In this document: one piece after another, positions 1 to 64,000 of the stretch
How the letters are laid out: the number at the start of each line of letters is the position of its first letter
Numbering within the stretch: the first letter of the stretch is position 1
Assembly (NCBI GenBank): GCA_949746255.1
Contig: CATKAP010000212.1
Location: 1,689 to 65,688 of the forward strand
From: an uncultured bacterium
GTDB taxonomy: Bacteria > Bacillota > Clostridia > Christensenellales > Borkfalkiaceae
DNA: 64,000 bases
Direction: 5' to 3'
Notes under the pieces: model-generated
Told to the model about the DNA's origin: nothing
Seen by the model: only the letters and a program-made list of their open reading frames with translations
Databases searched by the model: none
Made by a program: the position numbers and the translations under genes

Positions 1-2430
1 TATACCGCTGTTGCTGATTGTTCCGCCGTTGCCGCTGCTTGCGTAAATGCTCTTATCGCTCTTCTGAGCGGCGGCGCTATCCGCTTTCACTTTAACCAAA
101 GCAAAGGGACTGAAACTGTCCACTTCCGCAATTATACCGTATTGGGTAATTATAACGGGTATTTCTCTGACGCCGATAATATTGCCGTGCTCGTCATGGT
201 CGTAGTGATAAATTTTATAAGTTACTTCTTCGGTATCGGATCCGAATTCTTCGGGAAAACCGAACGCTACGCGCATATACGAACCGTTGGGCACGTTACG
301 TACAACGCCGCAAATCTGAAGGTTTATTTCATATGTTGCGGTTTCAATAACGTCGCCCTGTTCAAGCCCCGTTTCGGAACCTTCAAGCATGTTTTCCAAC
401 TGCTCGGACTTTTTATCGGAAGGTCTGCTTGCAACGAGAAGGAGCTGACTTCTCTGATTCTCCGCGCACCAATTGCCGTTTTCGTCCTTGAAACCGTTCA
501 TGGAAACGTCCGAAGTATCGAGCATCTTGGGATCGCCCATTACGTTCATATAAAGTCTGCCGTCGTTGAATATCTTACTGCAGACAACGCTCTTCCTCTT
601 AAAACTGTACGTGGTATAATGAGGAACTTTACCGCTTTCGGCTCCTACGACATTTGTAGGAATTATGAAATAGTCGGTCTGATTATGTATAAACATCTGG
701 CTGGGCGTCAAAGTGAAAGTAATAGTATCGTTGCCGTCCCATTTAAAATTTTCAATTTTTACATTCTCGGCTATAGTATTATTACCGCGCGCCGTAGTAA
801 TATCCAGCCCTACAGAGTTAGGGTCGGTAACTCCGTCCGCAAGCACAAGCTTTTCGGAATATTTTATAGTAACATCGTAGGTACCTTCAACTTTCAAGTC
901 TCCGGTATTACCGGGCGTAACTTTTATAGGCCAGGGAGGAGCAACATAAGTCCCGAAAGCATCGTTACAGTAAGGCGCGCTTACGTTGGTTAAATGCTCG
1001 TCGGTCATTTCTTCCTGAACGTAAGTGAGATAAATAATAGAGCCGTCGGGGCGGGTTATAGGATCGCCGAAAACATAAAGAGTTTCGTCGGGCGCATAAT
1101 CCATTAACCCGAATTGAATATACTGCATGTTGGGCGTAATGTGAAAAACCGTTTTATCCTCGTGATCTACTTCTGCGAAACCCACTCCGTATTCGGTAAA
1201 AGCCACGGTTTCGTACCAATTTTCCCAAACTATAGCGCCGTTTTTATAATCGCCCAAACGGTAAACAAGATATTTGCCGTCCTCGATAAGTTTTTTTGCG
1301 CCTTTGCCGTCGTAAACAACGTCAAGAGTTAAATTCGTACCATGATTATCGTCCGTTTTCTGGTATTCCCCTTTTAAATTCATACCGCTTGCGTCCTCGT
1401 CCACGCCGTAATTAAAAGGTTTCAACGCGGGATATTTCAATTCGAAATTAGAAGAAGATATAACGCCGTCGGTAATGTGATCGATAGACATAGTCTGTTC
1501 GCCTACAAGCAACCATTCTTCATGCTTTTCGCTTGTGTCGTTCCAGGTTACGTCAACCGCATACCACATGCCTTCAACTCTTACGTAATTCCACATGTGC
1601 GCAACGTACGCCTCGGAACCCGTAGAACGGGAACTGCCCTGAACAAGCACGCAAGGCACGTTAAGTCTATCCATAACGGCTTTAAACGCCTTTGCATAAC
1701 CGCCGCATAACGCTTTACCGTTTACAAGCGCTCCGTAGGAAGTATCCACAAATTCGGCTACGCCGGGTATGGATACGTTTACTCCGTCCGTTATCTGAGT
1801 ACCGTAGGAATATTCGGTATGGTCTATTATGTACTTATTTACGTATTCAACTTTTTCTTTATCGGTAGATTTTGTGCTTGCAACGCTGACTATTTCCGCA
1901 ATCTTTGCTTCATAAGCGTTGATAGCGCTTTCAACTGCGCTTTCACCGTTTATTCCGCCGCCGCGGTAAAGCGAAGATACGCGGCTGGTATCCATATACG
2001 CAACGTTTTGACCGCCCGAAGAACCGGCGCTTATTGAAACGCCGAAAATATCTATATAAAACAAATCGGGATTATCCATTAAAAACGCGTCTCTTCCCGA
2101 ACCGAAAGCCACGGGAATTTTGGGGTTGCCGTTATCCACGTACTCGGTAACCTCCGCGCCTGTAACAACGCCTTCGGCAACCAAGTCCAAATCAACCTGA
2201 CCTCTTTTAAAAGAGCCGTTTTCTTCAAGCTTTTCAAAAGCTTTGTAAAATCTTTCGGCCATTGGATTACGACCAAGCTCGTCGTAAAAATATGTAAGTC
2301 CCACATTTCTGTCGTTAACCAAGGCGTTTACTCTTATGGGGAACAAAAAAGACAACAAACCCCATAAAACCATTAATGCGTAAGCGGCGACAACTAAGGC
2401 AGCCGTAACGCGCTTCGATGTAGATTTCAT
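1..2430 (-). CDS. Transglutaminase-core (Cys-His-Asp) secreted/membrane-anchored protein; C-terminus lies beyond the window edge
   Basis: This gene is absent from the supplied ORF track because it runs off the window. My own minus-strand translation starts at ATG 2430-2428 (GGAGG 5 nt upstream) and stays open for all 810 codons down to nt 1. The N-terminus is a hydrophobic signal/anchor (VTAALVVAAYALMVLWGLLSFLF). The transglutaminase-like triad context is GKALCGGYAKAF (Cys242, nt 1705-1707), AHMWNYV (His278) and AVDVTWND (Asp293). Confidence 0.85.
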   Translation of the reverse strand, partial: MKSTSKRVTAALVVAAYALMVLWGLLSFLFPIRVNALVNDRNVGLTYFYDELGRNPMAERFYKAFEKLEENGSFKRGQVDLDLVAEGVVTGAEVTEYVDNGNPKIPVAFGSGRDAFLMDNPDLFYIDIFGVSISAGSSGGQNVAYMDTSRVSSLYRGGGINGESAVESAINAYEAKIAEIVSVASTKSTDKEKVEYVNKYIIDHTEYSYGTQITDGVNVSIPGVAEFVDTSYGALVNGKALCGGYAKAFKAVMDRLNVPCVLVQGSSRSTGSEAYVAHMWNYVRVEGMWYAVDVTWNDTSEKHEEWLLVGEQTMSIDHITDGVISSSNFELKYPALKPFNYGVDEDASGMNLKGEYQKTDDNHGTNLTLDVVYDGKGAKKLIEDGKYLVYRLGDYKNGAIVWENWYETVAFTEYGVGFAEVDHEDKTVFHITPNMQYIQFGLMDYAPDETLYVFGDPITRPDGSIIYLTYVQEEMTDEHLTNVSAPYCNDAFGTYVAPPWPIKVTPGNTGDLKVEGTYDVTIKYSEKLVLADGVTDPNSVGLDITTARGNNTIAENVKIENFKWDGNDTITFTLTPSQMFIHNQTDYFIIPTNVVGAESGKVPHYTTYSFKRKSVVCSKIFNDGRLYMNVMGDPKMLDTSDVSMNGFKDENGNWCAENQRSQLLLVASRPSDKKSEQLENMLEGSETGLEQGDVIETATYEINLQICGVVRNVPNGSYMRVAFGFPEEFGSDTEEVTYKIYHYDHDEHGNIIGVREIPVIITQYGIIAEVDSFSPFALVKVKADSAAAQKSDKSIYASSGNGGTISNSGI

Positions 2431-2459
2431 ATTTGCCTCCAAATAATATTATTGTTTGT

Positions 2460-2488
2460 ATTATATAAAACGATTTTTAAAATGGCAA
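2460..2488 (-). promoter_or_regulatory. Sigma-70-type promoter for the transglutaminase-like gene
   Basis: On the minus strand I read TTGCCA (2488-2483), a 17-bp spacer and TATAAT (2465-2460). This lies about 30 nt upstream of the ATG at 2430. Confidence 0.6.
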
Positions 2489-2640
2489 CCGAATTTTTAT
2501 ATAAAAGGTTCTAACACGCTTTTTAAACTATATTCGACTCAAAATAAGTTAATATTTAACAGATTTTATATTCCACATTATATATATCTAACAATTAATA
2601 GTTCAAATTAATTACAGCGCTGAAAAGGGTTGATTATACT

Positions 2641-5121
2641 TTATTTTCTGCGCTTTTTAATAATTATGCCCGTAGCTGCACAACCCGCACCTACAACCAC
2701 TACCGCAACCGGAACTATTACAACAGCCGGATTAAAAGTTCCTTCGTTTTCCGCGCCGGAGTCGTCTTTATCCTCTTCCTTAGGAGGCTCGGGTTTGTCG
2801 GGTTCTTCGGGGTCAACCGGTGTGTCAGAGTCGCTTTTTATTTCAAACGTTTGAGTTGCTTCTCCCGTAAAATTGCCCGTACCTTTTAACTTTATCTTCG
2901 CCGTGCCGACGTTAACATTATCGGAATAACCGGCAATAAAGTCAACGTCTTCTTTAAGACTCTTATCCGCCGCTAGTATACCTTCGTTCTCCACAGTGTA
3001 ATTCGGTATTATCGCCGCGCCGTTATATTCGTAACTGCCAGTAACCTTTATAACGGTACCCGCCGATATATCTCTCGGAGTTACCGTTACTATACGGCTT
3101 CCCTGCAACATTTCGTAATTATCGAAGGTTACTTTATAATATATTTCTTTACTATCCGAAACGTTTGTAACTGAAGGTAGTTCAGCGACAAATGTTCCGT
3201 CCTCGGTAAGACAATACAAAATACTGCCGTCCTTCATACCGTCTTCGCCCATAAAACCGGTTGCGTTTACGGTAATTTGATGAGCCAAACCGTCATAAAT
3301 TACGTTAACGCCTTCCGAAACATCCGTAAGTATAGCTTTTTTTATCTCAAACGTCTGCGATTTTACACTGGAAAAGTTACCCGTGCCGGTAAGAGTAATT
3401 GTAGCGGTACCCGCATTTAAATTATCGGTTATAACCGCAGTATAATCCGTGCCGAGCATAAGAGATTTATTTTCTCCTTTAAGTTCCGCATCCGCCGCCG
3501 TATACTCCGGCGTTATTTCCGAACCGATATAAACGTATTCACCCGAAACGGATATTACCGAACCGCTTAAATCGCGGCTTGTTATCGTTACCGTTTTACT
3601 TCCCGTTACGGTGTTGTAGTTTGCAAAAGTTATCTGATAATATATCGTTAACGGACTGCCCGCGTCCGTTAACACGGGGCTTTCGTCAAGCGTGAAAGCC
3701 CCGCTTGAAATTCCGTATCTTACTACCGCCGACGAATTTTCAAACGTATCGTCGCCGATAAAACCCGTAACCGATACGGTTATTCCGTGAGGCGCGCGGT
3801 CGTACACAACGTTTACGTCGGCGGTAGCATCCGTTACCGCCGCCTTGACGATATTAAAAGTTTTTATGCAGGTACCCGTAAAATTGCCTTTTCCCGTCAA
3901 AGTGATCGTTGCCGTACCCGCGTTTATATTATCGGAAAATTCCGCCGTAAAATCGGTGCCGTTTACAAGCGTTTTGTCAGCGATTGTTAAAGCCGAATTG
4001 CTTACGGTAAATTCGGGAACGATTTCGGTACCCGTGTACGTCCGGTCGGCAATAGTAGAAAACTCCGTATTCGCCGCCAAACTCCTCGGCGTAACCGTAA
4101 TTTTTGCACTGCCCGTAAAATCTTTATACGTATCCTTAAAAGTAACTTTATAATAGATTGTCGTGCTCTCCGAAACGTTTGTTACCGTAGGACACGCAGT
4201 AAGATTACAATTATCCGCCGAAACGCCGAATCGGATTGTAGCTTTAGTGCTTAAATAATCGTCGGGATAAAAACCTGTAGCCGAAACAGTTATGTAATGT
4301 TTTTGTCCGTCATAAATAACTCTGACGTCTCGAGTAGTATCCGTTAAAGTTTTCGGCGGGTTTTTGTCGTTAACAGTGCCGCCGTCATGCGAAAATGTTC
4401 CGTTTTCTGATACCTTCACACCGCCGTACAGCGCCCCTCCGTTCATTAAAAATGTTCCTTTATCGCCCACGTAAACGCCGTTTGACGTTTCGTATCCGCA
4501 CAAATTATCGCTAATCGTGCCGCCGTTCATAATAAACGTTGCGTTGGTGTTTACAAGATACACCGCCCCTCCGTAATATTTACAAACATTATCGGCGATT
4601 TTTCCCGATTCAAGAGTAAACTTTCCTCCGTCCACTACTATAGCTCCGCCGTAGTTGCCGTTATATCCGCCGCAAATTACTCCCGTTTTTGACGATGAAC
4701 TGTCCTTTATGGTAAGAGTTCCTTTAACGGTTATTACGCAGCCCCAGTCAATATACGTTGAAAGATTACGGTCTAATTTATATCCGTTTAAATCCAATAT
4801 AATATTTTTATAACTTGGTACTAATAATGAGCGGCTATGCCCTTCTTCAAAACCTGTTCCCGTACCGAATCCGCTTTGTGCGGCTACCCAGTTTTTTGTC
4901 AGTTTAAACATCTGAGGTCTAGCGCTTGTACTTGCCTCAACTTTGGAATTCCATTCGTTCATAAGCGCCGTATCGTAACTATCCGCGGCGGAAGCAACCG
5001 TTTCGGTTTTTGCGTTGATAAAATAATTTACACAACAGGCCGCCGAACAAGCAACGATAAAAATAATACTTAAAATAATGAATTTCGTAGTTTTAAACGT
5101 GTTTTTAAATATCGTTTTCAT
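2641..5121 (-). CDS. Surface repeat protein B (826 aa), a miniature paralog of the giant proteins
   Basis: ATG 5121 has AAGGAGG 8 nt upstream. The protein has an N-terminal signal/anchor (FIILSIIFIVACSAACC) and the adaptor MFKLTKNW...ILDLNGYKLDRNL. A short GG..Y..G.F.M.GG beta-helix-like region follows, then three ~168-aa two-domain units and a Pro/Glu/Asp-rich linker. The C-terminal TM helix is VVIVPVAVVVVGAGCAATGIII followed by KKRRK. Confidence 0.92.
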   Translation of the reverse strand: MKTIFKNTFKTTKFIILSIIFIVACSAACCVNYFINAKTETVASAADSYDTALMNEWNSKVEASTSARPQMFKLTKNWVAAQSGFGTGTGFEEGHSRSLLVPSYKNIILDLNGYKLDRNLSTYIDWGCVITVKGTLTIKDSSSSKTGVICGGYNGNYGGAIVVDGGKFTLESGKIADNVCKYYGGAVYLVNTNATFIMNGGTISDNLCGYETSNGVYVGDKGTFLMNGGALYGGVKVSENGTFSHDGGTVNDKNPPKTLTDTTRDVRVIYDGQKHYITVSATGFYPDDYLSTKATIRFGVSADNCNLTACPTVTNVSESTTIYYKVTFKDTYKDFTGSAKITVTPRSLAANTEFSTIADRTYTGTEIVPEFTVSNSALTIADKTLVNGTDFTAEFSDNINAGTATITLTGKGNFTGTCIKTFNIVKAAVTDATADVNVVYDRAPHGITVSVTGFIGDDTFENSSAVVRYGISSGAFTLDESPVLTDAGSPLTIYYQITFANYNTVTGSKTVTITSRDLSGSVISVSGEYVYIGSEITPEYTAADAELKGENKSLMLGTDYTAVITDNLNAGTATITLTGTGNFSSVKSQTFEIKKAILTDVSEGVNVIYDGLAHQITVNATGFMGEDGMKDGSILYCLTEDGTFVAELPSVTNVSDSKEIYYKVTFDNYEMLQGSRIVTVTPRDISAGTVIKVTGSYEYNGAAIIPNYTVENEGILAADKSLKEDVDFIAGYSDNVNVGTAKIKLKGTGNFTGEATQTFEIKSDSDTPVDPEEPDKPEPPKEEDKDDSGAENEGTFNPAVVIVPVAVVVVGAGCAATGIIIKKRRK
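2845..4352 (-). repeat. Three tandem ~503-nt coding units (two Ig/MBG-like domains each) in protein B
   Basis: Each unit starts with the recurring motif (T/A)LTD...Y D(G/R)..H.ITV..TGF. Each unit ends with NAGTATITLTG.GNF(T/S)...TF.I.K. The same unit type is seen five times in protein A. Confidence 0.8.
4360..4740 (-). other. Beta-helix-like Gly-rich repeat region of protein B (approximate limits)
   Basis: I read the repeats GGYNGNYGGAIVVDGGKFTLESGKIADN, YYGGAVYLVNTNATFIMNGGTISDN and GVYVGDKGTFLMNGGALYGG. Confidence 0.55.
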
Positions 5122-5154
5122 AAAAATCCTCCTTTAAAACTAAATTTTGCATTT

Positions 5155-5191
5155 GTATAAAAACAGCCTAACTGTAAAAACCTTTAGGCTG
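5155..5191 (-). terminator. Intrinsic terminator after the 19-kb gene (bidirectional shape)
   Basis: The stem is CAGCCTAA (5164-5171) paired with TTAGGCTG (5184-5191). T-runs follow on both strands. It lies 34 nt downstream of the stop at 5225. Confidence 0.7.
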
Positions 5192-5224
5192 CTTTTATAA
5201 TTTTTTTGTTAAACGTTATGCTTT

Positions 5225-8200
5225 TTATTCTTTGTCAAGCTCCTCGGAATAATCTTCGGTAAATCCGTCTTCGTCAATATACCCGCCGCCGGCAACGCTT
5301 GACCCGCGCCGTTTTACGGCTATAAGTATTATTATGAGAAGCAACATCAAAGCAAATCCGCCGGCTATTGCCGCAATCGCCCAGACGGGCATTCTAAACC
5401 CTTCGGGTTCCGGTTCCGGAGGCATGGTTATAACAACCGTAACCGCGTCCGTATTTTCGTCGAGTTTATAATTTGCGTTGTCTATCGAAATCTTTATACC
5501 GAAAGTTCCCGCATTTACTGCGTCCGTACCGCTGAAAATTTTCACGGTTACGTTGATTATATCGCCGTTTGCAAGCTCTATCTGAGTCGTTTGACCTAAT
5601 TTAAGCTCGTCAAGTTTTACCGTTGAGCCGACCCCGTCCACAGGAATGAAACCTTTAAGCGTTACAGAAGGAATATGTTCTTCGCCGTCGTACTCAAAAG
5701 ATTTTTCACCCCATTCCGCGGTAATTTTTCTTGCGTTTACCTCATATTTATCAAGGTTTGTATCGGAGTTGGGTTCGTTTGTCGCGCTGTATTTGAATTC
5801 GAGATTCGCATACATAGGATTCTGCAACGCAGCCTCGGTGAAACTAAGCCTTATAACGTATTTTCTCACATCGGAATTTACATCTACAAATCCGTCCGTT
5901 TCACTCACGTCTTCATAAGCAAACGCGCGTGCGAGAAGTTTAAGCTGTTCGTAATCAGCCGCGTCGTTTTTAAACGCTCCGCCTATTTCGAGATATCCGC
6001 CGTCAAGAAGTTCGGGAAGAAGGTTTTTACCTTTTACCGTTTCTCCGTAAGTTACCGTATAAGGTTTGAGGAACGTTACTGTTACATACTTGTCTTTCGG
6101 TTCGATACGAACTTTCCAGATACCGTACTTGGTTTCATGACTTTCCGCCTCTATCCGATAATAAACTACCCAGCTTCCGGCTTGCTTTATTTCGGGAGCG
6201 TTAGACTGCTCGCCAACCGCAAACATCTGCATTATCTGAGCGATTGTCATACCGTCGTGCAGGGTCGCGTCATACTTATCGATATTAACGCTGTAAGTTA
6301 CCGTTGCGGTTTTTCCGCCCTTTAAGGTCAGATATTTGTATTCTCCGCTTTCGTCCTTTTCGCCGAGAGTTATAAAGTAGTTTTGGAATCTGTCTATTAC
6401 GCCGTCCTCGTCGAACCATGTGGAAGAATTTTTGGAAACGCTTATATTGGCTTTACTTACGGTATATGTCGCGGCTTTGCCGTTAAGCTCGTCGTCGCTT
6501 CCCCAACTTCCTCTGAATGTAACGTCGTAATTTGCGTTGCCGCACGAAGGAATAATCGGGTATTTGCCGGCCTCCGCCGTCTGCACATCGTTTACTTCGC
6601 ATGTAAACGTAATATCAAGGTCGTCGCCGGCCATAACACTGCCCTGCGTTACCGTCCAATTGAGTCTGTTTACGTCGATAGTCAAAGCGCCGTAAACGCT
6701 TTCCGCGTCATCGTCTATATGCACGGTCAAACTTCTCGGTTTAATTACATATTCAATCGAAGTGCTTTCACCGCTTTCGTCGAATACGTAACCGCTTAAA
6801 TCTGTTCCGTCCACAGCCTGCATATCGGTTTCCGCCGTATATGTTCCGGCATTTTTATTTGCGCCGCTAACTGTAAGGAATATCTGTTCTCCGTTAAGCC
6901 AAACGTAAGCTACGGGCGCTTGTTCTTCACCGTTATAAACCAAATCTTTGTTGGTCCAATTAAGTTTTACCGAAAGTGTTCCCGTAACAGTGAACGAATA
7001 TACGGAAATCAACTCGCCGTAGTTTGCCGTTCCCGCAAGCGAAACCTGAGCATAATACGTACCCTGAGGAGCTTCCGTTTTTACATATTCTTCGGTTATT
7101 TCCTTTGTACAAGCCGAATCGCTGAAATACTTTATAACAACCGCGCTCGCATTGCCGAACTTGGGCTCGGGGCGGGTTATATACATATTACCGCTTCCTG
7201 CCACAACGGTGCCGCGAACCTCGAATTCCGTAGTCCATTCGTTTTCCGCTTGCAAAATGTTAAATTCCAGAGTTATCGCAGCAAGGGTTGTATCGCTCCA
7301 TCTCGTATTCACATAATCGGCGAGCTGAATAACAACTCTGTATACACCCGCGTCTATACCGCCGTCGTTAAACACAACGATATATTTGCCTGCGGGAATA
7401 TCCGCCGTCAAACGCTGACCGTTATAAATTTTATCCGTAAGTTCAGGCGCGAATACCGTTGCTTTTTCAACCGTGTAAACGCCGTTTGTGAACGTTACGT
7501 CGTAATTGCTCGAATCGGTGCATATACCCGTTATTGCGTATTTTCCAACAGTGGAATTTACAGTTACCGAACTCGTAAGGAAGATTGGTTCTCCCCCGAC
7601 AAAAGTTTGACTTCCGTCGGCGTACCTCCAACCGTTAAAAGTTACCGTATCGCCGTATTCCGCCGTTACGTTGTTTATGATTACCGAAACTTTGCGTTTT
7701 TGGATAGTAAACTCGTGTTCGGATTCGCCCGTCAGCGTTACGTTTCCGCCCGCCAACGTTGCCACAGCCGTATATGTTCCCGCGCGCACGGCCGCACCGC
7801 CGTTCACGGAAACATTGAGTTCCACCCTTTCACCGTTTGCGGTGAAGTAATAAGCTCCGGGCTTCTGCTCTTCTCCGTTGTAAACGAACGGAGCGCTTTC
7901 CCAAACTATTACGTATGCGGAAGGAATTATATCGAATCCTACTGTTGCGCCGTCTTTGGGAAGTTTATAATTTGAATTACTTACAGCCGTAACTTCCGCT
8001 CTGTAATTTATGCCGGCCGCCGTCTGCGCACCGCTAACCGTAAGCACCACTCTGTCGCCGGATATTACGTTTCCCGCTTCCGCATAAGGAAGATGCGATA
8101 ATCCGTCCTGAGTATATTTGAGCGTATCGGAACTCATGGTTTCATCGTTAAACCAATGTACCGTTATCGTTCGTTTTTCTACGGTCAACACGCCCGGAAC

Positions 8201-11200
8201 AAATATTATTTCGTAATTTTCGGAAGTAAGTCCCTTAGGCGTAAGCCTGTAACTGCCGGCGTTTCCGCCCGCAACATATCCGAATTCGAACGCAAGCGCG
8301 CCGCCGAATATACCCGCGGTCGTCTGGGATTCTCCGTTCACAAAACCGTTATAGGACACTCCGTTGGCTACCGGTTCGTCGCCGTATACTACCGTACTGT
8401 CGTTTGCCGTAACCGTAAGGCGCGCTTTTTTAACGGTAAGCGTGGTATACATTGCGGGGATATCTTCATGGTTGCCGTCGCCGACAAACGTTACGGTAAC
8501 GCCGTACACGCCCACGTTTACCGCGCCTGCGCGCTCTATACCGTCAAGCACATAGACAACCTCGGCAGTAACTCCGTTAGGCAATCCTTTAACGGTTATC
8601 AGGTGTTCGGCGCCGTCGTAAACGACTTCCGTACCGGTGAATACCACTCCGGACATATCGTAAGGAGTTTTATTTACGGTAAGAGTACCGCAACTGCCCG
8701 TATCCGAACCGCCGCTTGCCCAACTGCCGCCTGTGAATATTACATCGTAATTCAAATTACCCTTGAACGTGCACGCAATAGGATATTTGCCTGCCGCAGT
8801 TATTTCTCCGCAAGCGAATGTTAAATCGTAGTCGTCGCCTTCAAGGAATTTGTGTTCCGCCGACTGTGAAGCATAAGTCCAGCTCACCGCGCTCATATCC
8901 GGAGTTTCACCGAATTTTATACTTATATCGCCGATGGTTATATAAACCGAACGGGGAGTTACGGAGAAAGAAAATTCTTCGTCGGCATTTACAAACGGCT
9001 CATCGGAATTTATTATCTTAGCCACGTAATCGCCTGCGTTAACTGCCTGCGTCGCCCTTCCGTCTTTGTCGTATACCCCGATATTTTCGGGCTTAACCGA
9101 AATAAATTTGCCGACCGCTCCGTCATAATAGCTTGCCGTGGGTTTTTTAGCCGTACCGTCGTAATACATAGTTGAGTAGTTCCAAACTATTTCGTATTCA
9201 ACGGGATTTTCGTATGCAACGGTAAACACCGTTCTTATACCTTCGGCGGGAAGTTTGTAATTGGCAGCAGCTGTTACTCCGTCCGCAAGATAGATACCCG
9301 TAACTACCGCAACATACCCGTCTCCGACCTTTTCTCTTTCAACTTCGGCTTTGAGAACCAGCGTATCTCCGTTAACGGTATTGCCTGCAACGGCATAAGG
9401 GATATATACTTTACCTTCCTCATAGGTATACGCAAGGTTTGTATCGGTATCCGTTTCACTCTTCTGCCATGTAGCGGTAATTTCGCGAGGAGTAACCGTG
9501 AGCGTTCCGAATACGTACTCGATAACATAGTTATCCGCGTAATTGTTGCCGCTAAGCTCTATAACGTTCTCGTGTTCGCCGGCGCCTTCATAAGCCGCGA
9601 AAGAAAATACAATGTTGCCCAGCACGTCGTCTGCGGAATCGTTAAATGCAAGACCTTCAACGGTATAACCGTATCCGCCTGCAACCGCATTTTGTCCGTA
9701 AACCACGCTGCCGTCGTTTGCCGTAACGGTAAGTTGCGCCTTGTTGACGGTGAGCTCAGCCCAAACGGGTTCGCCCGAACCGTAATGGTTGTCGTCGAAT
9801 TCAAATTCGACTTTTACCTTATAAACGCCGGCGTCTATAGCTCCGTCGATAAGTTCGGTTACACCGTCGGCTTTATAATAAGTATAAATTGCGTTTGCAA
9901 CGCCTTCAGCCGTACCCGTAACATATATATTTTTGACGTTTCCGTCGTAATCGAGAGCTATGTCGTCGAATCTTATTCCCGACAAATCGGACTGTTTTTT
10001 ATTTATCGTAAATGTTTTTTCTACGTTTTCCGGAATTTCGTAATTGTCGGAATCCGCCGTAAACGTAATTATTACTTTATATTCGCCCGCGTCAATTACT
10101 CCGTTTATACCCATTACGACGCCGTTTTTAATATAAGTGCAAACAGCCTTTAAATAAGAAGGTAAACCTGTAATTTCGAGAGCATGCGACAATCCGTCGT
10201 ACGTAACCGTAAGTTTTCCGTATTCCACTCCGCTTAAATCGGGAGAAGCTTTTTTAACGTTTATCCAACCTTCGGTAAATTCCACCTCATAGTTGGAATT
10301 GCCGCACTTACCTGTAATCGCGTATCTGCCCGCGGCTACGCCAACAGTCGTGGCGACGGAAGAAAGAACTACGGGGTTACCGTCTCCAGCCGCAAAATGC
10401 GCGCTGCCCGCGGCATAGGACCAACCGTTCTGCGAAAGAGTAAATTGCTCTCCGTAAATTATATCCGCAACGGAATCGATTATCACGGAAACTTTAAGCT
10501 TGAGTATTGTAAATCCGTGCGTGGAATCTCCGCTTATCAAATCTTTGTTGGGGTCGTCGTCGCGAGGCATAGCTCTTGCGATGTATTCGCCGACGTCTTT
10601 GGATTCTTTTGTAACCGTAACAACAAGTTCGCGCCTTACGCCTTCTTCGTCAAAGTAATAGGCTTTAGGCATCTGAACCTCGCCGTTGTAATATATGGGA
10701 GTATTATCCCAAACGATGTTATACGGCTTTGTCATTACGTCGAAACTGCACTGTCCGCTACCGTCTACGGGTAAAGCATAATTGGGATTACTTAAGCCCG
10801 TGACCTTTGCAACGTAACCGAGTCCGGCAAAACGTTGCCCGCCCGATACCGTAAGCAATACGGAGTCGCCTTCGATAAGCCCTCCGGCTACGGCGTGGGG
10901 AACGAAACTCGTAGTTCCGTCGTAATAATATACAAAGTTCTGCGAACTTTCCGTTTCGTCGTCGTACCAGGTTACCGTAACGGGTTTGGGGACAACTTTT
11001 AAAGTGCCTACTCTGTAATTTATTTCATAATTTTCCGCCGACAGTCCGTAAGGCGTAAACGAATAATTTCCTACGCTGGAACCTTTAACGTAACCGAACG
11101 TGAAGCCGAGCTCGCCGTTCAAAACGTCAGCGGCGCTTTCGCCGGCAACCAACCCGGTACAGGTAATACCGAAGTTTTTCGGTTCTTCGCCGTAAGTTAT

Positions 11201-14200
11201 TTCTCCGTCGTTCGCTTTTACCGTAAGAGAAGCTTTTCTGATTGTAAGAGTCGCCGTAACGGGCGCAATATCTTCATAATTTTCATTGCCGGAATAAGTT
11301 ATGTTAACGGTATAAACACCCGCGTTTTTAACGCCGTTAGTACCGTAACCGAAACCTTTGCTAACGTATTCGCATACGGCCGTAACGCCTTCTGGTAAAC
11401 CGTTGATTATAATTTTATGCGTTTTACCGTCGTATGCCGTTTCCGTACCCGCGAACGTTACGCCGCTCATATCGTAGACGGCTTTAATCACCGTAAGCGT
11501 TCCGAACTTTCCGTTATCCGCTCCCGCGCTCGCCCAGCTGCCTACAAACGTCACATTGTAATTTTCCGACTTATCGCAAACGAACTGCGCGCTTATAGGA
11601 TATTTGCCTATACCGTTAATTTCACCGAATAAGAAGTTAATGGAATATGCGTCGCCGTTTACAAACCGCATGCTTCCTTCACTGTATGACCAGCTCACTA
11701 TATCGGAAGATACGTTTCCGCCGTATCTTATTTCCGCGTCGCCAACAACTATATATACAGGTCTGGGCACTATATTGAAGTTAATGCTTGTGCTGCCGGT
11801 TAATGTATAATTGGTATCTTTTAGCGAAACGGTTGCGGTATAAGAACCTACGTTAATCGCCGGGCCGTTTACCGTTACGTCGAGCTCGTACCTCGTGCCG
11901 CCTTCTTCCATGAAATAGTACGCATGAGGAATCTGCTTTTCACCGTTATAATAGAGCGGTTCGTAATCCCAAATTATTTTACCCGAAACAGGTCTGGGAA
12001 GGATATCGAAAATCACTTTCAAGCTTTCGGCGGGAAGCGCGTAATTTGCCGCAAATTCTCCCGTTATTTCGGTGATAACCGCCTCGTAACCGTAACCAAC
12101 GGCGATTTTACCGCCTTCCACCGTAAGAGTTACCGTTTCGCCGTTTACAAGAACTTTCACTTCGGCATGGGGTTGCATCATTACGCCGGCGGTATAAGTA
12201 TATTCGAATTTACCGCTGCTTCCGAGAGCCGTTCCACCCTCTTTATCCAACCAAATTATATCGTTTTCAGAAATAACGTAGGGCGTTACTATAAGTTTAC
12301 CTGACTTGTAAACCACGTTATAGTTTTCCGCCGAAGTTGCGCCGGAAATGGTTATAACGTATTCTCCGACGCCGTCAATCGTTTCGTAAGAGAATGCGAA
12401 AGCTCCCAATATATCGGAAACAGAGTCGCTTGCGGCAAGACCGTTTACGGAATATCCGTATCCGTTCGCGGAAGGAGTCTGACCGTAAACTACAGCTCCG
12501 TCCGAAGCCGTTACGGTAAGAGCCGCTTTTTCTATTTTAAGTTGCGCCGTAAGGTTACCCACAGGCTTAAAGTTGTCGCTCACGGTTATTTCGGCGGTAA
12601 CTGTGTAAGTTCCCGCTTTGACCGCACAGTCGGTTACCGTACCTTTGCCGTCGTCGTATTTATAACTGATTCCGAGTACGCCTTCGGTTGAACCCGTAAC
12701 ATACAGGTAATGCTCTCTGCCGTCGTAAGTAACCGTTTTACCGTCAAATTTGATTTTTCCGTTAAGATCCGCCTGAGTTACGGTGATATTTACCGTAAGT
12801 TCGGTATCCACAGCGTTATGGTTGCTATCCGCGGCAAATTTAACGGTAACCGTATAACTTCCCGCGTCTATTACTCCGTCTGCCGAAATTTCAACGCCGT
12901 CTTTCTTATAAGAGTAAATTACGCCTGAAATTCCCTGCGGCAAATTATTTGCCGTAACCGAATGAAGTTTTCCGTCGTAAACAGCCGACTGTCCGCTAAA
13001 AGTTACGCCGCTTACGTCTATATCGGCTTTGGTAATCGTCAACGTACCGTTTATGAATACGACTTCGTAATTTCCGTTGGTACATACCGCCGTAATTACG
13101 TATTCGCCTACGGCGCTCGTATTACTTATAAGACAATTAAGCGTTACGGGAAGTACGTCCGCAGCAAGGAAGCCGCCTCCGCTGATAATTAGTTCGTTTT
13201 TAAGCTTGGCAAGCAACGCCGCAAGACCGGACTCAACTTTACCGTAAACAAGCGAGCCGCCGCCTACGGTAATTTCAAGCTTGACTTTCTCTATTGTATA
13301 ATTGAATACCGCGCTGCCTTCAACGCCTGCGGGAACACCCGTAGCGGTAGCGGTATATTCTACGCCCGCATTCTTGTGTTCGCCGTTTACGGTAACCGTA
13401 AGGTCATGTTTTACGCCCTCGTCGTCGAAATAATACGCCGCGGGAGCTTGATTTTCACCGTTGTAAACGAGCGGACTGTTGTCCCAAATTACGTAATTTT
13501 TACGAATAATATTGAATTTTACGCTTGCTTCGGAAGCTTTTACCTTATAGTTAGGGTTGCTTACGCCGGTAATTTTAGCCGTATAGCCGAAACCTGCCTC
13601 CGTTTTCGCCCCTGTCACTGTAAAGGTAACAATATCTCCGCGAAGCGTTCCGACGGCGACAGCAAAAGGAAGATGCGAATTTCCGTCGTAATTATAAGTT
13701 AAATCTTTCGAAGAAGTTGTGTCGTCGCTGTACCAAACCGCGCCGATTTCACGGGGAGAAACTGTCAAGGTTCCGGGCACGAAAATTATTTCGTAATTCC
13801 GCGAAGTAAGTCCGGAAGGTATAATTTTATATTTCCCCGCGTTGCCGTACTGCAAGTAGTCCACTTCGAACGCAAGCGTTCCGGAAAGCGCGTCTGTGTT
13901 TTCCAAACCTTCTATACTGAAACTTGCGCCTCCGTTTACAGGCATATCGCCGTAAACAATATTCACGTCGTTTGCTTTTACGGTTAAAGCCGCTTTTCTG
14001 ATATTCAGCGTAACGGTCATATCCGCTATCTGCGCGTAGTTTTCGTTAGCGCCCGTAAATTTCACCGTTACAGTATATACTCCCGCCTCGGTTACGCCGT
14101 TTGCGCCGTAACTCCAGCCGTTCAAAGAATATTCAAACGTAGCCGTTACGCCGGCAGGCAATCCGCGCACGCCTATTACGTGCGCATTTCCGTCGTACGT

Positions 14201-17200
14201 TACTTCGGTACCCGTAAAGCTTACTTTGGACATATCGTACGCGCCCTCTACGACTTTAAGCACGCCGCATTTGCCGCTATCCTCGCCCAGTGAGTAGCCT
14301 CCGGTAAAATGTACGTTATAATTCGCCGCGTTCGACGAGCGGAATTCTCCGCGTATAGGATAAGTTCCCGTTCCCGTTACCGCAGGGCACGTAAACGTAA
14401 GCGTATACGATTCGCCCGCAACAAATTCGAGACTGCCGTCCACGTAAGTCCATCTTACTCCGCTTACGTCAATGCTTTCAGCAAGCTGAGCGGTCATATC
14501 TCCTATATTGATATATACGTCTCTTCTTTCAATAGTAAAAGTTTTTGTTGTTTCGCCCGTAAGATGATAATTACTGCCGAGCGAAGCCGTGGCGACATAA
14601 CTGCCCACGTTCACCGCTTTGCCGTTTACCGTAACTTCGAGTTTAACGGGCGCATAAGAATTTTCGCTTTCATAGAAATAAGCTTCGGGCGCCTGTTCTC
14701 CGCCGTTATAATACAGAGGCGATTGCGACCAGATTATCACTCCCGCTTTGGGTTTGGGGTTAACGGTGAATTTAACAGTGAGACCATTGACGGGCAGCGT
14801 ATAGTTTGAATTGCTCACGCCGGTGGCTCTTGCAACGTAATCTATACCCGCGTTTATTTGTCCGCCTTCAACCGTTACGAAAACGGTGTTGCCGTTTACT
14901 GCGTTTACAACGCTTGCATAAGGCGTATGAACTTCGCCTTCGGAATAAGTATAAATCAAATCCTGCGCCGTTTTTCCGCCGTCGTTATACCAAACCACTT
15001 CGATTACCCGCGGTTTGACGTTAAGCGTGCCGGCAATGTAGGTTATATCATAGTTTTCCGTCGCCGCGCCGGAAAGACCGCTCGCCTCTATAGCGTTGGC
15101 ATACAGACCCACGCTGCCGAATATTGCGTAAATACCGGCGTTGACTCTTATATTAAGGGTTCCGAGCGAACTTACGGTATCGCCGCTTGCAAGTCCGCTG
15201 AACGTAGCGGTATACGCTCCGTCCGCGGGGTTATCGCCGTAAATTATCGTTTTGTCATCGGCCGTTACTTTAAGCGGTTTCTTGCTGATTACAAGAGTTG
15301 CCGTCATAGGCGCTACGGGCGCGTAGTTGTCGTCTGTTTCGAAAGTAGCCGTTACCGTATAAACGCCTGCGTTTTTAACGCCGTCCGCACTGATTGCAAC
15401 GCCGCCTTTTTTATATTCGTAAGTAACGCTTGTAATGCCTTCGGCAGCGCCTGAAACCTGCAATTTGTGGATATTTCCGTCGTAGACTACGGTTTTATCA
15501 TTGAATTCAACATCCGAAACTTCCGCAGACTGTTTGGTTATTTCCAAAGTCGCGGTAAGATAAGAAACTTCCGAGCCGTCCTTCACTAATTTATAATTAT
15601 CGCCGTCCGCCGCGTCCGCAAAAGCAAACGTAGCTTTAACGGTATATACGCCCACGCCGCTTACTCCGTTCGCTCCGTAAACCAAGCCGTCTTTCTCATA
15701 CGAGTAAACGACTTTTAACTTGTCGGGCAATGTTCCGCTTATAAACAATTTGTGAGTATTGCCGTCAAAAGCAGCCGTACCGTCCGGCAAAGAAATTCCG
15801 TCAAGCGAAAGTTCGGCTTTCTCAATAATAAGATTAACGGTAATGTCCGCTATCGCGTTATAATTGCCGTTTACGTTAAATTTAGCCGTAACCGTATGAT
15901 TGCCGGCATTGGAAACGCCGTTCGCCGCGGCTCCGTCGTAGAAATACACAACTTCAACGCCGTCGGGTTTTCCGCCTATCGCCACTCCGTCAAGCGCCGC
16001 GCCGGACCAATCAACCGAAAGAGTAAATTGGTTGCCGGTATAAGTATGCGTTGCGCCTGTAAATTCAAATCCGCTTAAAGTTGCGCGCTCGATTGTAAAA
16101 GTAAATTCTCGCGTATCGCCGCCCTGCATGTCAGACCAAATGAAATTGGGAGAAACGACTACTTTTACTTTGTATTCGCCGGCGTTAACCGGAATGTGTT
16201 TGCCGCCTATTTCTACAAGAGAACCTCCGTTCAACGCTTCGAACGTAAGCGTATAGTTAACGCCGTCGTCCTCGAGCGTGCCCCAAGTTTGACTTGAAGT
16301 ATCCAAAAGCTCCTGCAAAGAAGGAAGTTTAGGCGTGCCGTCGAAAACCTGAGTAAGGCTGTCGGTATCAATTCTTACCGAAGTATTTTCGGTAATTATA
16401 TTAAACTGGGTAAACGTGACGGAAGGTAAAGCATAGTTGCCGTTTTCGTTATACAAAACGGTAGCTATTTCAACCTGATAAGGTCCGGGAACAACCGCGG
16501 AACTTACGCCTTTAAGCCTTGTAACGAGTTCGACGCGGTCGCCGTCCGCAAGATTAGCCACGGACGCGGTGGGAACATAGTTTCTGCCGTCGTAAACGTG
16601 TTCCAATTCGCCCCACTCTATCAATATTTCACGCGCTTTGATTCTTACGCCGCCCAAAGTTATTTTAACGCCGTTTTCGGGTAAAACATAGTTGCCGGAC
16701 ATAGCGCCGCCGAGCGCCGTAACGGTAACCGTAACCGTTCTGGAACCCGTATTTTTATTATCAAACACTCCGGTAGCGGTTTGAACCACAAGGTCCGAAC
16801 CGTCCATATTACCGGAAATTATTGCGGAATCGAAATGTAAACCCGCAGCTTCCGCGTTCTCGCCGTTTTCTTTAACGGCGTTTTCGTATCCTAAAGTTCC
16901 GTCGTACACTTTATCGTCCGCGGTAATTCCGCTTACGGAAGTTATGCGTTTGGGATTTATGACAAAGTTAACGCTGACAGTACCCGAATAATTGCCTTTT
17001 GCCGTTATCGTTACCGTCGCAGTACCCGCGTTTCTGTTATCCGAATAAGAATAATCGAAGTCCGTACCTTTTACAAGCGTTACGTTAGAACTTCCGAAAA
17101 TCGTTTTAACCGCGGGTTCGGGGGTAAATTGATTGCCGTTGAACGTAACCGCGGCAATATCCGCCACGGTAACAGCGTCTTCTTCGTCGATTTGTTTGGA

Positions 17201-20200
17201 AATAATGTTGTATTCAACCGTTCTTTCGCCCGTATAATTTCCTTTACCTGTAATTATAACGGTAATTTTGCCAACGTTTTTGAAATCCGTCGCAGGGTTT
17301 CCGTCGGAATTATTATACACGACGGTATAATCGGTGCCGACCGCAAGGTCTGCGTTGCCGATTACGGTATCCGTAACTGTCGGCGATAATTTCCAATCCT
17401 TGTTAGCAAAAATCTGATCCGCGATATCCGTTACGGTTACAGAACCGTCGGCAATATCTTTTTGCTCTATGGTATATAAAATCTGGAAGCTTCCGGAATA
17501 GTTCCCCTTGCCTTTTACCGTAATTACCGCCGATTTTGTAGCAAAAATATTGTTGCTGTAAACAAATTCATAGTCGTTAACCGTCATATCTTTGCCGTTA
17601 TTCGTGGCGACGGTATCGTGAATCGCGGGGGTGGGAGTCTTAGCCGTGCCGTCGTATATCAACTGGGGTATTCCGTCGTAAGTAATGTCGGGAATGGCGT
17701 TTGCGCCCGTTCCCATACTCTTAGGCGTTACGGTAGGCTGCGCGGGAATTATAACAGGGTCGTAATTGGCGGCCTTAGCCATAAAGTAATAAGTCTTGGT
17801 ATCAGAAACTTCGCACACTTCGGCAAGATACGGTCCGTCGGCAGAATAGAATCTGGTCCAACCTTCGTCGTTTTTGCCTATGTTTTTATCGCTCCAATAC
17901 CACTCAACCTCGGTACCTTCGGTAACGCTCGCTTCGATTTTGGTTAAAAGTTTATGTCTTTTGCCGTCGTATACGCCCACGTAAGCTGTTACCGCGGCAA
18001 CCAAAACGGCGTCTGAAATCATAAAGCCTATCGTAATCTGCTTTTTATCGACGTCCGTAGCCGAAGTAATTTCGTAATTCTTTGCGTATTCGTCTTTTAA
18101 TACGGCGGTAGCGGTATAATCGCCGGTATCGGACGCCGCGCCGGAATAAGTAAACATATCCGCATGATTAGCGGGCAATCCCGCCGTTGCGGTAGTGGTG
18201 ACGCTCTTAATTTTGGGCTGTTTCTCGTTTCCGTCGTATACGTAACTTACGTTATCCCACAAATAAGAAGTAATTTGCGCTTTCTGAATAATAAAATTCG
18301 CAGAAATTGTGGTTGTTCCGTCAAAGTTGCCTTTACCCGTAAGCGTAATGGTCGCCGTGCCCGCGTTTACGTTATTAGTATAAGCCGCCGTAAACGCAAT
18401 ATCTTTTACAAGCTCCTGGTTGTCTTCGGGCATATAAGAATTGTTTACGGTAAAGTTGGGAATCTGCGCGGAAGCATTATAAACGTAAGTACCGTTAACC
18501 GTAATATCGGTACCTTCCGAAATATCTCTGGGAATTATAACTATTGTTTTGCTTCCGGTAATCGTGTTATAGTTATCGAAAGTTATAAGGTAGAACACTT
18601 CCTTGTTGGAATTGTATACATTTGCAACTTTCGGCTGGTTTTCCTCGTCGAGAGTATACGAACCTTCGTTAAGACCATACATAACGGTACCCGAATTAGC
18701 AAGAGTATCGCCGCCCGCAAAACCCGAAACCGAAACGTTAATAGTGTGGAAAATACGGTCGTATATTCCGCTGTAGCCTGTGGAAGTATCGGTAAGATCC
18801 GCTTTTTCTATTTCGAACGTCTGGGTTGCCGTACCCGAAAAATTACCTTTGCCGGTAAGCGTGATCGTGGCGGTTCCCGCATTTAAATTATTTGTATATG
18901 CCGCCGTAAAATCATCGTTCATAATAAGCGAAAGATTATCGCCTTTAAGTTGAGAGTTGGTAACCGTAAACGAAGGAATCTGTTCGGAAGCATTGTAAAT
19001 ATACGTACCAGAAACAGTTATAGCCGTTCCGCCTGCAATGCTTCTGGGCGTTATAGTTATGGTTTTACTGCCCGTTATGGTGTTGTAATTATCAAAAGTT
19101 ATCTGATAATATACCGTTTTGCCGCTCTCGGAAACGTCCGTAGCGGTAGGGCACTCTGCAAGGTCGTAAACGCCGCTCGCCGTTCCGTATTTAACGGTAC
19201 CCATAGAAAATTCGTCGCTTCCTCTGAAACCTGCGGCATTTACATTAATTCCGTGAGGTTCGCGGTCGTAAATTCCCGTAAAACTCGTTGAAGAATCATT
19301 CAAATCGGCTTTCTGTATGGTAAAGGTCTGAGTGGTAAGTCCCGTGAAGTTGCCCATACCCATAAGAACCATGGTAGCCGTACCCGCGTTTATGTTATTG
19401 GAATATTCCACGGTAAACGCCGTACCTCTTACGAGCGTTTTATTATCCGCAAGTAAATTGGAATTGGTTACGGTATATGTAGGCGTTATTTCCTTAGAAG
19501 TATAAACGTACTCTCCCGAAACCGAGACCGTGGTTCCGTTTGCGATATTTCTTTGAGTAATCGTAGCCGCTTTGCTGCCCGTTATAGTGTTGTAGTTTGC
19601 AAAAGTAATTTTGTAAAAAATATCCTTACTGTCCGCCACGTTAATTACGGAAGGATGCGTGGATGTGAAAGTTCCGTTTTCCAGAACGCTGTAAGTAATC
19701 GTACCGACGCCTTCAAGCGTGTCGCTCCCGAAAAATCCCGTCACGGAAACGCTTATAGTATGCGCTGTACGGTCGTAAACGCCGTCGTATCCCGTGGATA
19801 TATCGGTAAGCGTAGCTTTTTGTATGGTAAATGTCTGCGTAGCCGTACCCGTGAAATTACCCATGCCGGTAAGAGTAATTGTAGCGGTGCCCGCATTTGT
19901 GTTGTTTGTATATGCGTATGAAAAATCCGTACCCCTCGCAAGATACTTATCCGTGCCTGCAAGAGCCGAATTACTTACGGTATATGTGGGGGTTAACGCG
20001 GTAGAATTGTATACGTATTCTCCCGAAACGGTAATAGTTGTATTGCTTGCTATACTGCGCGGAGTTATAGTAACGGTTTTACTTCCCGCAACGGTATTGT
20101 AGTTATCGAAAGTTACCTGATAATATACCGTTAACACTCCTTCCGAAACGTCGGTTACGGTAGGGCAAACGTCCTGATTGTAAGTTCCGCTTACCGTTCC

Positions 20201-23200
20201 GTATTTTATAGTTCCTTCCGAAGCCAGAGTATCGCTTCCTTTAAAACCGGTTATGTTCAGCGTTATACCGTGCGCCGCGCGGTCGTAAACGACGCTTACG
20301 GCGGCGGTACTGTCGGTAAGAGTTGCTTTCAATATAGTAAACGTTGTAGACGCAGTACCCGTAAAGTTGCCTTTACCGGTAAAGGTTATCGTCGCCGTGC
20401 CCGCGTTTATATTATCGGAATACGTTCTTGTATAGTCGGTATCCAAAGTCAGCGTTTTTGTAGTCGCCGCTATTCCTGAGTTGGAAACCGTAGTCGAGGG
20501 CGTAATAGCGCTTCCCGTATACGTTTGATTTGCAATCGCAGTGAAAGTGGTGCCCGTAGCCAAACTTCTCGGCGATATCGTCACCGTCGCGCCGCCCGTT
20601 ATGGTATTGTAGTTTGTAAAGGTTACCTTATAGTAAATAGTTTTGCTATCCGCAACGTTGGTCACGGTAGGTTTTGTAGAACTGTAAGTTCCGTTTTCCG
20701 CAGTTGAATAAGTTATGGTTCCGGTGGAAATAGTCTGGCTTGCCTTAAATCCCGTCGCCGAAACCGTTATCGTATGGGAAAGCCTGTCATACGTCGTCGA
20801 AACGTCCGCGGTGGTATCGGTAAGAGTAGCTTTTGTTATCGTGAAGTCGGATATACTTGCATAATAAGTTGCCGAACTTGTGGTTGCGCTGCCTAAACAA
20901 TAATTTTTATTTGTAGAAACGGCTTTAACGGAATAAGTTCCCACGTTGGTACCGCCGCCCGACATGGTCAACGAGCATGTGTCGCTGCCTATAAGTCCGC
21001 TCACGGTTGCCGTAGCCTTCTGTGCCGCTCCGCTGTATACTAAAGACTTGTTGCTCCATGTAACGGTCAACTGCTTGGGAAGTATTTTAATATACAGCGC
21101 CTTGTTGCAGCCGCTGCCGTCCGCCCAACAGTAGCCCGAACTCGGGGTAAAAGTTATAGAGTAAGAAGAAATAGATGTCGCAGAAGAAGAACTTATACTG
21201 GTACTGCTGCTAAAGTAAACGTTTATTGCCGTGACCGATCTGGTTGATGTATTATGCGTAATACCCGTAGTTGTGCTTACGCTTGCATGACTTACGGCGT
21301 TATAAGTACCGCCCTGCGCCGAGCCGTTGTATGTAAACGATTTAGTGCTTGAACCTCCGTCCGACCAAGAAGGCGACGACACCGTCATAAGCGTTCCTAT
21401 CTGCACCTCGCCCTGCTTGGAAGTTGCAGTACCGCTGTACAAACTCAAAGAGTAACCGTCGTCCGAACTGAAATATGTTGAAGGCGACGTTGTTCCGCAG
21501 TAAGTTTTATAACCGGTTGTAAATACTCCGCACCCGTCTATACCTATTTTATTGGAATTGGAGGTCAGCGCGCCCGAAACAGTTATATAGTTATAACCTC
21601 CGGTATATATGTTGCTCTTAGTAGTTCCGGAACCTCTGTAATTGTTATAAACGGCGACGTTTCCTTTTATTTTGAAAGTATAAGACGTGTAAATTCCGCC
21701 GCCGTAACCGTTATTAGCGCGGTTGCCGGTTATGGTTCCGCCGTTTATGACTACTGTATTGGATCCGCTCACATAGATTCCGCCGCCGTTATATCCACAG
21801 GTATTACCCGATATAGTTCCTTGAGTGAGCGTAAACGTACCGCCGTTTGTATAAACGCCGCCGCCGTAGCCGTAGGACAAAGTTGTATTATCTTTGATAT
21901 AGGCGCCGCTGCCGTTCATTGTAAAACTGCCGCCTCTCGCCGCGATACCGGCTCCGTAATAAGCGTTGTTGCCGGATATGGTTCCTTGAGTGAGCGTAAA
22001 CGTGCCGCCGTACACATGCACGCCGCCGCCGTGACGGACATACTGCGGCGTTCCGCTAACACATTCGTTGGAAGAAATTAAGGCGCCGCTGCCGTTCATT
22101 GTAAAACTGCCCGAATTTACATGCACGCCGCCGCCGTCGAACCCGGAACTGGTGTTATCTTTAATACTGCCGCCCGTCATGCTGACGGTAGCGCCGTTTA
22201 CGTAAACGCCGCCGCCCCCCTTGGAGACAATGCTGGAGGTTGTATTGTTGGTCACGGTATTGTTTGCAATGCTGCCGCCGGACATGGTGAAAGAACCGCT
22301 TTTGGCATAAACTCCCGCGCCCCCGTTTCTTGCGGTATTATAGCTTACAGAACCAGAACTCAGCTTTACCGTACCGCCGCCTACATATACGCCGCCACCG
22401 CCGTAATATACGGTTGTGCTGGAAGAGCTTGAATTTTTGTCGGTATTATAAGAAATAGTTGTTCCCGCTATATTAACAGTACCGCCCGTAGCCGCGAAAA
22501 CGCCGCCGCCGTACGTAGCGCTGTTGCCGAGAGAAGAACCGCCGATAGTGCCGCCGTTGAGATTTGCAGTTGACGTGCCGCTCGTCTTGTCTACATAAAT
22601 ACCTCCGCCGTTAGGCGCGCTGTTTTTGCTGATATTGCCGCTCGTCATTGTAAAAACAGCTCCCTCGGAGACGCGTACTCCGCCGCCGCTGTTGGATGCA
22701 GTATTATAAGATATTGTCGTACCGGATAATGTGGTTGTGCCAGCTATAGTGTAAACACCGCCTCCGCCGTTGGTAGCGTTGTTTGGCGTTCCGCTTCCGC
22801 CTATAGTACCGCCCGAAAGCGTTACCGCCGTAGTGGAAGTATTCTCGTTAACCACCCCTCCGCCGTATTTTGCGGTATTGGAATAAATTTTTCCGCCCGA
22901 CATAGTAAATTTAGAACCGGATTGATCGCTTACTCCTACTCCGCCGCCATAATACGAATTAATAGTATTGCTATATATATTCCCTCCGGACATATTAAAA
23001 ATACCGCCCCATACGCATACACCGGCACCGGGATATTGCGTAGAAGAGTTTTTATTATTTGCTATATTGCCGGATTGTAATGTAAAAGTTCCCCCTGAAT
23101 AAACGCTTACCCCTCCCGCGCCGGTTGAACTGTATCCGCCTGTTATTTTACCCGCCGCGGAACTCGAAGTATCTTTTACTACAAGCGTGCCGTAAACTGT

Positions 23201-24340
23201 AAGCACCCTGCCGTTACTTATTGTTGACGTAAGCTTTCTATCCAAATTATAACCGTTGAGGTCAATAATCATAGATTTCCCTGCAGGAACGTAGATTGTA
23301 CCGTCAGTAAATCCAACGCCTTCGCCGAAACTGTGAGCATCGTTTCCGGCGTTCCAGTTTCTTGTAAGCTTAAAAGTTTGCGGAGATGAAGCCGAACTTG
23401 CCGTAACTGCGGCGTTCCACGCGTCTACGTACTCTTTGTCATACACAGTATCGTTATACGCTTTGGTTAAGTTGAAGTGGAAAGCGGGACGCATTTTGTC
23501 GCCGTCCGTTACAGAGTATGCTGCAGCGGAACCGCTCGTACCAATCGAATATATTTTACTTTCGTCGCTTGTGCTTCTGTTTCTGATACGCGTCCAACCG
23601 TCGGCTTTATACTGATTACCATTACATTTCCATAAACCCGTAGAGGCGGACGTACCGCATTCCGTTGTGGACGGAAGCCATAATTTATCGCTTTTCCAGG
23701 CCGTTCCCATGTAACTTTCTGTAGAATGCCAGCTTACCGCGCTGGGAGCTACCATATACGCGCCGTAATTTGCAATTAAAGTTTTATAAGCGGTGTGCTG
23801 TTTGGAAGTCCCTGACACAAGCGCCGTCGATGAAGTAGCATAAGAAGAGCCCACAAGTAATGCGCGCCCTTGGCTGTAATTATAATCTGTGCAGGGATAC
23901 GTTCCCGAGTTTGTGGTATAAGTGTTAAAAGAACCGCTAGGCAGTTCCGAAGTAGCTCCGGCAGCCCAAAACGTAACTATAATATTACCGGACGCGTCTT
24001 TTGAAACATACACCGGATTAAAATGCAAACTGTTAACAGTTACGTTAAACGTATTGCTCATAGTAGAGTAAGTTAAAACGCCACCCGTTGCGGACGCAAG
24101 TTTGGAGTTGACCGCGGCAAGCGTGCCCGTTCCGCTTATACGTGAACAAAGATACGTGACGTTCATAAGGCTTCCGGCGGAAGCCAACGCAAAAGAAGTC
24201 CCGTAAGCGTCCGCGTCCGCGATATCTGTGTTATCGTTATTGAAATTAATAAATCCGATACCAAAAATCGAGACCGCGGCAATAACGACCGCCCCCAATA
24301 AAACAATTAGAATTTTCTTTATTTTGGATAACTTTCTCAT
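5225..24340 (-). CDS. Giant cell-surface repeat protein A (6371 aa), putative adhesin
   Basis: This is a 19.1-kb uninterrupted ORF. The ORF track begins at GTG 24346, but ATG 24340 has GGAG 8 nt upstream. The order of elements read from the translation is as follows. First a signal/anchor, then one head module ending RPAFHFNL, then the adaptor KLTRNW...IIDLNGYNLDRKL. About 530 aa of GGGVYV..G.FTM.GG.I..N repeats (parallel beta-helix / Pmp-like) follow. Next come 5 x ~170-aa units and 3 x ~920-aa super-repeats rich in YDG..H and VYG (MBG-like) modules. The protein ends in a C-terminal TM helix (WAIAAIAGGFALMLLLIIILIAV) and an acidic tail. The adhesin role is an inference. Confidence 0.95.
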   Translation of the reverse strand: MRKLSKIKKILIVLLGAVVIAAVSIFGIGFINFNNDNTDIADADAYGTSFALASAGSLMNVTYLCSRISGTGTLAAVNSKLASATGGVLTYSTMSNTFNVTVNSLHFNPVYVSKDASGNIIVTFWAAGATSELPSGSFNTYTTNSGTYPCTDYNYSQGRALLVGSSYATSSTALVSGTSKQHTAYKTLIANYGAYMVAPSAVSWHSTESYMGTAWKSDKLWLPSTTECGTSASTGLWKCNGNQYKADGWTRIRNRSTSDESKIYSIGTSGSAAAYSVTDGDKMRPAFHFNLTKAYNDTVYDKEYVDAWNAAVTASSASSPQTFKLTRNWNAGNDAHSFGEGVGFTDGTIYVPAGKSMIIDLNGYNLDRKLTSTISNGRVLTVYGTLVVKDTSSSAAGKITGGYSSTGAGGVSVYSGGTFTLQSGNIANNKNSSTQYPGAGVCVWGGIFNMSGGNIYSNTINSYYGGGVGVSDQSGSKFTMSGGKIYSNTAKYGGGVVNENTSTTAVTLSGGTIGGSGTPNNATNGGGGVYTIAGTTTLSGTTISYNTASNSGGGVRVSEGAVFTMTSGNISKNSAPNGGGIYVDKTSGTSTANLNGGTIGGSSLGNSATYGGGVFAATGGTVNIAGTTISYNTDKNSSSSSTTVYYGGGGVYVGGGTVKLSSGSVSYNTARNGGAGVYAKSGSFTMSGGSIANNTVTNNTTSSIVSKGGGGVYVNGATVSMTGGSIKDNTSSGFDGGGVHVNSGSFTMNGSGALISSNECVSGTPQYVRHGGGVHVYGGTFTLTQGTISGNNAYYGAGIAARGGSFTMNGSGAYIKDNTTLSYGYGGGVYTNGGTFTLTQGTISGNTCGYNGGGIYVSGSNTVVINGGTITGNRANNGYGGGIYTSYTFKIKGNVAVYNNYRGSGTTKSNIYTGGYNYITVSGALTSNSNKIGIDGCGVFTTGYKTYCGTTSPSTYFSSDDGYSLSLYSGTATSKQGEVQIGTLMTVSSPSWSDGGSSTKSFTYNGSAQGGTYNAVSHASVSTTTGITHNTSTRSVTAINVYFSSSTSISSSSATSISSYSITFTPSSGYCWADGSGCNKALYIKILPKQLTVTWSNKSLVYSGAAQKATATVSGLIGSDTCSLTMSGGGTNVGTYSVKAVSTNKNYCLGSATTSSATYYASISDFTITKATLTDTTADVSTTYDRLSHTITVSATGFKASQTISTGTITYSTAENGTYSSTKPTVTNVADSKTIYYKVTFTNYNTITGGATVTISPRSLATGTTFTAIANQTYTGSAITPSTTVSNSGIAATTKTLTLDTDYTRTYSDNINAGTATITFTGKGNFTGTASTTFTILKATLTDSTAAVSVVYDRAAHGITLNITGFKGSDTLASEGTIKYGTVSGTYNQDVCPTVTDVSEGVLTVYYQVTFDNYNTVAGSKTVTITPRSIASNTTITVSGEYVYNSTALTPTYTVSNSALAGTDKYLARGTDFSYAYTNNTNAGTATITLTGMGNFTGTATQTFTIQKATLTDISTGYDGVYDRTAHTISVSVTGFFGSDTLEGVGTITYSVLENGTFTSTHPSVINVADSKDIFYKITFANYNTITGSKAATITQRNIANGTTVSVSGEYVYTSKEITPTYTVTNSNLLADNKTLVRGTAFTVEYSNNINAGTATMVLMGMGNFTGLTTQTFTIQKADLNDSSTSFTGIYDREPHGINVNAAGFRGSDEFSMGTVKYGTASGVYDLAECPTATDVSESGKTVYYQITFDNYNTITGSKTITITPRSIAGGTAITVSGTYIYNASEQIPSFTVTNSQLKGDNLSLIMNDDFTAAYTNNLNAGTATITLTGKGNFSGTATQTFEIEKADLTDTSTGYSGIYDRIFHTINVSVSGFAGGDTLANSGTVMYGLNEGSYTLDEENQPKVANVYNSNKEVFYLITFDNYNTITGSKTIVIIPRDISEGTDITVNGTYVYNASAQIPNFTVNNSYMPEDNQELVKDIAFTAAYTNNVNAGTATITLTGKGNFDGTTTISANFIIQKAQITSYLWDNVSYVYDGNEKQPKIKSVTTTATAGLPANHADMFTYSGAASDTGDYTATAVLKDEYAKNYEITSATDVDKKQITIGFMISDAVLVAAVTAYVGVYDGKRHKLLTKIEASVTEGTEVEWYWSDKNIGKNDEGWTRFYSADGPYLAEVCEVSDTKTYYFMAKAANYDPVIIPAQPTVTPKSMGTGANAIPDITYDGIPQLIYDGTAKTPTPAIHDTVATNNGKDMTVNDYEFVYSNNIFATKSAVITVKGKGNYSGSFQILYTIEQKDIADGSVTVTDIADQIFANKDWKLSPTVTDTVIGNADLAVGTDYTVVYNNSDGNPATDFKNVGKITVIITGKGNYTGERTVEYNIISKQIDEEDAVTVADIAAVTFNGNQFTPEPAVKTIFGSSNVTLVKGTDFDYSYSDNRNAGTATVTITAKGNYSGTVSVNFVINPKRITSVSGITADDKVYDGTLGYENAVKENGENAEAAGLHFDSAIISGNMDGSDLVVQTATGVFDNKNTGSRTVTVTVTALGGAMSGNYVLPENGVKITLGGVRIKAREILIEWGELEHVYDGRNYVPTASVANLADGDRVELVTRLKGVSSAVVPGPYQVEIATVLYNENGNYALPSVTFTQFNIITENTSVRIDTDSLTQVFDGTPKLPSLQELLDTSSQTWGTLEDDGVNYTLTFEALNGGSLVEIGGKHIPVNAGEYKVKVVVSPNFIWSDMQGGDTREFTFTIERATLSGFEFTGATHTYTGNQFTLSVDWSGAALDGVAIGGKPDGVEVVYFYDGAAANGVSNAGNHTVTAKFNVNGNYNAIADITVNLIIEKAELSLDGISLPDGTAAFDGNTHKLFISGTLPDKLKVVYSYEKDGLVYGANGVSGVGVYTVKATFAFADAADGDNYKLVKDGSEVSYLTATLEITKQSAEVSDVEFNDKTVVYDGNIHKLQVSGAAEGITSVTYEYKKGGVAISADGVKNAGVYTVTATFETDDNYAPVAPMTATLVISKKPLKVTADDKTIIYGDNPADGAYTATFSGLASGDTVSSLGTLNIRVNAGIYAIFGSVGLYANAIEASGLSGAATENYDITYIAGTLNVKPRVIEVVWYNDGGKTAQDLIYTYSEGEVHTPYASVVNAVNGNTVFVTVEGGQINAGIDYVARATGVSNSNYTLPVNGLTVKFTVNPKPKAGVIIWSQSPLYYNGGEQAPEAYFYESENSYAPVKLEVTVNGKAVNVGSYVATASLGSNYHLTGETTKTFTIERRDVYINIGDMTAQLAESIDVSGVRWTYVDGSLEFVAGESYTLTFTCPAVTGTGTYPIRGEFRSSNAANYNVHFTGGYSLGEDSGKCGVLKVVEGAYDMSKVSFTGTEVTYDGNAHVIGVRGLPAGVTATFEYSLNGWSYGANGVTEAGVYTVTVKFTGANENYAQIADMTVTLNIRKAALTVKANDVNIVYGDMPVNGGASFSIEGLENTDALSGTLAFEVDYLQYGNAGKYKIIPSGLTSRNYEIIFVPGTLTVSPREIGAVWYSDDTTSSKDLTYNYDGNSHLPFAVAVGTLRGDIVTFTVTGAKTEAGFGYTAKITGVSNPNYKVKASEASVKFNIIRKNYVIWDNSPLVYNGENQAPAAYYFDDEGVKHDLTVTVNGEHKNAGVEYTATATGVPAGVEGSAVFNYTIEKVKLEITVGGGSLVYGKVESGLAALLAKLKNELIISGGGFLAADVLPVTLNCLISNTSAVGEYVITAVCTNGNYEVVFINGTLTITKADIDVSGVTFSGQSAVYDGKLHSVTANNLPQGISGVIYSYKKDGVEISADGVIDAGSYTVTVKFAADSNHNAVDTELTVNITVTQADLNGKIKFDGKTVTYDGREHYLYVTGSTEGVLGISYKYDDGKGTVTDCAVKAGTYTVTAEITVSDNFKPVGNLTAQLKIEKAALTVTASDGAVVYGQTPSANGYGYSVNGLAASDSVSDILGAFAFSYETIDGVGEYVITISGATSAENYNVVYKSGKLIVTPYVISENDIIWLDKEGGTALGSSGKFEYTYTAGVMMQPHAEVKVLVNGETVTLTVEGGKIAVGYGYEAVITEITGEFAANYALPAESLKVIFDILPRPVSGKIIWDYEPLYYNGEKQIPHAYYFMEEGGTRYELDVTVNGPAINVGSYTATVSLKDTNYTLTGSTSINFNIVPRPVYIVVGDAEIRYGGNVSSDIVSWSYSEGSMRFVNGDAYSINFLFGEINGIGKYPISAQFVCDKSENYNVTFVGSWASAGADNGKFGTLTVIKAVYDMSGVTFAGTETAYDGKTHKIIINGLPEGVTAVCEYVSKGFGYGTNGVKNAGVYTVNITYSGNENYEDIAPVTATLTIRKASLTVKANDGEITYGEEPKNFGITCTGLVAGESAADVLNGELGFTFGYVKGSSVGNYSFTPYGLSAENYEINYRVGTLKVVPKPVTVTWYDDETESSQNFVYYYDGTTSFVPHAVAGGLIEGDSVLLTVSGGQRFAGLGYVAKVTGLSNPNYALPVDGSGQCSFDVMTKPYNIVWDNTPIYYNGEVQMPKAYYFDEEGVRRELVVTVTKESKDVGEYIARAMPRDDDPNKDLISGDSTHGFTILKLKVSVIIDSVADIIYGEQFTLSQNGWSYAAGSAHFAAGDGNPVVLSSVATTVGVAAGRYAITGKCGNSNYEVEFTEGWINVKKASPDLSGVEYGKLTVTYDGLSHALEITGLPSYLKAVCTYIKNGVVMGINGVIDAGEYKVIITFTADSDNYEIPENVEKTFTINKKQSDLSGIRFDDIALDYDGNVKNIYVTGTAEGVANAIYTYYKADGVTELIDGAIDAGVYKVKVEFEFDDNHYGSGEPVWAELTVNKAQLTVTANDGSVVYGQNAVAGGYGYTVEGLAFNDSADDVLGNIVFSFAAYEGAGEHENVIELSGNNYADNYVIEYVFGTLTVTPREITATWQKSETDTDTNLAYTYEEGKVYIPYAVAGNTVNGDTLVLKAEVEREKVGDGYVAVVTGIYLADGVTAAANYKLPAEGIRTVFTVAYENPVEYEIVWNYSTMYYDGTAKKPTASYYDGAVGKFISVKPENIGVYDKDGRATQAVNAGDYVAKIINSDEPFVNADEEFSFSVTPRSVYITIGDISIKFGETPDMSAVSWTYASQSAEHKFLEGDDYDLTFACGEITAAGKYPIACTFKGNLNYDVIFTGGSWASGGSDTGSCGTLTVNKTPYDMSGVVFTGTEVVYDGAEHLITVKGLPNGVTAEVVYVLDGIERAGAVNVGVYGVTVTFVGDGNHEDIPAMYTTLTVKKARLTVTANDSTVVYGDEPVANGVSYNGFVNGESQTTAGIFGGALAFEFGYVAGGNAGSYRLTPKGLTSENYEIIFVPGVLTVEKRTITVHWFNDETMSSDTLKYTQDGLSHLPYAEAGNVISGDRVVLTVSGAQTAAGINYRAEVTAVSNSNYKLPKDGATVGFDIIPSAYVIVWESAPFVYNGEEQKPGAYYFTANGERVELNVSVNGGAAVRAGTYTAVATLAGGNVTLTGESEHEFTIQKRKVSVIINNVTAEYGDTVTFNGWRYADGSQTFVGGEPIFLTSSVTVNSTVGKYAITGICTDSSNYDVTFTNGVYTVEKATVFAPELTDKIYNGQRLTADIPAGKYIVVFNDGGIDAGVYRVVIQLADYVNTRWSDTTLAAITLEFNILQAENEWTTEFEVRGTVVAGSGNMYITRPEPKFGNASAVVIKYFSDSACTKEITEEYVKTEAPQGTYYAQVSLAGTANYGELISVYSFTVTGTLSVKLNWTNKDLVYNGEEQAPVAYVWLNGEQIFLTVSGANKNAGTYTAETDMQAVDGTDLSGYVFDESGESTSIEYVIKPRSLTVHIDDDAESVYGALTIDVNRLNWTVTQGSVMAGDDLDITFTCEVNDVQTAEAGKYPIIPSCGNANYDVTFRGSWGSDDELNGKAATYTVSKANISVSKNSSTWFDEDGVIDRFQNYFITLGEKDESGEYKYLTLKGGKTATVTYSVNIDKYDATLHDGMTIAQIMQMFAVGEQSNAPEIKQAGSWVVYYRIEAESHETKYGIWKVRIEPKDKYVTVTFLKPYTVTYGETVKGKNLLPELLDGGYLEIGGAFKNDAADYEQLKLLARAFAYEDVSETDGFVDVNSDVRKYVIRLSFTEAALQNPMYANLEFKYSATNEPNSDTNLDKYEVNARKITAEWGEKSFEYDGEEHIPSVTLKGFIPVDGVGSTVKLDELKLGQTTQIELANGDIINVTVKIFSGTDAVNAGTFGIKISIDNANYKLDENTDAVTVVITMPPEPEPEGFRMPVWAIAAIAGGFALMLLLIIILIAVKRRGSSVAGGGYIDEDGFTEDYSEELDKE
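7466..15532 (-). repeat. Three tandem super-repeats of about 2.76, 2.77 and 2.54 kb inside protein A
   Basis: Anchor codons for the repeat starts are Q at 15532, 12775 and 10004, and the array ends at 7466. The internal landmark YDMS(K/G)V recurs at about 14235, 11472 and 8658. Copies align over their whole length at roughly half amino-acid identity by eye, so they are not recent duplicates. Confidence 0.8.
18284..20833 (-). repeat. Five tandem 504-522-nt coding units (about 170 aa, two domains each) in protein A
   Basis: The unit-initial Lys codons of K-A-(T/D)-L-(T/N)-D lie at 20833, 20329, 19819, 19312 and 18805. The array ends at 18284. Each unit ends in NAGTATITLTG.GNF.GT. Confidence 0.85.
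21600..23200 (-). other. Beta-helix / Pmp-like Gly-Asn-rich repeat region of protein A (approximate limits)
   Basis: There are more than 20 consecutive 20-30-aa repeats of the form GGGVYV.GG.(F/V)TM.GG.I..N. Confidence 0.6.
23471..24180 (-). other. Head module of protein A (resembles the DUF6273-type domain; approximate limits)
   Basis: The landmarks are VTFWAAG, then YNYSQGRALLVGSSYA, KLWLPSTTECG, WTRIRNRS and RPAFHFNL (23471-23495). This is the same landmark order seen in the C and D head modules. The family name is from memory and was not searched. Confidence 0.5.
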
Positions 24341-24387
24341 AATCACAACTCCGTTAGCGTAAAAATCACGCGCTATTGCTGAATTAA

Positions 24388-24451
24388 TCTGCGCCGTATA
24401 CTGATTACCACATCACTTCACAATTATAAAAAACCGTGTATACGGCGCAGA
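24388..24451. repeat. 14-bp perfect inverted repeat (stem-loop) in the 5' leader of gene A
   Basis: TCTGCGCCGTATAC (24388-24401) and GTATACGGCGCAGA (24438-24451) are exact reverse complements separated by 36 nt. No U-tract follows on the minus strand. Confidence 0.8.
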
Positions 24452-24455
24452 AAAA

Positions 24456-24482
24456 GTACTCCTAATATTGTATTAGGTGTAC
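24456..24482. repeat. Left arm of the 27-nt inverted repeat flanking the gene-A promoter
   Basis: The arm GTACTCCTAATATTGTATTAGGTGTAC matches the reverse complement of 24625-24651 at 24/27 positions. The arm is itself nearly palindromic. Confidence 0.75.
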
Positions 24483-24494
24483 GTTTGTAAAATA

Positions 24495-24523
24495 ATTTTA
24501 CCGCGAATAATTTTTCAAGTCAA
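24495..24523 (-). promoter_or_regulatory. Sigma-70-type promoter directed at giant gene A
   Basis: On the minus strand I read TTGACT (24523-24518), a 17-bp spacer and TAAAAT (24500-24495). An A/T-rich tract lies upstream. The promoter sits inside the 142-bp segment bounded by the 27-nt inverted repeats. Confidence 0.6.
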
Positions 24524-24624
24524 GGGATTTTAGCAAATTTCTATGGAATATGTTGCATTATATGGAAAAATGGCAAAATAATTTCCATAAATAAAGCCCC
24601 GTATACGCCCAAATTGTAAAAATT

Positions 24625-24651
24625 ATACTCCTAATACAATATTCGGAGTAC
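24625..24651. repeat. Right arm of the 27-nt inverted repeat flanking the gene-A promoter
   Basis: The arm is ATACTCCTAATACAATATTCGGAGTAC. The asymmetric centre (CAA here, TTG in the left arm) shows that the two arms are in inverted orientation. Confidence 0.75.
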
Positions 24652-24663
24652 ATTTTCCAATTT

Positions 24664-24706
24664 AAAAAATAAACGGCGGAACAGTCATTTCCGCCGTAAT
24701 TTTTTA
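24664..24706. terminator. Bidirectional intrinsic terminator between the recombinase gene and the promoter segment
   Basis: The stem is ACGGCGGAA (24673-24681) paired with TTCCGCCGT (24689-24697). An A-run lies on the left and a T-run on the right. It lies 79 nt downstream of the recombinase stop. Confidence 0.8.
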
Positions 24707-24784
24707 CATTTTAATTAATTTTGCGACATAGTTTTATCTTTATTTATACCTTTTAAAAGCGAAATTTGTCTCCAAATAAATTTG

Positions 24785-25720
24785 TTAAAACAACATTTTT
24801 CCCAGCTTGTTCATCATTGCCTTTTTATGTTCCTGCATAGAATGCACATACTTATTCAACGTTACGGTAGCCGACTTATGACCCAGAATTTCGGACAGCG
24901 TTTTAACGTCCATTCCGCACTCCAAAGCGCGGGTTGCAAATGTATGCCGCAAGCTGTGAAAACCTTTACGTTCGATATTAAGTCTTTTTAGCAAAAGCTG
25001 AAAACTGCGTTGATACGCCCGCACGTAGAGAGGTTTTCCGCTGTAAGAAGACACCACATAAGGAGGAATACCGCTCTTTTTCATAACTTTTAAAACGGTT
25101 ATCAACTGTTTGGGAACGGGCACGCATCTTTCCGAAGAGTCGGTTTTCGGCGAACAGGTTATCCTTGTAAAATTTCCGTTCCCGTCCTTTCCGTCGCAAC
25201 AGGTTTTTCTTACGTATATAAGTTCTCTACGCAAATCCACGTCGCTCCACTCCAAAGCGAGAAGCTCTCCTATTCTCAGACCCGTATAAAGGCATATAAG
25301 CACGCCGTACATTTTTTTCTTTTTTCCGCTTAAAATCGCCTGTTCTATTTTCTTCTGTTCGGCTTTTGTAAAGCAGGTAATTTGTTTTTCTTTAATTCTC
25401 GGGCGTTTTATGTTAGACGCGGTATATTCGGATATCTGCCCTATCGAATACGCGCATTTTAAAGAATTCTGGATTACGGCAATGTTTAAATTTACCGAAT
25501 TGGGTGCAAGCCCTTCACCCGTCTTTAAATTTCCGCTATAAGAAAGTTCGGTTATAAACCTCTGTAAAATAAGCGGTGTTATTTCCGAAAGTTCCATATC
25601 GCCCAGCTTTTCCGTCACATGACTTGCGACGATTTCGCGGTATCTTTGATACGTTTTTTGTTTGGAGGTCGGCTTGACATAATATTCAAGCCATTCGTTC
25701 AGCCATTCGTTGTACTTCAT
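24785..25720 (-). CDS. Tyrosine site-specific recombinase (phage-integrase family), 311 aa
   Basis: ATG 25720 has GGAGA 6 nt upstream. The catalytic signature is TGLRIGELLAL (Arg), HSLRHTFAT (His-x-x-Arg), LGHKS (His) and LNKYVH (Tyr). The N-terminus is a SAM-like core-binding region. Confidence 0.92.
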   Translation of the reverse strand: MKYNEWLNEWLEYYVKPTSKQKTYQRYREIVASHVTEKLGDMELSEITPLILQRFITELSYSGNLKTGEGLAPNSVNLNIAVIQNSLKCAYSIGQISEYTASNIKRPRIKEKQITCFTKAEQKKIEQAILSGKKKKMYGVLICLYTGLRIGELLALEWSDVDLRRELIYVRKTCCDGKDGNGNFTRITCSPKTDSSERCVPVPKQLITVLKVMKKSGIPPYVVSSYSGKPLYVRAYQRSFQLLLKRLNIERKGFHSLRHTFATRALECGMDVKTLSEILGHKSATVTLNKYVHSMQEHKKAMMNKLGKMLF

Positions 25721-25743
25721 AATTTGTCTCCGATGTAATAATT

Positions 25744-25786
25744 ATAGCCAAAAGTTTATAATTTCAATTTATAAACTTTTGGCTAT
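25744..25786. repeat. 18-bp perfect palindrome 24 nt upstream of the recombinase start codon
   Basis: ATAGCCAAAAGTTTATAA (25744-25761) and TTATAAACTTTTGGCTAT (25769-25786) are exact reverse complements with a 7-nt loop. A T-run follows on the plus strand. Confidence 0.8.
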
Positions 25787-26014
25787 TTTTAATTATAATA
25801 TTATTCGGCGGAACATGAAACCGAAACGCTATTCATTATTATATAATTAGCTCAATTTTCACAAAAATTTTTATGTTATATATGCAATAGTTTTAAGGGT
25901 TTTTCTTTCGCGGCGCACAATTTTATTTCCTTTGATTTTTTATACCCAACTTTTGCCATTTGCATGTATTTTTGGCAAACCTAAGGAATAATATAATTAA
26001 AAAGGAAATTTATT

Positions 26015-26467
26015 ATGGATTTTACTAACGATTTCAGCGATAACCTTGCAACTTTGATGTTTGATAACGACTTAACAGTAAACTCCTTTGCCGGAATAAT
26101 AGATATCGACAATTCTCTGATTCATAAATATTTGAGAAAAGAGACCGTGCCTTCCGTGAAAAACTTTTTAAAAATTGCTTGTTACTTCAGGTGTTCCGCG
26201 GACTTTTTGTTAGGTCTTTCCACTCAAAATTATAAAGTAAGCGATAAACTTTCTCCGCCGTTTTCAGTATGCTTTGAAAACGCGCTTAAATTTGCAAACC
26301 TCAACCGTTACCGTTTCAGAAAACTAGCCGCGCAAAAAGAAATATCTTTTTCAAAACAAAGTGTAGACGATTGGTTCCACGGCAAACACGAACCTAATAT
26401 TTACAATGTTATCAACATTGCAAAAGTTTTGAATATTTCCATAGACGTTTTATTTTGCAGAGAATAA
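26015..26467 (+). CDS. XRE-family transcriptional regulator with two tandem HTH domains (150 aa)
   Basis: This is the only plus-strand gene, and it is divergent from the recombinase. There are two HTH_3-like halves. The first reads LATLMFDNDLTVNSFAGIIDIDNSLIHKYLRKETVPSVKNFLKIACYFRCSADFLLG. The second reads RKLAAQKEISFSKQSVDDWFHGKHEPNIYNVINIAKVLNISIDVLF. Confidence 0.85.
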   Translation: MDFTNDFSDNLATLMFDNDLTVNSFAGIIDIDNSLIHKYLRKETVPSVKNFLKIACYFRCSADFLLGLSTQNYKVSDKLSPPFSVCFENALKFANLNRYRFRKLAAQKEISFSKQSVDDWFHGKHEPNIYNVINIAKVLNISIDVLFCRE

Positions 26468-26502
26468 TTTATTTACATAATCAATAAACCGTTGTTTTGA
26501 AC

Positions 26503-26545
26503 AAAAAAGTTCCCGTTCGCATTATAAGCGAACGGGAACTTTGCA
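26503..26545. terminator. Bidirectional terminator between the convergent XRE and GH10 genes
   Basis: The 12-bp stem is GTTCCCGTTCGC (26509-26520) paired with GCGAACGGGAAC (26528-26539), with loop ATTATAA. It is flanked by an A-run and T-rich sequence. Confidence 0.85.
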
Positions 26546-26549
26546 TATT

Positions 26550-28037
26550 TTAAAAATCGATTATTTCATAATATGCTTTTTTAGGTTTTTTATCGGTGCC
26601 GAATATGAGCGGATACGTAGTTCCCCAAGCGCCGTTACTGCCGTCCTGAACGCCCCAAAACGTTACGCCTGTAATTCCGTGCGCAACGCCGTTCTTTTTG
26701 GCGTATTTTCTGCACACTTCGAATATTTTTTTGTACATTTCCGCCTGATCGGCTTCTCTCTGCGCGGTAAGTTCGCCGTCGAAACGAATATCAAGCTCTG
26801 TAATTTGCACGTCTAGCCCCGCGTCTATAAACGCCTTTACGGAATTTTCAAAGTTTCTTATCCATTCCGTTTTGTTGGCGGTATATTCGTCAAGCTTGTA
26901 ATGAGCCTGCATGCCTATTCCGTCTATGGGGGCGTCGTAGTCTCTCAACATTTTTATAAGGTTGAGACACGCCTGCCTTTTATTCGGATTATTCAAACTG
27001 TAATCGTTATAATACAGTTCTGTTTTAAGGTTGTTTGCCTTGCGGACTTCACCCGCTTTTATAAACGCCTTTGCGATATAATCGTAACTTCCGCAAACTT
27101 TGTACCAATCCACCCAATCGGAAGAAGAAGCGCTCATATTATCGTTCGTTCGCCAGATATTTCCGTAAGGGTACTGTGCGGACGTAATCAATCCCTTGTC
27201 GTTTACGGAATTATACAAAGCTTCGTTAACCACGTCCCAAACGTACACGTCGTCGCCGAAATGCTTCATTACGTCCTCTACGTGTTTTTCGATATAATTA
27301 ATAGCGCTGTTTCTCAACTCTGTCGTGTTGGGTTTTCCGTCGAACTCGTCGTGTAGCCATACGGGCAAAGATTTGTACCAAAGCAAACAGTGACCGCGGA
27401 CTCCCGCGCCGTTTTCTTTGCCCCATTTTATAAGCTTATCGGAACTGTCGCCCGTTTGGTCGAAAGTATATACACCCTTGCTCTTTTCGATATTTTTCCA
27501 TTTCATATTGTTTTCGGGCGTAATACTGTTGTAATGCTGCATTAAGTCGCCGTATTTTCCGTTAGTCAAGCCGTTAGTCTGAACCGCCGCGCCTATAACA
27601 AAGTAATCTTCGTAATATTCCTTCAAGAAATTCTTTTCAACGGGAGGTTCAGGCGGATCCGGCGGATCCGGCGGATCGGGAGGATCCGGAGGGTCGGGCG
27701 GATCGGGAGGATCCGGAATATTTTCGTTAACCGTAATTTCACAAAAAGTTCTTACCTTACCGCTACGCGCAGTCACCGTGGCTTCGCCGGCCGAAACCGC
27801 CGTAATAAGTCCTTTTTCCACCGTTACAACCGAAGTATCGTCCGAACTCCATTTAACTTCCGCGCCTTCCTTATCCGTGGTTGCGGTAAGTTGGAAAGTT
27901 TCCCCCTCAAAGAGGGAAACTTCCGTTTCATTAAGTTTTATACGCGTTGCGCCGACGTTTGAAAAACAGCCCGCCGCCATTCCGCAAACCATTAAAACAG
28001 GCAGCGCAAACGCGATTAATTTATTCATTTTCTTCAT
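26550..28037 (-). CDS. GH10 endo-1,4-beta-xylanase lipoprotein with an N-terminal Big_2 domain
   Basis: The signal carries a lipobox-like MAAGC. A Big_2-like domain (ETFQLTATTDKEGAEVKWSSDDTSVVTV) is followed by a (PDP)n linker. The GH10 motifs are WDVVNEA (acid/base Glu) and VQITELDI (nucleophile Glu). The start overlaps the upstream GH3 stop by 17 nt, or by 8 nt if Met4 is used. Confidence 0.93.
   Translation of the reverse strand: MKKMNKLIAFALPVLMVCGMAAGCFSNVGATRIKLNETEVSLFEGETFQLTATTDKEGAEVKWSSDDTSVVTVEKGLITAVSAGEATVTARSGKVRTFCEITVNENIPDPPDPPDPPDPPDPPDPPDPPEPPVEKNFLKEYYEDYFVIGAAVQTNGLTNGKYGDLMQHYNSITPENNMKWKNIEKSKGVYTFDQTGDSSDKLIKWGKENGAGVRGHCLLWYKSLPVWLHDEFDGKPNTTELRNSAINYIEKHVEDVMKHFGDDVYVWDVVNEALYNSVNDKGLITSAQYPYGNIWRTNDNMSASSSDWVDWYKVCGSYDYIAKAFIKAGEVRKANNLKTELYYNDYSLNNPNKRQACLNLIKMLRDYDAPIDGIGMQAHYKLDEYTANKTEWIRNFENSVKAFIDAGLDVQITELDIRFDGELTAQREADQAEMYKKIFEVCRKYAKKNGVAHGITGVTFWGVQDGSNGAWGTTYPLIFGTDKKPKKAYYEIIDF
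27643..27717 (-). repeat. About eight tandem 9-bp units (GGNGGRTCS) encoding the PDP linker of the xylanase
   Basis: Units are read directly from 27652: ggcggatcc, ggcggatcc, ggcggatcg, ggaggatcc, ggagggtcg, ggcggatcg, ggaggatcc. They translate to PDPPDPPDPPDPPDPPDPPDPPEPP. Confidence 0.9.
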
Positions 28038-31000
28038 TTACATTACCGTCGGAAACTTCCTCTACGGGAGCAGCCGATTTCTTTTTATTTTTATAATGAA
28101 TTACCAACGAAGCGGTAAGCATGCCCGCGCATGCAACGAATATTACGCCGAACACGCCGTCCAACGAATACAGAGCCGTTTTCCACCAAGGGGTTACGGA
28201 AACCACGCGCGAGGTTATGGACATTCCGTTCATAACGTTGGTGCGCACCACGTTGTAAATAACCACTTTAACGGATTCTCTTACCGCCTGCGCCACCGCG
28301 GCGTTATCTTTATACTTCTGTATAAACGTTTTAACTTTATTCGGTCCAACATCCGCATAACTGCCCGAATTGGTATCAAAGGTATTTGTGCCGGCCATAA
28401 CGCCGTCGACAAAGGACATCGCGCTGAAATCATGCATCCAGTCGGAAATAACTATTCCGTCGTAACCCCACTCTTCGCGGAGAATATCGGTCATAACGGC
28501 CTTGCATGCTCCGTTCCATTCGGTTCCGACGCGCGTATACGCGTTCATGGTTGCGCTCGCTTTTCCTACCGTAAACACAATTTCAAACGCGCGCAAATAA
28601 ATTTCGCGGTTAGCTTGCTCGGTAGACCATATACCGCAGTTTGCGCGGTTGGTTTCCATATCGTTCAAAGCAAAATGCTTTGCGTAAGCCATACAGCCTT
28701 TGGATTCTATACCGATGGTTTCATAAGCTTCAATATACCCCGCAAGGAAAGGATCCTCGGAAGGGTACTCGAAAGCTCTTCCGCCGAAGGGAGAACGGTG
28801 CATGTTTACGCCCGGTCCGTATATTCCGTTGTAGCCCAAATAGAGCATATCCTCGCTCTTGTGTTCGCCCACTCTCTGCGCTATATCGTTATCGAAAGAA
28901 GCCGCAAGTATACCGGCGCAAGGATATGCAAGCCACGTCCATCCTGTTCCGTTTTCACCTTTTATGGTTTCGTCGTTCGGCAAAGAGAATATGGCTTCTT
29001 CTCTCTTGGTTATGCCTACAGGGCCGTTTTCCTGCTTGGATTCGGGAAGATAAACCGATTTGGCGCCGCGTATTCTGTGGAAAGAATCCATTACCATATC
29101 GCACTGCTGTTCAAAAGTCATTTGGTCGAGTAGTTGATTCCACATCTTATTCCAATGGTCAACGTAACCCAAACCGTCGTCGTAAACGAGCTTCAAAAGC
29201 TCCTCGTCTGTAACCTTATCGGGATATAACGGAGCATCCATAAACTGGAACGCTACCACGTCGCCCTTCATAACGTCGGGTTCGCCCGTCGTAGAACCGC
29301 TTTCGAATATATTGTAATCGGGCAATTCGTAGCCGTCCTGTGCGGGATTTCTGTCGTAAAGTAAATCCTGCGCCATTTTATCGTTCATTGTAAGAACGGC
29401 ATGACTCTTGGGATACGTTTTATCCCAATCGCTTCTCGAAAGATAAACTACGGAATTATTTCCGCGGTTGGCATATCTGTTTATATCGCCGGAATCGAGC
29501 AAATTTGTAACCTCGTAGCCCGTTTGCGAAGAATAGGAATAAGTTTTATAATCCTTATCAAGCGCAAATTTAGCGACAAAGTCCTTACCTAAATTAACTT
29601 TTCTGGTATTAGCCGTTCCACCCAAAACCGCCTCTTCTACGGGCGTTTCATTGAGAAAATCGAGCACATTGTTCGTTGCCACATGGGAATCGGTAGCAAC
29701 AGTAAGGTAATAATCGCCCCTTTCTATAATATAGGTCTGCTCGCCCTCCGCGTCGTACGTTTTAAAATCTTCTGCGGAAACGGTAACTTTTATCGGTTGA
29801 CTTTCTCCGGGTTTTAATAACTTGGTCTTGCCGTAACCGACAAGTTCCACAGCGGATTTTTCCACACCCATTTCTATATCGTAATCGGTATAGGGTTTGG
29901 AAAGATAAACCTGCACAACCTCTTTACCCGCGACGTCGCCGCTGTTGGTAACGGTTACTGAAACTTCGTAATTACCGTCCTTTTGAACGGCTTTAAATCC
30001 CCCATAGGTAAATTCGGTATAGGATGCGCCGTATCCGAAGGGGAAAGCTACTTCTTCGTTATAACTCCAGCCGCTTGCCGAGTGTTTGGCGCCCGCGGAG
30101 GTTTTTGCGTTGCCTTGATTGGTAACGCCGTCAAAATAACGGGTTTCGTAATAACGATATCCAACGTATATATTTTCCTGATATACCATATATCTGTTAT
30201 GGTATTCGGGTTTTTGACCGAAAGAAGAATTATATTTTTCGGAATCGCCGTAAATATAGTTTCCGTCGTTTACAGTAGCGGGCGCGGAATTGTTATCGTA
30301 GGCCCAGGTATCGGAAAGCCTGCCCGAGGGCGAAAGCTCGTTACCGTTCATATCTTTGCCTTTTAAAAGGTCTGCAACGGCGTTCATACCGGTAGAACCC
30401 GGCTGACCTATCCACATGCACGCGTCAATATCTGTATAATACTGCTCGAAGTCCTGCATTTGCATGGGATTGCCCGTATTGAGAAGAAGTATTACTTTTT
30501 TAAAAGTTTTATTACGTTTAAGCGCTGTAACTTCCTGTAAAAGGGCCTCTTCTTCATTGCTCAATCCGAGATAACCTCCGTCCGCCGAAGTGTTTTCCCT
30601 CATTCCTTTATCGTTGGCGCCAACGTAATCGTTAAAACTCGTATAGTTGTAATGAAGATCGGAATACTCGCCGCCGGAACGCGCAAGCATAACTATAGCC
30701 GCGTCGCCGAACGTAGCGTAAGAATTTTTAACTTCGCTAGTATATTCCGACTGCGGAACTTCGTTCACCGTCCACTGTTGCCACGCGGTACAGTCTGACT
30801 TTTTCCAATTTATCATTTTATACTTGCCATCGGCATAAAGAGAACTGTAAAAATTCCACAGTTTATCGTTTACTTTAAAACCTCGGCTTTCGAAAGACTG
30901 CTTCATGGTAATGTTGGCTTGTTCTTTTTTCTTATAGTCGTAAGTATTTACATAACCGGAACCCGTACCGCACTCAACAATGTCGACTGTGGCGTGTCCT

Positions 31001-31335
31001 AAAAGACTTATCTTTTCCGTTCCCGCCATAGGCAGAGCCTGCGAATTGTTCCATAAAAGAACTGCGCCCGCCGCTTCCGCCTCCTCTATCATAGCGGAAT
31101 CTTCTTTATATAAAGTTTCTCCTTTTACGGTAAAATCGTAATCGGTAGAATAAAACGTTTCCGCCTCGGCGTTAGGGTCGTTAATAGTTTTGGAATCGCT
31201 TGTTCCGAACATCATATTGATTGCCGAAGAAGCAAAGCTTGTGGCAACGTACGTAAGTATGATAACCGCGGTAAACACCACGCCGAACAATCCCGTAAGA
31301 ATGCTCCAAAGCATTTTTGAAAAAAGCTTTTTCAT
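28021..31335 (-). CDS. GH3 beta-glycosidase with reversed domain order, N- and C-terminal TM helices
   Basis: The ORF track starts at TTG 31353, but ATG 31335 has GGGAG 9 nt upstream. Sandwich-domain and Fn3-like motifs come first: VLLWNNSQALPM, SGGEYSDL, PSGRLSDTW, FPFGYGASYTEF and GKEVVQVYLSKPY. Barrel motifs come last: KHFALND and GYDGIVISDW (nucleophile Asp). The TM helices are LWSILTGLFGVVFTAVIILTYV and GVFGVIFVACAGMLTASLVI. Confidence 0.92.
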   Translation of the reverse strand: MKKLFSKMLWSILTGLFGVVFTAVIILTYVATSFASSAINMMFGTSDSKTINDPNAEAETFYSTDYDFTVKGETLYKEDSAMIEEAEAAGAVLLWNNSQALPMAGTEKISLLGHATVDIVECGTGSGYVNTYDYKKKEQANITMKQSFESRGFKVNDKLWNFYSSLYADGKYKMINWKKSDCTAWQQWTVNEVPQSEYTSEVKNSYATFGDAAIVMLARSGGEYSDLHYNYTSFNDYVGANDKGMRENTSADGGYLGLSNEEEALLQEVTALKRNKTFKKVILLLNTGNPMQMQDFEQYYTDIDACMWIGQPGSTGMNAVADLLKGKDMNGNELSPSGRLSDTWAYDNNSAPATVNDGNYIYGDSEKYNSSFGQKPEYHNRYMVYQENIYVGYRYYETRYFDGVTNQGNAKTSAGAKHSASGWSYNEEVAFPFGYGASYTEFTYGGFKAVQKDGNYEVSVTVTNSGDVAGKEVVQVYLSKPYTDYDIEMGVEKSAVELVGYGKTKLLKPGESQPIKVTVSAEDFKTYDAEGEQTYIIERGDYYLTVATDSHVATNNVLDFLNETPVEEAVLGGTANTRKVNLGKDFVAKFALDKDYKTYSYSSQTGYEVTNLLDSGDINRYANRGNNSVVYLSRSDWDKTYPKSHAVLTMNDKMAQDLLYDRNPAQDGYELPDYNIFESGSTTGEPDVMKGDVVAFQFMDAPLYPDKVTDEELLKLVYDDGLGYVDHWNKMWNQLLDQMTFEQQCDMVMDSFHRIRGAKSVYLPESKQENGPVGITKREEAIFSLPNDETIKGENGTGWTWLAYPCAGILAASFDNDIAQRVGEHKSEDMLYLGYNGIYGPGVNMHRSPFGGRAFEYPSEDPFLAGYIEAYETIGIESKGCMAYAKHFALNDMETNRANCGIWSTEQANREIYLRAFEIVFTVGKASATMNAYTRVGTEWNGACKAVMTDILREEWGYDGIVISDWMHDFSAMSFVDGVMAGTNTFDTNSGSYADVGPNKVKTFIQKYKDNAAVAQAVRESVKVVIYNVVRTNVMNGMSITSRVVSVTPWWKTALYSLDGVFGVIFVACAGMLTASLVIHYKNKKKSAAPVEEVSDGNVNEENE

Positions 31336-31376
31336 TAATAATATCTCCCGCAACCGCTTTACGCGGTTGTTAATAT

Positions 31377-31405
31377 TGCCGCCCCGTTCGTCGAACGGGG
31401 CGGCA
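31377..31405. other. GC-rich stem-loop in the lipoprotein/GH3 intergenic spacer
   Basis: TGCCGCCCCGTTCG and CGAACGGGGCGGCA form a stem of about 13 bp. The T-run follows only on the plus (antisense) strand. This may be an mRNA-processing or stability element, or an antisense terminator. Confidence 0.5.
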
Positions 31406-31422
31406 TACTTTTTAATCTTTAA

Positions 31423-33504
31423 TTATGCAACCGTCGTTATAACGATATTTGATACGGTTATATTGAGTGGCATATTTTCGGTAAAAGCATTGCCTATACG
31501 AATTTGTATAAAATCGTCGTCAACAGCAGTATAATTTCCCGTTATAGACACCGAGCCGTTTGCTTCCGTGACATTACCCTTCTGATAACCAGAATTGGCG
31601 ACCGTAAGGAAACAAGCCACGTCTACGGGCTGACTTGCCGTAAGTGTAAAGGATATTTTATAATTAGTTCCGGACGGCATATCGGGCCTGAATCTCAAAG
31701 TTATAAATTTCTTATTTGTGTCGCCCGTGGGTTCCACGCTAGAAAAATTAATCGATATGGTTCCGTCGCTGAAAGAAGGCGTACCTTCGACAACGCTTGC
31801 GCCGTCTCTGTTATAACCCCACTTTCCGGGATTAGCCAACACATCGGCTTTACCCCATAAAGCCAAATCATAGCTTTCTCCGGTTACGGGCGGGTTTTCG
31901 CTCTTAACTTCCTTGTAAATTTTAATGTTGGAAACAGTTACGGTTACGTTGGAAGCGTCTGCCTTAGGTTTGGGTATAATGGTAATTATTTCGTTTGCGG
32001 CAAGAGTCATTTCAACAACAAAACTCTGTTCCTGACCCGCTACGAGCGATTTGCTGTTCCAGTCGTGAATTTTGAAATCCGTTGCGGTAGCGCAAACTAC
32101 GGCGTTCATATCGGCTGTAGAAAGGATATTGAATTCCAATTTAATTTTGGTTTTATCCGCAACGTTAGGTCTGTAACGGAACTGGTTGTCGCCGGTAGTC
32201 ACAATTGTGTCGAATTGAAGCGTAGCGGTACCGTTATTGTATTTTGCTTCCAAAATCATAGAGCCGGAACCTTGATTATAGTGCCACTTGGAGGGAGCTT
32301 CTATAACCTCTGCGGCGCTCTTCATAACCATTTCATATTCCGAAGCATCCTGTTCGATTTCTTCGTAATTGATTACGGGTTTTTCTTCAACTTTGGTCTG
32401 GTAATCGGGAAGATTGGTTCCGTCGTGAGGAGTTAAGCTTTTAAGCTTAGCCGAAATAGAAACTTTATCAGCCGCAACAGGCGTGTTGATACGAATTGAG
32501 AAAGGCTCCGCTTCGTTTCTGCAACCGATATATTCGAATTCGGTTGTTTCGCCGGCTTTTACGTTAACTTCTGTAAAGGCCATAAGAGTAGTATCTTTAC
32601 GGCGGGAACCGAGTCTTAATGTGCAATTCTCGCTTACCGTAAGTTCAAGCGTCATGGTATAGTAATCTCCTATCGCTATTTCAGCAGGTTCGTCCGTAGA
32701 TTCGGAATCGATAACAAATTTAGGCTGATAACGGAAATAGAAGTACTGCAAATTGTTTACATCGGGAATAGGACTGAGCGTTACGCTAGCCGTGCCGTCT
32801 CTGTGCAAAGGTTCTTTTTCAAAACCGAAGCTTCCGCCCATGGAACCGTCGGCATGCCAGTGCCAGGTACCAGCGTCGTCGATACATTCCAGGTTAGACA
32901 TTTTTGTCATTTTGTAGTAATCTGCGGGACGGTTGGGTTCTATAACGCTCACTTCGCAAGTAGCGGTAGCCGTGCCGCGTTGCGCGGTTATGGTAGCGGT
33001 ACCTACGTCAAGACCGGTTACAACTCCCTTATTTACCGTAGCAACTGCGGGATTGCTTGAATTCCATGTAACTTCTCCGCCGTCGGAAGCCGTTGCCGTA
33101 AGCGTAAAAGTATTGTTTTCTTCAAGATTTATAGTGGCGGTAGTAGCGGATATGGTAACCGTTCTTTCTTTTACCGTTACGTTGCAGGTAGCGGTAACGT
33201 CGGTATCCTCTATCTTTGCCGTGATAACCGCAGAACCTTTACCTTTTGCGGAAACGGTGCCGCGCCTTACGGTAGCTACGTCCGCGTTGTCCGTAGTCCA
33301 CTCTATTTCAGCGTTGTCCTTGCCGGTTATCGTAGGCGTAAGTTTTAACGTATCGCCCTCGAACAGCGTAGCTTCAGTTTTATCTAGGCTGACGGAAACC
33401 GTTCCGCCGCACGCCGTGAGCACGGTGCTCATCATGCAAAGTACGGTAAACACCACCGCAACCAGGACAAACGAAAATTTTGTCGTTTTTCCTTTCTTAG
33501 TCAT
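31423..33504 (-). CDS. Lipoprotein with two Big_2 domains and three homologous CBM-like beta-sandwich modules
   Basis: ATG 33504 has AAGGAGG 7 nt upstream, and the lipobox is LTAC. There are two Big_2-like repeats (LKLTPTITGKDNAEIEWTTDNADVATV and FTLTATASDGGEVTWNSSNPAVATV). Three ~150-aa modules follow that share W.Y/W.W ... DGT(A/I)S(V/I) ... (F/Y)R(Y/F)(Q/R)P landmarks. A carbohydrate-binding role is inferred only from the operon context. Confidence 0.85.
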   Translation of the reverse strand: MTKKGKTTKFSFVLVAVVFTVLCMMSTVLTACGGTVSVSLDKTEATLFEGDTLKLTPTITGKDNAEIEWTTDNADVATVRRGTVSAKGKGSAVITAKIEDTDVTATCNVTVKERTVTISATTATINLEENNTFTLTATASDGGEVTWNSSNPAVATVNKGVVTGLDVGTATITAQRGTATATCEVSVIEPNRPADYYKMTKMSNLECIDDAGTWHWHADGSMGGSFGFEKEPLHRDGTASVTLSPIPDVNNLQYFYFRYQPKFVIDSESTDEPAEIAIGDYYTMTLELTVSENCTLRLGSRRKDTTLMAFTEVNVKAGETTEFEYIGCRNEAEPFSIRINTPVAADKVSISAKLKSLTPHDGTNLPDYQTKVEEKPVINYEEIEQDASEYEMVMKSAAEVIEAPSKWHYNQGSGSMILEAKYNNGTATLQFDTIVTTGDNQFRYRPNVADKTKIKLEFNILSTADMNAVVCATATDFKIHDWNSKSLVAGQEQSFVVEMTLAANEIITIIPKPKADASNVTVTVSNIKIYKEVKSENPPVTGESYDLALWGKADVLANPGKWGYNRDGASVVEGTPSFSDGTISINFSSVEPTGDTNKKFITLRFRPDMPSGTNYKISFTLTASQPVDVACFLTVANSGYQKGNVTEANGSVSITGNYTAVDDDFIQIRIGNAFTENMPLNITVSNIVITTVA

Positions 33505-33546
33505 TTTATGACCTCCTTAAAATATTTTTATAATTTTCGGGGCGTT

Positions 33547-33575
33547 TTTCCGCCCGCATTATAAGCGGGCGGAAA
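33547..33575. other. Stem-loop between GH3 and the lipoprotein gene, with the same ATTATAA loop as the 26509-26539 terminator
   Basis: TTTCCGCCCGC (33547-33557), loop ATTATAA, then GCGGGCGGAAA (33565-33575). No U-tract follows on the minus strand. Confidence 0.5.
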
Positions 33576-33601
33576 GTAAAACCCCTTTTTTTCAATATGA
33601 G

Positions 33602-36600
33602 TTACTCTTCGTATAAATATACCGTTTCGCCTTTGCCCTGCAATTTGTTATTACGCTTTATTTTCTTGACGAGGAAGAACGCCATAACGCCTATTCCGGC
33701 GGCAAGCGCCGCTTCGACCAAGACCACGTAAACAACCCATGTACGGTTGTAAGTGAACCCGCCTTTACTTAAAGATGTGTCGGCTTCGGGGTCGTAGGCC
33801 GCATATACCTGATTAGTATCGGTAAGAGTCCAAAGCACGTCGTGCGCAACGTTCTGCGCAAGTTTTACAAACGCGTTGTTATCGGCAAACTGTCCGTCGC
33901 TGAACATCTTCTGCGCGTCGGTATTGTTAAGCCATGTGCTGTTGCCAGCCCATATGCCCTTGTAAACGCACATATAAAGCGGTGTGGTCTCATTCCAGCT
34001 GCGAACGTCAACCCAGTCGGTGACGAGCGTACCGTTGAAGCCCCATTCATTTTTAAGAATATCGGTGCAAAGCGCTCTGCTTGCTCCTACCCATACCGCT
34101 CCGATTCTGTTCATACTTGTCATAAGAGCGTTGGAACCGCCGTCTTTTACAGCCATTTCAAAAGGTTTTAAATATATTTCGCGGAAAGTTTGTTCCGTCA
34201 TGAACGTATACAATCCTTCACGGAGAGATTCGCTGTCGTTTGCGACAAAGTGTTTGATATAGCAATACAAACCGGCGTTTTTTGCGCCTCTTACCGTTTC
34301 CGCGGTAAATTTACCGGAAAGATAAGCGTCTTCGGAGTAGTATTCCGCATTTCTTCCGCCGTAAGGATTACGGTGAATATTTGCACCGGGGCCGTACCAG
34401 CCGCGAATACCCAAATCGCTTCCCCTCGCCTCTTTACCTACGCTGAGTCCCAGCGCATACGCAAGGTCGGTGTTGAAAGTCTGCGCTATGAGCGTTCCGC
34501 TCGGATACGCTACAAACTGATTTGTAGTGTTGCTCGTAACGCGGGTGTTGAGACCGAGAGGTCCGTCCAAATCCACAAATACGGGTTTTTCTATACTGTC
34601 GAGTTTGGCCGTTTTGAAATATCCGTTTCTTATCAGTTCGAACAATTCGGAAACCGATAATTGAGTAACGATAGTATCAAATATAGGATCTTCGTAGTCC
34701 TCCGCGTCCATTAAATCGTCTACCGTGTAGGTTTTAACGTTGGAAGTAAGAGGTTTGGAAACGTTGGCGTAACCGGTAGCTTCCAACTGTTTTTCGGTGG
34801 GAGCCTGCGCTCTCGCTATTTGATCGGCTTCGGCGTTTATCGTACGGATTATTTTGTTTTTGGGGAAAGTTCCGCCGAAGTTAGCTCTCGACAAATAAGT
34901 TACCGGAGTTGTTTCCTTGCTTCCGTCGATAGGATAGCCGTCTATGGTGTCGTTGCCGGTAAAGCGGTTTTCAACGGGTTTGCCCGTTTTTTCGTCCTTA
35001 TCGTAATCGTAACCTTCGGAAGGAATTTCGTATTCCAGAACGCTCTTCGCGTTCGCCGCCATATCCGCTGGATCATGCGAGTTTTTCATTAAACGAAGGT
35101 AATAATTTCCGCCGTCGAGTTCGTAGCCCGTATGAGAGTTTTTATTTGCGTCGTAACAGTCGTAAGAAGCCATACTTTGAACGGTAATTTCCAATTTAAC
35201 CTGCTTGGTTTCGTTGGGTTCTATCACGTCCGTCTTTGCAAAGTCGCCCAAAACCACGGAAGATTTTTCTATTTCACCGCTTATATAAGGCGCGCTGTAA
35301 TAAAGTTGCACAACTTCTTTTCCCGCTCTGCTTCCCGTATTTTTTACGTTGACGTAAATTTCTATTTTATCGTTTTTGCCGAGCGTTGTTTTCGCGTTCA
35401 AGTTCTGCGGTCTGCCGTTTATGAGCGCCGCTTCCACTTCCCATTCGAACGAAGTATAGGAAAGTCCGTAACCGAAAGGATATTGTACGGTTGCGTCGTA
35501 ATCTATGAAACCGTCCTCGGCCGCCGTTTCGTAATAACGGTAACCGACATAAATGCCCTCGTGATAATCCACATAAGCGTCGTAATAGTTTTTGCTGTAA
35601 TTGTTGGAAGTAGAAAGTCCCGTATATTTAACCGCGCCGCCGTAACCCGAATTAACCGAGGAAGGAGCGGTTGAAATATCATAAGCATAGGTATCCGCAG
35701 TTCTGCCCGAAGGAGTAACGGCTCTGCCGTCCTCGTCTTTGCCTCTGAGAACGTCCACAACCGCGTTCACTCCCGTAAGCCCCGTAAGACCTACCAAAAG
35801 AGCGGCGTCTATTCCTTCGTCGTCAACGAATCCAAGCTCCATGGTGTTGCTTGTATTGAGAATAACTATAACTTTGTCGCAAGCCTTTTTAGCCGCGGCA
35901 ATCATCTGCTCTTCTTCCGTGGAAATTTCAAGGTATGAACGGGAACCGTCGGTAGTGGTGCTGTTGCTGCCGTTTATCTGAACCTGTTTTACCTGTTCGA
36001 ATCTGAGGTCCGCCGCTTCGCCGCCCGTTCTGCCTATAACGACCAACGCTACGTCAGAGAAAGCTTTCGCTTCGTTGATAACGGCGTCGGTGTAAAACGT
36101 TTCGCCCGGCTCGTGAAGAATAAACTTTTTGGTGGTGCCTACGTCCACGTCGCCCCTGTATTCGGTCCAATCCTTTTTACCCCAATCTCTGCTGCCTATG
36201 GTAGTAGCCGAATAAAAGTCTTTATACATATTGAAAAGAGTGGTATTGTACTCTATACCCGCCGCTTTAAGAGCGGGAAAAAGCTTGATTTTATCAAGCG
36301 AAGTGTTGGAAAAACCCGAACCGAAGGTACTTGTCATCCAGTCGTAAGCCGCCCAGCCGAATACGTTTACTTTTTCCGCCTCTTCCTCGGAAAGGGGAAG
36401 AGCGTTATCTTCGTTTTTTAAAAGTACGGTACCCTCTTCCGTTATCTCCTCGCAAAGAGCGGCGCCGTCAGCCAAAGTCTGCGGGTCGCCTTTAGAATCG
36501 CCGACCCCGTATAAAAACAAACTTATAGTATCGGCAAACATGCACGAAGCTACTATAAGCGCAGCCATAATTATTGCGATAAGCGCCATAAACGGCGTAT

Positions 36601-36670
36601 TCAGCGCAATAAGCTGAGTATTGGTAAATTTTCTTTTTACCGTTACCTTTTTTTCCTTATCAGGCATCAT
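33602..36670 (-). CDS. GH3 beta-glycosidase with reversed domain order, N- and C-terminal TM helices (paralog of 28021-31335)
   Basis: The ORF track starts at TTG 36685. AAGGAG is followed by ATGATG, so the start is ATG 36670 or 36667. The motifs run in this order: VLLKNEDNALPL, TGGEAADL, PSGRTADTY, YPFGYGLSYTSF, GKEVVQLYYSAPY, then KHFVANDSE and GFNGTLVTDW. The TM helices are FMALIAIIMAALIVASCMF and VVYVVLVEAALAAGIGVMAFFLV. Confidence 0.92.
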   Translation of the reverse strand: MMPDKEKKVTVKRKFTNTQLIALNTPFMALIAIIMAALIVASCMFADTISLFLYGVGDSKGDPQTLADGAALCEEITEEGTVLLKNEDNALPLSEEEAEKVNVFGWAAYDWMTSTFGSGFSNTSLDKIKLFPALKAAGIEYNTTLFNMYKDFYSATTIGSRDWGKKDWTEYRGDVDVGTTKKFILHEPGETFYTDAVINEAKAFSDVALVVIGRTGGEAADLRFEQVKQVQINGSNSTTTDGSRSYLEISTEEEQMIAAAKKACDKVIVILNTSNTMELGFVDDEGIDAALLVGLTGLTGVNAVVDVLRGKDEDGRAVTPSGRTADTYAYDISTAPSSVNSGYGGAVKYTGLSTSNNYSKNYYDAYVDYHEGIYVGYRYYETAAEDGFIDYDATVQYPFGYGLSYTSFEWEVEAALINGRPQNLNAKTTLGKNDKIEIYVNVKNTGSRAGKEVVQLYYSAPYISGEIEKSSVVLGDFAKTDVIEPNETKQVKLEITVQSMASYDCYDANKNSHTGYELDGGNYYLRLMKNSHDPADMAANAKSVLEYEIPSEGYDYDKDEKTGKPVENRFTGNDTIDGYPIDGSKETTPVTYLSRANFGGTFPKNKIIRTINAEADQIARAQAPTEKQLEATGYANVSKPLTSNVKTYTVDDLMDAEDYEDPIFDTIVTQLSVSELFELIRNGYFKTAKLDSIEKPVFVDLDGPLGLNTRVTSNTTNQFVAYPSGTLIAQTFNTDLAYALGLSVGKEARGSDLGIRGWYGPGANIHRNPYGGRNAEYYSEDAYLSGKFTAETVRGAKNAGLYCYIKHFVANDSESLREGLYTFMTEQTFREIYLKPFEMAVKDGGSNALMTSMNRIGAVWVGASRALCTDILKNEWGFNGTLVTDWVDVRSWNETTPLYMCVYKGIWAGNSTWLNNTDAQKMFSDGQFADNNAFVKLAQNVAHDVLWTLTDTNQVYAAYDPEADTSLSKGGFTYNRTWVVYVVLVEAALAAGIGVMAFFLVKKIKRNNKLQGKGETVYLYEE

Positions 36671-36765
36671 TTTCTCCTTATTCAAATCGGGAATCCCGTT
36701 CCCGTCACTTTCGCCGTTAGTTTACCACATAATTTTAAATTCAATCCAAAAATGTCATAACTCAA

Positions 36766-36799
36766 CAAAAAAACGGCACCATTCAAGGTGCCGTTTTTA
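36766..36799. terminator. Bidirectional intrinsic terminator after the histidine kinase gene
   Basis: The stem is ACGGCACC (36773-36780) paired with GGTGCCGT (36787-36794). It is flanked by an A-run and a T-run, and lies 16 nt downstream of the stop at 36815. Confidence 0.85.
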
Positions 36800-36814
36800 A
36801 AATATTTTATATAT

Positions 36815-38152
36815 TCAGTTGTTTTCCGATTCGACGGGAAGCAAAATATCCAACGTGAAAAGTCCGTTCTCTGCCGTAACGGTCATAACTCCTCCGTAAG
36901 AATTTACTATTCGGTTCATACTTTTCATTCCGAAGCCGTGATAATTTTTATCTTTGGTGGTTTCTGGCAAATCTCCCGAAAAAACCACGTCGCCGTCATA
37001 CGGGTTTTCAACGTGAATGGAACACATACCGCCTATTTGCGTAACTTTGAGCGCAATATGCCGCATATTTTCCTGCGGCAGCGCGGAAACGCTGTCAATG
37101 GCGTTGGAAAGCGCGTTGCCGAACAACGAATAAACTTCCATTTCGTCCATAAATTCCAATAATTTGCCGTTGACCACCATTGTTAGCTTTATGTTTTTAG
37201 ATTCGCATTGAAGTTTTTTTTCCGTTAGCAACGTATCCAAAACCGCGCTGCCCGTCTTAACGGTGGAGTCGTAAATCATTACGGCTTTTTCTATTTCGGA
37301 AATATACTTTCCCGACTTGTCCTCCCGTAATACCGCGAGCTGATGTTTCAAGTCATGGCATTTTTCGTTGATAATTTGTATATTTTCTTTAGTCATTAAA
37401 AATTGTTCGCGTTCCTGATGCAACAGTTCCTTTACGTCGAGATACTCTTTTGTAATTACGTCGTTTTTTGCGATGTTCAACTGAACGGCTATAATCAAGC
37501 CGCTGCAAAATACGGCGTACAAAGGTTCCGCTATCTTAGCAAATTCCGAACGGTCGGGGTCGTCGTTGGAAAGCCTCGAAAGACAAATAAATACCACTAC
37601 CACCAAAAGACATAAAATAACTTTATTTTTGTTATTGCCGTGGTAACATTCGTCGTCAAACTTCCTTTGCCGAAGCAAATAGAATAAAACAAGATAAACC
37701 GTAACCCTCGTCAATATCCATACCGCGGTATCCGTTACATAATTGTACGGTTCCGACAGCATAGCCGTTAAAGGAGCGAAAAGCGTGCCTATACTGTAAG
37801 CCAAATACTGTATAGCATATCCGGTGGACGCGCACACCAACACTACTATAAACGACTGATCGTAACTGAACCACACGCAAAATATCGTCATGCCGAAAAT
37901 TACGATATAATAAAATATTTTAAAAATAATTCCTTCCGTATCGGACGGTACGCCGTAATTGAAATGAGTTCCCGTTATTATGAAATACATCAGTTCAATC
38001 CAAACGGTTAAAAATATGCATACCGCCGCGCTGCCGAAAAACCGAAGGTAAAAATAATGCTTCCGTTTAAAAAATCTTGCGACAATAAATTCGGCGGTCA
38101 GGATTTCCGCCGCCATCAGCGGCGTCATTAACAGTGAAATAAAAGTTTCCAT
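36815..38152 (-). CDS. AgrC/ComD-like (HPK10, GHKL) sensor histidine kinase with a polytopic N-terminal sensor
   Basis: There are about six N-terminal TM helices. The H-box is NEKCHDLKHQL, the N-box is LFGNALSNAIDS and the G-box is YHGFGMKSM. The start overlaps the response regulator stop by 1 nt (TAATG). Confidence 0.88.
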   Translation of the reverse strand: METFISLLMTPLMAAEILTAEFIVARFFKRKHYFYLRFFGSAAVCIFLTVWIELMYFIITGTHFNYGVPSDTEGIIFKIFYYIVIFGMTIFCVWFSYDQSFIVVLVCASTGYAIQYLAYSIGTLFAPLTAMLSEPYNYVTDTAVWILTRVTVYLVLFYLLRQRKFDDECYHGNNKNKVILCLLVVVVFICLSRLSNDDPDRSEFAKIAEPLYAVFCSGLIIAVQLNIAKNDVITKEYLDVKELLHQEREQFLMTKENIQIINEKCHDLKHQLAVLREDKSGKYISEIEKAVMIYDSTVKTGSAVLDTLLTEKKLQCESKNIKLTMVVNGKLLEFMDEMEVYSLFGNALSNAIDSVSALPQENMRHIALKVTQIGGMCSIHVENPYDGDVVFSGDLPETTKDKNYHGFGMKSMNRIVNSYGGVMTVTAENGLFTLDILLPVESENN

Positions 38153-38859
38153 TATATGGTATCGCCTATATACTTAGCAAGTTCCGACATAAACTGTTTA
38201 CGTTTACCCTGACTTACGAAAAGCTCGTCTCCCGTGCTTAAAATAACTGTCTTGTTAACTTTTCTGACGTAAGCGAGATTAACGAGATAGCAACTGTTGC
38301 ACAGTGAAAAATAATATTTATCAAGTTCCTGCGTAACGCTTTTAAGCGTGCCGCGGGCAACGTAAACCTCCCCGCCCGCGTGGTAAATAACGTCGTGAGT
38401 TTTAACTTCAACGTAAGCTATATCCGAAACGTTTAACCGCGCAATTCCGTTTTTGGTTTTTACGTTTATAAATTCGCCGGGTTTTCTATGATTCAATTCT
38501 TTGCAAATCCTTTCAAGTTTCATTGCAAAGCCGTTATAATCCACAGGTTTTAAAATGAAATCGAAAGCGTTTACGGCATAACCTTCAACGGCGTATTGCG
38601 CAAGATTGGTCACAAAAACAATTAAAACGCGCGGGTCGATTTGTCTTATGCGAACGGCGGCTTCCATACCGTTCATTAAATTCATCTGAATATCCATGAA
38701 CATCACGTCGAAATCGGCGTGATAATTTTCTATCAGCGTATAGGCGTCGGAATATGAAAATATCTGGACGTTTTCGCCGCGCAAGTCGAAAAACTTTTGC
38801 ACGTAACTTTTTATCTTATCGGAAACTTCCTTTTCGTCTTCGAGAATACCGATTTTCAT
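38152..38859 (-). CDS. LytTR-family response regulator (REC + LytTR DNA-binding domain)
   Basis: ATG 38859 has GGAGG upstream. REC motifs are ILEDE, VMFMDIQM (phospho-Asp) and FILKP. The C-terminal LytTR-like region reads INVKTKNGIARLNVSDIAYVEV...YLVNLAYV. Confidence 0.9.
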   Translation of the reverse strand: MKIGILEDEKEVSDKIKSYVQKFFDLRGENVQIFSYSDAYTLIENYHADFDVMFMDIQMNLMNGMEAAVRIRQIDPRVLIVFVTNLAQYAVEGYAVNAFDFILKPVDYNGFAMKLERICKELNHRKPGEFINVKTKNGIARLNVSDIAYVEVKTHDVIYHAGGEVYVARGTLKSVTQELDKYYFSLCNSCYLVNLAYVRKVNKTVILSTGDELFVSQGKRKQFMSELAKYIGDTI

Positions 38860-38911
38860 ACGACCTCCGTTTAAGGATTTAATACACTTAGTTTACATAG
38901 TTAATGAACTA

Positions 38912-38940
38912 ATTATATATGCAAAATAATTTTTTGTCAA
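38912..38940 (-). promoter_or_regulatory. Perfect consensus sigma-70 promoter for the LytTR/HPK10 operon
   Basis: On the minus strand I read TTGACA (38940-38935), exactly 17 bp of spacer, and TATAAT (38917-38912). This lies about 50 nt upstream of the ATG at 38859. Confidence 0.8.
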
Positions 38941-38958
38941 TATCCGAATTTTATCTAT

Positions 38959-38989
38959 AAAAATCCACCCGCGAACGGGTGGATTTTTT
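38959..38989. terminator. Bidirectional intrinsic terminator after giant gene C
   Basis: The stem is ATCCACCCG (38963-38971), loop CGAA, then CGGGTGGAT (38976-38984). It is flanked by an A-run and a T-run, and lies 18 nt downstream of the stop at 39007. Confidence 0.88.
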
Positions 38990-39006
38990 ATATTGGTTTT
39001 TTTCCT

Positions 39007-42000
39007 TTATTCGGTAACTTCCGGCTGTTCGTCGCCGTCGCCTCCGGTTTGAGGAGGTACAGTAGCCTGCCATTTGTTATCTTCGAAATTCCACTCGAAT
39101 TCGTCGGTAGTGGTCTTTTCTATGGAGAACGTAACCGAAGCCGTGGTAGTTCCGTCGGTAAACACGTAGTTTTTATCGGTAATTGTTGCAACCGCCGTAT
39201 AATCTTCGCCTACGTCGGTCGTCGCGCCGGTCACTGTAAGCGCGACAGACTGTTTATTTGTGTCTGTATACCAAGCAACGGGAGCAATTGCCGAGCCGGT
39301 GTATTCCAGCGTGGTTTTACCCCACTGTACGCTTACCTTTTTGGGAACGACTACAACCTTTACCGTTGCGCTGTCCGCGACCAACGTGTAGTTATTGTTT
39401 CTTATAAGTTTTGCGGTAACGTTATACGTGCCGGCGTTTATTATCGCGTTAACAGGTTTGCCCTCGCCGTCGGTAACCGTATAAGCGAAGTTAACCTCCG
39501 CGTCCGCCGTACCGACAGGCATTTGCGCTTTTCCGTTATACTCGAATTCGTACGCGCCGTCGTCGTTGAGCGTGCCGCCCGTCCAAGTTACCGTAAGTTC
39601 TGCGGAATTGATGCGGATATATCTGAAACTGTCAAAATCATAGTTGTTAAAGACATCCTCCGCTCTCGCAATATAAGCGTCGCCGCTTACCGCCGTTACC
39701 TTACCTCCGCTTACGGGCACGTTGAACACTTCTCCGTTAACGCCCGTAAAGGTCGCCGTAAGAGTATGCGCTTTGCCGTCGTATTCCCATGTATAGGTTA
39801 ACCCTACGGGTAAAGTGTCGTCGTCGGCTTCCCATTCCACGGTAACTTCCAAAGGCTTAATAACCACTTTTATTTCGGGAACTATATCGGGAGCAAACGC
39901 GCTGTTTGCCGAATTTGCAGGCGCGGCAACCGCGGTATATTCGCCCGCTTCGCTTCCTACGCCGGTTATGGAAAGTTCGGAAACCCTCGTCTTGTTTTCG
40001 CCGTCGCTTCTGACCGCGTACGCCTTAACGGAAGGAATATTTCCGCTGTAATCGAAGGTATAAACACCGTCCTCCAAAGAAACATAACCTTCGACAACCC
40101 ATTCTATTTCGGTTATTTCGCTTTGTACAACATTGAAGGTATGCGTTCCGGCATGTTCGCCTGAAGTAAATTTAAACGTGCAGTTTTCGGGAGCTATCGC
40201 CGTCGCGGTATATGTGCCCGCGTCAACCGCGCCGCCCACTACCAAAAGGGATTGCGTATCGCCGTTCCAATCGGTGAAGCTTGCTGAAGGTTTAAACGCG
40301 TTAACGCCGTCGTAACTCCATTCGAATTCGCCGTCTCTGTCCGCGTTACCTTCCCAATTAACGGTAATTTCGAACTTAACTATGCTGAATTCCTTTTCGG
40401 AATTGGTAACGGAGTAATTGGAATTGCCGATTACGACGCGCGCCGTATAAACGCCCACGCCGCTTTCCGCGCCGATAACCGAAATACCGTAATCGGCAAG
40501 CGTAATAGTCGCGCCGTTTATAGTAGCTCTTGTTACTGCGGGAACGTGTTGCTTTCCGTCGTAAGACCAGCTTGTATCCGTGCCCCAGGTAATAACGATT
40601 TCCTGCTTTTCGATAACGAAGGTAACCGTATCCGCGCCGTCTATGACATAGTTGCCGTTAGTAAGTTTTACGGTTGCGCTGTGCGTGCCGGAATCGGTTG
40701 CGCCGGAAACAACATAATCGTTTTCGCCGAGCGCAAGCGCCAAGCCGTCCGCGGGAGTGAAAGTAATTTTCGGAATTATAATTTCACCGTTGTAAGTATA
40801 AGTAGCGCTTTCGTCGAGCGCAACGCTTACCGCGCGGGGCTGAACGGTAAACTTTTTAACCGTTCCGTTAGCAAACGAATTCACGCTGTCGTTTATAACC
40901 GCTTCATACGCGCCCGCATTCGTGCCCGAACCGTACACGGTAAGCCTTACTTTTTCGCCGTCGTCGTTAATAAAGTACGCTACGGGACAGAAAACGGAAC
41001 CGTTGTAAACGTACACGATGTTGCCCGTCTCTTCCGCGCCGATATCGTCGCCGTCCATACCTAACGCCCAATGAACTTCGGGAAGTTCGCTGCGAACGAT
41101 TCTGAATTCCGCAAACACTTCCGAAACGGCAAAATTTGCAAATTCGAAATCGGAGGGAACGAACGCATACGCGCGGTAGGAGCCCTCGCGGGAAGCCTTT
41201 CCGATCACGTTCATATCGCCGCTGACAACCGCGCCGTTTAAGGTTAAGCTGAACGAAGCCGAAGGACCGTATTTAGCGGTGGGATTGCTTGCCGAAAGGG
41301 TGTATTCGTAATAAGTGCCGTCGCCGTCCGTTTTAATAGTTCCGCCGTTGGCAGACCAAGTAACGTAATCGTTGATATTTAATTTTTTAATAGTGTATTG
41401 ATGAGTAACTTCGCAGCCTGCGGCAAAAGTAAAGTTTTTATCCGCATAGGCCGTAGCGGTATAAGTGCCCGCGTTGATAGCGCCTGAAACGCCGAGGTTC
41501 CAGCTCTTGCCTCCCGCAACGCCTTGCGCCGAAGGACCCTGCATCGTGCCGTTGTATTCCCATTCGAACTTGCCGTCAGCAGAGTTTCCCGTCCATTCTA
41601 TGCTGTCGAGAACCACGGGCGTAATGGTATACGCAAACGCGCCGTCCTCTTTAGCCACGTTGTATTCCGTAGAAGTTATAAACGCGCTGTATTTGCCCGC
41701 GTCCGTTCTTGCGCCGCCTACGTTAAGCACTGTATATTTACTTGCCTGCGGTGCGGCGGGATCGTAACCGTCGCCGGGTATAATAGCCATGGGAGCCTGG
41801 GCTTCGCCGTTGTACGTGAATACTGCGGCGACAGGAGTCGCGCCGTTAAGCACTGTGTGCGTGCCGTCCTCGTTTTCGATTACCCAATAAACGGTAACTG
41901 TATCGTTTACGATAACAAGATCCGTAACCGTAAAGTCGAGCTGCAAAGCTTCGCCCGTGATTCCGTTAAGGAACGCGCAGTTTGTGTTCGCCTTATCGGA

Positions 42001-45000
42001 AGATTTAAGACTTGCCGTAGCCGTGTAGCTTACGCCTTCCGTGCTGTAATCCCAATATCCCGAGGAAGGAATTTTTCCGTCCGAGGTGGAATAAGTTACG
42101 TCGAGCAAAATAAGCAATTCGGAGCTGCCAGTCCATGCGGAAGCGGTGCGTGCTTCCAAAACGCCGTAAGCGACGAGTCCGGGACCGTCTTTGCCGTAAA
42201 CCGATATGTACTGATAGCTGGGGTTGCCCTCAACCTCTTTGCCGTCGCTCTCGAACCACTTTATAGCGTTAACGCGGCTCTGTAAGATTTTAAACGTCTG
42301 AGTAGCGTTGGAAAGAGTGTAATTATCGTCGGAAATCAACGCTCTCGCCGTAGCCGTACCTGAACCGGTATTGTTTGTCTGTCCGCCCGTAACGGTAACT
42401 TCGAGTTCGGCGCGATTAAGCCCGTGAACGGTAGCCTCAGGCGCGTGCTGTTTACCGTCGTAAAGCCATACGAACGAACCGTCCGCAAAAATTGCGGAGG
42501 GGTCTGCCGACCAAACCGCCGTAACGGAAGCGCGCTCTATGGTGAACGTTCCTTCATAAACGTTGTAGTTGCCTTCCGTATCGGTAATTTTGAGTATATA
42601 GTTGCCGGCGTTTACCGGAGCGTTTGAAGAATATTCTCTTGTTGTTCCGCCCGTAACCGCGGCATATTCCGCTTTGAAATTGGAATCAAGCGTATCCGTA
42701 ACGGGATTCTGCGCTTCGCCGTTGTACACAAGCGAAGGAGCAAGATTAACCGTAAGGTCTGCTTTGTTTACCGTGAATTCAGCGGTTATGTAACCGTTTT
42801 CCGAACCTTTAAGCACGTAATTACTGCTGTTAAGTTTTGCGTGCACAATATATTTACCGGCGTTTATCGCTTCGGTAACTTTCTGCTCGCCTACATAGAA
42901 TTCGTATTCCGTAGTACCGTCCGCACCCGTAACGTTGAGCACGGGAACGTTTGCCGAACCGCTGTAAACTACGTTGAGCGAATTCTCATCCCAGCTCCAT
43001 TCGGCTTCGGCGCGGTTAACCGTATAAGTAAGCGTGCGCGTAGCCGAGGAAACGCGGTAATTTCTATCCGAGGAATACTCGGAAATTTCAAGAGTATAAG
43101 CGCCGGGGTTAACTATATTTCCGTCCACAAGATTTGCAGAAGAAATGGTATAAACAAGCTGTTGCCTGTTGCCCGCCATGTCGGTGAAATATACGGTTAC
43201 GGTATGCGCGTTGCCGTCGTAAACGCTTTCGCTCTTCTCCAATTGCGCTTCAACCGTTCGCGGCACGATAGTAAACGTTTCCACCGTAATTACGCCTATG
43301 CCGCTTGCAAGGCGGTAATTGTGATTTCCCGCAAGCGTTACGTAAACGTTATATATTCCCGCGTTTACGGGAGCGGCGACGTAATTGTCGTCTCCGTCGG
43401 TATAAGTTAATATAACTTCAACCACGTCGTTTCCGACCAACCCTTCGGGAAGAACGGTAACACCGCGGGTTTCGCCGTTGAACTCTACAGCCAGATCGCC
43501 CCAGCGCACGTTTAAATTTCTCTGTTCTATTTCAAACTCCGCGGTAGCTAATCCGGTATAATTTCCGATACCGTTTACGTAAATTTTAGCCGTACCCGCG
43601 TTTACGTTGTTGGAAGCCGAAACCGTATAATCTTTGCCTTCTTCCAAAATAACCCCGTTTAACGTTACGGTGACTTTGGGAATCTGAGCCGTACCGTCGT
43701 AAATTACGTTTCCTACCGAAATTTCGGCGATACTTATATTTTCCGGAAGTATTTCAAATACCACGGCAGGATTATCGGCAACGCCGGAGCTAGTTGCATT
43801 TATGTAATATTTGCCTACTTTATTCAATGCGGTTACCGGTCTGCCCGTTTCGTCCGCTATGGCGAAAGGTGTGGAATTCGCATTCGAAATCGTATAGCTT
43901 TTACCTTCTTCGTGAACTACCGAAATATAAGAAGCATCCCCGAACGGAATGGTTTGACCGCCGTCGTTATATTGCCAACTTATACGGCGTCCGACACTGT
44001 TGCTGCTGGTTCCGTTGACCTTTAATTCCCCGCTCGCGTCAACAAAAGAGCCGTAATTGCATGTAAAATATTTGCCTGCGTTTGCAAAAGTATGTCCGTA
44101 CGCCGCGTAGCCTTTTGTAACTATATAACCGCTTTTAGAGGTGACGCCTATTCTTGTTGAGGAAGATAAAACCTTTTTAATAACTATTTTAGCGTCGTTG
44201 GCTAAGTCGCCGACATACACGTCGTTATGTTCCTTTACTCTGTTACCGCTTGTTGTATTTAATTTATCGTAGAAATTATCGATTATCACGCCGCCGGTAA
44301 GATTCATTTGCGTGGTTCCCGCAAGATGCCCTCCGCCGCCGTATTCGTTTCCGCTGATATTACCCGTAATTATACCGCCGTTCATATTAAACGTACCGTT
44401 AGTAACGGCAAAACCGCCGCCTGTTCCGGGAGAAACGTTATTGCGTATAGCGCCGCCGTTCATTGTAAACACTGAACCTTCGTTATGAACGAATAATCCG
44501 CCCACGTCTAATTCGCATGTGTTCTCTGAAATTACACCGCCGCTCATTGTAACCGTGGCAGCCCTACTGTCTAAGCCGCCGGCAATATAAGCTTTATTCC
44601 CCGAAATTTTTCCGCCGTCTATTACAATCGAGCCGCCCTCCATAGCCACGCCGCCGCCGAATTGCTTAGCGGTGTTACCAATAATTTCGCCGCCCGACAA
44701 CGTAATCGTAGCCCCGTATGAATAAATTCCGCCGCCATTGTTAACACTCGACAAATTATTCAGCACAGAACCGCCCGTCATTATAAACGTGCCGTTGGCT
44801 AAAGATATTCCTCCGCCGTGAGAATCGGAAATGTTTTTATTTATTTTTCCGCCGTTTATTACGACGTAAGCGTGATTAATAGCCGCCAATCCGCCTCCAC
44901 GAAGGGTTTGATTGTAAGAAATTTCACCGCCGTTCATTATAAAACTACTTATAATTGTGTTTCCGTCAGCGTCAACACGCACGCCGCCGCCGTGAGAATT

Positions 45001-48000
45001 AGCCACGCGGTCTCTGTTATAGCATATGATACCGCCGTTCATTACAATAGAACCGCCGGCGTAAGCTATAACCGCAGAACCGCCGGAGCTTATTCCAGCC
45101 ATATTGAATGAAATTTCACCTTCGTTAATTTCGACAAGCCCGCCACCGGACACAAAGATAGCCGAACCGTTTTGATAACATTTGTTATTGGCAATAACTC
45201 CGCCGTTCATTATAAATTTCGTACCGGACCCGTTTACATAAACGCCCGCATTGAACGCTATATTTCCGGCTATGTTACCGCCGTTCATTATAAATTTAGC
45301 GCCGCCGCCGACACATACGCCGCCGCCTACACGGGTAGGACCCTTACCCGCACCGGCTTCTTTTGCCGCATTGCCGCCCGTAATCGCGCCGCCGCCGAAG
45401 CTGTCGTTCAAAGTAAAGTCGCCGAATAAGGTTATGCATCGTCCGTCGGGAAGCCCGTTTTCAACGTTTAACAGATTTCTGTCTATCCGATATCCGTTTA
45501 AATCCAAAATTATGTTAGCGCCCTTGGGAACACATATACTTCCGTTATAGAATCCCACGCCCGTACCGAACGAAGTTGTAAAAGTTTCGTCGGGCATAGC
45601 AAGCCAGTCGCGGGTAAGTTTAACCGTGACAGCCGAACCGCGGTTTGTAAGGCTTTGCTGTACCGCCGCGTTCCATTCGTTTATTATTGCTGAATTGTCG
45701 TTTGTAAAATAACTGTCTTTTGCTTCCTTGGCAAGTTTGGTAATGTTAAGGTGCATTGCGGGGCGTAAATAATACTTTGACGTACTACTTGTTACGTTAA
45801 TACTGCCCGTATGCCCTAAAAGATGAGGGCCGTTCGCACTCCATCCTCTTCCGGATCTAACATAAATATAATCGTTTTTTTGTCCGTTAAACGAACGCTG
45901 TTCTAAGTTGGTTTTCCAAATACCCCCTTCGGTACCTGTACCCGTTTCAGAAAATGAAGGAAGCCATAAAAGGTCGTTCGCCCAGTCGTTGTAGCCTTGT
46001 TTGAACGAATAATCCATATTGACAGTATTATTAGAGTAAAAATAACCGCCGCTGGGAGTACCGTACGCTTCATTGGGAAGGTTAAACATCCAACTTAAAA
46101 TATCCTGCGCACTTTGGTTTTCCTGCCATTCTACATTTATGGGCGCAACCATATACTGAGAATATTTTTCAATAAGAGTTTTCCATATCTCTTGTTGCAG
46201 CGAAGAGCCGTCCGTCAACGTTGTCGAATCGTAATTCTCCGGATACGACGTACCGCTAATATAAGCGCGCGCCATACTTGTGGAATACATATTCGAAGGA
46301 AAACTATAACTGGTTGAAGCGTTTGCAGAATTATTAAACGATACTTTTTCCTGCCCTGCGGGAATATCCTCAAGCCAAAGCGTGGCTATTATATCGCCCG
46401 AACGCGTTTTGGAAAGATAGGTAACGTCCCATTCCATTCCGCCTAGGTTAAGCATTATGTTTGCGCCGTCATTATTTTTACGGATATCCTCGGACGAAAG
46501 TTCTCCGTTACTTCTCAAATACTGATTAAGCGCCGAATATGTGGAACCGTTTTCCATTACCGCCGAATAAAACGCCGTTAGCGTGCTTGCATTGGGCGCG
46601 CCCTTTGTATCGTTATAAATATCGCCGATATTGTTATCGTCCGTGCTTAAATTAACCTCGTTGGAAGCCGCAGCCAAATCCAAATGGAACGCAGGACGAA
46701 CGGCATAGGAATTAGTAGCTACCAAAAGAGTTTCATTGTCTACGTCCAAACTTCCATTCTGTTTCAAAAAATAAACGTGATCAGCTCTGTAATTTCTTCC
46801 CGAACGTAACCATGACGATAAATTGGATTTTCTCATACTGCCCGGAAGATTCCAAAACCCGCTAATAGCCGTTGTAGTTCCCGTTTCAGTACTTGCGGGC
46901 GCCCAAAGAATATCGTTTTGCCAGCTTGTATATCCTACTTTGCTTGTAAAGTTCATATTTACGCCGTTTTTGTTATACCAGGTTCCCTCGGCAGGCGTAC
47001 CGTAAGCGTCGTTGGGATTTAAATTCGCTCCGCCTAATAAAGTTACGCTGCTTAAACCATCCTGCTGCCAGGCAACGTTTGCGGGAGCTACCATATACGC
47101 GCCGTATTTATCGCGCAAATCTTTCCAAACGGGAGCCGCCGTTCCCGCGGTAAGCGTAGTCGCCCCCATGGTAGCCGCATAAGAAGTGCCCATAAGCTGA
47201 CTTCTTATGTAACTGGAAGAATACATATTCGAAGGATAACTGTATGAAGTGTTGTTCGCCGACCATTTATTCCATTGCACGGCATTCTGCCCGTCGGTAA
47301 AACATACGTCGTCAAGCCAAAGGGTGGCTATAACTCTGCCGTCCTTTGTTTTGGAACCGTAAACAACGTTCCATTCTAAACCGTTCAATACTACTTTTGT
47401 TCCTATCGACGTAGCGTCTACAGAACCTAAATAACCGATTGTTCTGCTAAGATCCGCGTAGGATGAAACTCCCTGACCGCCTATAGCGGTATAAAGTTCA
47501 GAAAGTCCGTCTTTATTGAAATTGCCGTTATCTCCGAGGTCGATAGTCTGCGTTTCCGCCGCTTGCCATGCCTTCTTTAAATTTAAGTGAAACGCGGGAC
47601 GAACCGCCATTTCTTCCGTAACACGCACTGTTCCATCGTAATAGTCTCCGCCGGCTTGTAAAGCTAAAACGCTGGAAGCGCCCGTACCGTAAACTCCAAC
47701 GCCAGACGAACGCAACCAAGTACTTTCACCTGTGGAAGTGCTTCTGCTGTGTTTGCTTGTCACCCACAAACCGACTGAATTTTCCGTCATACCTGTTTCA
47801 CGCAAACTCGGAATCCAAAGCTTATCGTTTTTCCAATCAGTATACCCAGACTTTGAAGTAAAATCCATATTTACATCACTACCGGAGGTATACCAAGTAT
47901 TATTACCGAGAGGATCTCCCCAACATTCGTTAGGGCTATAATAAGCGCTATAACCTATATTTGTTGAATTTTGCGTTTCTTGTCTTGTAGTGCTGGCGGG

Positions 48001-48636
48001 AGTTTCGATATAACTGCCGTATTTTGCTATAAAATCAGACCAGACGGGAGCCGCCGCTCCCGCTGTAAGCGTAGTTGCACCCGCAGTAGCGGCATAAGAC
48101 GAGCCGACAAGCTGACTTCTTATGTAACTTGAAGAATACATGCTTGAAGGATAAGCGTGATTGGTGGTCTTTTCCGACCATTTATTCCACTGCACGGCAT
48201 TTTGTCCGTCCGTTTGGATAGCGTCAGAAAGCCATAATGTAACGATAATGTCGTCCCTGGCCCCGCCGCCCGTATAACTATCCTTATTAATTTTACTTGT
48301 CATAACAACGTTCCATTCCAAACCGCCGAGTTGTACACGCGTATTTGAATATTGTTGCGTTGAAAGCGAAACCGCTAAATAATCGGACAATTCTTGATAA
48401 GTCAAAGTTTCATTGCCGCCAAGGAAATTAATTAGCTGACCTATACCTTTTAAACTGATACCGTTGTTTTCGGTATCCAAATCAATATAGTTACCGTGAC
48501 CCTTGGCTTCAGCGGATTTATTGTTAAATCCGAAAAGACCCGTAAAGGCAACGCACAGGCAACAAATAAAAGTAAGACACAGTGTGAGAATTGCGCCTAA
48601 TTTTGCGTTTTTTAAATATTTTGTTCTTATATTCAT
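39007..48636 (-). CDS. Giant surface/secreted repeat protein C (3209 aa) with three head modules and no C-terminal anchor
   Basis: ATG 48636 has GAGGT 8 nt upstream. After the signal/anchor (LGAILTLCLTFICCLCVAFTGLFGF) come three ~290-aa head modules ending RPAFHLNL, RPAFHLDL and RPAMHLNI. The adaptor is KLTRDW...ILDLNGYRIDRNL. About 430 aa of beta-helix-like repeats follow, then about 1700 aa of YNG/YDG Ig/MBG-like modules. The protein ends ...PPQTGGDGDEQPEVTE without a TM helix. Confidence 0.95.
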   Translation of the reverse strand: MNIRTKYLKNAKLGAILTLCLTFICCLCVAFTGLFGFNNKSAEAKGHGNYIDLDTENNGISLKGIGQLINFLGGNETLTYQELSDYLAVSLSTQQYSNTRVQLGGLEWNVVMTSKINKDSYTGGGARDDIIVTLWLSDAIQTDGQNAVQWNKWSEKTTNHAYPSSMYSSSYIRSQLVGSSYAATAGATTLTAGAAAPVWSDFIAKYGSYIETPASTTRQETQNSTNIGYSAYYSPNECWGDPLGNNTWYTSGSDVNMDFTSKSGYTDWKNDKLWIPSLRETGMTENSVGLWVTSKHSRSTSTGESTWLRSSGVGVYGTGASSVLALQAGGDYYDGTVRVTEEMAVRPAFHLNLKKAWQAAETQTIDLGDNGNFNKDGLSELYTAIGGQGVSSYADLSRTIGYLGSVDATSIGTKVVLNGLEWNVVYGSKTKDGRVIATLWLDDVCFTDGQNAVQWNKWSANNTSYSYPSNMYSSSYIRSQLMGTSYAATMGATTLTAGTAAPVWKDLRDKYGAYMVAPANVAWQQDGLSSVTLLGGANLNPNDAYGTPAEGTWYNKNGVNMNFTSKVGYTSWQNDILWAPASTETGTTTAISGFWNLPGSMRKSNLSSWLRSGRNYRADHVYFLKQNGSLDVDNETLLVATNSYAVRPAFHLDLAAASNEVNLSTDDNNIGDIYNDTKGAPNASTLTAFYSAVMENGSTYSALNQYLRSNGELSSEDIRKNNDGANIMLNLGGMEWDVTYLSKTRSGDIIATLWLEDIPAGQEKVSFNNSANASTSYSFPSNMYSTSMARAYISGTSYPENYDSTTLTDGSSLQQEIWKTLIEKYSQYMVAPINVEWQENQSAQDILSWMFNLPNEAYGTPSGGYFYSNNTVNMDYSFKQGYNDWANDLLWLPSFSETGTGTEGGIWKTNLEQRSFNGQKNDYIYVRSGRGWSANGPHLLGHTGSINVTSSTSKYYLRPAMHLNITKLAKEAKDSYFTNDNSAIINEWNAAVQQSLTNRGSAVTVKLTRDWLAMPDETFTTSFGTGVGFYNGSICVPKGANIILDLNGYRIDRNLLNVENGLPDGRCITLFGDFTLNDSFGGGAITGGNAAKEAGAGKGPTRVGGGVCVGGGAKFIMNGGNIAGNIAFNAGVYVNGSGTKFIMNGGVIANNKCYQNGSAIFVSGGGLVEINEGEISFNMAGISSGGSAVIAYAGGSIVMNGGIICYNRDRVANSHGGGVRVDADGNTIISSFIMNGGEISYNQTLRGGGLAAINHAYVVINGGKINKNISDSHGGGISLANGTFIMTGGSVLNNLSSVNNGGGIYSYGATITLSGGEIIGNTAKQFGGGVAMEGGSIVIDGGKISGNKAYIAGGLDSRAATVTMSGGVISENTCELDVGGLFVHNEGSVFTMNGGAIRNNVSPGTGGGFAVTNGTFNMNGGIITGNISGNEYGGGGHLAGTTQMNLTGGVIIDNFYDKLNTTSGNRVKEHNDVYVGDLANDAKIVIKKVLSSSTRIGVTSKSGYIVTKGYAAYGHTFANAGKYFTCNYGSFVDASGELKVNGTSSNSVGRRISWQYNDGGQTIPFGDASYISVVHEEGKSYTISNANSTPFAIADETGRPVTALNKVGKYYINATSSGVADNPAVVFEILPENISIAEISVGNVIYDGTAQIPKVTVTLNGVILEEGKDYTVSASNNVNAGTAKIYVNGIGNYTGLATAEFEIEQRNLNVRWGDLAVEFNGETRGVTVLPEGLVGNDVVEVILTYTDGDDNYVAAPVNAGIYNVYVTLAGNHNYRLASGIGVITVETFTIVPRTVEAQLEKSESVYDGNAHTVTVYFTDMAGNRQQLVYTISSANLVDGNIVNPGAYTLEISEYSSDRNYRVSSATRTLTYTVNRAEAEWSWDENSLNVVYSGSANVPVLNVTGADGTTEYEFYVGEQKVTEAINAGKYIVHAKLNSSNYVLKGSENGYITAEFTVNKADLTVNLAPSLVYNGEAQNPVTDTLDSNFKAEYAAVTGGTTREYSSNAPVNAGNYILKITDTEGNYNVYEGTFTIERASVTAVWSADPSAIFADGSFVWLYDGKQHAPEATVHGLNRAELEVTVTGGQTNNTGSGTATARALISDDNYTLSNATQTFKILQSRVNAIKWFESDGKEVEGNPSYQYISVYGKDGPGLVAYGVLEARTASAWTGSSELLILLDVTYSTSDGKIPSSGYWDYSTEGVSYTATASLKSSDKANTNCAFLNGITGEALQLDFTVTDLVIVNDTVTVYWVIENEDGTHTVLNGATPVAAVFTYNGEAQAPMAIIPGDGYDPAAPQASKYTVLNVGGARTDAGKYSAFITSTEYNVAKEDGAFAYTITPVVLDSIEWTGNSADGKFEWEYNGTMQGPSAQGVAGGKSWNLGVSGAINAGTYTATAYADKNFTFAAGCEVTHQYTIKKLNINDYVTWSANGGTIKTDGDGTYYEYTLSASNPTAKYGPSASFSLTLNGAVVSGDMNVIGKASREGSYRAYAFVPSDFEFANFAVSEVFAEFRIVRSELPEVHWALGMDGDDIGAEETGNIVYVYNGSVFCPVAYFINDDGEKVRLTVYGSGTNAGAYEAVINDSVNSFANGTVKKFTVQPRAVSVALDESATYTYNGEIIIPKITFTPADGLALALGENDYVVSGATDSGTHSATVKLTNGNYVIDGADTVTFVIEKQEIVITWGTDTSWSYDGKQHVPAVTRATINGATITLADYGISVIGAESGVGVYTARVVIGNSNYSVTNSEKEFSIVKFEITVNWEGNADRDGEFEWSYDGVNAFKPSASFTDWNGDTQSLLVVGGAVDAGTYTATAIAPENCTFKFTSGEHAGTHTFNVVQSEITEIEWVVEGYVSLEDGVYTFDYSGNIPSVKAYAVRSDGENKTRVSELSITGVGSEAGEYTAVAAPANSANSAFAPDIVPEIKVVIKPLEVTVEWEADDDTLPVGLTYTWEYDGKAHTLTATFTGVNGEVFNVPVSGGKVTAVSGDAYIARAEDVFNNYDFDSFRYIRINSAELTVTWTGGTLNDDGAYEFEYNGKAQMPVGTADAEVNFAYTVTDGEGKPVNAIINAGTYNVTAKLIRNNNYTLVADSATVKVVVVPKKVSVQWGKTTLEYTGSAIAPVAWYTDTNKQSVALTVTGATTDVGEDYTAVATITDKNYVFTDGTTTASVTFSIEKTTTDEFEWNFEDNKWQATVPPQTGGDGDEQPEVTE
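44200..45480 (-). other. Beta-helix-like Gly-rich repeat region of protein C (approximate limits)
   Basis: The repeats read GGGVCVGGGAKFIMNGGNIAGN, GGGVRVDADG..FIMNGGEISYN, GGGISLANGTFIMTGGSVLNN and so on. Confidence 0.6.
45741..48490 (-). other. Three tandem head modules of protein C (DUF6273-like; approximate limits)
   Basis: The module ends lie at about 47582-47605, 46680-46705 and 45741-45765. The shared landmarks are LGGLEWNVV, TLWL.D, QWNKWS, YPSNMYSSSYIRSQL, LW.PS..ETG, WLRSG and RPAFHLNL. Modules 1 and 2 are about 80% identical at the DNA level over the QWNKW-to-AAPVW stretch, judged by eye. Confidence 0.6.
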
Positions 48637-48708
48637 ATTTTTTACCTCACTTTATACAAATGTGGTTAATTTGTTAATTTACAAATTATCATGACCGGCT
48701 AACGTTTT

Positions 48709-48743
48709 GCGCCTTATTATAAAATGTTTTTGTAATAAGGCGC
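48709..48743. other. 11-bp stem-loop in the D-C intergenic spacer, no U-tract on either strand
   Basis: GCGCCTTATTA (48709-48719) and TAATAAGGCGC (48733-48743) are separated by a 13-nt loop. The element lies 72 nt downstream of the gene D stop and 73 nt upstream of the gene C ATG. Confidence 0.6.
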
Positions 48744-48814
48744 GCAGACAATTATGCTAAGCCGTAAGCCGAGTAACACAGACGTAATTCATACGAATTA
48801 CCAGAGAAACTCTT

Positions 48815-51800
48815 TTATTCCCCGTCTCCCAAATCGTCGGAATACTCGTCGGTATCGTCGCCGAAACCTTCGTCGTAGCCGCCGAATATGGTTAAACCGC
48901 CTTTATTGCGCCTTGACGCGAGAACCAATATTATAATTATCAATATCAGCAACAGCGCGCCCGCCGCTATAAGCACCCATAACAGCCATCCGGGAAGTCC
49001 TTCCGTAAGCGTAGGCGGAATTTCCGTTCTGTCTATGATAGTTACAACGGTAACGTCGTTTGTATCGGAAATTTCGTAATTGGAATTTTCCACATACATT
49101 CTGAGCGTATGCCCGCCCTCGTCGGTGAAGTTTCCGCTTGCCGCAACAAGAATAGTAACTTCCTGTCCGTTATCCATTATTCTGAACGCCGAATATTCGT
49201 ATTCGGTACCGGTGCCTTTGGTCTTTATCTGCTCGGCGCCGATATTAAGCGTATTAGCCGTTACCCATCCGAACACGTTGGGCGAAGGCATATGTATTAC
49301 GCCCGCCTGATAGTCGTAACTTGCTTCAACTCCCCATTCTACGACAAGTTTTTTAGGAGTTATTACGTATCTTCCCACGTTGGTATCGTCAAGCTGATTT
49401 ATCGCGTGGTAGGAAATATGATATTCCGTAGTGCTGCCTGCGGGCATGTTTATTTCCACTTCGATTGTGTATCTGCCAACACCCGTAAAGGAATTAACTC
49501 TGTTGCCCTTGCCGTCTGAAACGTATGCCGTTGCATAGTGGCGGTATTCGTCGACGCCGATAGTTTCAACGGTTATATAACCTTCGTCAAGCAAATACGT
49601 TGCAAAGTTTTCGGGAACGTTTTTACCGTACTCTATCTCGAAATCTTTGGAGAATATTATTCTCGCAACCTGATCCTCGGGAAGAATGAGCACGCGCCAC
49701 GTGCCGTAAAGCGTTTCATGGTTGGGTATTTCTATTTTATAGTTTATTGCGTATCTTCCGACTTTGCTTATACCGCGGCGCACGGACTGATAAGCGTTTG
49801 CCGCTTCGTCCGAAGGGTCGGGAACGGTTTCCGTTGTGAGGTTATATACCAAATCGCTGTAATAAACGTTGACTATATCCGCGCCCTGATAGCCGTTGTG
49901 ACCTATAAACGTGTACTTTCTCAAACCGTCTACTTCGCTTGTTTCGCCGAGGCGGATATACCAGGGATTACCCACGCTTACGTGTCCGAGGAAGAATTCG
50001 TCCTCGCTCATTATATCGTCGCGTTTGTTTATCGAAATTTCCGCTTTGACTATTTCATAAACGCCGTAAACGTTGTTGCCGTCCGCGTCCTCGCCTTCGC
50101 CTGCAAATATAACTTCGTAATTATTGCCGAAATCTTCGCTGTTCCAGCTTCCGCTGATCATGTACTTGCCGGCGTGCGCGAATCCGTACTCGTCGAACAA
50201 GAATTCGCACGATAGTTCTATTTCCAAATCGTGACGGAGAACGGGTTGTTTGTCGGCGTAATTCCAAACAAGATATTTGCTTACTACCACTTCGTCGCCC
50301 GTTTCGTACACGCGTTTGTAAACTTTGCCGAAAATATCGCCGTCTACAGAGCTTATATTTACGGTTATTTTGCGTTTGTGAATCCGGAACATAACGCCGG
50401 CGTTCTGCAACTGAACGGTACCGTTGGCGTCAACGGCAAGCGCATAGTACGTACCTGCTTCGATTGCCGCGTAAGAAGGATCGGTTATACGCGTATACTC
50501 GCCCGTCGTTTCGTCGTAAGACGCGTAAACAACGTTCAAAGGTATGGGAGTAGAGCTTCCGTCGTTATAGTAGAACGCGGTAGGTTTATACGCAACGCCG
50601 TCGTATTCTGCGCCGAAATCGTTTTCCAGTTTACCCTGCCAAATTACCGTACGGCTTACCGCTTCAACGGTGAGCAGCACTTCCTGCAATGTAAGCGAAT
50701 AGTTTGAAAGCTTGTTTTCAAGCCACTGTTTATTCAATTTTATAGGATACTGGCCGGGAACCGTGCGGCTTGTGTATACGCAACTTATCCAATTAGCCGA
50801 AATTGCAGGATTGTTGAGGTCGAATTCCTGCTCTTCTCCGGCCACAAAGCCGCTGAACGTAGCGGTATAAACGGGTACGGGCGAACCGTACGGAATGGTC
50901 AGCGCGTCCGAAGTTACCGTAAGCGCTTTACGGGAGATAGTGAAAGTTTCTTCGCCGTTTTTAAGTTTGTAGTTGCCCGCCTTAGCGCCGCCGAGCACGT
51001 TTTTAACAACGTATTCGCCCGCGTTTTTAGCGGTAAGACCGGAAAGGGTAGCGCCACCTTTAAGGGCTATACTGTAAGTTATGGTAAGATTACCGTTTGC
51101 AACGTCGTCCGCAAAAGCGTTACCGAGCGAGGGTACGGGTACGGGAGCATGCTCCTTTCCGTCGTATTCCACCGTTTTATTATTCCATTCGGAGGACCAC
51201 GTCCAGCTAACGGGAATTTCGCGCTGAGTTATCGCGTAAGTTTTGGTTGCGGAAGTAAGCGTATAGTTTGTAACGCCCGTTTCCTTGAATTCCGCTTTTG
51301 CGGAATAGGATTTGCCCGCGTTCACGTGCTCGCCCGTAACCGTTACGTTCAACACGATTTTTTCGCCGTTAACGTCTGTATAATAAGCTTCGGGAGCCTG
51401 AGGCAAGCCGTTGTAAACGAATTCCGAACCGCTCCACTGCACTTGCGCCTCGCGGGGCGTAATCACTACGCGAACTACCGCCGAACCTGCGGGAACGGCA
51501 TAATTTCCGTCCTGCGGCGCGGTTTCAAGCTGATATGTGCCGGCGTCTATACTCGCAAGCACAACGTCGCCGAGAGTTCCGTCGGAATTCACACGCTTTA
51601 CAGTTGTTACGAATTCGAAAGGATACGAAGTCTGAGGCAAAGGCTGAAGCAACGTGCCGTCGTAAACAAACGTATAAACCCAAATTCCGTCCACAAGTTC
51701 GGCGGTTGCGCCGTTGGCGTTCCACGTAAACGAGGTGAGAACCATGGGAACTATTTTGAATTCTTGTTCAACCTGCGCGTCCGCCGCAAACGTATAGTTG

Positions 51801-54800
51801 GGAACGAGGTCCACAGCCGTAGCCGTGTAAGTTTCGTCGCCCTGGCAAACCTGCGACATTGCGCCCGTTACAGTAAGTTTTACGTATTCTCCGTCAACTC
51901 TCAAACGAACGAGATCGCCGTTTTCATCCTTTACCGCAAGATATGCGTCGGGTTTGAATCCGTCGGTGTTATTTGCGTCGTACTCCCATTCGAAGTCGGT
52001 TAAACTTCCGTTGTTTCCGTACCAAAGAATATATACGGGAAGTTCGCGGATTATAAACTGCTGGCTTGCGCCGCTTACAATTGTGTAATTTCCGTTATTC
52101 TGCGCCGCATAAGCCGTATATGCCGAAGTCTGCGCGTTTACCGCGCCGCCGGTAACCATAAGCTGCGCGCCCAGGTTATCGGGTTTGTCGGCGTCGTAAA
52201 TATACGCTTTGGGCGCATGTTCATTGCCGTCGTAAGTCCAGACGAAAACGCCGTTTTCTATGGTGTAATCTTCGTTTTCCACTCCGTCCGCCGCCCATAC
52301 CACGGTTATGTTGGCTTTTCTTATATAATAATGTGCCGTTGCGACAGTCGCCTCGTCGCCGTCTATTACAAACACGTAATTTTCGGGGGCGTTAACCGTT
52401 ACGGTATAACCCTGATCCAGAACGTTGATTCCCTTACCGAACACCGTAAGCGATATGGGATTGGTGCCGTCTGTAATGCGGTTGCCGTCGTCGTCAAGCA
52501 TATAAGCCGCAGGTCCCTGCGCCGTGCCGTTATAGTACCAGAAATGTACGTCTCCGTCCTTTTCTGCGCCCGTCCAATCCCAATCAACCGTAACGGGACG
52601 GGAAGTTATCGTATAACCGCGCGAAGATATCGCGTCGGCTATTATAAAGTTTTCGGCAATATCACGGCCGTTCCACATAGCGGAAAGTATGTACGCGGTC
52701 ACGGTGTGACTGCCCGCATAAGATGTAACGCCGTTATAACCAAACGTAAACTCAACTTCGTCCGTGCCGAGCAAATAAGTATATCCGTCCTTGAAACCAA
52801 GTTCGGGCGCATGTTCCGCACCGTCGTATACCCAGCTTACAGTCGAGCTCCAACCGAGCCCGCCCGCTTCCGAAACAACGAGTTTGCTTATGGTAAATTC
52901 GTGAATTAAAGTATTGCTTACGCCGCTGCCGTTCACAAACGTATAGTTGCCGTTCGTCAAGTGAAGCTGCGCGTTGTAAACGCCTGCGTTCGTATACGAA
53001 CTAAGCGTATACTGTCCGGCGAAATCGTCGGTTACGGGGTCTCCCGTGAGTAAATCGTTAAAGGTTACCTTAGGAGACTGCGCCGAACCGGTGTAATCAA
53101 CCAAAGTATTGTTCCAAACCACCGAAAGCTGTCTGGGATTGATAACGAACGACATAGAAGGAACCTTCGAGCCGAAATCGTAATCGGCCGTAACGTAAAC
53201 AACATAACTGCCCGCGTTCGTCATTCTGCCGTTAACCTCAAGGTTATGGCGAACGCCTTCGTTATCGATAAAGTAAGCTACAGGCCCCTGAACTTTGCCG
53301 TTGTACGTATAAACCGCGGGATTATTATCGGTAATATCGTCGCCGTTTTCTTCATACGACCATTTAACGTCGGTTACGGTAACCCGTACTATTTTGAACT
53401 CGCAAGTTGCGTCTTCGGGATTTCTTATATAATAATTGTTGTGCAAGAGGTTGGAATCGTCAAGCGCGGCTATCGCCCAATGCGTTCCCACGGAGGAACT
53501 GCCTATAACTTTGAGCGTAAGGTCGCCGTCGTAAGGCGACTTGAACGTAGCCTTCGGTGCGTGCTGGTTGCCGTCGTAAACGAAAGTTGCGTTTTCTTCC
53601 CAATCGATATCGTCCGCACCGAAACTTACTCTGCCTATTTCGAAGTCGAACGTTGCGCCCGAAACAATTTCGTAATTTGCGTTAACGGAAGCCATAGCGG
53701 TGTGAGGTCCCGCGTTGACGGCGCCCTGAACGGTTAATCCAACGGTAGCCGCGGGAACCGCTTCGCCTTCTCCGCCGTCCACATAATAGCTGACCGAAGC
53801 GACGGGTTTCTTTTCCGTTTTATCGTAATAGAATTTGCCCTGAGTCCAAGTTATTACTATTTTACGTTTAAGCACTTCGAACGCGCAATCGCGTTTTCCG
53901 CTGTAATCGTACTTGTCGGAGGGTAAAAGTCTTGCGTTGTAAGCGCCCGCGTCCACTCCCTCGCCGTCGTAAACTACGTCGAGTTCTTCAACAATGGCTC
54001 CGCTTTCGATATAAACCGCATAAATCTTGTGCGATGTTCCGTCGTATGTAAACGTAAATTTATCACCGCCAAATTCCGCAAGGGTTTTATACGAAGTGTG
54101 CGAATCGTCGTTATAAACTATCCATGTAGGCGTAATTGTAGTTTTGTCACCCGTAATAGAATCTATAAAGAAGATTATAAAAGTTTGAGAATGATTATTT
54201 TCGGAAGAAATATTATCCGCAAATTTATAATTGCGCGCGATATCGGCGGGAATATCCGCATAAGCGGTATAGCCGTTTACGCTGTTTGCCGCCCAATTTT
54301 CGCCGTCGCCGAACTGCGCCGAATAATAAACTTCGTCAAGAGTTATTACCGTATTATTTATACCGGTAGCTTTTGCCGAGAAACCGGGACCGTTAGCACC
54401 CGTAACAGTTCCGTAAACGTAGTGCGGTCTGTCGGAAGAATTGTTGACGATAACGTTACCGTCCACTGTTCTTTCCCACTTAACAGAAGTGATTACGAAT
54501 TTGTTTATTCCGTAAGCCTGTTTGCACTGCGATTCGTCTACGAAATAGAAGTTAACCGAATGTTCGGTTTTAAGCGAAGCCGTGGCGTTTTCGGTACCCG
54601 CCTCGTTTATAATTTCGCCCGTAACGTCAAGGTCGAGAGAAACGGTGCTTCCGTCTATGATAATCTGAGAAACGGGTCTTGCGGTAGCGGTAAGGTAATG
54701 TCCCAAACCGTCGTAAGTCCACTCGATCGCGCCGCTTTCTCCGCGCGTTCCGTTAACGCCCTCAACGTTTTCCGTTCTGCCGCTCCAGCTTACCGTAACA

Positions 54801-57800
54801 CCCATAGGCGCAATGCGGAACTGTCTGTCGGAACCGGAAAGCGAATAGTTTTGGTCGGTTATAAACACCCTTACCACGTAGTTCGCCGCATTGACGGGTT
54901 TTTCGTCCAACCATTCGCCGAACATGCCGTCGCCGAGAACTTCCGCATATTTCACGGTAAAAGGTATTTCCGCGGAATTTGCGCCCAACAACGTAACTAC
55001 GGGCGCCTGCGCGCTGCCGCTGAACGTCCAAACAAACTGGTTGTTATTGTTTGCGTTGCCGGCAAATGCCGGAGTAACCGTCATTTTGACGATATCCATC
55101 TGACAAGAATAGTTATCGCCCAAAACATAGTTAACGCAATTTTCGGGAAGAGAAACTCTCGCCGTATAAATACCTACGTTAACGGGTTCGGAAGAAAGTT
55201 TTTTACCGTTGAGGTAATATTCTATAACGGGTTCTACGTTATCGCCCGAACGCAAGCCGTACAACCTTGCGCTTACCGAACGGTTGCTTCCGTTAAAGAT
55301 ATAAGAAACTTCGTTTACGGGCGCGTCGGTTTCGTCACGCCAGCCCGCGGTAATTATTAAAGGATTGATATAATAGGTTTGTTCTTCGTTGACGAATACG
55401 ATTCCGTCGTCGCCGTGGAACGGGCTGTCATCGGAAAATCTTACGTGCACTGTATATCTGCCCGCGTTTACAGGCACGCCCGAAAGTATCTGATCCGTGC
55501 CCGCAATTGTATAATAGGCTTCCAAACCAATATTACCGACAAGTTCGTTATCGTCTATGCCGTTAACGACGAATACCGGAGAGTGGCTTACCGCGTCGTA
55601 ATTCCAATAATACGCGCCGTCTTTAATTCCCGAAGAGCCGTCAAAATCCCATACGAACGAAAGCGTTCTTCTTAAAATTTCAAATTCCAGAACGCCGTTT
55701 TCATAATTTGCCGCAACGCTGTCGGCAATTTCCAAAACGCTCTTGCCTACGTTCTTTAAAGTTAAATCGTTTTTAAGCGCGACAGCCGTACCGGATACGG
55801 GGTTCATAGCGCGGAATTTGTATTCTTTACCTGTGTAATAAATAACCGTATCTTTAACGTCTTGCCACGTTGCGCCGTTATCCGTTGAATACTGCCATTC
55901 TAAGGTAACTTTTATAATTTCGAATATAAGCGTGGGGTTAGCGTAAATAACCGTTGCTCCCGCGGTGTTTTCCACGGTATAACCGTAACTTCCGATAGCC
56001 GAGAACTCAGAAGGCAAACTTACAGCGTCGCTGAGGCTGGAAGACGTGGGCGCGCTTATAACCACGGTGTTGTTATAACGTCCGCGCACCGTGTAGTCTG
56101 CGCCGATAAATGGCACGCTGAAATACGTTGTGTTAATATCGTGCCAGGTTGCGCCGCCGTCAGTGGAATATTCCCATATAAGAGTTCTGCGCTCCACGCT
56201 ATCAGCCGTACTCAACACGGCTTCTCCCGCAGAATTCTGAGTTATTCTGTATGCGGTATTGTCAGAGAAGAAGTAAGTTAAAGGACTTATACTGGGATTA
56301 TGCGTTTTATAACCCGTCGTAAAAGCTTTATTCAACATTGAAACATTGGTTATACCTATATATGTGGTATTACCGTCGCCGCGCAATTTTCCGATAATAT
56401 TAATAGGGGATCCTTCTGAAACATAGGTATTATTTGAATCTCCGTTCAAGGTGACGTTGCGCGCAATTATACCGCCCGCCAAATTCATACGTCCCGCGCC
56501 GGCAATACGGACACCGCCACCGGTAATCGCGCCGGATTTGTTTTCTATTACTCTTCCGCCGTACATAGTAAACGTACCGTCAACGTTTACGCCGGCGCCG
56601 CCGTGCACCTTTGCTATATTTTTGGAAATAGTACCGCCGTTCATCGTAAATTCACCGACAACGCCAACGCCGCCGCTCCATCTTTCCGCAACGTTTTCGG
56701 TAATAAGTCCGCCGTTCATGGTGCAGCTGGCAGTATTATCTATTACAATTGCACTGCCTGAATCATCGGTATAATTTCCTGTAATCAACCCGTCGTTGAA
56801 AACAAGCGATCCACTGTTGCTTATATATACGCCGCCGCCGAAAACTCTTTTGTTTGCCGCCTCGTCGTATCCTTCAATATGATTGTTGCTAATAGTGCCG
56901 TCCCATATTGTTCCGGTTGAACCGGATAAATGCAAGCCGCCGCCCGATTCCGCTTTGTTGCCGTCGATTTTGCCGCCTCTCATTTCAAAAGTGCCACCGC
57001 TTGAAACGCAAACGCCGCCGCCCGTTCTTGCGGTATTTTTTGAAATTTCACCGCCGCGCAGAGTAAGGTTTACGTTGTTGTAAACAAATATACCGCCGCC
57101 GTAATTTACCGTAGTGTTGCCGGAAATTTTACCGTCGTTTAAAATAACGGTACAATCCGAACGGTACATTTGGGTTACTTCGGCATATAAAGCGTAAAGC
57201 GCGCCGCCCGTGTTGCCCGACGTATTGTTAAGAAATTCGCCGTAATTTATTTCAAGCAAACCGTTGTTTATATAACCCGCGCCGCCGCTTGCTTCCGCGC
57301 TGTTATTGTTGAATTTACCTCCGTTTATAACGACTTCGGAGTGGTATATATAGAAAGCGCCGCCGTTTGTTCCCGCACTGTTTCCGGTAATTTCAATATC
57401 GCTGATTTCTACGTTGGACAAAGTACCGACATATATGCCGCCGCCGCGCGCACCCGCTTCGTTATCGCGGATTACGCCGCCGTCTATAACGGCGGAACCG
57501 TCTTTATCGGCGCCCATTAAATTGAAGAAATAAATTCCTCCGCCGTTTGTAGAAGCATAATTACGCGTAACTATGCCGTTGTCAATATAAAAACTTGCAC
57601 CGTCGTTAGCGCTAGGCGCAGACAAACTTCCGCCCTGTACGCAAATACCGCCGCCGTTGTCGGAGGAGTTTTCCTTTACCGTACCGCCGTACATATTCAT
57701 TTCCGCCTGGAAAACGGAAACTCCGCCGCCTACGCCCGAAGAAGTATTGCCGCTGAATTCGCCGCCGTACATATTAAATACGGAATTGGTGTTTATGTAA

Positions 57801-60562
57801 AATCCGCCGCCGTTATAAGCGGCGCCTCCGGAAACTTTACCCGAATACATTTTTACGTCCGATTGTAAAAAGTAACCGGCGCCGCCCCAACTTGACTCTC
57901 CGCTCAAACGGTTATTCAAAAACTGTCCGCCGTTTATAACGATTTCGGAATTATACGACGCGTTTATACCGCCGCCGCGCCTTACGGATTTATTATCCGA
58001 AATATAACCGCTGTTAAATGTAAATTTTGAAGTCAGCGCCGACGAGCTGGGCGTAGCCGAAACCGTAGGCGATTTTACAATGGTATCAAACGATTGCTGT
58101 CCGGTAACGAATATACCGCCGCCGCCCGAATAGCTTACGCTGCCGGTAGTTTCTTCCACGCTGTCAACGGAAATATTTCCCGTAATTCTACCGCCGGAAA
58201 GAACGAGTTCGCCTCCTCTTTCCACGCGAACGCCGCCGCCCGCGCCCTTATTGTAACCGCCCGTAATACTGCCCGATTCACCTGTGGTTCTGTCGACTAT
58301 TTCAAGTTTACCGCCGTCTATTACGATAACGTTACCCTTGGATTGAGGCACGGACAAATTACGGTCTATTTTTCTGCCGTTTAATCTTATTATTATATTT
58401 GCCTTTTCGGGCACTAAAAGTCTGCCGCTGTCAAAACCGACGCCCTCGCCGAAGGAGGTTCCGAAGGTTTCGTGCGGGCGCGCATACCAATTTTCGGGAA
58501 GAAGGAATTCAACGGGAGTAACGCCGTTGTTATCCAAACTTTCCTGAACCGCCGAATTCCAGAGTTCGGCTAAATCGAGCACGGGTTCTTCCCCCTCCGC
58601 TCTCGTCAAATTGAAGTGAATCGCCGGACGAACAGCCGCCGCCGTGCTGGTTCCAACGCCGTTTACCAAACTTCCCGCCGAATTAATTCTGTAGTTTCTT
58701 GCCGGATTTGCGCTGTAACCCGAACGCGTAGCGGAATAAAGGTTGTAAGTATTCCCGCGCATTGCGGCAGTCGCATTCCAAATTCCTCCGGCGCCTTCGT
58801 GCCCGCCCGTTTCCGAAACAGAAGGGAGCCAGATTAAGTCGTCCGACCAATCGGTATAACCAGGTTTGCCGGTATAATTCATATTTATTTCGCCGTTTAC
58901 ATACCAACCGCCTTGAGAAGGCACGCCGTAGGCTTCGTTGGGAGCAAGGAAAGAAAATGCGTTTGTTTCAACCGTGCTTTCGTTCGCCTGCCATGAAATT
59001 TGCGAAGGCGCGACAAAATAATTACCGAAATTCGAGGTAAACTTCTGCCACATATAAGAAGGCGCGCCGCTTGAAAGTTCGCTTGCGCCTTCGGTAGCCG
59101 CGTACTGCGTACCAGTAAGCTGATTTCTTGCGTAACTCGAAGAATACATGTTTGCGGGATAAGCGTAAGAACTCTTTTCAGAAGTCCATTTATTAAACTG
59201 AACGCCGTTCTGATTGTATGCGTTGGTAACGTCCGAAAGCCAAAGCGTGGCAATCACGTTGCCCGTTTTATCTTTGGATAAATAAGTTACGTACCAGGTA
59301 AGTCCGCCGAGAGTAACTTTTACGTCGTTACCGCCGTTGTTGGCGCGTATATCGGCGGAAGATAAAACTCCGTTTGCGGCTTTGCCCAAAGTTTCTTTAA
59401 GCGATTCGTAAGAATTGCCCGCCGTGCCTGCGTTAACCGCCGCATATAATGCGTTTAACGTGGTTTCGTTAACTTGTTTGGTGTTTCCGTCCACAAGCTC
59501 GCCGACGGCGTTTGCACTGTTGTATACACTTTTTAAATTGAGGTGGAACGCCGGACGAACGCTTCTTGACGAAGCAACGGTATCGACACCTACACCGACA
59601 CCGACTTCACCCGTAGAACTATTCACAAAATATACGCCCGTAGTTGTAGCCGTTCTCGTAGTTCTGGTCCAACAATCCGACGATCCCTGACGCATCGCCG
59701 TAGTTGTAGCCCATATACCGGACTTGCCGCCTATACTGCCCAACTCTGAAGCGGAGGGCACCCACAGTTGATCATATTTCCAATCTGCATAACCTTCTTT
59801 AGGGTTTGCCGTAAGATAATCCGAAGTTAATTGCGACTCGCCTACCCCCGTTGAGGGTACGCCGTAACATTCGTTGGGAGCGAATGCAGTCCAGCCGCCG
59901 TTATAAACCGCACCCGATTCCGTTTCCTGATACGCGACGTCCGCGGGGGTAACTATATATGCGCCGTAATTATCGCGCAGAGTTTGCCAAACGTTTGCGG
60001 CAGATCCCTGACTGAGATATCCGTTGCCCGCTTCCTTGACGTACGGCGTACCCATAAGCTGACTTCTTACAAAGCTTGAAGAATACATATTGGAAGGATA
60101 CGCAAAATCCGTGCCCTGTTGCGCCCATTTACTCCATTGCACGGAATTTTGTCCGTCGTCGGTTATGGTATCCGCAAGCCAGAGCGTTGCAATAACATTG
60201 TCGTTTCTGTCGCGGGAAACATACGCGATGTTCCAGGTAAGTCCGCCAAGCGAAATATTTGTTTGATTGGCGCCCGAAGCGAAATACGTTGAGTTACGAA
60301 CGTTTGTGCCGAGCGCGGTGCTCATCTGGTCGTATGTAGTAACGGTATTATTACCCGCTATTCTTCGCATAAGCGTTTGTACGTCGGTTGCGTTTGCGCG
60401 CGTAATACCCGCGGAACCGAAGTTGAGACGGGTGCCGCCGACAGAAGTTGCGTTTGCAGGAAAAGTTAAACTTGCCAACGCAATAATAAAACAGCATAAA
60501 AAACTCGCCAACAATGTAAATATTGCGGAAAGCCGAATTTTATTCGTCGAGTTTTTAATCAT
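48815..60562 (-). CDS. Giant cell-surface repeat protein D (3915 aa), putative adhesin with two head modules
   Basis: The ORF track starts at TTG 60598, inside a terminator U-tract. ATG 60562 has GAGGTG 6 nt upstream. After the signal (LSAIFTLLASFLCCFIIALASLTFPANA) come two head modules ending RPAFHLNL and RPAIHFNL. The adaptor is IIIRLNGRKIDRNL. About 650 aa of beta-helix-like repeats follow, then about 2500 aa of Ig/MBG-like modules. The C-terminal TM helix is WLLWVLIAAGALLLILIIIILVLA, followed by an acidic tail. Confidence 0.95.
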   Translation of the reverse strand: MIKNSTNKIRLSAIFTLLASFLCCFIIALASLTFPANATSVGGTRLNFGSAGITRANATDVQTLMRRIAGNNTVTTYDQMSTALGTNVRNSTYFASGANQTNISLGGLTWNIAYVSRDRNDNVIATLWLADTITDDGQNSVQWSKWAQQGTDFAYPSNMYSSSFVRSQLMGTPYVKEAGNGYLSQGSAANVWQTLRDNYGAYIVTPADVAYQETESGAVYNGGWTAFAPNECYGVPSTGVGESQLTSDYLTANPKEGYADWKYDQLWVPSASELGSIGGKSGIWATTTAMRQGSSDCWTRTTRTATTTGVYFVNSSTGEVGVGVGVDTVASSRSVRPAFHLNLKSVYNSANAVGELVDGNTKQVNETTLNALYAAVNAGTAGNSYESLKETLGKAANGVLSSADIRANNGGNDVKVTLGGLTWYVTYLSKDKTGNVIATLWLSDVTNAYNQNGVQFNKWTSEKSSYAYPANMYSSSYARNQLTGTQYAATEGASELSSGAPSYMWQKFTSNFGNYFVAPSQISWQANESTVETNAFSFLAPNEAYGVPSQGGWYVNGEINMNYTGKPGYTDWSDDLIWLPSVSETGGHEGAGGIWNATAAMRGNTYNLYSATRSGYSANPARNYRINSAGSLVNGVGTSTAAAVRPAIHFNLTRAEGEEPVLDLAELWNSAVQESLDNNGVTPVEFLLPENWYARPHETFGTSFGEGVGFDSGRLLVPEKANIIIRLNGRKIDRNLSVPQSKGNVIVIDGGKLEIVDRTTGESGSITGGYNKGAGGGVRVERGGELVLSGGRITGNISVDSVEETTGSVSYSGGGGIFVTGQQSFDTIVKSPTVSATPSSSALTSKFTFNSGYISDNKSVRRGGGINASYNSEIVINGGQFLNNRLSGESSWGGAGYFLQSDVKMYSGKVSGGAAYNGGGFYINTNSVFNMYGGEFSGNTSSGVGGGVSVFQAEMNMYGGTVKENSSDNGGGICVQGGSLSAPSANDGASFYIDNGIVTRNYASTNGGGIYFFNLMGADKDGSAVIDGGVIRDNEAGARGGGIYVGTLSNVEISDIEITGNSAGTNGGAFYIYHSEVVINGGKFNNNSAEASGGAGYINNGLLEINYGEFLNNTSGNTGGALYALYAEVTQMYRSDCTVILNDGKISGNTTVNYGGGIFVYNNVNLTLRGGEISKNTARTGGGVCVSSGGTFEMRGGKIDGNKAESGGGLHLSGSTGTIWDGTISNNHIEGYDEAANKRVFGGGVYISNSGSLVFNDGLITGNYTDDSGSAIVIDNTASCTMNGGLITENVAERWSGGVGVVGEFTMNGGTISKNIAKVHGGAGVNVDGTFTMYGGRVIENKSGAITGGGVRIAGAGRMNLAGGIIARNVTLNGDSNNTYVSEGSPINIIGKLRGDGNTTYIGITNVSMLNKAFTTGYKTHNPSISPLTYFFSDNTAYRITQNSAGEAVLSTADSVERRTLIWEYSTDGGATWHDINTTYFSVPFIGADYTVRGRYNNTVVISAPTSSSLSDAVSLPSEFSAIGSYGYTVENTAGATVIYANPTLIFEIIKVTLEWQYSTDNGATWQDVKDTVIYYTGKEYKFRAMNPVSGTAVALKNDLTLKNVGKSVLEIADSVAANYENGVLEFEILRRTLSFVWDFDGSSGIKDGAYYWNYDAVSHSPVFVVNGIDDNELVGNIGLEAYYTIAGTDQILSGVPVNAGRYTVHVRFSDDSPFHGDDGIVFVNEEQTYYINPLIITAGWRDETDAPVNEVSYIFNGSNRSVSARLYGLRSGDNVEPVIEYYLNGKKLSSEPVNVGIYTARVSLPENCVNYVLGDNYSCQMDIVKMTVTPAFAGNANNNNQFVWTFSGSAQAPVVTLLGANSAEIPFTVKYAEVLGDGMFGEWLDEKPVNAANYVVRVFITDQNYSLSGSDRQFRIAPMGVTVSWSGRTENVEGVNGTRGESGAIEWTYDGLGHYLTATARPVSQIIIDGSTVSLDLDVTGEIINEAGTENATASLKTEHSVNFYFVDESQCKQAYGINKFVITSVKWERTVDGNVIVNNSSDRPHYVYGTVTGANGPGFSAKATGINNTVITLDEVYYSAQFGDGENWAANSVNGYTAYADIPADIARNYKFADNISSENNHSQTFIIFFIDSITGDKTTITPTWIVYNDDSHTSYKTLAEFGGDKFTFTYDGTSHKIYAVYIESGAIVEELDVVYDGEGVDAGAYNARLLPSDKYDYSGKRDCAFEVLKRKIVITWTQGKFYYDKTEKKPVASVSYYVDGGEGEAVPAATVGLTVQGAVNAGPHTAMASVNANYEIVSGATFDFEIGRVSFGADDIDWEENATFVYDGNQHAPKATFKSPYDGDLTLKVIGSSSVGTHWAIAALDDSNLLHNNYYIRNPEDATCEFKIVRVTVTDVKWSYEENGDDITDNNPAVYTYNGKVQGPVAYFIDNEGVRHNLEVNGRMTNAGSYVVYVTADYDFGSKVPSMSFVINPRQLSVVWNNTLVDYTGSAQSPKVTFNDLLTGDPVTDDFAGQYTLSSYTNAGVYNAQLHLTNGNYTFVNGSGVSNTLIHEFTISKLVVSEAGGLGWSSTVSWVYDGAEHAPELGFKDGYTYLLGTDEVEFTFGYNGVTSYAGSHTVTAYILSAMWNGRDIAENFIIADAISSRGYTITSRPVTVDWDWTGAEKDGDVHFWYYNGTAQGPAAYMLDDDGNRITDGTNPISLTVFGKGINVLDQGYTVTVNAPENYVFVIDGDEATVATAHYYIRKANITVVWAADGVENEDYTIENGVFVWTYDGNEHAPKAYIYDADKPDNLGAQLMVTGGAVNAQTSAYTAYAAQNNGNYTIVSGASQQFIIRELPVYILWYGNNGSLTDFEWEYDANNTDGFKPDAYLAVKDENGDLVRLRVDGEYVKLTVTGAMSQVCQGDETYTATAVDLVPNYTFAADAQVEQEFKIVPMVLTSFTWNANGATAELVDGIWVYTFVYDGTLLQPLPQTSYPFEFVTTVKRVNSDGTLGDVVLASIDAGTYQLETAPQDGNYAVPAGSAVVRVVITPREAQVQWSGSEFVYNGLPQAPEAYYTDVNGEKIVLNVTVTGEHVNAGKSYSAKAEFKETGVTNYTLTSATKTYAITQREIPVSWTWSSEWNNKTVEYDGKEHAPVPVPSLGNAFADDVANGNLTITYSIALKGGATLSGLTAKNAGEYVVKNVLGGAKAGNYKLKNGEETFTISRKALTVTSDALTIPYGSPVPVYTATFSGFVAGEEQEFDLNNPAISANWISCVYTSRTVPGQYPIKLNKQWLENKLSNYSLTLQEVLLTVEAVSRTVIWQGKLENDFGAEYDGVAYKPTAFYYNDGSSTPIPLNVVYASYDETTGEYTRITDPSYAAIEAGTYYALAVDANGTVQLQNAGVMFRIHKRKITVNISSVDGDIFGKVYKRVYETGDEVVVSKYLVWNYADKQPVLRHDLEIELSCEFLFDEYGFAHAGKYMISGSWNSEDFGNNYEVIFAGEGEDADGNNVYGVYEIVKAEISINKRDDIMSEDEFFLGHVSVGNPWYIRLGETSEVDGLRKYTFIGHNGYQGADIVNVYYSDLVYNLTTETVPDPSDEAANAYQSVRRGISKVGRYAINYKIEIPNHETLYGTWRVLILPEDQVARIIFSKDFEIEYGKNVPENFATYLLDEGYITVETIGVDEYRHYATAYVSDGKGNRVNSFTGVGRYTIEVEINMPAGSTTEYHISYHAINQLDDTNVGRYVITPKKLVVEWGVEASYDYQAGVIHMPSPNVFGWVTANTLNIGAEQIKTKGTGTEYEYSAFRIMDNGQEVTILVAASGNFTDEGGHTLRMYVENSNYEISDTNDVTVVTIIDRTEIPPTLTEGLPGWLLWVLIAAGALLLILIIIILVLASRRNKGGLTIFGGYDEGFGDDTDEYSDDLGDGE
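56400..58360 (-). other. Beta-helix / Pmp-like repeat region of protein D (approximate limits)
   Basis: The repeats read GGGVRVERGGELVLSGGRITGN, GGGINASYNSEIVINGGQFLNN, GGGIYVGTLSNVEISDIEITGN, GGGVCVSSGGTFEMRGGKIDGN and so on. Confidence 0.6.
58608..60430 (-). other. Two tandem head modules of protein D (DUF6273-like; approximate limits)
   Basis: The module ends lie at about 59527-59550 and 58608-58632. The landmarks are LGGLTWN(I/V), TLWL(A/S)D, Q(W/F)(S/N)KW, YP(S/A)NMYSSS(F/Y)(V/A)R(S/N)QL and LW(V/L)PS.SE(L/T)G. Confidence 0.6.
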
Positions 60563-60584
60563 AATACACACCTCTACTAAGTGA

Positions 60585-60614
60585 ATTATAAAACGCAAAA
60601 ACGCGCGTCCGCAA
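60585..60614 (-). promoter_or_regulatory. Possible proximal promoter of gene D overlapping the proximal terminator
   Basis: On the minus strand I read TTGCGG (60614-60609), an 18-bp spacer and a perfect TATAAT (60590-60585). This would give a leader of about 16 nt containing the SD. The -35 is weak, and this is an alternative to the distal promoter. Confidence 0.35.
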
Positions 60615-60625
60615 AGGACGCGCGT
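60586..60625 (-). terminator. Intrinsic terminator 24 nt upstream of the gene D start codon (proximal of two)
   Basis: On the minus strand the 10-bp GC-rich stem is ACGCGCGTCC, loop TTTGC, then GGACGCGCGT (60625-60601). TTTTGCGTTTT follows. Confidence 0.75.
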
Positions 60626-60628
60626 AAC

Positions 60629-60656
60629 AAAAAAGCGGTACCCTTACGGATACCAC
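60629..60656 (-). terminator. Intrinsic terminator (distal of two) upstream of gene D
   Basis: On the minus strand the 9-bp stem is GTGGTATCC, loop GTAA, then GGGTACCGC (60656-60635, with two G-U pairs). TTTTTT (60634-60629) follows directly. Confidence 0.7.
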
Positions 60657-60827
60657 AAAATTTCAACGTTAAAACTACCCCGATAACAAGTTCGCCGAAA
60701 ATACACCTCGGCGATATTGCCTCAGTGTTAAGCCGCGAATTACACGGGAATAACCGATGTTTTCCGCCAGTAAAAAGAACGGATACTTACCGATTATAAA
60801 AATATTGTGAAATAATGTGGTAGTTAA

Positions 60828-60856
60828 AGTATATCACACGTTTTTTGATATTACAA
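60828..60856 (-). promoter_or_regulatory. Extended -10 promoter about 260 nt upstream of the gene D start
   Basis: On the minus strand I read TTGTAA (60856-60851), a 17-bp spacer whose last three bases are TGA, and TATACT (60833-60828). Together these form a TGnTATACT extended -10. Confidence 0.55.
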
Positions 60857-60945
60857 CCTTTTGCAATTAATTAAAATGAAAAATTACATGAAAATTTTTA
60901 CTTTTTTCCCTTTTTACGTCAAAATATGCGCCTTTTATCGTAAGA

Positions 60946-60979
60946 CAAGCCCCCGTAAAACACATTTTGCGGGGACTTG
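60946..60979 (-). terminator. Possible terminator or stem-loop downstream of the HAD gene
   Basis: This is a 15-bp stem with one mismatch and one G-U pair (CAAGCCCCCGTAAAA paired with TTTTGCGGGGACTTG) and a 4-nt loop. It lies 79 nt downstream of the stop at 61058. No clear U-tract follows on the minus strand. Confidence 0.35.
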
Positions 60980-61057
60980 TTAAAATAATTTATTACATTA
61001 TTCGGCAAACATTGCGTGCTTTTTAAACGGCATTTTAACTTACGTTTCGGTATATAA

Positions 61058-61531
61058 TTAAGTTTTATTCAAAATTGCCACGGCGTTAATAACGTGTTCT
61101 TCCTCCAGCCCCCTTCCCAAATTAGGGTTGGTTTTTACAAAGTTTACGGAAAGTTCCGCCCAGGCGTAACGGTAGTCGTCGATTATAACAAAACTTTCAA
61201 CGTCTTCTTCCGAGGATTGCAACCAGGCTTTAATTTCGTCCGGTCGGTCATAGTCTATACCCAAATCGGGGGTTTTATCGTAAACTTCTATCCCGAATTT
61301 TTCAAACACTTCGTTTATGTAAATTCCGTCCTCGTCGCACTTTCGGGTTTGCTTATCCCAATGCTTGCGCCAGGTGGAACTTAAAACAATCTTCGCGCCC
61401 GTTTCGTCAACTATCCTTTTTAAAAGCGGAAGCCGCGTTTCGTCGATATTCGTCTGTTCGTCCCAATTCCTTTTCCTGTCGTATATGCGGGAATTCAGCA
61501 CACCGTCTATATCCAAAAAAATTACTTTCAT
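61058..61531 (-). CDS. Small HAD-superfamily phosphatase-like protein (157 aa)
   Basis: ATG 61531 has AAGGAGG 5 nt upstream. HAD motif I is IFLDIDGVLN, motif II-like is VLSSTWR and a late acidic motif is FVIIDD. Confidence 0.8.
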   Translation of the reverse strand: MKVIFLDIDGVLNSRIYDRKRNWDEQTNIDETRLPLLKRIVDETGAKIVLSSTWRKHWDKQTRKCDEDGIYINEVFEKFGIEVYDKTPDLGIDYDRPDEIKAWLQSSEEDVESFVIIDDYRYAWAELSVNFVKTNPNLGRGLEEEHVINAVAILNKT

Positions 61532-61650
61532 ATCTTCCTCCTTTTATATACCTCAATATGCCGCAACATTGCCGTTGCAATATATTGATACGGCAAATCT
61601 TAACGGTTTAGTATATGCCGGAAACTTGCGTTTTTCAACTAAAAAGCAAG

Positions 61651-62046
61651 TTAAAATTCTTCAATTATTTTCTTCAATATTTTTTCGTCGGCAGGGCAGA
61701 ATTCGTATTCGGAAATTTCCGAGGGCGTAATCCATTTTATATCGTTATGTTCCAAAAGTTGCGGCTGTCCCCGCGCAATAACGCAGTTAAATAACGTTAA
61801 ACGCACGCATATATCGGGGTATTCGTGAAAAACTTCCATAAAAACATCTTGCGGCGCAACCGTTATTGCAAGTTCTTCCGCACATTCGCGTATGAGTGCC
61901 TGTTCCTTGGTTTCGCCTTTTTCCAACTTGCCGCCGACAAATTCCCACAACAGCCCCCTTGCTTTATTTGCGGGACGCTGACAAATTAAAAACCTGTTTT
62001 TATCGCGTATCAATGCCGCGACTACTTCAACAATCTTTTTATTCAT
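61651..62046 (-). CDS. NUDIX hydrolase, MutT-like (deoxy)nucleoside triphosphate pyrophosphohydrolase (131 aa)
   Basis: ATG 62046 has GGAGG upstream. The Nudix box is GGKLEKGETKEQALIRECAEELAI, preceded by WEFVGG, as in MutT/NudG-type enzymes. Confidence 0.88.
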   Translation of the reverse strand: MNKKIVEVVAALIRDKNRFLICQRPANKARGLLWEFVGGKLEKGETKEQALIRECAEELAITVAPQDVFMEVFHEYPDICVRLTLFNCVIARGQPQLLEHNDIKWITPSEISEYEFCPADEKILKKIIEEF

Positions 62047-62158
62047 TTTCCGCCTCCGTTGCGATATGGGTTTTCGTGCTTTTTCCTATCCAAAATAATA
62101 TTTGCTCCCGCTATATGCTTTGAGTTTTTTCTTTCGCATAAGTTTTTCTTTATTTTTA

Positions 62159-62632
62159 CTATTGAATATTATCCAACAAAAATTCAGACTCTATTATAAG
62201 CATTTTCTTTTTCATGTCGGCAATGACCATATAACCAGATCTATAGTTATATCCGTAATCATAATCGGTCATATCTTTTAACCGCGCTTTATCGTCATTA
62301 TATCCATAACGGCTGTTTGACTTTTTCATCTCCACACAAAAAAGATTGTCAAAACCATAATATTCAGATTGTCCTCTTTTGTGAACTATAAGATCAACGA
62401 CTATTTTTTTATCATGTAAAATTTTTGGCGACTTATCTTTTCCTTTTGCGCCACGATTATATTCAACATCAACTGTATATTCACTAAACCGAGATGTCAT
62501 AAGTGTTTGTTGTATGTAAAGAGCAAGCCTACTACAAATGCAACGCTCGCTTAAATCATTTTCAATCAAATATACATCATTTTCATTGAACATATTTATA
62601 GCCGTTTCTAAGATATTCCTTATTTCCTCCAC
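62159..62632 (-). CDS. Hypothetical protein with a possible PD-(D/E)xK nuclease-fold signature (157 aa)
   Basis: GTG 62632 has AAGGAG 9 nt upstream. The motif context is KIVVDLIVHKRG ... LFCVEMKKS (D ... E-x-K). The gene is AT-rich relative to the rest of the window. The fold assignment is a guess from the motif only. Confidence 0.6.
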   Translation of the reverse strand: MEEIRNILETAINMFNENDVYLIENDLSERCICSRLALYIQQTLMTSRFSEYTVDVEYNRGAKGKDKSPKILHDKKIVVDLIVHKRGQSEYYGFDNLFCVEMKKSNSRYGYNDDKARLKDMTDYDYGYNYRSGYMVIADMKKKMLIIESEFLLDNIQ

Positions 62633-62650
62633 TTTAATGTTCTCCTTAGA

Positions 62651-62917
62651 TTACCTGATAATTTTCAAACATGAACTCGTTATATCCAACCGTGTTAAAA
62701 GTTCATCAAGTTTCACTTTAGTTGAATAACTATATCGAATAGCGTTAATTACCTTTCTAAAATTATCGTCGCCGTATGCTAATACCAACAACTCAACTGT
62801 TCTCTTACAGGTTAAATAATCTGCGCCTTTCATACTAAAACTTAAATTGATTATTTTAAGTAAAGAAATTATATCTGTAATCTTATCGGTAAACTCTAAA
62901 TCTACTCGCTTCAACAA
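62651..62917 (-). CDS. Small hypothetical protein (88 aa with a TTG start)
   Basis: The ORF begins at TTG, with GGTGAT 3 nt upstream. It ends 18 nt before the next gene, which suggests a two-gene unit. I recognise no motif, and the first internal ATG lacks an SD. Confidence 0.4.
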   Translation of the reverse strand: MLKRVDLEFTDKITDIISLLKIINLSFSMKGADYLTCKRTVELLVLAYGDDNFRKVINAIRYSYSTKVKLDELLTRLDITSSCLKIIR

Positions 62918-63176
62918 AAATCACCGATTGACTTTTGTTTATTCGCTACGGAATATCTGCAAATACACTATTCCTAACAATAGATATATCCACTAAAGAA
63001 TTAACATGCTTTTCGCAATATTCTCTTACTTGCTTCGTATAGTTCACTTTTATTGTTCTATGCTTGATGATTATAACATATTATTTGCATAATGAAAAGC
63101 CGACGGCTTCTGTTTCATCAGAAAATGTCGACTTTTTTCGCTTTATTTAGTTGATAAAAATACTGCCTACCTAATC

Positions 63177-63743
63177 CTATTTGTTTACTAATTCAAATTC
63201 TATATTCGCGCGCAAATTCGCAATAATACGATTCCAATCGGGCAAAACCTTTTCCTCCTCGTTATCGACAATCGTTATCTGCAAATAGTCTTCATCAATT
63301 TGTACCTTTTGAAATTCCGAATTATGATATATCCAAAGCGTAGTATCGCATAGAGTTACGGAATCGTTAACTTGCAATAAATTTTTGTTTTCTATGTCTA
63401 CCTGATATTTCAAAAATGAAACGTACTTATTTTGGTAGAGATAATTTATTTGATTTTGCGGCAACGAATGTAATGTTAATTTTATATTATCTTTCGATAA
63501 AGGCAACTTCGAGGCAACTCCGCCAAATTCCGTTCCAGTTATTGCCTTGCTCGTAACAACAGGAAAATACATTGTCACATCTTCTGTTGCACTACAAATT
63601 TTATATTCAACTTTCGGCATAGCCGTTTTAAAGTCATAATTAGTAAATTCGCTTTTATCTATTTCAATCAAATCGTTTCTGCAACCACTTAATAACACAA
63701 TAAAGCACACCACAAAAACAGATATAAATTTTTTATATTTCAT
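63177..63743 (-). CDS. Lipoprotein of unknown function (188 aa)
   Basis: ATG 63743 has GGTGGGAG upstream. The signal peptide carries the lipobox LLSGC (FISVFVVCFIVLLSGCRN). The gene is AT-rich. Confidence 0.8.
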   Translation of the reverse strand: MKYKKFISVFVVCFIVLLSGCRNDLIEIDKSEFTNYDFKTAMPKVEYKICSATEDVTMYFPVVTSKAITGTEFGGVASKLPLSKDNIKLTLHSLPQNQINYLYQNKYVSFLKYQVDIENKNLLQVNDSVTLCDTTLWIYHNSEFQKVQIDEDYLQITIVDNEEEKVLPDWNRIIANLRANIEFELVNK

Positions 63744-64000
63744 AAGATAAAATCTCCCACCTAATATATATGAGAGAATTATTCAAAACAGAACAAGAAA
63801 AAATGTCGCACTTTATCTTTCGACAAAATGCGACAAAATTTTTTGATGCTTGTGGCCGGACTTAAACCTGCACGGTATCTCTACCGAGGGATTTTAAGGC
63901 ATTTGCGTCAAAAATCGAGATTAACTAAAACCATTAAAATAAGGGCATTTTTAGCCGAAAACAGCCTAAAAACGCCCCAAAATCAAACTTTTTACCTATT

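What the first reader, a model, noticed from the sequence alone, without database searches (positions are those of the whole stretch)
2641..60562. Four paralogous giant surface-protein genes occupy two thirds of the window
Genes B (2641-5121), A (5225-24340), C (39007-48636) and D (48815-60562) total 42,975 nt. They share an ordered architecture. It begins with a signal/anchor and 0, 1, 3 or 2 head modules. A conserved adaptor follows: K/F-L-T-(R/K)-(N/D)-W ... FG.G(V/T)GF..G ... VP ... II.(D/R)LNG(Y/R)K/N/R(L/I)DRNL. After that come a Gly/Asn-rich parallel-beta-helix-like region, long arrays of Ig/MBG-like modules (YDG..H, YNG..Q.P and VYG types) and usually a C-terminal TM helix. I see no LPXTG sorting signal, no S-layer-homology or choline-binding repeats, and no autotransporter beta-barrel. 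At 6371 aa, protein A is among the larger bacterial proteins. This combination of heads, Pmp-like helix, MBG arrays and a type-I membrane anchor is not one I can assign to a described adhesin family.
Basis: partly seen in the sequence, partly recalled or inferred. Interest (0 to 1): 0.85.

Follow-up and report, generated by a model that had tools for sequence, protein, structure and literature searches.

The report
Giant modular surface adhesin-like gene family
Four related giant genes from an uncultured mouse-gut Clostridia bacterium encode very long, membrane-anchored surface fibres tipped with lectin-like domains; they look like adhesins built from known parts in an arrangement nobody has characterised.

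Summary
Four minus-strand ORFs (B 826 aa, A 6371 aa, C 3209 aa, D 3915 aa; 42,975 nt, 67% of the window) are paralogues with one ordered architecture. It runs: N-terminal signal or anchor; 0, 1, 3 or 2 head modules; a conserved "adaptor"; a Gly/Asn-rich beta-helix; 6 to about 58 MBG-type modules; then, in A, B and D only, a C-terminal TM helix with a stop-transfer signal.

The tools refine each part. The heads are divergent DUF6273 C-type-lectin-like domains. An AF2 model (pLDDT 91.8) matches the N-terminal domain of the Thomasclavelia ramosa IgA peptidase and phage DUF6273 receptor-binding proteins. The "adaptor" is the helix-capped start of the right-handed beta-helix. This unit has no Pfam or NCBIfam model, yet it recurs in 2,409 protein clusters, up to 23 times per protein. 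The stalk is made of MBG-superfamily modules.

The genes are not assembly chimeras. Three independent assemblies give A at 6370-6372 aa, and the DNA repeats are only 60-87% identical. A D-then-C gene pair, including anchorless C, is colinear at 62-68% identity in another species.

Best reading: fibrillar adhesins of a Christensenellales-like gut bacterium, a new variant of a known kind. The ligand is unknown, and interest is moderate rather than 0.85.

The parts
2641..5121 (-). Gene B, 826 aa. Layout: signal/anchor (aa 1-45), beta-helix cap or 'adaptor' (44-172), short beta-helix (173-254), 6 MBG-like modules (255-773), Pro/Glu linker, TM helix (794-822), KKRRK tail.
4606..4992 (-). B cap ('adaptor'): one alpha-helix followed by the first beta-helix rungs.
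   Evidence: HMM E = 3e-53. The AF2 model has pLDDT 88-98 over the first 110 residues and 77-93 over the next 20.
5225..24340 (-). Gene A, 6371 aa. Layout: signal, 1 head, cap, about 575-aa beta-helix, about 58 MBG-superfamily modules, TM helix, acidic cytoplasmic tail.
   Evidence: The same protein appears at 6370-6372 aa in 3 assemblies.
23441..24211 (-). A head module (divergent DUF6273, C-type-lectin-like).
23072..23458 (-). A cap ('adaptor').
   Evidence: HMM E = 2e-54; alignment
21347..23071 (-). A Gly/Asn-rich right-handed beta-helix. Rungs are about 26-30 aa with the pattern GGGVY...F.M.GG.I..N.
5420..21112 (-). A stalk: 48 modules hit by the in-house MBG-like HMM, plus about 10 modules of the YG/MBG_2 type in the gaps between them.
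   Evidence: Pfam MBG_2 E = 1.6e-66 over 8 stretches
5309..5392 (-). A C-terminal TM helix, followed by KRR and an acidic Gly/Asp/Glu/Tyr tail.
39007..48636 (-). Gene C, 3209 aa. Layout: signal/anchor, 3 heads, cap, beta-helix, 17-18 MBG-like modules. It has no C-terminal TM and ends EWNFEDNKWQATVPP...
   Evidence: The ortholog in L006 is colinear at 61.6% identity and has the same anchorless end.
45715..48504 (-). C heads 1-3 (DUF6273, C-type-lectin-like). Head 2 was modelled.
   Evidence: AF2 pLDDT 91.8. Foldseek hit 9qa6, E = 4e-5. Phage DUF6273 and receptor-binding proteins, E = 1.7e-5 to 1e-3 (13 hits).
45280..45714 (-). C cap ('adaptor').
   Evidence: HMM E = 7e-48
43957..45279 (-). C beta-helix: 12 rung motifs spaced 19-35 aa apart, most at 25-29.
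39058..43764 (-). C MBG-like stalk (17 modules).
   Evidence: Pfam MBG_3 E = 1e-10
48815..60562 (-). Gene D, 3915 aa. Layout: signal, 2 heads, cap, beta-helix, about 19-22 MBG-like modules, a membrane-proximal region, TM helix, acidic tail.
   Evidence: The partial ortholog in L006 is 67.5% identical.
58580..60445 (-). D heads 1-2.
58193..58600 (-). D cap ('adaptor').
   Evidence: HMM E = 2e-48
56249..58195 (-). D beta-helix. This is the only region with a Pfam Chlam_PMP match, and it is sub-threshold.
   Evidence: E = 0.027, 15.2 bits against a 20.6-bit cut-off
48905..49000 (-). D C-terminal TM helix, followed by SRRNK and an acidic tail.
   Evidence: Scanned alone, the tail reaches NCBIfam GG_III-CTERM at 23.2 bits against a cut-off of 22.
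60601..60856 (-). Putative promoter and about 230-nt leader of the D-C unit. Two terminator-like hairpins lie immediately before the ribosome-binding site.
   Evidence: no Rfam family matches
38959..38988 (.). Bidirectional terminator hairpin (13 pairs) that ends the D-C unit.
   Evidence: No terminator-like site lies between D and C.

Best explanation
The four genes encode a paralogous set of giant cell-surface fibres. They are fibrillar, adhesin-like proteins of an uncultured mouse-gut Clostridia bacterium. Its closest relatives in genome collections are labelled uncultured Christensenella, Eubacteriales or Clostridia.

**Proposed mechanism**
1. Each protein is exported through Sec by its N-terminal hydrophobic signal.
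2. In A, B and D, a C-terminal hydrophobic helix followed by Lys/Arg acts as a stop-transfer anchor. This leaves a short, mostly acidic tail in the cytoplasm.
3. A stalk of tandem MBG-type beta-sandwich modules spans the wall and projects the N-terminal part. The stalk has 6 modules in B, about 18-22 in C and D, and about 58 in A. If extended, that is roughly 20 to over 200 nm.
4. The projected N-terminal part is a helix-capped, Pmp-like right-handed beta-helix. It carries 0-3 tandem DUF6273 C-type-lectin-like heads at the tip, and these heads (possibly with the beta-helix) bind the ligand.
5. The ligand is probably a glycan or a surface structure. Candidates are host mucus, dietary fibre particles or partner microbes.
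6. C has no membrane anchor and is probably co-transcribed after D. It is either retained by an uncleaved N-terminal signal-anchor, released, or held on the surface through another protein.

**Shown:** paralogy, domain identities and order, predicted folds, topology signals, and conservation across species.

**Inferred:** surface location, orientation, adhesion, and ligand class.
For: **Paralogy and order:**

**Heads**
- The AF2 model has pLDDT 91.8 and pTM 0.91.
- The only significant PDB match is the T. ramosa IgA peptidase 9qa6, over 282 columns with E = 4e-5.
- That enzyme's 290-aa N-terminal domain is a C-type-lectin-like domain (PMC12237041) and is annotated DUF6273 (PMC12402451).
- 13 BFVD matches at E <= 1e-3 are mainly phage DUF6273 proteins; one is labelled receptor-binding protein.
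- 12 of the 18 aligned head sequences (six window heads, 12 homologs) hit Pfam DUF6273.
- DUF6273 is a ligand-binding C-lectin domain in phage receptor-binding proteins (PMC10743442).

**Cap and beta-helix**
- The model is confident: one alpha-helix followed by short beta-strands.
- All top Foldseek hits are right-handed beta-helix proteins, including the adhesins tapirin, PfbA and Ag43, though only at E >= 0.03.
- Some relatives carry precomputed Chlam_PMP or Beta_helix Pfam hits.

**Stalk**
- Pfam MBG_2 and MBG_3 hits.
- 90 modules are tiled by an iterated HMM.
- MBG is treated as a stalk domain of fibrillar adhesins (PMC9210967).

**Topology:**

**Conservation**
- The orthologous D-then-C pair in L006 is colinear, with only 64 gap columns in 3230.
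- The stalk is 65-72% identical. The heads are 53-67% and the beta-helix 48%, so the proposed distal, ligand-facing part evolves fastest.

**Not an artefact:**
Against: - There is no experimental evidence for surface exposure or binding.
- The function of the DUF6273 domain in the IgA peptidase is unknown, and it is dispensable for IgA cleavage there (PMC12237041).
- Whether the N-terminal hydrophobic segments are cleaved cannot be decided here. The small-x-small sites lie 8-12 residues after the hydrophobic core. Some relatives, such as P0001, clearly have N-terminal signal-anchors with about 37-aa cytoplasmic N-termini.
- The largest relatives (7-8 thousand aa) have only an N-terminal hydrophobic segment. 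If that segment stays in the membrane, the heads would be membrane-proximal rather than distal.
- C lacks any C-terminal anchor.
- The Foldseek matches for the beta-helix are not statistically significant.
- The YDG..H type of stalk module was modelled poorly (pLDDT 30-45).
Confidence: 0.7

Rival explanations
1. The proteins are anchored by the N-terminus (an uncleaved signal-anchor), as in most methanogen adhesin-like proteins. The heads and beta-helix would then sit next to the membrane, and the MBG array would be the outward-reaching, interacting part. In A, B and D the array would loop back to a second anchor.
For: - C has only the N-terminal hydrophobic segment, and this is conserved in its ortholog.
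- Of the 149 best relatives, 110 have an N-terminal hydrophobic segment but only 33 have a C-terminal one. All of the 7-8 thousand aa members lack the C-terminal one.
- P0001-like relatives have long cytoplasmic N-termini before the TM segment.
- Methanogen adhesin-like proteins show the order TM, capped beta-helix, Ig repeats, and some have anchors at both ends (PMC11532034).
Against: - The four window proteins have short, basic n-regions typical of cleavable signals, with Ala-x-Ala-like sites after the hydrophobic core.
- The C-terminal TM helix plus Lys/Arg plus a conserved acidic tail in A, D, L004 and L006 is a classical stop-transfer anchor.
- The faster evolution of heads and helix suits an exposed tip.
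Confidence: 0.2
2. They are structural envelope or matrix proteins (an S-layer-like coat, or a biofilm or floc scaffold) rather than ligand-specific adhesins.
For: - They take up a very large share of coding capacity, with four paralogues of graded length.
- Pmp-like beta-helices and the Ag43-type helix self-associate; Ag43 (4kh3) is among the fold hits.
- Christensenella species flocculate in culture (bioRxiv 10.1101/872333).
Against: - No SLH or other wall-binding module is found.
- Lectin-like heads that phages use as receptor-binding domains argue for specific recognition.
- Self-association and adhesion are not mutually exclusive.
Confidence: 0.15
3. The beta-helix regions are polysaccharide-active enzymes (lyase- or hydrolase-like). 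In this reading the proteins are surface-tethered fibre-degrading enzymes that work with the neighbouring GH10/GH3 cluster.
For: - Pectate and pectin lyases and phage tailspikes are among the weak fold matches.
- GH10 and two GH3 genes plus a LytTR two-component system lie between the two gene pairs.
Against: - There is no Pfam or NCBIfam hit to any lyase or hydrolase family, even at E <= 1.
- The rungs are regular GGGVY/F.M.GG.I..N repeats, without the loops and insertions that form the active sites of catalytic beta-helices (the contrast with catalytic beta-helices is from general knowledge and was not tested).
- The fold matches have E >= 0.03.
Confidence: 0.05
4. The giant ORFs are assembly chimeras or collapsed repeats.
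For: Short-read MAGs of the same organism break inside these genes. B lies on a 9.7-kb contig, and most homologs are partial.
Against: - A is recovered at 6371, 6372 and 6370 aa on three contigs (65.7, 71.4 and 112.3 kb) from different sources. D is recovered at 3915 aa twice.
- The internal DNA repeats are only 60-87% identical, and there are no tandem-repeat arrays inside the genes.
- An ortholog in another species is colinear end to end.
Confidence: 0.02

Closest known systems
Fibrillar adhesins (the class defined by Monzon, Lafita and Bateman 2021/2022; PMC8286594, PMC9210967)
   Same: They share a long stalk of tandem repeated beta-sandwich domains, a putative binding domain at the far end and a cell anchor at the other end. 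MBG is an accepted stalk domain.
   Different: The anchor is a C-terminal TM helix with a cytoplasmic acidic tail, not LPXTG/sortase or a type I secretion retention module. The tip combines DUF6273 lectin-like heads with a capped Pmp-like beta-helix. One paralogue (C) has no C-terminal anchor. No member has been characterised.
Adhesin-like proteins of the gut methanogens Methanobrevibacter smithii and Methanosphaera stadtmanae (PMC11532034)
   Same: They share TM-helix anchoring (N-terminal, C-terminal or both), large right-handed beta-helix domains with an N-terminal alpha-helical cap, tandem Ig-like repeats and many paralogues per genome. There is also a transglutaminase-type group, and here a transglutaminase-like surface protein lies next to B.
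   Different: The methanogen proteins are archaeal and mostly anchored by the N-terminus, and they lack DUF6273 heads and MBG modules. Homology was not tested here, so the resemblance is architectural only.
Chlamydial polymorphic membrane proteins (Pmp; Pfam PF02415)
   Same: They share a Gly-rich parallel beta-helix built from GGA(I/L/V)- and FxxN-like repeats, form a multi-paralogue family and have an adhesin role.
   Different: Pmps are autotransporters with a C-terminal beta-barrel in a diderm outer membrane. The window proteins have none. Only one of them gives a Chlam_PMP match, and it is sub-threshold.
N-terminal domain of Thomasclavelia ramosa IgA peptidase (PDB 9QA6); DUF6273 (PF19789)
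   Same: It has the same fold and family as the head modules, over about 290 aa with a C-type-lectin-like core (PMC12237041, PMC12402451).
   Different: In the peptidase it is a single domain preceding an M64 metallopeptidase on an SPXTG-anchored protein. Here it occurs as 1-3 tandem copies preceding a beta-helix. Sequence identity is about 16%.
Phage DUF6273 receptor-binding proteins ('tentaclins', targets of diversity-generating retroelements; PMC10743442)
   Same: They place the same lectin-like domain at the tip of a chain of Ig-like domains.
   Different: The phage proteins are small and are diversified by a retroelement. The window has no reverse transcriptase and no template/variable repeat pair.

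Membership tests
Fibrillar adhesin (class) | Tandemly repeated stalk domains | tested here: met
   Pfam MBG_2 (E = 1.6e-66, 8 stretches) and MBG_3. The iterated HMM tiles 6, 48, 17 and 19 modules in B, A, C and D. The remaining gaps are modules of the YG/MBG_2 type.
Fibrillar adhesin (class) | At least one adhesive (ligand-binding) domain | tested here: inconclusive
   The heads are DUF6273 C-type-lectin-like domains. Binding is inferred from the fold and from their use in phage receptor-binding proteins. No ligand is known.
Fibrillar adhesin (class) | Cell-surface anchor | tested here: inconclusive
   A predicted C-terminal TM helix with a basic stop-transfer signal is present in A, B and D and absent in C. 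Prediction uses hydropathy only.
DUF6273 (PF19789) | Match to the Pfam model, or a shared fold with members | tested here: met
   Full-protein scans gave no hit. However, 12 of the 18 aligned head sequences (six window heads plus 12 homologs) match DUF6273, best E = 1.8e-10. Four homologs carry a precomputed PF19789 hit. The model matches the 9qa6 N-terminal domain and phage DUF6273 proteins. C head 2 does not reach the model on its own.
MBG superfamily (PF17883, PF18676, PF18887) | Match to the Pfam models above the gathering score | tested here: met
   A scores 221 bits on MBG_2 and 50.6 bits on MBG_3. C scores 42 bits on MBG_3. D scores 31.4 bits on MBG_2. B shows this only through homology to A's modules (48% identity).
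Chlamydial Pmp / autotransporter | Chlam_PMP repeat (PF02415) above threshold | tested here: not met
   Only D matches, at E = 0.027 and 15.2 bits against a 20.6-bit cut-off. A and C give nothing at E <= 1. Motif-level resemblance is seen, and some relatives carry PF02415.
Chlamydial Pmp / autotransporter | C-terminal autotransporter beta-barrel | tested here: not met
   No such Pfam or NCBIfam hit is found. The C-termini are a single TM helix, or none in C.
Sortase-anchored (LPXTG) surface proteins | LPXTG-type motif, hydrophobic stretch and basic tail at the C-terminus | tested here: not met
   No motif lies within 900 aa of any C-terminus. The TIGR01167 model is not reached.
S-layer (SLH) or choline-binding wall-attached proteins | SLH or CW_binding repeats | tested here: not met
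   No Pfam or NCBIfam hits.
RTX / type I secretion giant adhesins (LapA, SiiE type) | RTX nonapeptide repeats, C-terminal type I secretion signal, N-terminal retention module | tested here: not met
   No HemolysinCabind or related hits. The proteins have N-terminal Sec-type signals.
Targets of diversity-generating retroelements (C-lectin variable proteins) | Nearby reverse transcriptase and a template/variable repeat pair | tested here: not met
   The ORF and Pfam survey finds no reverse-transcriptase gene. No DNA repeat pair exceeds 87% identity. The rest of the genome was not examined.
NCBIfam GG_III-CTERM (NF041738) | Score above the 22-bit cut-off | tested here: inconclusive
   D's tail scanned alone scores 23.2 bits, but 17 bits within the full protein. 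The L004 and L006 tails score 18-20 bits, and A and B give no hit. This is a short hydrophobic model with low information.
Methanogen adhesin-like proteins | Sequence or profile homology of the beta-helix and Ig modules | not tested
   Only the published architecture was compared (PMC11532034). No sequences were on hand.

The most novel reading that the evidence does not exclude
The D-then-C pair, conserved across species with C always lacking an anchor, may form a two-component surface organelle. A membrane-anchored fibre (D) would hold or template an anchorless, three-headed partner (C). The lectin-like heads would mediate specific cell-to-cell attachment, for example the flocculation and methanogen partnering known for Christensenellaceae, or binding of host IgA or mucin glycans. 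Together with the un-modelled 'cap plus Pmp-like helix' unit (2,409 clusters, up to 23 copies per protein), this would define a new, widespread adhesion system of gut Clostridia. Its expression may be gated by the terminator-rich leader upstream of D.
Probability: 0.1. Interest if true: 0.7.

Novelty: new variant of a known kind. Interest (0 to 1): 0.4.

Why it matters
**Share of the genome.** These four genes take up two thirds of a 64-kb stretch of genome from an uncultured gut lineage related to Christensenellaceae. That family is repeatedly linked to host health. No adhesin has been described for this lineage.

**What the proteins could explain.** If they are its surface fibres, they are the obvious candidates for how the bacterium sticks to mucus, fibre particles or partner microbes.

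**An annotation gap.** The helix-capped Pmp-like beta-helix unit has no Pfam or NCBIfam model, yet it occurs in about 2,400 protein clusters, many of them 7-8 thousand aa long.

**Why it has been missed.** The family is almost always fragmented in short-read MAGs, so it has been invisible to annotation.

**Experimental entry point.** The head domain gives a confident structural model, and it could be expressed and screened on glycan arrays.

Tried and rejected
**Database searches that found little**
- Pfam and NCBIfam on the full proteins gave only MBG hits.
- PDB sequence searches with the head and cap profiles gave nothing meaningful.
- A word-indexed homolog search with A's head plus cap found only 2 proteins. 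Searches with alignments found 13 and 30.
- Literature searches found no paper describing giant surface proteins or adhesins of Christensenellales.

**Technical dead ends**
It worked with 3 sequences.
- The model of B's first YDG..H module was poor (pLDDT 30-45). MAFFT had misaligned beta-helix rows onto it. The fold of that module type is therefore not established.

**Ideas considered and rejected**
- Diversity-generating retroelement target: rejected, because there is no reverse transcriptase and no template/variable repeat pair.
- Lipoprotein anchoring: only B has a lipobox-like IVAC, so it is not a family feature.
- Periscope-type length variation: not seen. A is 6370-6372 aa and D is 3915 aa across assemblies, and the orthologs are colinear.
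- Riboswitch or known RNA in the leaders: no Rfam hit.
- GG_III-CTERM sorting signal: the score is marginal only.


Full report
**1. Observation**

The window carries four very large minus-strand ORFs at the coordinates given: B 2641-5121 (826 aa), A 5225-24340 (6371 aa), C 39007-48636 (3209 aa) and D 48815-60562 (3915 aa). A's ATG at 24340 is preceded by GGAG. Together the four ORFs cover 42,975 nt, 67% of the window.

All-against-all BLASTP shows they are paralogues:
- A-B: 48% identity over about 500 aa, E = 7e-134.
- C-D: 34-38% over more than 1000 aa, E = 8e-148.
- A-C: E = 2e-68.
- A-D: E = 3e-51.

**2. Anatomy**

*Heads.* Six head modules of about 260-315 aa align with 28 invariant columns. 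There is one in A, three in C, two in D and none in B.

*Adaptor.* A conserved "adaptor" follows the heads in every protein. The same motif occurs in unrelated metagenome proteins, and P0001 has two copies.

*Beta-helix.* Next comes a Gly/Asn-rich region of about 80 aa in B and 440-650 aa in A, C and D. Its rungs are about 26-30 aa and follow the pattern GGGVY...F.M.GG.I..N.

*Stalk.* An HMM seeded on B's modules and iterated tiles 6, 48, 17 and 19 modules of about 85-100 aa in B, A, C and D. The segments left over in A are modules of the "YG" MBG_2 kind, so A's stalk holds about 58 modules. Pfam confirms MBG_2 (E = 1.6e-66, 8 stretches in A's C-terminal half) and MBG_3.

*Termini.* Hydropathy shows an N-terminal hydrophobic segment in all four. 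A single C-terminal TM helix followed by KRR, RRNK or KKRRK is present in A, B and D only. A and D then carry a Gly-rich, acidic and aromatic tail, which recurs in relatives (L004, L006). C ends without a hydrophobic segment. No sortase motif lies near any C-terminus.

*Negatives.* Pfam and NCBIfam give no SLH, choline-binding, autotransporter or RTX hits.

**3. What the parts are**

*Heads.* An AlphaFold2 model of C head 2, built from an 18-sequence alignment, is confident (pLDDT 91.8, pTM 0.91).
- Its only significant PDB match is the cryo-EM structure of the Thomasclavelia ramosa IgA peptidase, 9QA6 (E = 4e-5, 282 columns).
- That enzyme's 290-residue N-terminal domain is described as a C-type-lectin-like domain resembling the Legionella Lcl C-terminal domain (PMC12237041). 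Another paper annotates it as DUF6273 (PMC12402451).
- Against predicted viral structures, the model has 13 matches at E = 1.7e-5 to 1e-3, mainly phage DUF6273 proteins, one of them labelled receptor-binding protein.
- 12 of the 18 aligned head sequences hit Pfam DUF6273.
- DUF6273 is the C-lectin ligand-binding domain of phage "tentaclin" receptor-binding proteins (PMC10743442).

The heads are therefore divergent DUF6273 lectin-like domains.

*Adaptor.* In the model of B residues 44-430, the first 130 residues are mostly at pLDDT 88-98. They form one alpha-helix followed by short strands that continue into the beta-helix.
- All the leading Foldseek matches are right-handed parallel beta-helix proteins: P22 and HK620 tailspikes, tapirin, pectate lyases, PfbA and Ag43. 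None is significant (E >= 0.03).
- The "adaptor" is therefore the capped N-terminal start of the beta-helix, not a separate linker.
- Only D gives a Pfam Chlam_PMP match, and it is sub-threshold. Some relatives carry precomputed Chlam_PMP or Beta_helix hits.

**4. Distribution**

*Breadth of the cap unit.* A profile of the cap was searched against 1.84 billion representative proteins.
- It found 2,409 proteins at E <= 1e-3, 988 at E <= 1e-10 and 115 at E <= 1e-30.
- Many are 7-8 thousand aa long, with up to 23 cap copies.
- Multi-cap relatives have no Pfam match at all.

*Architectures among the 149 best hits.*
- 34 also have MBG-like arrays.
- 33 have a C-terminal TM helix.
- 110 have an N-terminal hydrophobic segment.
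- 2 have a sortase motif.
- 5 have the full head, cap, MBG and TM order. Two of these are A and D themselves.

*Taxonomy.* Named sources are all uncultured: "Clostridia bacterium", "Clostridiales bacterium" and "Candidatus Coproplasma sp." MAGs. Loci from GTDB species representatives are titled uncultured Christensenella sp. (mouse catalogue MGBC), uncultured Eubacteriales bacterium (iMGMC) and uncultured Clostridia bacterium.

*Orthologs.* L006 carries a D-like gene with a TM helix and acidic tail, followed by a C-like gene of 3198 aa. That gene has three heads, one cap, 17 MBG-like modules and the same anchorless ending.
- The C-like protein is 61.6% identical to C, and the partial D-like protein is 67.5% identical to D.
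- The C alignment has only 64 gap columns in 3230.
- The stalk is more conserved (65-72%) than the heads (53-67%) or the beta-helix (48%).

**5. Not an artefact**

- Protein A is recovered at 6371, 6372 and 6370 aa on three contigs from different sources, and D at 3915 aa twice.
- The DNA-level repeats are only 60-87% identical.
- Tandem Repeats Finder reports no array inside the giant genes.
- Short-read MAGs do fragment these genes. This explains why nearly all homologs are annotated as partial hypothetical proteins.

**6. Context**

On the minus strand, the gene order is:
1. D.
2. C.
3. A LytTR response regulator.
4. A GHKL histidine kinase.
5. GH3.
6. A Big_2 protein.
7. GH3.
8. GH10.
9. 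An HTH gene (on the plus strand) and a tyrosine integrase.
10. A.
11. B.
12. A transglutaminase-like surface protein that runs off the window.

No terminator-like site separates D from C. A 13-pair bidirectional hairpin follows C, and a perfect 12/12 promoter then precedes the response regulator. D has a leader of about 230 nt with two strong terminator-like hairpins just before its ribosome-binding site. No Rfam family matches anywhere in the window.

**7. Mechanism (inferred)**

- The proteins are exported through Sec.
- In A, B and D a C-terminal stop-transfer helix anchors the protein, following the positive-inside rule.
- An MBG stalk projects the capped beta-helix and the lectin-like heads. 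Assuming 3.5-4.5 nm per module, the stalk would be about 20 nm in B, 60-100 nm in C and D, and over 200 nm in A.
- The heads, and possibly the helix, bind an unknown glycan or surface ligand.

This is the fibrillar-adhesin design (PMC8286594, PMC9210967).

The main uncertainty is orientation. The N-terminal segments might remain as signal-anchors. That seems to be the case in relatives with long cytoplasmic N-termini and in most methanogen adhesin-like proteins (PMC11532034). For anchorless C, an N-terminal anchor, release from the cell or tethering to D all remain possible.

**8. Comparison and novelty**

Each building block belongs to a known domain family or fold: DUF6273 (C-type-lectin-like), a Pmp-like right-handed beta-helix with a helical cap, and MBG stalk modules. 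The overall design is a known kind.

The specific combination and order are not described in Pfam, NCBIfam, the PDB or the searched literature. That includes the TM anchor with an acidic tail and the conserved pairing of anchored and anchorless genes. The closest architectural analogue is the family of methanogen adhesin-like proteins.

I rate this a new variant of a known kind. It has moderate interest (0.4) because the family is abundant, unannotated and sits in a health-associated gut lineage. The evidence is wholly computational and no new principle is shown.

Noticed in passing
window 24450-24486 and 24626-24657: Two copies of a palindromic element of about 32 nt (GTACTCCTAATATTGTATTAGGTGTAC) lie 169 bp apart. 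They bracket the best promoter-like site upstream of gene A (24523-24495). They look like paired operator sites for a dimeric regulator.
   Followed up: partly
window 60601-60856 (minus strand): The leader of gene D, about 230 nt long, contains two strong terminator-like hairpins (60656-60635 and 60625-60601) immediately before the ribosome-binding site. This may be an attenuation or antitermination control for a transcript of more than 21 kb. No Rfam family matches.
   Followed up: partly
window 1-2430 (minus strand): A transglutaminase-like protein with an N-terminal hydrophobic (signal-like) segment lies directly downstream of B. At least 810 aa are in the window, and it is 955 aa in the matching MAG contig L001. 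The transglutaminase label rests on a motif read by eye (CGGYAKAF...HMWNYV); no domain search was run. Methanogen adhesin-like proteins also include a transglutaminase-type group (PMC11532034).
   Followed up: partly
window 24785-26467: A tyrosine integrase (24785-25720, minus strand) and a small HTH gene (26015-26467, plus strand) sit between the glycoside-hydrolase cluster and gene A. The region has low GC (0.374). The same arrangement is present in two other assemblies. No element boundaries were sought.
   Followed up: no
window 26550-38859 (minus strand): A fibre-degradation cluster lies between the two adhesin gene pairs. It contains GH10 with a Big_2 domain and a (PDP)n linker, two GH3 enzymes that are unusually TM-anchored with circularly permuted domain order (C-terminal domain before N-terminal domain), a Big_2 protein, and a LytTR/GHKL two-component system behind a perfect consensus promoter (38940-38912).
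   Followed up: partly
L007 4814-15520 and proteins P0016-P0022: Some relatives consist of 10-23 tandem 'cap plus short beta-helix' units of about 360 aa each. They are up to 7,994 aa long, with only an N-terminal hydrophobic segment. This beads-on-a-string arrangement of beta-helices has no Pfam model.
   Followed up: partly
window 48815-49000 (D tail); 5225-5392 (A tail); L004 and L006 C-termini: The cytoplasmic tails after the C-terminal TM helix share a Gly-run followed by an acidic and aromatic pattern (GG[YF]D[ED]..[DE][YF]..D) across species. This suggests a conserved cytoplasmic interaction. D's TM region marginally reaches NCBIfam GG_III-CTERM.
   Followed up: partly
window 48709-48743: A 16-bp AT-rich hairpin lies in the D-C intergenic region. 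No run of T after it was reported by the terminator scan. It could be an mRNA-processing or stability element.
   Followed up: no

What the first reader, a model, noticed from the sequence alone, without database searches (positions are those of the whole stretch)
24456..24651. Candidate invertible promoter (inverton) between a lone tyrosine recombinase and the 19-kb surface-protein gene
Two 27-nt repeats (24456-24482 and 24625-24651) are reverse complements at 24/27 positions and bracket 142 bp. That segment contains a good minus-strand promoter (TTGACT, 17 bp, TAAAAT at 24523-24495) that currently points into giant gene A (ATG 24340). The next gene upstream is a 311-aa tyrosine recombinase with an intact R-HxxR-H-Y signature. 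A bidirectional terminator (24664-24706) separates it from the switch and would also stop transcription from a flipped promoter. I saw no other mobile-element genes nearby. Recombinase plus IR-flanked promoter plus surface-protein gene is the known layout of phase-variable invertons, for example the Mpi-controlled promoters of Bacteroides fragilis and RecV/cwpV in Clostridioides difficile. One caveat is that each arm is itself nearly palindromic, so a direct alignment still gives 21/27. The arms could therefore be paired operator sites, for instance for the adjacent XRE protein.
Basis: partly seen in the sequence, partly recalled or inferred. Interest (0 to 1): 0.82.

Follow-up and report, generated by a model that had tools for sequence, protein, structure and literature searches.

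The report
Invertible promoter switch, giant surface gene
A 196-bp promoter segment, flanked by two recombinase sites and lying next to its own tyrosine recombinase gene, occurs in both orientations in closely related gut bacteria, so it is a real on/off switch for a 6,371-residue surface protein, of an already familiar kind.

Summary
The two 27-nt repeats (24456-24482 and 24625-24651) match at 24/27 positions as reverse complements. The 27-mer occurs nowhere else in the window. Each repeat is a lox-like site: two 12-nt inverted half-sites around an asymmetric 3-nt centre, TTG in one and CAA in the other.

The decisive evidence is comparative. A related genome (GCA_964018035.1, recombinase 96% identical) has colinear flanks, but the segment between the repeats is reverse-complemented. 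The inner half-sites moved with the segment and the outer half-sites stayed. A third strain has the window's orientation.

Among recombinases 57-70% identical from gut Clostridia, 57 of 74 usable loci carry the same module directly after the recombinase gene. The centre trinucleotide differs between loci (17 types), but the partner site always carries its reverse complement. Site spacing is phased at about 10.5 bp. A TTGACT-17-TATAAT promoter sits at a fixed position inside the segment. A second family member also occurs in both orientations.

In the window the promoter faces the giant MBG-repeat surface-protein gene (ON). Recombinase activity, promoter activity and within-population switching are inferred, not shown. 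This is a new member of a known kind, an invertible promoter driven by a tyrosine recombinase.

The parts
24456..24482 (.). Gene-proximal core recombination site (27 bp). Outer half-site 24456-24467 GTACTCCTAATA, asymmetric centre 24468-24470 TTG, inner half-site 24471-24482 TATTAGGTGTAC.
   Evidence: In L002 the inner half-site has moved with the inverted segment while the outer half-site stayed.
24625..24651 (.). Recombinase-proximal core recombination site (27 bp). Inner half-site 24625-24636 ATACTCCTAATA, centre 24637-24639 CAA (reverse complement of TTG), outer half-site 24640-24651 TATTCGGAGTAC.
   Evidence: Centre covariation across the family.
24483..24624 (.). 142-bp invertible interior.
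   Evidence: It aligns in reverse orientation to L002 5063-5269 at 92% identity, while both flanks are colinear.
24495..24523 (-). Sigma-70-type promoter inside the segment: -35 TTGACT (24523-24518), 17-nt spacer, -10 TAAAAT (24500-24495). It currently faces the giant gene.
   Evidence: 10/12 match. The same promoter sits at the same offset, with the -10 ending 38-41 nt from the outer end of one site, in most family switches.
24341..24488 (-). Predicted 5' leader of the ON transcript. It contains the site hairpin followed by U5, a 14-bp perfect stem (24388-24401 with 24438-24451) and the RBS GGAG at 24349-24352.
   Evidence: MFE -48.1 kcal/mol, z = -4.9. No Rfam family matches. The transcription start is inferred.
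5225..24340 (-). Controlled gene: a 6,371-aa protein with an N-terminal signal/anchor, MBG_2/MBG_3 repeats, a C-terminal transmembrane helix and a short charged tail.
24664..24707 (.). Bidirectional intrinsic terminator (stem-loop 24673-24697) between the recombinase gene and the switch.
   Evidence: It is conserved in L002 and L089.
24785..25720 (-). 311-aa tyrosine recombinase, the presumed invertase.
   Evidence: In 57 of 74 family loci, homologues are followed directly by the same kind of switch.

Best explanation
This is a phase-variation switch of the invertible-promoter type. The adjacent 311-aa tyrosine recombinase binds two lox-like 27-bp core sites. Each site has two 12-bp inverted half-sites (family consensus GTWCAYCTATTA) around an asymmetric 3-bp centre. 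The two sites lie in inverted orientation, 169 bp apart start to start. Strand exchange within the central few base pairs, probably the 7-bp TA-TTG-TA, inverts the 142-bp interior, which carries a sigma-70-type promoter.

In the orientation seen in the window, the promoter reads through the gene-proximal site and a structured leader of about 148 nt into the 6,371-aa MBG-repeat surface-protein gene (ON). In the flipped orientation, seen in a sister genome, the promoter reads toward the 3' end of the recombinase gene and meets the bidirectional terminator at 24673-24697 (OFF).

Shown here: the repeats, the natural occurrence of both orientations with breakpoints inside the sites, conservation of the architecture across the family, covariation of the centres, and the fixed promoter position. 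Inferred: catalysis by this recombinase, the exact cleavage positions, promoter activity, and reversible switching within a clonal population.
For: The IR is real and unique in the window.

Window versus L002: flanks are colinear at 94.2% and 96.8% identity, and the interior plus sites align reversed at 92.3%. L002's gene-proximal site equals exactly the product predicted from the window by crossover at the centre. In L002's other site the inner half equals that prediction, and the outer half differs from the window's at two positions. The diagnostic bases place the exchange inside the 14 bp AATATTGTATTAGG. Strain L089 (98.9% identical) has the ON orientation, as in the window.

Family level: 57 of 74 loci with a recombinase 57-70% identical carry two such sites, usually 6-60 nt after the recombinase gene. 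The partner centres are reverse complements in every family pair, with 17 distinct trinucleotides, and this held when detection ignored the centre. Spacing clusters at 127/138/148/159/169/191 bp, a period near 10.5 bp (R = 0.82 versus a random maximum of 0.47). A TTGACT-17-TATAAT promoter sits at a fixed offset inside the segment. The first large downstream ORF lies on the recombinase's strand.

A second member shows both orientations: L010 versus L090-L099, with the interior reversed at 97.7% identity.

The consensus scan found no promoter-like site on the minus strand in the leader between the switch and the ATG, and none on the plus strand of the interior. There is no close relative in the phage or plasmid collections (best about 36% identity), and no mobile-element genes lie nearby.
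Against: No sequencing reads were available, so heterogeneity within one population was not observed. The two orientations come from different assemblies.

The promoter is only a consensus match, and the window's -10 (TAAAAT) is weaker than the family's TATAAT.

The ON transcript must pass the palindromic site, which forms a hairpin followed by UUUUU. This could attenuate expression.

About 85% of the family loci whose switch orientation was called have the promoter facing the recombinase. This is compatible with an OFF-biased switch, but it could mean that orientation has a function of its own, such as antisense control of the recombinase.

Some close homologues (L003, L100-L109) have no adjacent switch.
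Confidence: 0.88

Rival explanations
1. The two palindromes are paired operator sites for a dimeric repressor, for instance the neighbouring XRE protein. They would control the promoter by binding or looping, without DNA rearrangement.
For: Each arm is a near-perfect palindrome, 10-11 of 12 pairs, which is typical of HTH-dimer operators. An XRE gene lies 1.4 kb away. The helically phased spacing would also suit repressor looping.
Against: The segment is physically inverted in L002, with breakpoints inside the palindromes. The central trinucleotide is always reverse-complementary between partners while varying freely between loci, and an operator pair has no need for that. Strain L089 keeps an identical switch but lacks the XRE gene, and the other family loci carry other neighbours. 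The feature that recurs next to the sites, in 57 of 74 loci, is the recombinase.
Confidence: 0.03
2. The orientation difference between strains is a rare, fixed evolutionary inversion, for example by homologous recombination between the short repeats or by an ancient recombinase event. It would not be a switch that flips at appreciable frequency today.
For: Only assembled consensus sequences were compared. Each assembly shows one orientation. Ten Logan contigs of a second family member all show the same orientation.
Against: The longest perfect stretch shared by the arms, about 14-18 nt, is too short for efficient RecA-dependent inversion (general knowledge). The recombinase keeps all catalytic residues. 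Both orientations occur in two separate family members among near-identical sequences and across 39 species-level loci. The conserved centre pairing, helical phasing and promoter position indicate selection on a working recombination substrate.
Confidence: 0.06
3. The recombinase is the integrase of a mobile element, and the palindromes are its attachment or resolution sites (dif-like or att-like). In that case the promoter inside is incidental.
For: The nearest solved structures are the Tn1549 integrase and XerA. NCBIfam gives only weak, below-cutoff matches to XerA/XerC/XerD models. A 1.4-kb recombinase-plus-switch module is 95-97.6% identical in MAGs of different species, with unrelated flanks, so the module itself may move.
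Against: No other mobile-element genes lie in the window. There is no close relative in the phage or plasmid collections. The sites are in inverted orientation 169 bp apart, which gives inversion, not excision. The enclosed sequence is a conserved promoter at a fixed offset.
Confidence: 0.03

Closest known systems
E. coli fimS switch with FimB/FimE (recalled from general knowledge)
   Same: A short invertible segment carries a sigma-70 promoter and is flanked by inverted repeats. It is flipped by adjacent tyrosine recombinases and switches a surface structure on and off.
   Different: fimS is about 314 bp with 9-bp IRs, needs IHF/Lrp, and has two recombinases of about 200 aa. Here there is one 311-aa recombinase with a SAM-like N-domain, 27-bp fully palindromic lox-like core sites and a 142-bp interior. 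The FimB/FimE-type NCBIfam models match only weakly (E about 1e-5, far below cutoff).
Bacteroides invertible promoters (Mpi and Tsr-type recombinases; PhaseFinder surveys, PMC11892184 and its reference 14)
   Same: The layout is recombinase plus IR-flanked promoter plus surface-product genes in a gut bacterium. The OFF orientation is common in reference assemblies.
   Different: Mpi is a serine recombinase acting globally (recalled). The Bacteroides IR and promoter motifs differ. Here the promoter is a Firmicutes-type TTGACT/TATAAT, and the recombinase sits immediately upstream of its own switch.
Clostridioides difficile RecV switches, cwpV and flgB (recalled; PMC13464465 concerns the flg switch)
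   Same: A tyrosine recombinase inverts a segment of about 150-200 bp upstream of a surface-protein or flagellar operon in a member of the Clostridia.
   Different: In cwpV and flgB the promoter lies outside the segment and regulation acts after transcription initiation. RecV is encoded elsewhere and serves several sites (recalled). Here the promoter is inside the segment and the recombinase is adjacent. Sequence relatedness to RecV was not tested.
Cre/loxP and FLP/FRT core sites (recalled)
   Same: The site anatomy matches: two inverted recombinase-binding half-sites around a short asymmetric spacer that sets polarity. The spacer sequence is free but must match between partners, and inverted sites give inversion. 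One recombinase apparently serves switches with different centres (L013, L036, L048), like heterospecific lox variants.
   Different: loxP has 13-bp arms and an 8-bp spacer. Here the arms are 12 bp and only 3 central bp are asymmetric, so the true overlap region probably includes the symmetric TA on each side. No sequence relationship to Cre was shown.
hCom2 'inverton group 139' linked to 'invertase group 35' in Clostridia (PMC11892184)
   Same: A group of Clostridia invertons is statistically linked to an adjacent tyrosine-type recombinase family. Flipping was observed in culture and in mice.
   Different: The two examples quoted are about 255 bp long, longer than the 165-220 bp total length here.

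Membership tests
Invertible promoter (inverton) driven by a tyrosine recombinase | A short DNA segment bounded by inverted repeats | tested here: met
   The arms are 29/32 complementary, 24/27 for the core 27-mers. They are unique in the 64-kb window, with 0 expected by chance.
Invertible promoter (inverton) driven by a tyrosine recombinase | Both orientations of the segment exist in nature, with breakpoints in the repeats | tested here: met
   In the window versus L002, the flanks are colinear and the interior is reversed. The inner half-sites are exchanged as predicted. A second family member, L010 versus L091, shows the same.
Invertible promoter (inverton) driven by a tyrosine recombinase | Both orientations coexist within one population (reversible, high-frequency switching) | not testable with these tools
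   No read data were available. Only consensus assemblies were compared.
Invertible promoter (inverton) driven by a tyrosine recombinase | A promoter lies inside the segment, and in one orientation it faces the regulated gene | tested here: met
   This is a consensus-level test only. TTGACT-17-TAAAAT faces the giant gene. The same element sits at a fixed offset in most family switches. Activity was not measured.
Invertible promoter (inverton) driven by a tyrosine recombinase | A site-specific recombinase with intact catalytic residues is encoded nearby | tested here: met
   Pfam Phage_integrase 4e-27. R149, H255, R258, H281 and Y291 are invariant. The gene ends 133 bp from the switch.
Invertible promoter (inverton) driven by a tyrosine recombinase | Inversion depends on that recombinase | not testable with these tools
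   This needs co-expression or knockout experiments. The only support here is co-occurrence in 57 of 74 loci.
Simple (Cre/FLP-like) tyrosine-recombinase core site | Two inverted binding half-sites around an asymmetric spacer whose sequence must match between partner sites | tested here: met
   Half-site consensus is GTWCAYCTATTA, with C4 100%, A9 98% and T11 97%. There are 17 centre types, always reverse-complementary between partners.
XerC/XerD, integron integrase or FimB/FimE equivalogs (NCBIfam) | Score above the curated family cutoff | tested here: not met
   The best hit is XerA at 103.9 bits against a cutoff of 220. XerC scores 75.7 against 335. The tyrosine-type DNA invertase models score about 23 against about 221.
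Phage or plasmid integrase | Close homologues on phages or plasmids, or mobile-element genes nearby | tested here: not met
   Best identity is about 36% in phages and about 35% in plasmids. The neighbours are glycoside hydrolases, a LytTR two-component system and surface proteins.
C. difficile RecV family | Sequence orthology to RecV and RecV-type inverted repeats | not tested
   No RecV sequence was available in the tools used. The resemblance is recalled, not measured.

The most novel reading that the evidence does not exclude
The window's switch would be one copy of a widespread, self-contained and apparently portable phase-variation cassette of gut Clostridia that has not been described at this level of detail. 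The cassette is one tyrosine recombinase gene followed directly by an invertible promoter of about 110-140 bp between two lox-like sites.

The 3-bp asymmetric core of the sites has diversified into at least 17 variants, so that several switches can coexist, even in tandem and served by one recombinase, without cross-recombination. The spacing of the sites is helically phased. The cassette sits in front of interchangeable cargo: giant adhesins, BspA/LRR surface proteins, restriction-modification systems, BREX/PglZ, GmrSD and STAND defence genes. Near-identical 1.4-kb copies occur in different species.
Probability: 0.4. Interest if true: 0.65.

Novelty: new member of a known kind. Interest (0 to 1): 0.5.

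Why it matters
For this organism, the result means its largest gene, a 19-kb adhesin-like surface protein, is probably expressed in only part of the population. That bears on colonisation, immune recognition and phage adsorption, and it explains why assemblies of the lineage differ at this spot.

More broadly, the family analysis gives a precise and testable site model: 12-3-12 palindromes, a free but matched centre, and 10.5-bp phasing. This model can be used to find such switches in Clostridia genomes without read data. It predicts heterospecific behaviour of centre variants. It also shows that surface proteins and anti-phage defence systems in uncultured gut Clostridia are commonly placed under the same kind of switch.

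Tried and rejected
- The metagenome-contig scan with the IR pattern CCKAATATTGTATTAGGWGTA gave one unrelated chance hit (L004) with no homology to the window.
- A literature search for the half-site strings returned only unrelated primer or barcode matches.
- The supplements of PMC11892184 did not contain the group-139 sequences, so the possible identity with that inverton group could not be checked.
- The idea that the GCCGTATAC-type repeats inside and outside the switch (24425-24444 and 24588-24607) form orientation-dependent alternative hairpins, as in cwpV, was dropped. The inside copy is not conserved even in L002.
- A fifth, accessory half-site, common at offset 15-16 in other family members, is not significant in the window (p = 0.35).
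- Rfam gave nothing in the switch or leader.
- Exact-protein look-ups of the XRE gene found three more assemblies, but their contigs end inside the recombinase gene, before the switch, so they give no orientation.
- P0063-type homologues have no adjacent switch.

Full report
**1. The observation**

The repeat finder reports arms 24450-24481 and 24626-24657, 32 nt, 91% complementary, with 144 nt between them. The idealised 27-mer GTACTCCTAATATTGTATTAGGAGTAC matches only at 24456-24482 (+, 1 mismatch) and 24625-24651 (-, 2 mismatches) in the whole window. None is expected in 100 dinucleotide-preserving shuffles. The inverted alignment of the two 27-mers gives 24/27 and the direct alignment 21/27, because each arm is itself a palindrome.

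Read closely, each arm consists of two 12-nt half-sites in inverted orientation around a 3-nt centre. An odd-length centre cannot be self-complementary. It is TTG at 24468-24470 and CAA at 24637-24639. The centre therefore gives each site a polarity, and the two sites point in opposite directions.

The other features also check out:
- The minus-strand promoter TTGACT-17-TAAAAT (24523-24495) is the best consensus match in the 2-kb region.
- The bidirectional terminator is present, with stem 24673-24697.
- The 311-aa ORF 24785-25720(-) hits Phage_integrase and Phage_int_SAM_3. The catalytic R149, H255, R258, H281 and Y291 are invariant among homologues.
- The 150-aa ORF 26015-26467(+) is an XRE-type protein.
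- The giant ORF starts at ATG 24340, preceded by GGAG. It encodes 6,371 aa with an N-terminal signal/anchor, MBG_2/MBG_3 repeats and a C-terminal transmembrane helix with a short charged tail.
- Its neighbours are GH10 and GH3 glycosidases, Big_2 proteins and a LytTR two-component system. No mobile-element genes were found.

**2. Direct evidence for inversion**

An exact-protein look-up of the recombinase found an assembly identical to the window in the same orientation (L001, GCA_949360765.1). The 96%-identical recombinase P0001 led to L002 (GCA_964018035.1).

In L002 the order GH3, GH10, XRE, recombinase, terminator, switch, giant gene is the same as in the window. BLAST aligns L002 230-5094 colinearly with window 29500-24626 (94.2%) and L002 5239-8936 colinearly with window 24481-20783 (96.8%). 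L002 5063-5269 aligns with window 24450-24657 on the opposite strand at 92.3%.

At base level, the window's recombinase-proximal site is GTACTCCGAATA-TTG-TATTAGGAGTAT and its gene-proximal site is GTACACCTAATA-CAA-TATTAGGAGTAC, both read on the recombinase strand. L002 has GTTCACCGAATA-TTG-TATTAGGTGTAC and ATACTCCTAATA-CAA-TATTAGGAGTAC. The two inner half-sites have changed places and strands together with the interior. The outer half-sites have stayed, including the diagnostic G of CCGAATA. L002's gene-proximal site is exactly the product predicted for a crossover at the centre. The distinguishing bases confine the exchange to the 14 bp AATATTGTATTAGG.

A third strain, L089 (Logan SRR22941782, 98.9% identical), has the window's orientation.

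An assembler has no reason to invert a unique 142-bp segment bounded by imperfect 27-nt repeats, so I take this as a real biological difference.

**3. The family**

The recombinase belongs to a large, well-conserved group: more than 100 clusters at 61-75% identity from gut metagenomes and MAGs. A scan of species-representative genomes with an alignment of 24 members returned 80 loci (L005-L084, 57-70% identity). By their record titles nearly all are Clostridia MAGs, including Christensenellaceae and Oscillospiraceae.

In 57 of the 74 loci with at least 260 bp downstream, a pair of 27-nt palindromic sites follows the recombinase gene, usually beginning 6-60 nt after it. The half-site consensus is GTWCAYCTATTA, with C4 in 100%, A9 in 98% and T11 in 97% of 208 half-sites. 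The window's four half-sites fit it.

Three properties argue that these are working recombination substrates.

- **Centre pairing.** When pairs are detected from the arms only, ignoring the centre, every adjacent family pair has centres that are reverse complements of each other. The only centre-mismatched combinations of family-type sites are in loci that carry more than two such sites (L036, L021). Everything else scored as direct or unrelated is an unrelated palindrome such as a terminator. Among 53 switches there are 17 different centre trinucleotides. Free variation with strict partner matching is what is expected of the overlap region of a simple tyrosine-recombinase site, as in lox and FRT spacers (established knowledge). 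An operator pair has no such requirement.
- **Helical phasing.** Start-to-start spacing falls into classes at 126-128, 137-139, 146-151, 157-159, 169 and 191 bp. This is a period near 10.5 bp (resultant length 0.82 at 10.5 bp; maximum 0.47 in 2000 random sets). The two sites therefore keep a fixed helical phase, as expected if a very short segment has to be looped for synapsis. The window's 169 bp is one of the classes. The loci are phylogenetically related, so the statistic overstates independence, but each class contains diverse sequences.
- **Fixed promoter.** A TTGACT-17-TATAAT promoter, often with TG upstream of the -10, sits at a fixed place inside the segment. The -10 ends 38-41 nt from the outer end of one site in most switches. 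The window's promoter, at 39 nt, occupies the same place.

The first large downstream ORF always lies on the recombinase's strand and starts shortly after the second site. In five loci including the window (six with the weakly called L052), the promoter faces this gene. In the remaining 33 or so of the 39 switches aligned, including L002, it faces the recombinase.

**4. A second natural inversion**

The recombinase P0030 occurs on 24 Logan contigs. The ten loci shown (L090-L099) carry the switch with the promoter facing downstream. The corresponding locus in a mouse-gut MAG (L010) has colinear flanks at 85% and 93% identity, but the switch is reversed at 97.7% identity over 173 bp, again with the inner half-sites exchanged. 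Both orientations therefore occur among close relatives in at least two members of the family.

**5. What the switches control**

Pfam scans of 47 downstream ORFs show two groups:
- Surface proteins: Flg_new/Listeria-Bacteroides repeats, BspA-type LRR_5 and InlB B-repeats.
- Defence genes: ResIII/helicase, MmeI, Eco57I, N6_Mtase, EcoRI methylase, PglZ, GmrSD and STAND NTPases.

The window's cargo, a giant MBG-repeat protein, belongs to the first group.

**6. Mechanism proposed for the window**

The recombinase binds the four half-sites, synapses the two 27-bp sites by looping the 142-bp interior, and exchanges strands within the central region. This is probably the 7-bp TA-TTG-TA, since tyrosine recombinases cut 6-8 bp apart (inference).

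In the present orientation, transcription would start near 24488 and cross the gene-proximal site and a strongly structured leader (MFE -48.1 kcal/mol, z = -4.9; no Rfam match) to reach the ATG at 24340.

The consensus scan found no other promoter-like site on the minus strand in the leader between the switch and the ATG, and none on the plus strand of the interior. Inversion should therefore turn the gene off. The flipped promoter would then run into the terminator at 24673-24697.

The same terminator also insulates the switch from read-through out of the recombinase gene.

Steps shown: the site anatomy, the natural inversion and the conserved architecture. Steps inferred: which enzyme does it, where it cuts, promoter strength, and switching frequency.

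**7. Rival explanations**

- **Operator pair.** This is contradicted by the inversion itself, by the centre covariation, and by strain L089, which keeps the switch but lacks the XRE gene along with about 9.3 kb of neighbouring DNA.
- **Fixed evolutionary inversion.** A rare fixed inversion rather than an active switch cannot be excluded without reads. It is hard to reconcile with two independent cases and the conserved substrate features.
- **Mobile-element integrase.** No close homologues occur in the phage or plasmid collections (best about 36%), no mobile genes lie nearby, and the sites are inverted, which gives inversion rather than excision. However, a 1.4-kb recombinase-plus-switch unit is 95-97.6% identical in MAGs of different species with unrelated flanks. 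The cassette as a whole may therefore be transferred.

**8. Comparison with known systems**

Functionally this works like fimS/FimB-FimE and the Bacteroides invertible promoters, with the promoter inside the segment. It resembles the C. difficile RecV switches only in being a clostridial tyrosine-recombinase inverton. These points are recalled, not tested.

The site anatomy is closest to Cre/loxP and FLP/FRT. The recombinase reaches no curated NCBIfam family cutoff: XerA scores 104 bits against 220, and the FimB/E-type invertase models about 23 against about 221. Its nearest solved structures are the Tn1549 integrase and XerA.

A 2025 survey of a defined gut community links a Clostridia inverton group (139) to an adjacent tyrosine-recombinase group (35) and observed flipping (PMC11892184).

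**9. Verdict**

As a kind of element it is known, so the locus itself is a new member of a known kind.

The family-level picture may not have been described in this form. It comprises lox-like 12-3-12 sites with matched but diversified centres, helical phasing, and a portable recombinase-switch cassette in front of adhesin and defence cargo. This is the most interesting by-product of the analysis. I score interest at 0.5.

Noticed in passing
window 25744-25786 (I2: 25739-25791): A 43-bp hairpin-forming palindrome (18-bp arms, 7-nt loop) lies about 24 nt upstream of the recombinase start codon, in the divergent intergenic region shared with the XRE gene. It could be an operator that sets recombinase expression, and so switching rate. 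It is kept in L002 and in L089, although L089 lacks the XRE gene.
   Followed up: partly
window 25895-35204 versus L089: Strain L089 joins window 25894 directly to 35205. About 9.3 kb carrying the XRE gene, GH10, two GH3 genes and a Big_2 protein is present in the window and absent there, either as an indel or a chimeric contig.
   Followed up: no
window 24341-24488 (-): The predicted leader is unusually structured (z = -4.9). It contains the site hairpin followed by UUUUU, a 14-bp perfect stem (24388-24401 with 24438-24451) and a competing small terminator-like hairpin (24446-24433) followed by U6. This may be a second regulatory layer or a stability element. There is no Rfam match.
   Followed up: partly
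window 5225-24340, 39007-48636, 48815-60598 (all -): Three giant surface-protein genes (6,371, 3,209 and up to about 3,900 aa) lie in one 64-kb window. Only the first has the switch, and the 27-mer motif occurs nowhere else in the window.
   Followed up: partly
L036 4964-5414; L013 976-1150 and 2491-2666; L048 2114-2288 and 2799-2994: Some loci have two switches after one recombinase, in tandem in L036. Each switch has a different centre pair (ACC/GGT and TCA/TGA; AAG/CTT and GCA/TGC; CCA/TGG and GTG/CAC). This suggests that centre diversity keeps the switches from recombining with each other.
   Followed up: partly
L013, L014, L016, L018-L021, L023: A recombinase-plus-switch module of about 1.4 kb is 95-97.6% identical in MAGs assigned to different species and even different phyla by title (Clostridia, Gastranaerophilales, 'Acidiphilium'), with unrelated flanks. 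This means horizontal transfer of the cassette or binning contamination. In this group the two sites differ from each other, although each is internally palindromic in the OFF orientation.
   Followed up: partly
family switches, offset 15-16 nt inside the promoter-distal site (e.g. L018 5060-5072 and 5131-5143): A fifth half-site copy sits at a fixed offset inside the segment in 13-15 of 39 switches. In the L018 group a mirror copy lies outside the same site. These may be accessory recombinase-binding sites that make the two orientations non-equivalent. The feature is not detectable in the window.
   Followed up: partly
family switches, flanks of the 27-mers; window 24451-24455 and 24652-24657: Many sites are flanked by an A-run on one side and a T-run on the other, so the palindrome resembles a bidirectional intrinsic terminator. 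It is unclear how the internal promoter reads through, or whether the tracts serve DNA bending.
   Followed up: no
L005-L084: In most family loci the OFF-oriented promoter points into the 3' end of the recombinase gene with only 6-30 nt in between and no room for a terminator. The OFF state may therefore produce antisense RNA against the recombinase. The window lineage has inserted a terminator at this position.
   Followed up: no
L090-L099: All ten Logan contigs shown that carry P0030, from different runs, end at the same position, 142 nt beyond the switch and inside the downstream helicase-like gene. This is a recurrent assembly break of unknown cause.
   Followed up: no
L003; L100-L109: Some close homologues of the recombinase (75% and 64% identical) have no adjacent switch. 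L003 keeps the GH10-recombinase synteny but is followed by an SDR-like gene. The P0063 loci are followed by a convergent transglutaminase-core gene. These recombinases may act on distant sites.
   Followed up: partly

What the first reader, a model, noticed from the sequence alone, without database searches (positions are those of the whole stretch)
60563..60856. Promoter followed by two tandem intrinsic terminators immediately upstream of gene D: a conditional leader or a stand-alone small RNA
An extended -10 promoter (TTGTAA, 17 bp, TGATATACT; 60856-60828) is followed about 165 nt later by a canonical terminator (60656-60629; 9-bp stem plus U6). A second GC-rich terminator follows immediately (60625-60586). 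The gene D ATG (60562) lies only 24 nt beyond that, with its SD in between. This allows two readings. Either the ~260-nt leader is a termination/antitermination control element (riboswitch-like or protein-dependent), or the promoter and terminators define an independent ~170-235-nt ncRNA. In the second case gene D would use a weak proximal promoter overlapping the second terminator (TTGCGG, 18 bp, TATAAT; 60614-60585). The leader has no ATG-initiated ORF. I could not match it to any riboswitch class I know by eye, having checked for c-di-GMP-I, ykkC and other conserved cores.
Basis: partly seen in the sequence, partly recalled or inferred. Interest (0 to 1): 0.62.

Follow-up and report, generated by a model that had tools for sequence, protein, structure and literature searches.

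The report
Conserved terminator-gated leader of giant adhesin gene
The stretch in front of a 3,915-residue surface-protein gene is a real RNA control module (promoter, fixed 15-base RNA start, one or two terminators) kept in three uncultured mouse-gut species. It most likely decides whether transcription reaches the giant gene, and its RNA start matches hairpin loops in other giant-gene messages.

Summary
An extended -10 promoter (60856-60828) is followed by two strong intrinsic terminators (60656-60629 and 60625-60596), then the SD and ATG (60562) of gene D. No Rfam family matches.

The module is conserved in three species-level lineages (A, the window; B; C), always directly upstream of a homologous giant MBG-domain gene, although the upstream neighbours differ. 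The conservation is uneven:
- RNA 5' end ACCACAUUAUUUCA: 93-100% identical.
- Anti-seed plus terminator 1: 85-92%.
- Middle: 55-64%.
- After terminator 1: background. Terminator 2 has a different sequence in C and is absent in B.

The 5' end can pair with the 5' arm of terminator 1, with about the same energy as the terminator hairpin. No other promoter-like site lies before the ATG in B or C. RNA-library contigs bridge leader, terminators and start codon in two lineages.

I read it as a transcription-attenuation leader whose antiterminator strand is the RNA's own 5' end (about 0.45). A stand-alone or dual-function sRNA is the main rival (about 0.25). A metabolite riboswitch and a cwpV-type inverton are disfavoured. 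The 5' 15-16 nt are fully complementary to hairpin-presented GUGGUA loops in the UTRs of other giant genes, which suggests RNA cross-talk.

The parts
60889..60915 (-). Conserved upstream promoter element (AAAAAGGGAAAAAAGTAAAAATTTTCA). The core AAGG(G)nAAAAAAGTAA is shared by lineages A, B and C.
   Evidence: Alignments. The 100 nt upstream of +1 are 61-72% identical between lineages, against 43-59% after terminator 1. Its function is not tested; it may be a regulator binding site.
60828..60856 (-). Sigma-A-type promoter with extended -10: TTGTAA, 17 nt, TGATATACT.
   Evidence: The same architecture occurs in B (TTGTAA-17-TGATATACT) and in C (TTGAAA-17-TGGTATACT). In B and C it is the only scan-passing sense-strand promoter between the upstream gene and the ATG.
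60807..60821 (-). Invariant RNA 5' end ('seed') ACCACAUUAUUUCAC. The start site is inferred at A60821, 7 nt after the -10.
   Evidence: 15/15 identical between A and B, and 14/15 between each of them and C. The -10-to-motif spacing is the same in all three. The start site is inferred, not mapped.
60750..60797 (-). Lineage-A-specific inserted hairpin (AUAAUCGGU...AUCGGUUAU).
   Evidence: Absent from B and C as a 45-46-nt gap. It is a stem in the MFE fold. It is therefore dispensable for the shared function.
60733..60747 (-). Small hairpin CCGUG-UAAUU-CGCGG.
   Evidence: The stem is kept with different loops and one changed pair in B and C. The support is weak.
60692..60704 (-). Invariant central block GUAUUUUCGGCGA.
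   Evidence: Identical in all sequences of A, B and C. Its pairing partner is ambiguous.
60651..60666 (-). Anti-seed UUGAAAUUUUGUGGUA. It is complementary to the RNA 5' end and overlaps the 5' arm of terminator 1.
   Evidence: 13/16 reverse-complement match. Duplex energy with the seed is -14.8 kcal/mol in A, -14.2 in B and -10.6 in C, against -14.8 for the terminator 1 hairpin. UGUGGU/ACCACA is paired in all five sequences.
60629..60656 (-). Terminator 1: GUGGUAUCC-GUAA-GGGUACCGC plus U6.
   Evidence: The stem is 100% identical in A, B and C, with only a loop change GUAA/GUUA. Conservation drops to background just after its U-tract.
60596..60625 (-). Terminator 2: ACGCGCGUCC-UUUGC-GGACGCGCGU plus U5.
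   Evidence: -19.8 kcal/mol. Lineage C has a second terminator of unrelated sequence at the same place. Lineage B has none. Strain variants fall in the loop or just outside the stem.
60585..60590 (-).
   Evidence: Read from the sequence. The -35 TTGCGG matches 3/6 and fails the scan. B and C have only -10-like AATAAT/GATAAT without a -35. In the cDNA run X63 a deeper contig starts 17 nt before the C-lineage ATG, so a proximal 5' end is not excluded.
60560..60575 (-). SD (GAGG, 60574-60571) and ATG (60562-60560) of gene D. Gene D encodes a 3,915-aa signal-peptide, MBG-domain, C-terminally anchored surface protein.
   Evidence: PF18676 MBG_2.
24389..24450 (-). Hairpin in the 5' leader of the 6,373-aa giant gene. 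A 13-bp basal stem carries GUGAAGUGAUGUGGUA (24421-24406) at its apex. This apex is fully complementary (two G.U) to the gene D leader's 5' end.
   Evidence: Duplex energy is -21.0 kcal/mol. It is the only such site in the window apart from the antisense of the seed itself, against 0 in 300 random 64-kb sequences. The same apex, on unrelated basal stems, occurs in 3' UTRs of giant genes in L007, L012/L014 and L135.

Best explanation
The region is a cis-acting transcription-attenuation leader that forms one conserved module with the giant surface-protein operon (genes D and C).

Transcription starts at the extended -10 promoter, inferred at A60821. The nascent RNA begins with the invariant ACCACAUUAUUUCA.

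About 105-155 nt later the RNA contains an imperfect complement of that start (GAAAUUnUGUGGUA). This complement is also the 5' arm of terminator 1.
- If the 5' end pairs with it, it acts as an antiterminator: the terminator 1 hairpin cannot form and the polymerase continues towards the gene.
- If the 5' end is unavailable, terminator 1 forms and a 150-190-nt RNA is released.

The input that decides availability of the 5' end is unknown. It probably acts on the 15-nt 5' end rather than on a ligand pocket in the core. It could be a protein or another RNA.

Where present (lineages A and C), terminator 2 is an unconditional back-up that lowers basal read-through.

Shown here: the elements exist, they are conserved selectively, the alternative pairings have about equal energy, and read-through molecules exist. 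Inferred: the start site, the competition between the two pairings, and the regulatory input.
For: 1. The module is conserved in three lineages and always lies directly upstream of, and co-oriented with, a homologous giant MBG gene. These are A (window, L001-L004), B (L005/L010) and C (L008/L009/L011/L137-L141). The upstream neighbours are unrelated: HAD/NUDIX, S24 peptidase and an SNF transporter.

2. Conservation is selective:
- 5' 15 nt: 93-100%.
- Anti-seed plus terminator 1: 85-92%.
- Core: 55-64%.
- 60 nt after terminator 1: 43-59%.
- First 600 nt of the CDS: 48-72%.

3. The terminator 1 stem is invariant, while terminator 2 is free to change or to be lost. This is expected if the 5' arm must pair both with the invariant 5' end and with the 3' arm.

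4. The seed/anti-seed duplex is -10.6 to -14.8 kcal/mol, against -14.8 for terminator 1. ACCACA/UGUGGU is pairable in all sequences.

5. In B and C the distal promoter is the only scan-passing sense promoter before the ATG.

6. RNA-library contigs bridge leader, terminator(s) and start codon:
- X63 (cDNA metatranscriptome) on lineage C has one contig covering L011 3126-2981 and 2735-2692 (joined, without L011's 245-nt insertion), and no coverage upstream of the promoter.
- X25 on lineage A covers 60727-60548.

7. In 3 of 4 metatranscriptomes of study P25 the leader bin is the local depth maximum.

8. Within lineage C strains the intergenic region is 98.7-99.1% identical, against 96.7-97.0% for the upstream gene. 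The few changes avoid the stems.
Against: - Terminator 2 has no visible antiterminator, so a simple switch between the 5'-end pairing and terminator 1 does not explain how the polymerase passes it in A and C.
- The helices that matter do not vary, so there is no covariation proof. The RNAalifold covariation term is about 0.
- In X63 the CDS contig is deeper (10.8) than the bridging leader contig (2.3) and starts 17 nt before the ATG. That fits a proximal start or a processing site.
- Repeat elements of 240-400 nt sit between the terminator and the gene in B and in L011. This is easier to tolerate if the gene has its own promoter.
- Logan contig depths are crude, and some 'RNA' runs clearly contain DNA.
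- The start site is not mapped.
Confidence: 0.45

Rival explanations
1. It is a stand-alone, or dual-function, trans-acting small RNA. The promoter and terminator 1, with terminator 2 as a fail-safe, define a 150-190-nt sRNA. Its single-stranded 5'-terminal seed ACCACAUUAUUUCAC base-pairs with GUGGUA-loop hairpins in UTRs of other giant surface-protein mRNAs. Gene D is then driven by a weak proximal promoter or by leak-through.
For: - The conservation pattern is that of a typical sRNA: invariant 5' end and terminator with a variable body.
- Terminators are in tandem in A and C.
- In the folded terminated RNA the first 11 nt or so are free in C and largely free in A.
- There is perfect 15-16-nt complementarity (-18 to -21 kcal/mol) to hairpin apices in the gene A 5' leader and in 3' UTRs of giant genes in L007, L012/L014 and L135. 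Random 64-kb sequences gave 0 such sites in 300 trials.
- Repeat insertions between the terminator and the gene are tolerated.
- In X63 the CDS contig is deeper than the leader contig and starts at -17.
Against: - No scan-passing proximal promoter exists in B or C.
- Bridging RNA contigs exist.
- I found one copy per genome, always glued to a giant gene.
- No discrete, highly abundant small transcript is seen in the few RNA data sets.
Confidence: 0.25
2. It is a loading site for factor-dependent processive antitermination, of the LoaP/dfn-leader, phage Q/PR'-tR' or EAR/put type. A protein or the leader RNA itself modifies the polymerase just after the promoter, so that it ignores both leader terminators and completes the 22-kb operon. 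Unmodified polymerase stops and releases a short RNA.
For: - It explains tandem, unconditional-looking terminators behind a single promoter.
- It explains the invariant promoter-proximal transcribed sequence.
- It fits the very long operon.
- The dfn leader of Bacillus velezensis has the same logic: an RNA hairpin plus an intrinsic terminator in the leader of an unusually long operon (PMC12691694).
Against: - No NusG/LoaP-like or Q-like gene was found among the eight small neighbouring ORFs scanned. The neighbours are not conserved between lineages.
- The leader has no UNCG hairpin like the dfn element.
- No strong terminators lie inside genes D and C that would need processivity. The scan found 26 sites against 27.9 expected, and the two leader terminators are the best.
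- There is no Rfam EAR or other hit.
Confidence: 0.15
3. It is a metabolite-binding riboswitch, an ON switch of the pbuE type.
For: The closing helix shares a strand with the terminator. The leader is strongly structured (z = -5.1).
Against: - The enclosed core is the least conserved part (55-64%).
- The core carries a 46-nt lineage-specific insertion and shows no significant covariation.
- No Rfam family matches, even at E = 10.
- The distribution is very narrow: 2 hits among 185,579 species genomes for the terminator 1 motif.
Confidence: 0.07
4. It is a cwpV-type invertible DNA switch. The two imperfect inverted repeats (60807-60822 and 60651-60666) would be recombinase sites flanking a promoter-less invertible segment that sets terminator formation.
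For: - Imperfect inverted repeats flank about 140 bp between the promoter and the ORF of a big surface protein, as at cwpV (PMC2784873).
- The same genome demonstrably uses an inverton at the other giant gene.
Against: - All assemblies of all three lineages have the same orientation.
- Contigs of eight metagenome runs (X1, X5, X6, X7, X12, X14, X15 and X18) lie on the region with no strand-change joint; those of X1, X5, X6 and X7 cross it whole.
- The positive control, inverton 24478-24629, is seen inverted in X5 and breaks contigs in X1.
- Inversion would regenerate the same terminator, so it would not switch anything.
Confidence: 0.03

Closest known systems
Terminator/antiterminator attenuation leaders of Firmicutes, for example the pbuE (ydhL) adenine ON-riboswitch expression platform (recalled from general knowledge)
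   Same: - A promoter is followed by a structured leader and an intrinsic terminator in front of the regulated gene.
- One strand of the closing helix is also the 5' arm of the terminator, so the two folds exclude each other.
- The two folds have similar energies.
   Different: - The antiterminator strand here is the extreme 5' end of the RNA.
- The enclosed core is poorly conserved, so a ligand pocket is unlikely.
- A second, apparently unconditional terminator follows in two of the three lineages.
- It is not a member of any Rfam family.
Antisense-RNA-mediated transcription attenuation of plasmids pT181 and pIP501 (countertranscript binding to the nascent leader forces terminator formation; recalled from general knowledge)
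   Same: - A short 5' segment of the nascent leader must pair internally to prevent a downstream terminator.
- A complementary RNA presented in a hairpin loop could capture that segment.
- The hairpin-loop complements exist here, with -18 to -21 kcal/mol against -11 to -15 for the internal pairing.
   Different: - The candidate captors are UTR hairpins of paralogous giant-gene mRNAs encoded elsewhere, not a countertranscript from the same locus.
- Nothing about the interaction is tested.
- The setting is a chromosomal surface-protein gene rather than plasmid copy control.
LoaP-dependent dfn/mln leaders of Bacillus velezensis (PMC12691694)
   Same: The leader of an unusually long operon carries a conserved RNA element plus an intrinsic terminator, and read-through is conditional.
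   Different: - There is no UNCG hairpin.
- No NusG paralogue was found among the eight neighbouring ORFs scanned.
- There are no strong intragenic terminators.
cwpV genetic switch of Clostridioides difficile (PMC2784873)
   Same: - It controls a large surface protein.
- The promoter lies upstream of imperfect inverted repeats.
- An intrinsic terminator in the leader decides expression.
   Different: - No DNA inversion is detectable here, although the neighbouring fimS-like inverton is detected with the same data.
- The repeats here are better read as RNA pairing partners.
Leader- or riboswitch-derived trans-acting sRNAs (for example SreA/SreB of Listeria; recalled from general knowledge)
   Same: A prematurely terminated leader could double as a base-pairing sRNA.
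   Different: There is no ligand-binding domain, and the trans targets are only predicted.

Membership tests
Any Rfam 15 family (riboswitches, T-box, EAR, ANTAR targets, known sRNAs) | A covariance-model score at or above the family's gathering threshold. | tested here: not met
   There were 0 hits at gathering thresholds in the 64-kb window and in L005, L008, L012, L135 and L007. At E up to 10 on 60400-61100 there were only terminator-driven chance hits far below threshold: ncS025 at 21.6 bits against 46, and FopS at 19.3 against 56.
Intrinsic-terminator attenuation leader (generic class) | A promoter followed by an intrinsic terminator upstream of, and co-oriented with, the regulated ORF. 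| tested here: met
   in three lineages.
Intrinsic-terminator attenuation leader (generic class) | A mutually exclusive antiterminator pairing that involves one arm of the terminator. | tested here: inconclusive
   The 5'-end/anti-seed pairing is present in all sequences and has about the same energy as terminator 1. All positions are invariant, so no covariation is available, and there is no functional test.
Intrinsic-terminator attenuation leader (generic class) | Transcripts that both stop at the terminator and read through it. | tested here: inconclusive
   Read-through contigs occur in X25 and X63. Terminated 3' ends cannot be seen in Logan contigs. Term-seq is needed.
Metabolite riboswitch | A conserved aptamer core with covarying helices across lineages. 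| tested here: not met
   The core is 55-64% identical and carries a 46-nt lineage-specific insertion. The covariation term is 0.16 kcal/mol.
cwpV/flgB-type invertible leader switch | Both orientations of the segment between the inverted repeats occur in DNA. | tested here: not met
   Only one orientation is seen in all assemblies and in eight metagenome runs. The control inverton at 24478-24629 was detected inverted in X5. Rare variants are dropped by contigs, so a low-frequency flip is not excluded.
LoaP-type processive antitermination leader | A UNCG-tetraloop hairpin in the leader and a NusG paralogue gene nearby. | tested here: not met
   None of the predicted leader hairpins has a UNCG tetraloop. 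The eight neighbouring ORFs scanned contain no NusG-like domain.
Trans-acting base-pairing sRNA | A discrete, stable small transcript with its own promoter and terminator. | not testable with these tools
   A promoter and terminators are present. Transcript ends and abundance are not resolvable from Logan contigs.
Trans-acting base-pairing sRNA | A conserved single-stranded seed with complementary sites in target mRNAs of the same genome. | tested here: met
   The seed is invariant. A 16/16 complement (two G.U) lies in the gene A 5' leader of the same window, and 0 of 300 random windows contain one. The interaction itself is untested.

The most novel reading that the evidence does not exclude
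The giant surface-protein genes of these gut Clostridia may be wired together by an RNA-RNA network.

The invariant 5' end of the gene D leader is the complement of a GUGGUA-loop hairpin. That hairpin is carried in the 5' leader of the phase-variable 6,373-aa gene in the same genome, and in the 3' UTRs of paralogous giant genes in related species.

Two directions are possible:
- The other gene's mRNA captures the nascent gene D leader's 5' end. This removes the antiterminator and forces termination, by pT181-like attenuation acting in trans, so that only one giant adhesin is made at a time.
- The terminated leader acts as an sRNA on those mRNAs.

Either way, a DNA inverton at one gene would be coupled to an RNA switch at another.
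Probability: 0.2. Interest if true: 0.8.

Novelty: new member of a known kind. Interest (0 to 1): 0.48.

Why it matters
Giant adhesin-like proteins take up a large share of these gut genomes (two thirds of this window), and how their expression is controlled is largely unknown.

This work shows that one of them has a selectively conserved RNA gate that matches no described family. It sits next to a paralogue controlled by a DNA inverton.

If the complementarity between the gate's 5' end and the hairpin loops in paralogous messages is functional, it would be an RNA-level mechanism for hierarchical or mutually exclusive expression of surface proteins. That would parallel the UpxY/UpxZ cross-control of Bacteroides capsules, but be mechanistically different.

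If it is not functional, this is simply one more lineage-restricted attenuator or sRNA.

Tried and rejected
- **Rfam.** The whole window at gathering thresholds, and the region at E up to 10, gave nothing. Five related loci also gave nothing.
- **Paralogous leaders inside the window.** BLAST found none.
- **Leader peptide.** No conserved ORF exists, and A has no start codon.
- **T-box.** GGGUACCGC loosely resembles the T-box sequence, but there is no T-box hit even at E = 10. Rejected.
- **boxA.** CGTTCTTTTTAC in the A-specific hairpin looks boxA-like, but it lies in the insertion that B and C lack. Rejected as a shared feature.
- **Inverton.** Rejected.
- **Collection scans.**
  - Genome contigs with the terminator 1 motif returned only lineages B and C.
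  - Metagenome contigs with the central block plus terminator arm returned 0 hits.
  - The 16-mer seed alone gave at least 120 unrelated chance hits, so that scan was wasted.
- **DNA runs listed as possible RNA.** Runs X49-X52, X54 and X58, listed as possible RNA, behave like DNA and were not used as RNA evidence.
- **A second seed.** I searched for matching copies of the central block (both strands) in other giant-gene loci. Only weak 1-2-mismatch hits scattered in coding sequence turned up.
Full report
**1. Observation**

On the minus strand the region reads as follows:
- An extended -10 promoter, TTGTAA-17-TGATATACT (60856-60828).
- About 165 nt of ORF-free sequence.
- Terminator 1, GTGGTATCC-GTAA-GGGTACCGC plus T6 (60656-60629).
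- Terminator 2, ACGCGCGTCC-TTTGC-GGACGCGCGT plus T5 (60625-60596).
- GAGG, then the ATG of a 3,915-aa protein.

The two terminators fold at -14.8 and -19.8 kcal/mol. They are the two best terminator-like sites in a 20-kb scan of genes C and D. That loose scan as a whole shows no enrichment, with 26 sites against 27.9 expected. The leader folds much better than shuffles (z = -5.1).

**2. Not a known RNA**

Rfam 15 gives no hit at gathering thresholds in the window. At E up to 10 it gives only terminator-driven chance matches. Related loci are also empty.

**3. Relatives**

The window belongs to an uncultured mouse-gut bacterium. Identical leaders occur in three assemblies (L001-L003). An identical leader also occurs in L004, a strain whose gene D N-terminal region is 96% identical in protein.

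Homologues of the N-terminus of gene D led to two further lineages with the same module:
- Lineage B: L005, and L010 titled 'uncultured Eubacteriales bacterium iMGMC-890'. The protein N-terminus is 68% identical.
- Lineage C: L008/L009, L011 titled 'uncultured Christensenella sp. MGBC104819', and strains L137-L141. The protein is 35% identical.

A scan of 185,579 species genomes with the terminator 1 motif found only B and C, one copy each. JGI metagenomes gave nothing useful. The element is therefore restricted to a narrow clade.

In all three lineages it lies directly upstream of, and co-oriented with, the giant gene. The upstream genes differ:
- HAD/NUDIX in A.
- S24 peptidase in B.
- SNF transporter in C.

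More distant giant-gene homologues (L006, L007, L012-L014, L135) do not have it. They carry promoters flanked by inverted repeats instead.

**4. What is conserved**

Segment identities between lineages:

| Segment | Identity |
|---|---|
| 100 nt upstream of +1 | 61-72% |
| First 15 transcribed nt | 93-100% |
| Core | 55-64%, with a 46-nt hairpin present only in A |
| 40 nt of anti-seed plus terminator 1 | 85-92% |
| 60 nt after terminator 1 | 43-59% |
| First 600 nt of the CDS | 48-72% |

A 13-nt block, GUAUUUUCGGCGA, is invariant inside the core. The terminator 1 stem is identical in all lineages. Terminator 2 has a wholly different sequence in C and is absent in B.

The -10 box is followed by 6 nt and then ACCACA in all three lineages. 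I therefore infer that the RNA starts with ACCACAUUAUUUCA.

No ORF is conserved. RNAalifold finds terminator 1 plus a core fold with essentially no covariation signal.

Within lineage C strains the 318-nt intergenic region is 98.7-99.1% identical, against 96.7-97.0% for the upstream gene. The few substitutions avoid the stems.

**5. The key structural point**

The invariant 5' end is complementary to GAAAUUnUGUGGUA, which overlaps the 5' arm of terminator 1.
- The duplex is worth -10.6 to -14.8 kcal/mol.
- The terminator hairpin is worth -14.8 kcal/mol.

This gives a three-way constraint: the 5' end pairs with the 5' arm, and the 5' arm pairs with the 3' arm. It explains why terminator 1 is frozen while terminator 2 drifts. 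It is also the classical geometry of an antiterminator/terminator choice.

Because the core is the least conserved part, a metabolite aptamer is unlikely. Whatever sets the switch probably acts on the 15-nt 5' end.

**6. Is it DNA inversion?**

The two complementary segments could also be read as inverted repeats of a cwpV-like switch (PMC2784873). I tested this with metagenome contigs.
- The other giant gene's promoter segment (24478-24629), next to a tyrosine recombinase at 24785-25720, is found inverted in run X5 and breaks contigs in X1. This agrees with earlier finding e1-3995641.
- In X1, X5, X6 and X7 contigs cross the gene D leader collinearly. In X12, X14, X15 and X18 every contig on it is collinear.
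- All assemblies of all three lineages share one orientation.
- Inversion would also regenerate the same terminator.

I reject the inverton reading.

**7. Transcripts**

Only Logan contigs were available.
- **X63**, a cDNA metatranscriptome, on lineage C: one contig covers L011 3126-2981 and 2735-2692. That is from +41 of the leader through both terminators to the start codon (the strain lacks L011's 245-nt insertion). Depth is 2.3. There is no coverage upstream of the promoter. A second contig covers L011 2472-2709; its upstream (mRNA 5') end is at 2709, 17 nt before the ATG, with depth 10.8.
- **X25**, flagged 'RNA?', on lineage A: contigs cover 60727-60548 (depth 7.9) and 60520-60336 (depth 4.6). 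Only one other small contig lies in 20 kb.
- **Study P25**: in three of four metatranscriptomes the leader bin is the local depth maximum, but upstream DNA-like coverage is also present.

So the leader is transcribed, and molecules exist that read through both terminators into the gene. The proportions and the transcript ends cannot be resolved.

**8. Promoters near the gene**

In B and C the distal promoter is the only scan-passing sense promoter before the ATG. A has a TATAAT with a poor -35.

This, together with points 3, 5 and 7, makes me favour a cis-acting attenuation leader (0.45).

Evidence on the other side keeps a stand-alone or dual-function sRNA alive (0.25):
- Tandem terminators.
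- A conservation pattern like that of an sRNA.
- The deeper CDS contig in X63.
- Tolerated repeat insertions between the terminator and the gene in B and in L011.

A factor-dependent processive antitermination system of the LoaP/Q/EAR kind would explain the passage of two terminators (PMC12691694). It lacks any supporting gene or motif here, so I give it 0.15.

**9. An unexpected link**

The exact complement of the leader's 5' end occurs on the sense strand of other giant-gene transcripts:
- GUGAAGUGAUGUGGUA in the 5' leader of the 6,373-aa gene of this window (24421-24406). It matches 16/16 with two G.U.
- GUGAAAUAAUGUGGU, with minor variants, in the 3' UTRs of giant genes in L007, L012/L014 and twice in L135.

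In every case it sits at the apex of a long hairpin whose basal stem is made of unrelated sequence. In the gene A leader, L012/L014 and L007 the apical hexaloop GUGGUA/G is closed by an A-U-rich stem, with one compensatory A:U to G:C change in gene A. In L135 the loop is less well defined.

Predicted duplexes with the gene D 5' end are -18 to -21 kcal/mol. That is stronger than the internal pairing.

A fully pairable 15-mer site is not expected by chance. None occurred in 300 random 64-kb sequences, and the analytic expectation is about 0.002.

This points either to a shared protein or DNA site, or, as I think more likely, to RNA-RNA contacts between the gene D leader and other giant-gene messages. 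Two forms are possible:
- Capture of the nascent 5' end, forcing termination, in the manner of pT181/pIP501.
- sRNA action of the terminated leader.

I give this network reading 0.2.

**10. Verdict**

This is a real, selectively conserved, previously unclassified leader RNA module that gates a giant adhesin operon by intrinsic termination. Its kind is known (an attenuator, possibly leader-derived sRNA). Its family is new and lineage-restricted, and it has a suggestive but untested link to paralogous genes.

Noticed in passing
window 24453-24651 (inverted segment 24478-24629); recombinase gene 24785-25720: The promoter of the 6,373-aa giant gene is flanked by about 27-bp inverted repeats (GTACWCC..AATA..GGAGTAC) next to a tyrosine recombinase. 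The 152-bp segment is inverted in metagenome run X5, and contigs break at the repeats in X1. This is a fimS-like inverton and agrees with earlier finding e1-3995641.
   Followed up: yes
L012 2177-2210 and 2322-2360; L014 1478-1512 and 1620-1655; L135 about 1755-1795 and 1912-1945; L006 about 400-430; L007 about 2388-2440: Other giant-gene homologues carry pairs of partly palindromic repeats (GTGTACAyCTAATA..TATTAGGTGTAC plus a T-run). At least in L012 and L014 these bracket the promoter in inverted orientation. They are probably the same kind of invertible promoter as at window 24478-24629. I did not test them for inversion.
   Followed up: partly
window 24389-24450; L012 10990-11075; L014 9985-10065; L007 11535-11640; L135 1528-1625 and 8556-8655: A recurrent long hairpin in 5' or 3' UTRs of giant genes. 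The basal stems are unrelated, but the apex is conserved: (G/A)UGAAAUAAU-GUGGUA/G-AUUAU. It matches no Rfam family. It is complementary to the gene D leader's 5' end.
   Followed up: partly
L008/L137/L141 CDS nt 1200-4000; window 56560-59360 compared with L004: There is a hypervariable block inside the giant genes. Nucleotide identity between strains of one species is 67-75% there, against 97-98% in the flanking CDS and neighbouring genes. This suggests cassette exchange or diversifying selection of an exposed region.
   Followed up: partly
L011 2742-2980; L005 2650-2960 and 2060-2290: High-copy REP/MITE-like palindromic repeats (for example CCCCGTCATTGCGAG..AGCGAAGCAATCC and GTCACCCTGAGC) are inserted between the leader terminator and the giant gene. 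Their depth in metagenomes is 10-40 times that of the flanks, and some strains lack the insertion.
   Followed up: partly
L007 1-1700; L012 1700-2100; L014 1244-1400: A diversity-generating retroelement cassette lies just upstream of some giant-gene homologues. It comprises an RVT_1 reverse transcriptase, bAvd, and a template-repeat-like sequence ending in ...AVRP. A GC-rich hairpin sits right after the giant gene's stop codon in L012.
   Followed up: no
window 36815-38859; L014 10191-12268; L008 2185-2225: An AgrC-like kinase and LytTR regulator pair follows the giant genes both in this window and in L014. In lineage C the gene D-type promoter is preceded by two AGGGTAAAAAA(G/T)(T/C)AA direct repeats 22 bp apart, which is LytTR-like spacing. 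This may be the promoter's regulator. Not tested.
   Followed up: no
window 60100-61300 in run X18: Lineages A, B and C of the leader co-occur in single mouse-gut samples. X18 holds contigs of all three, and X6 holds A plus C at ten times the depth. The three species therefore share a habitat.
   Followed up: no
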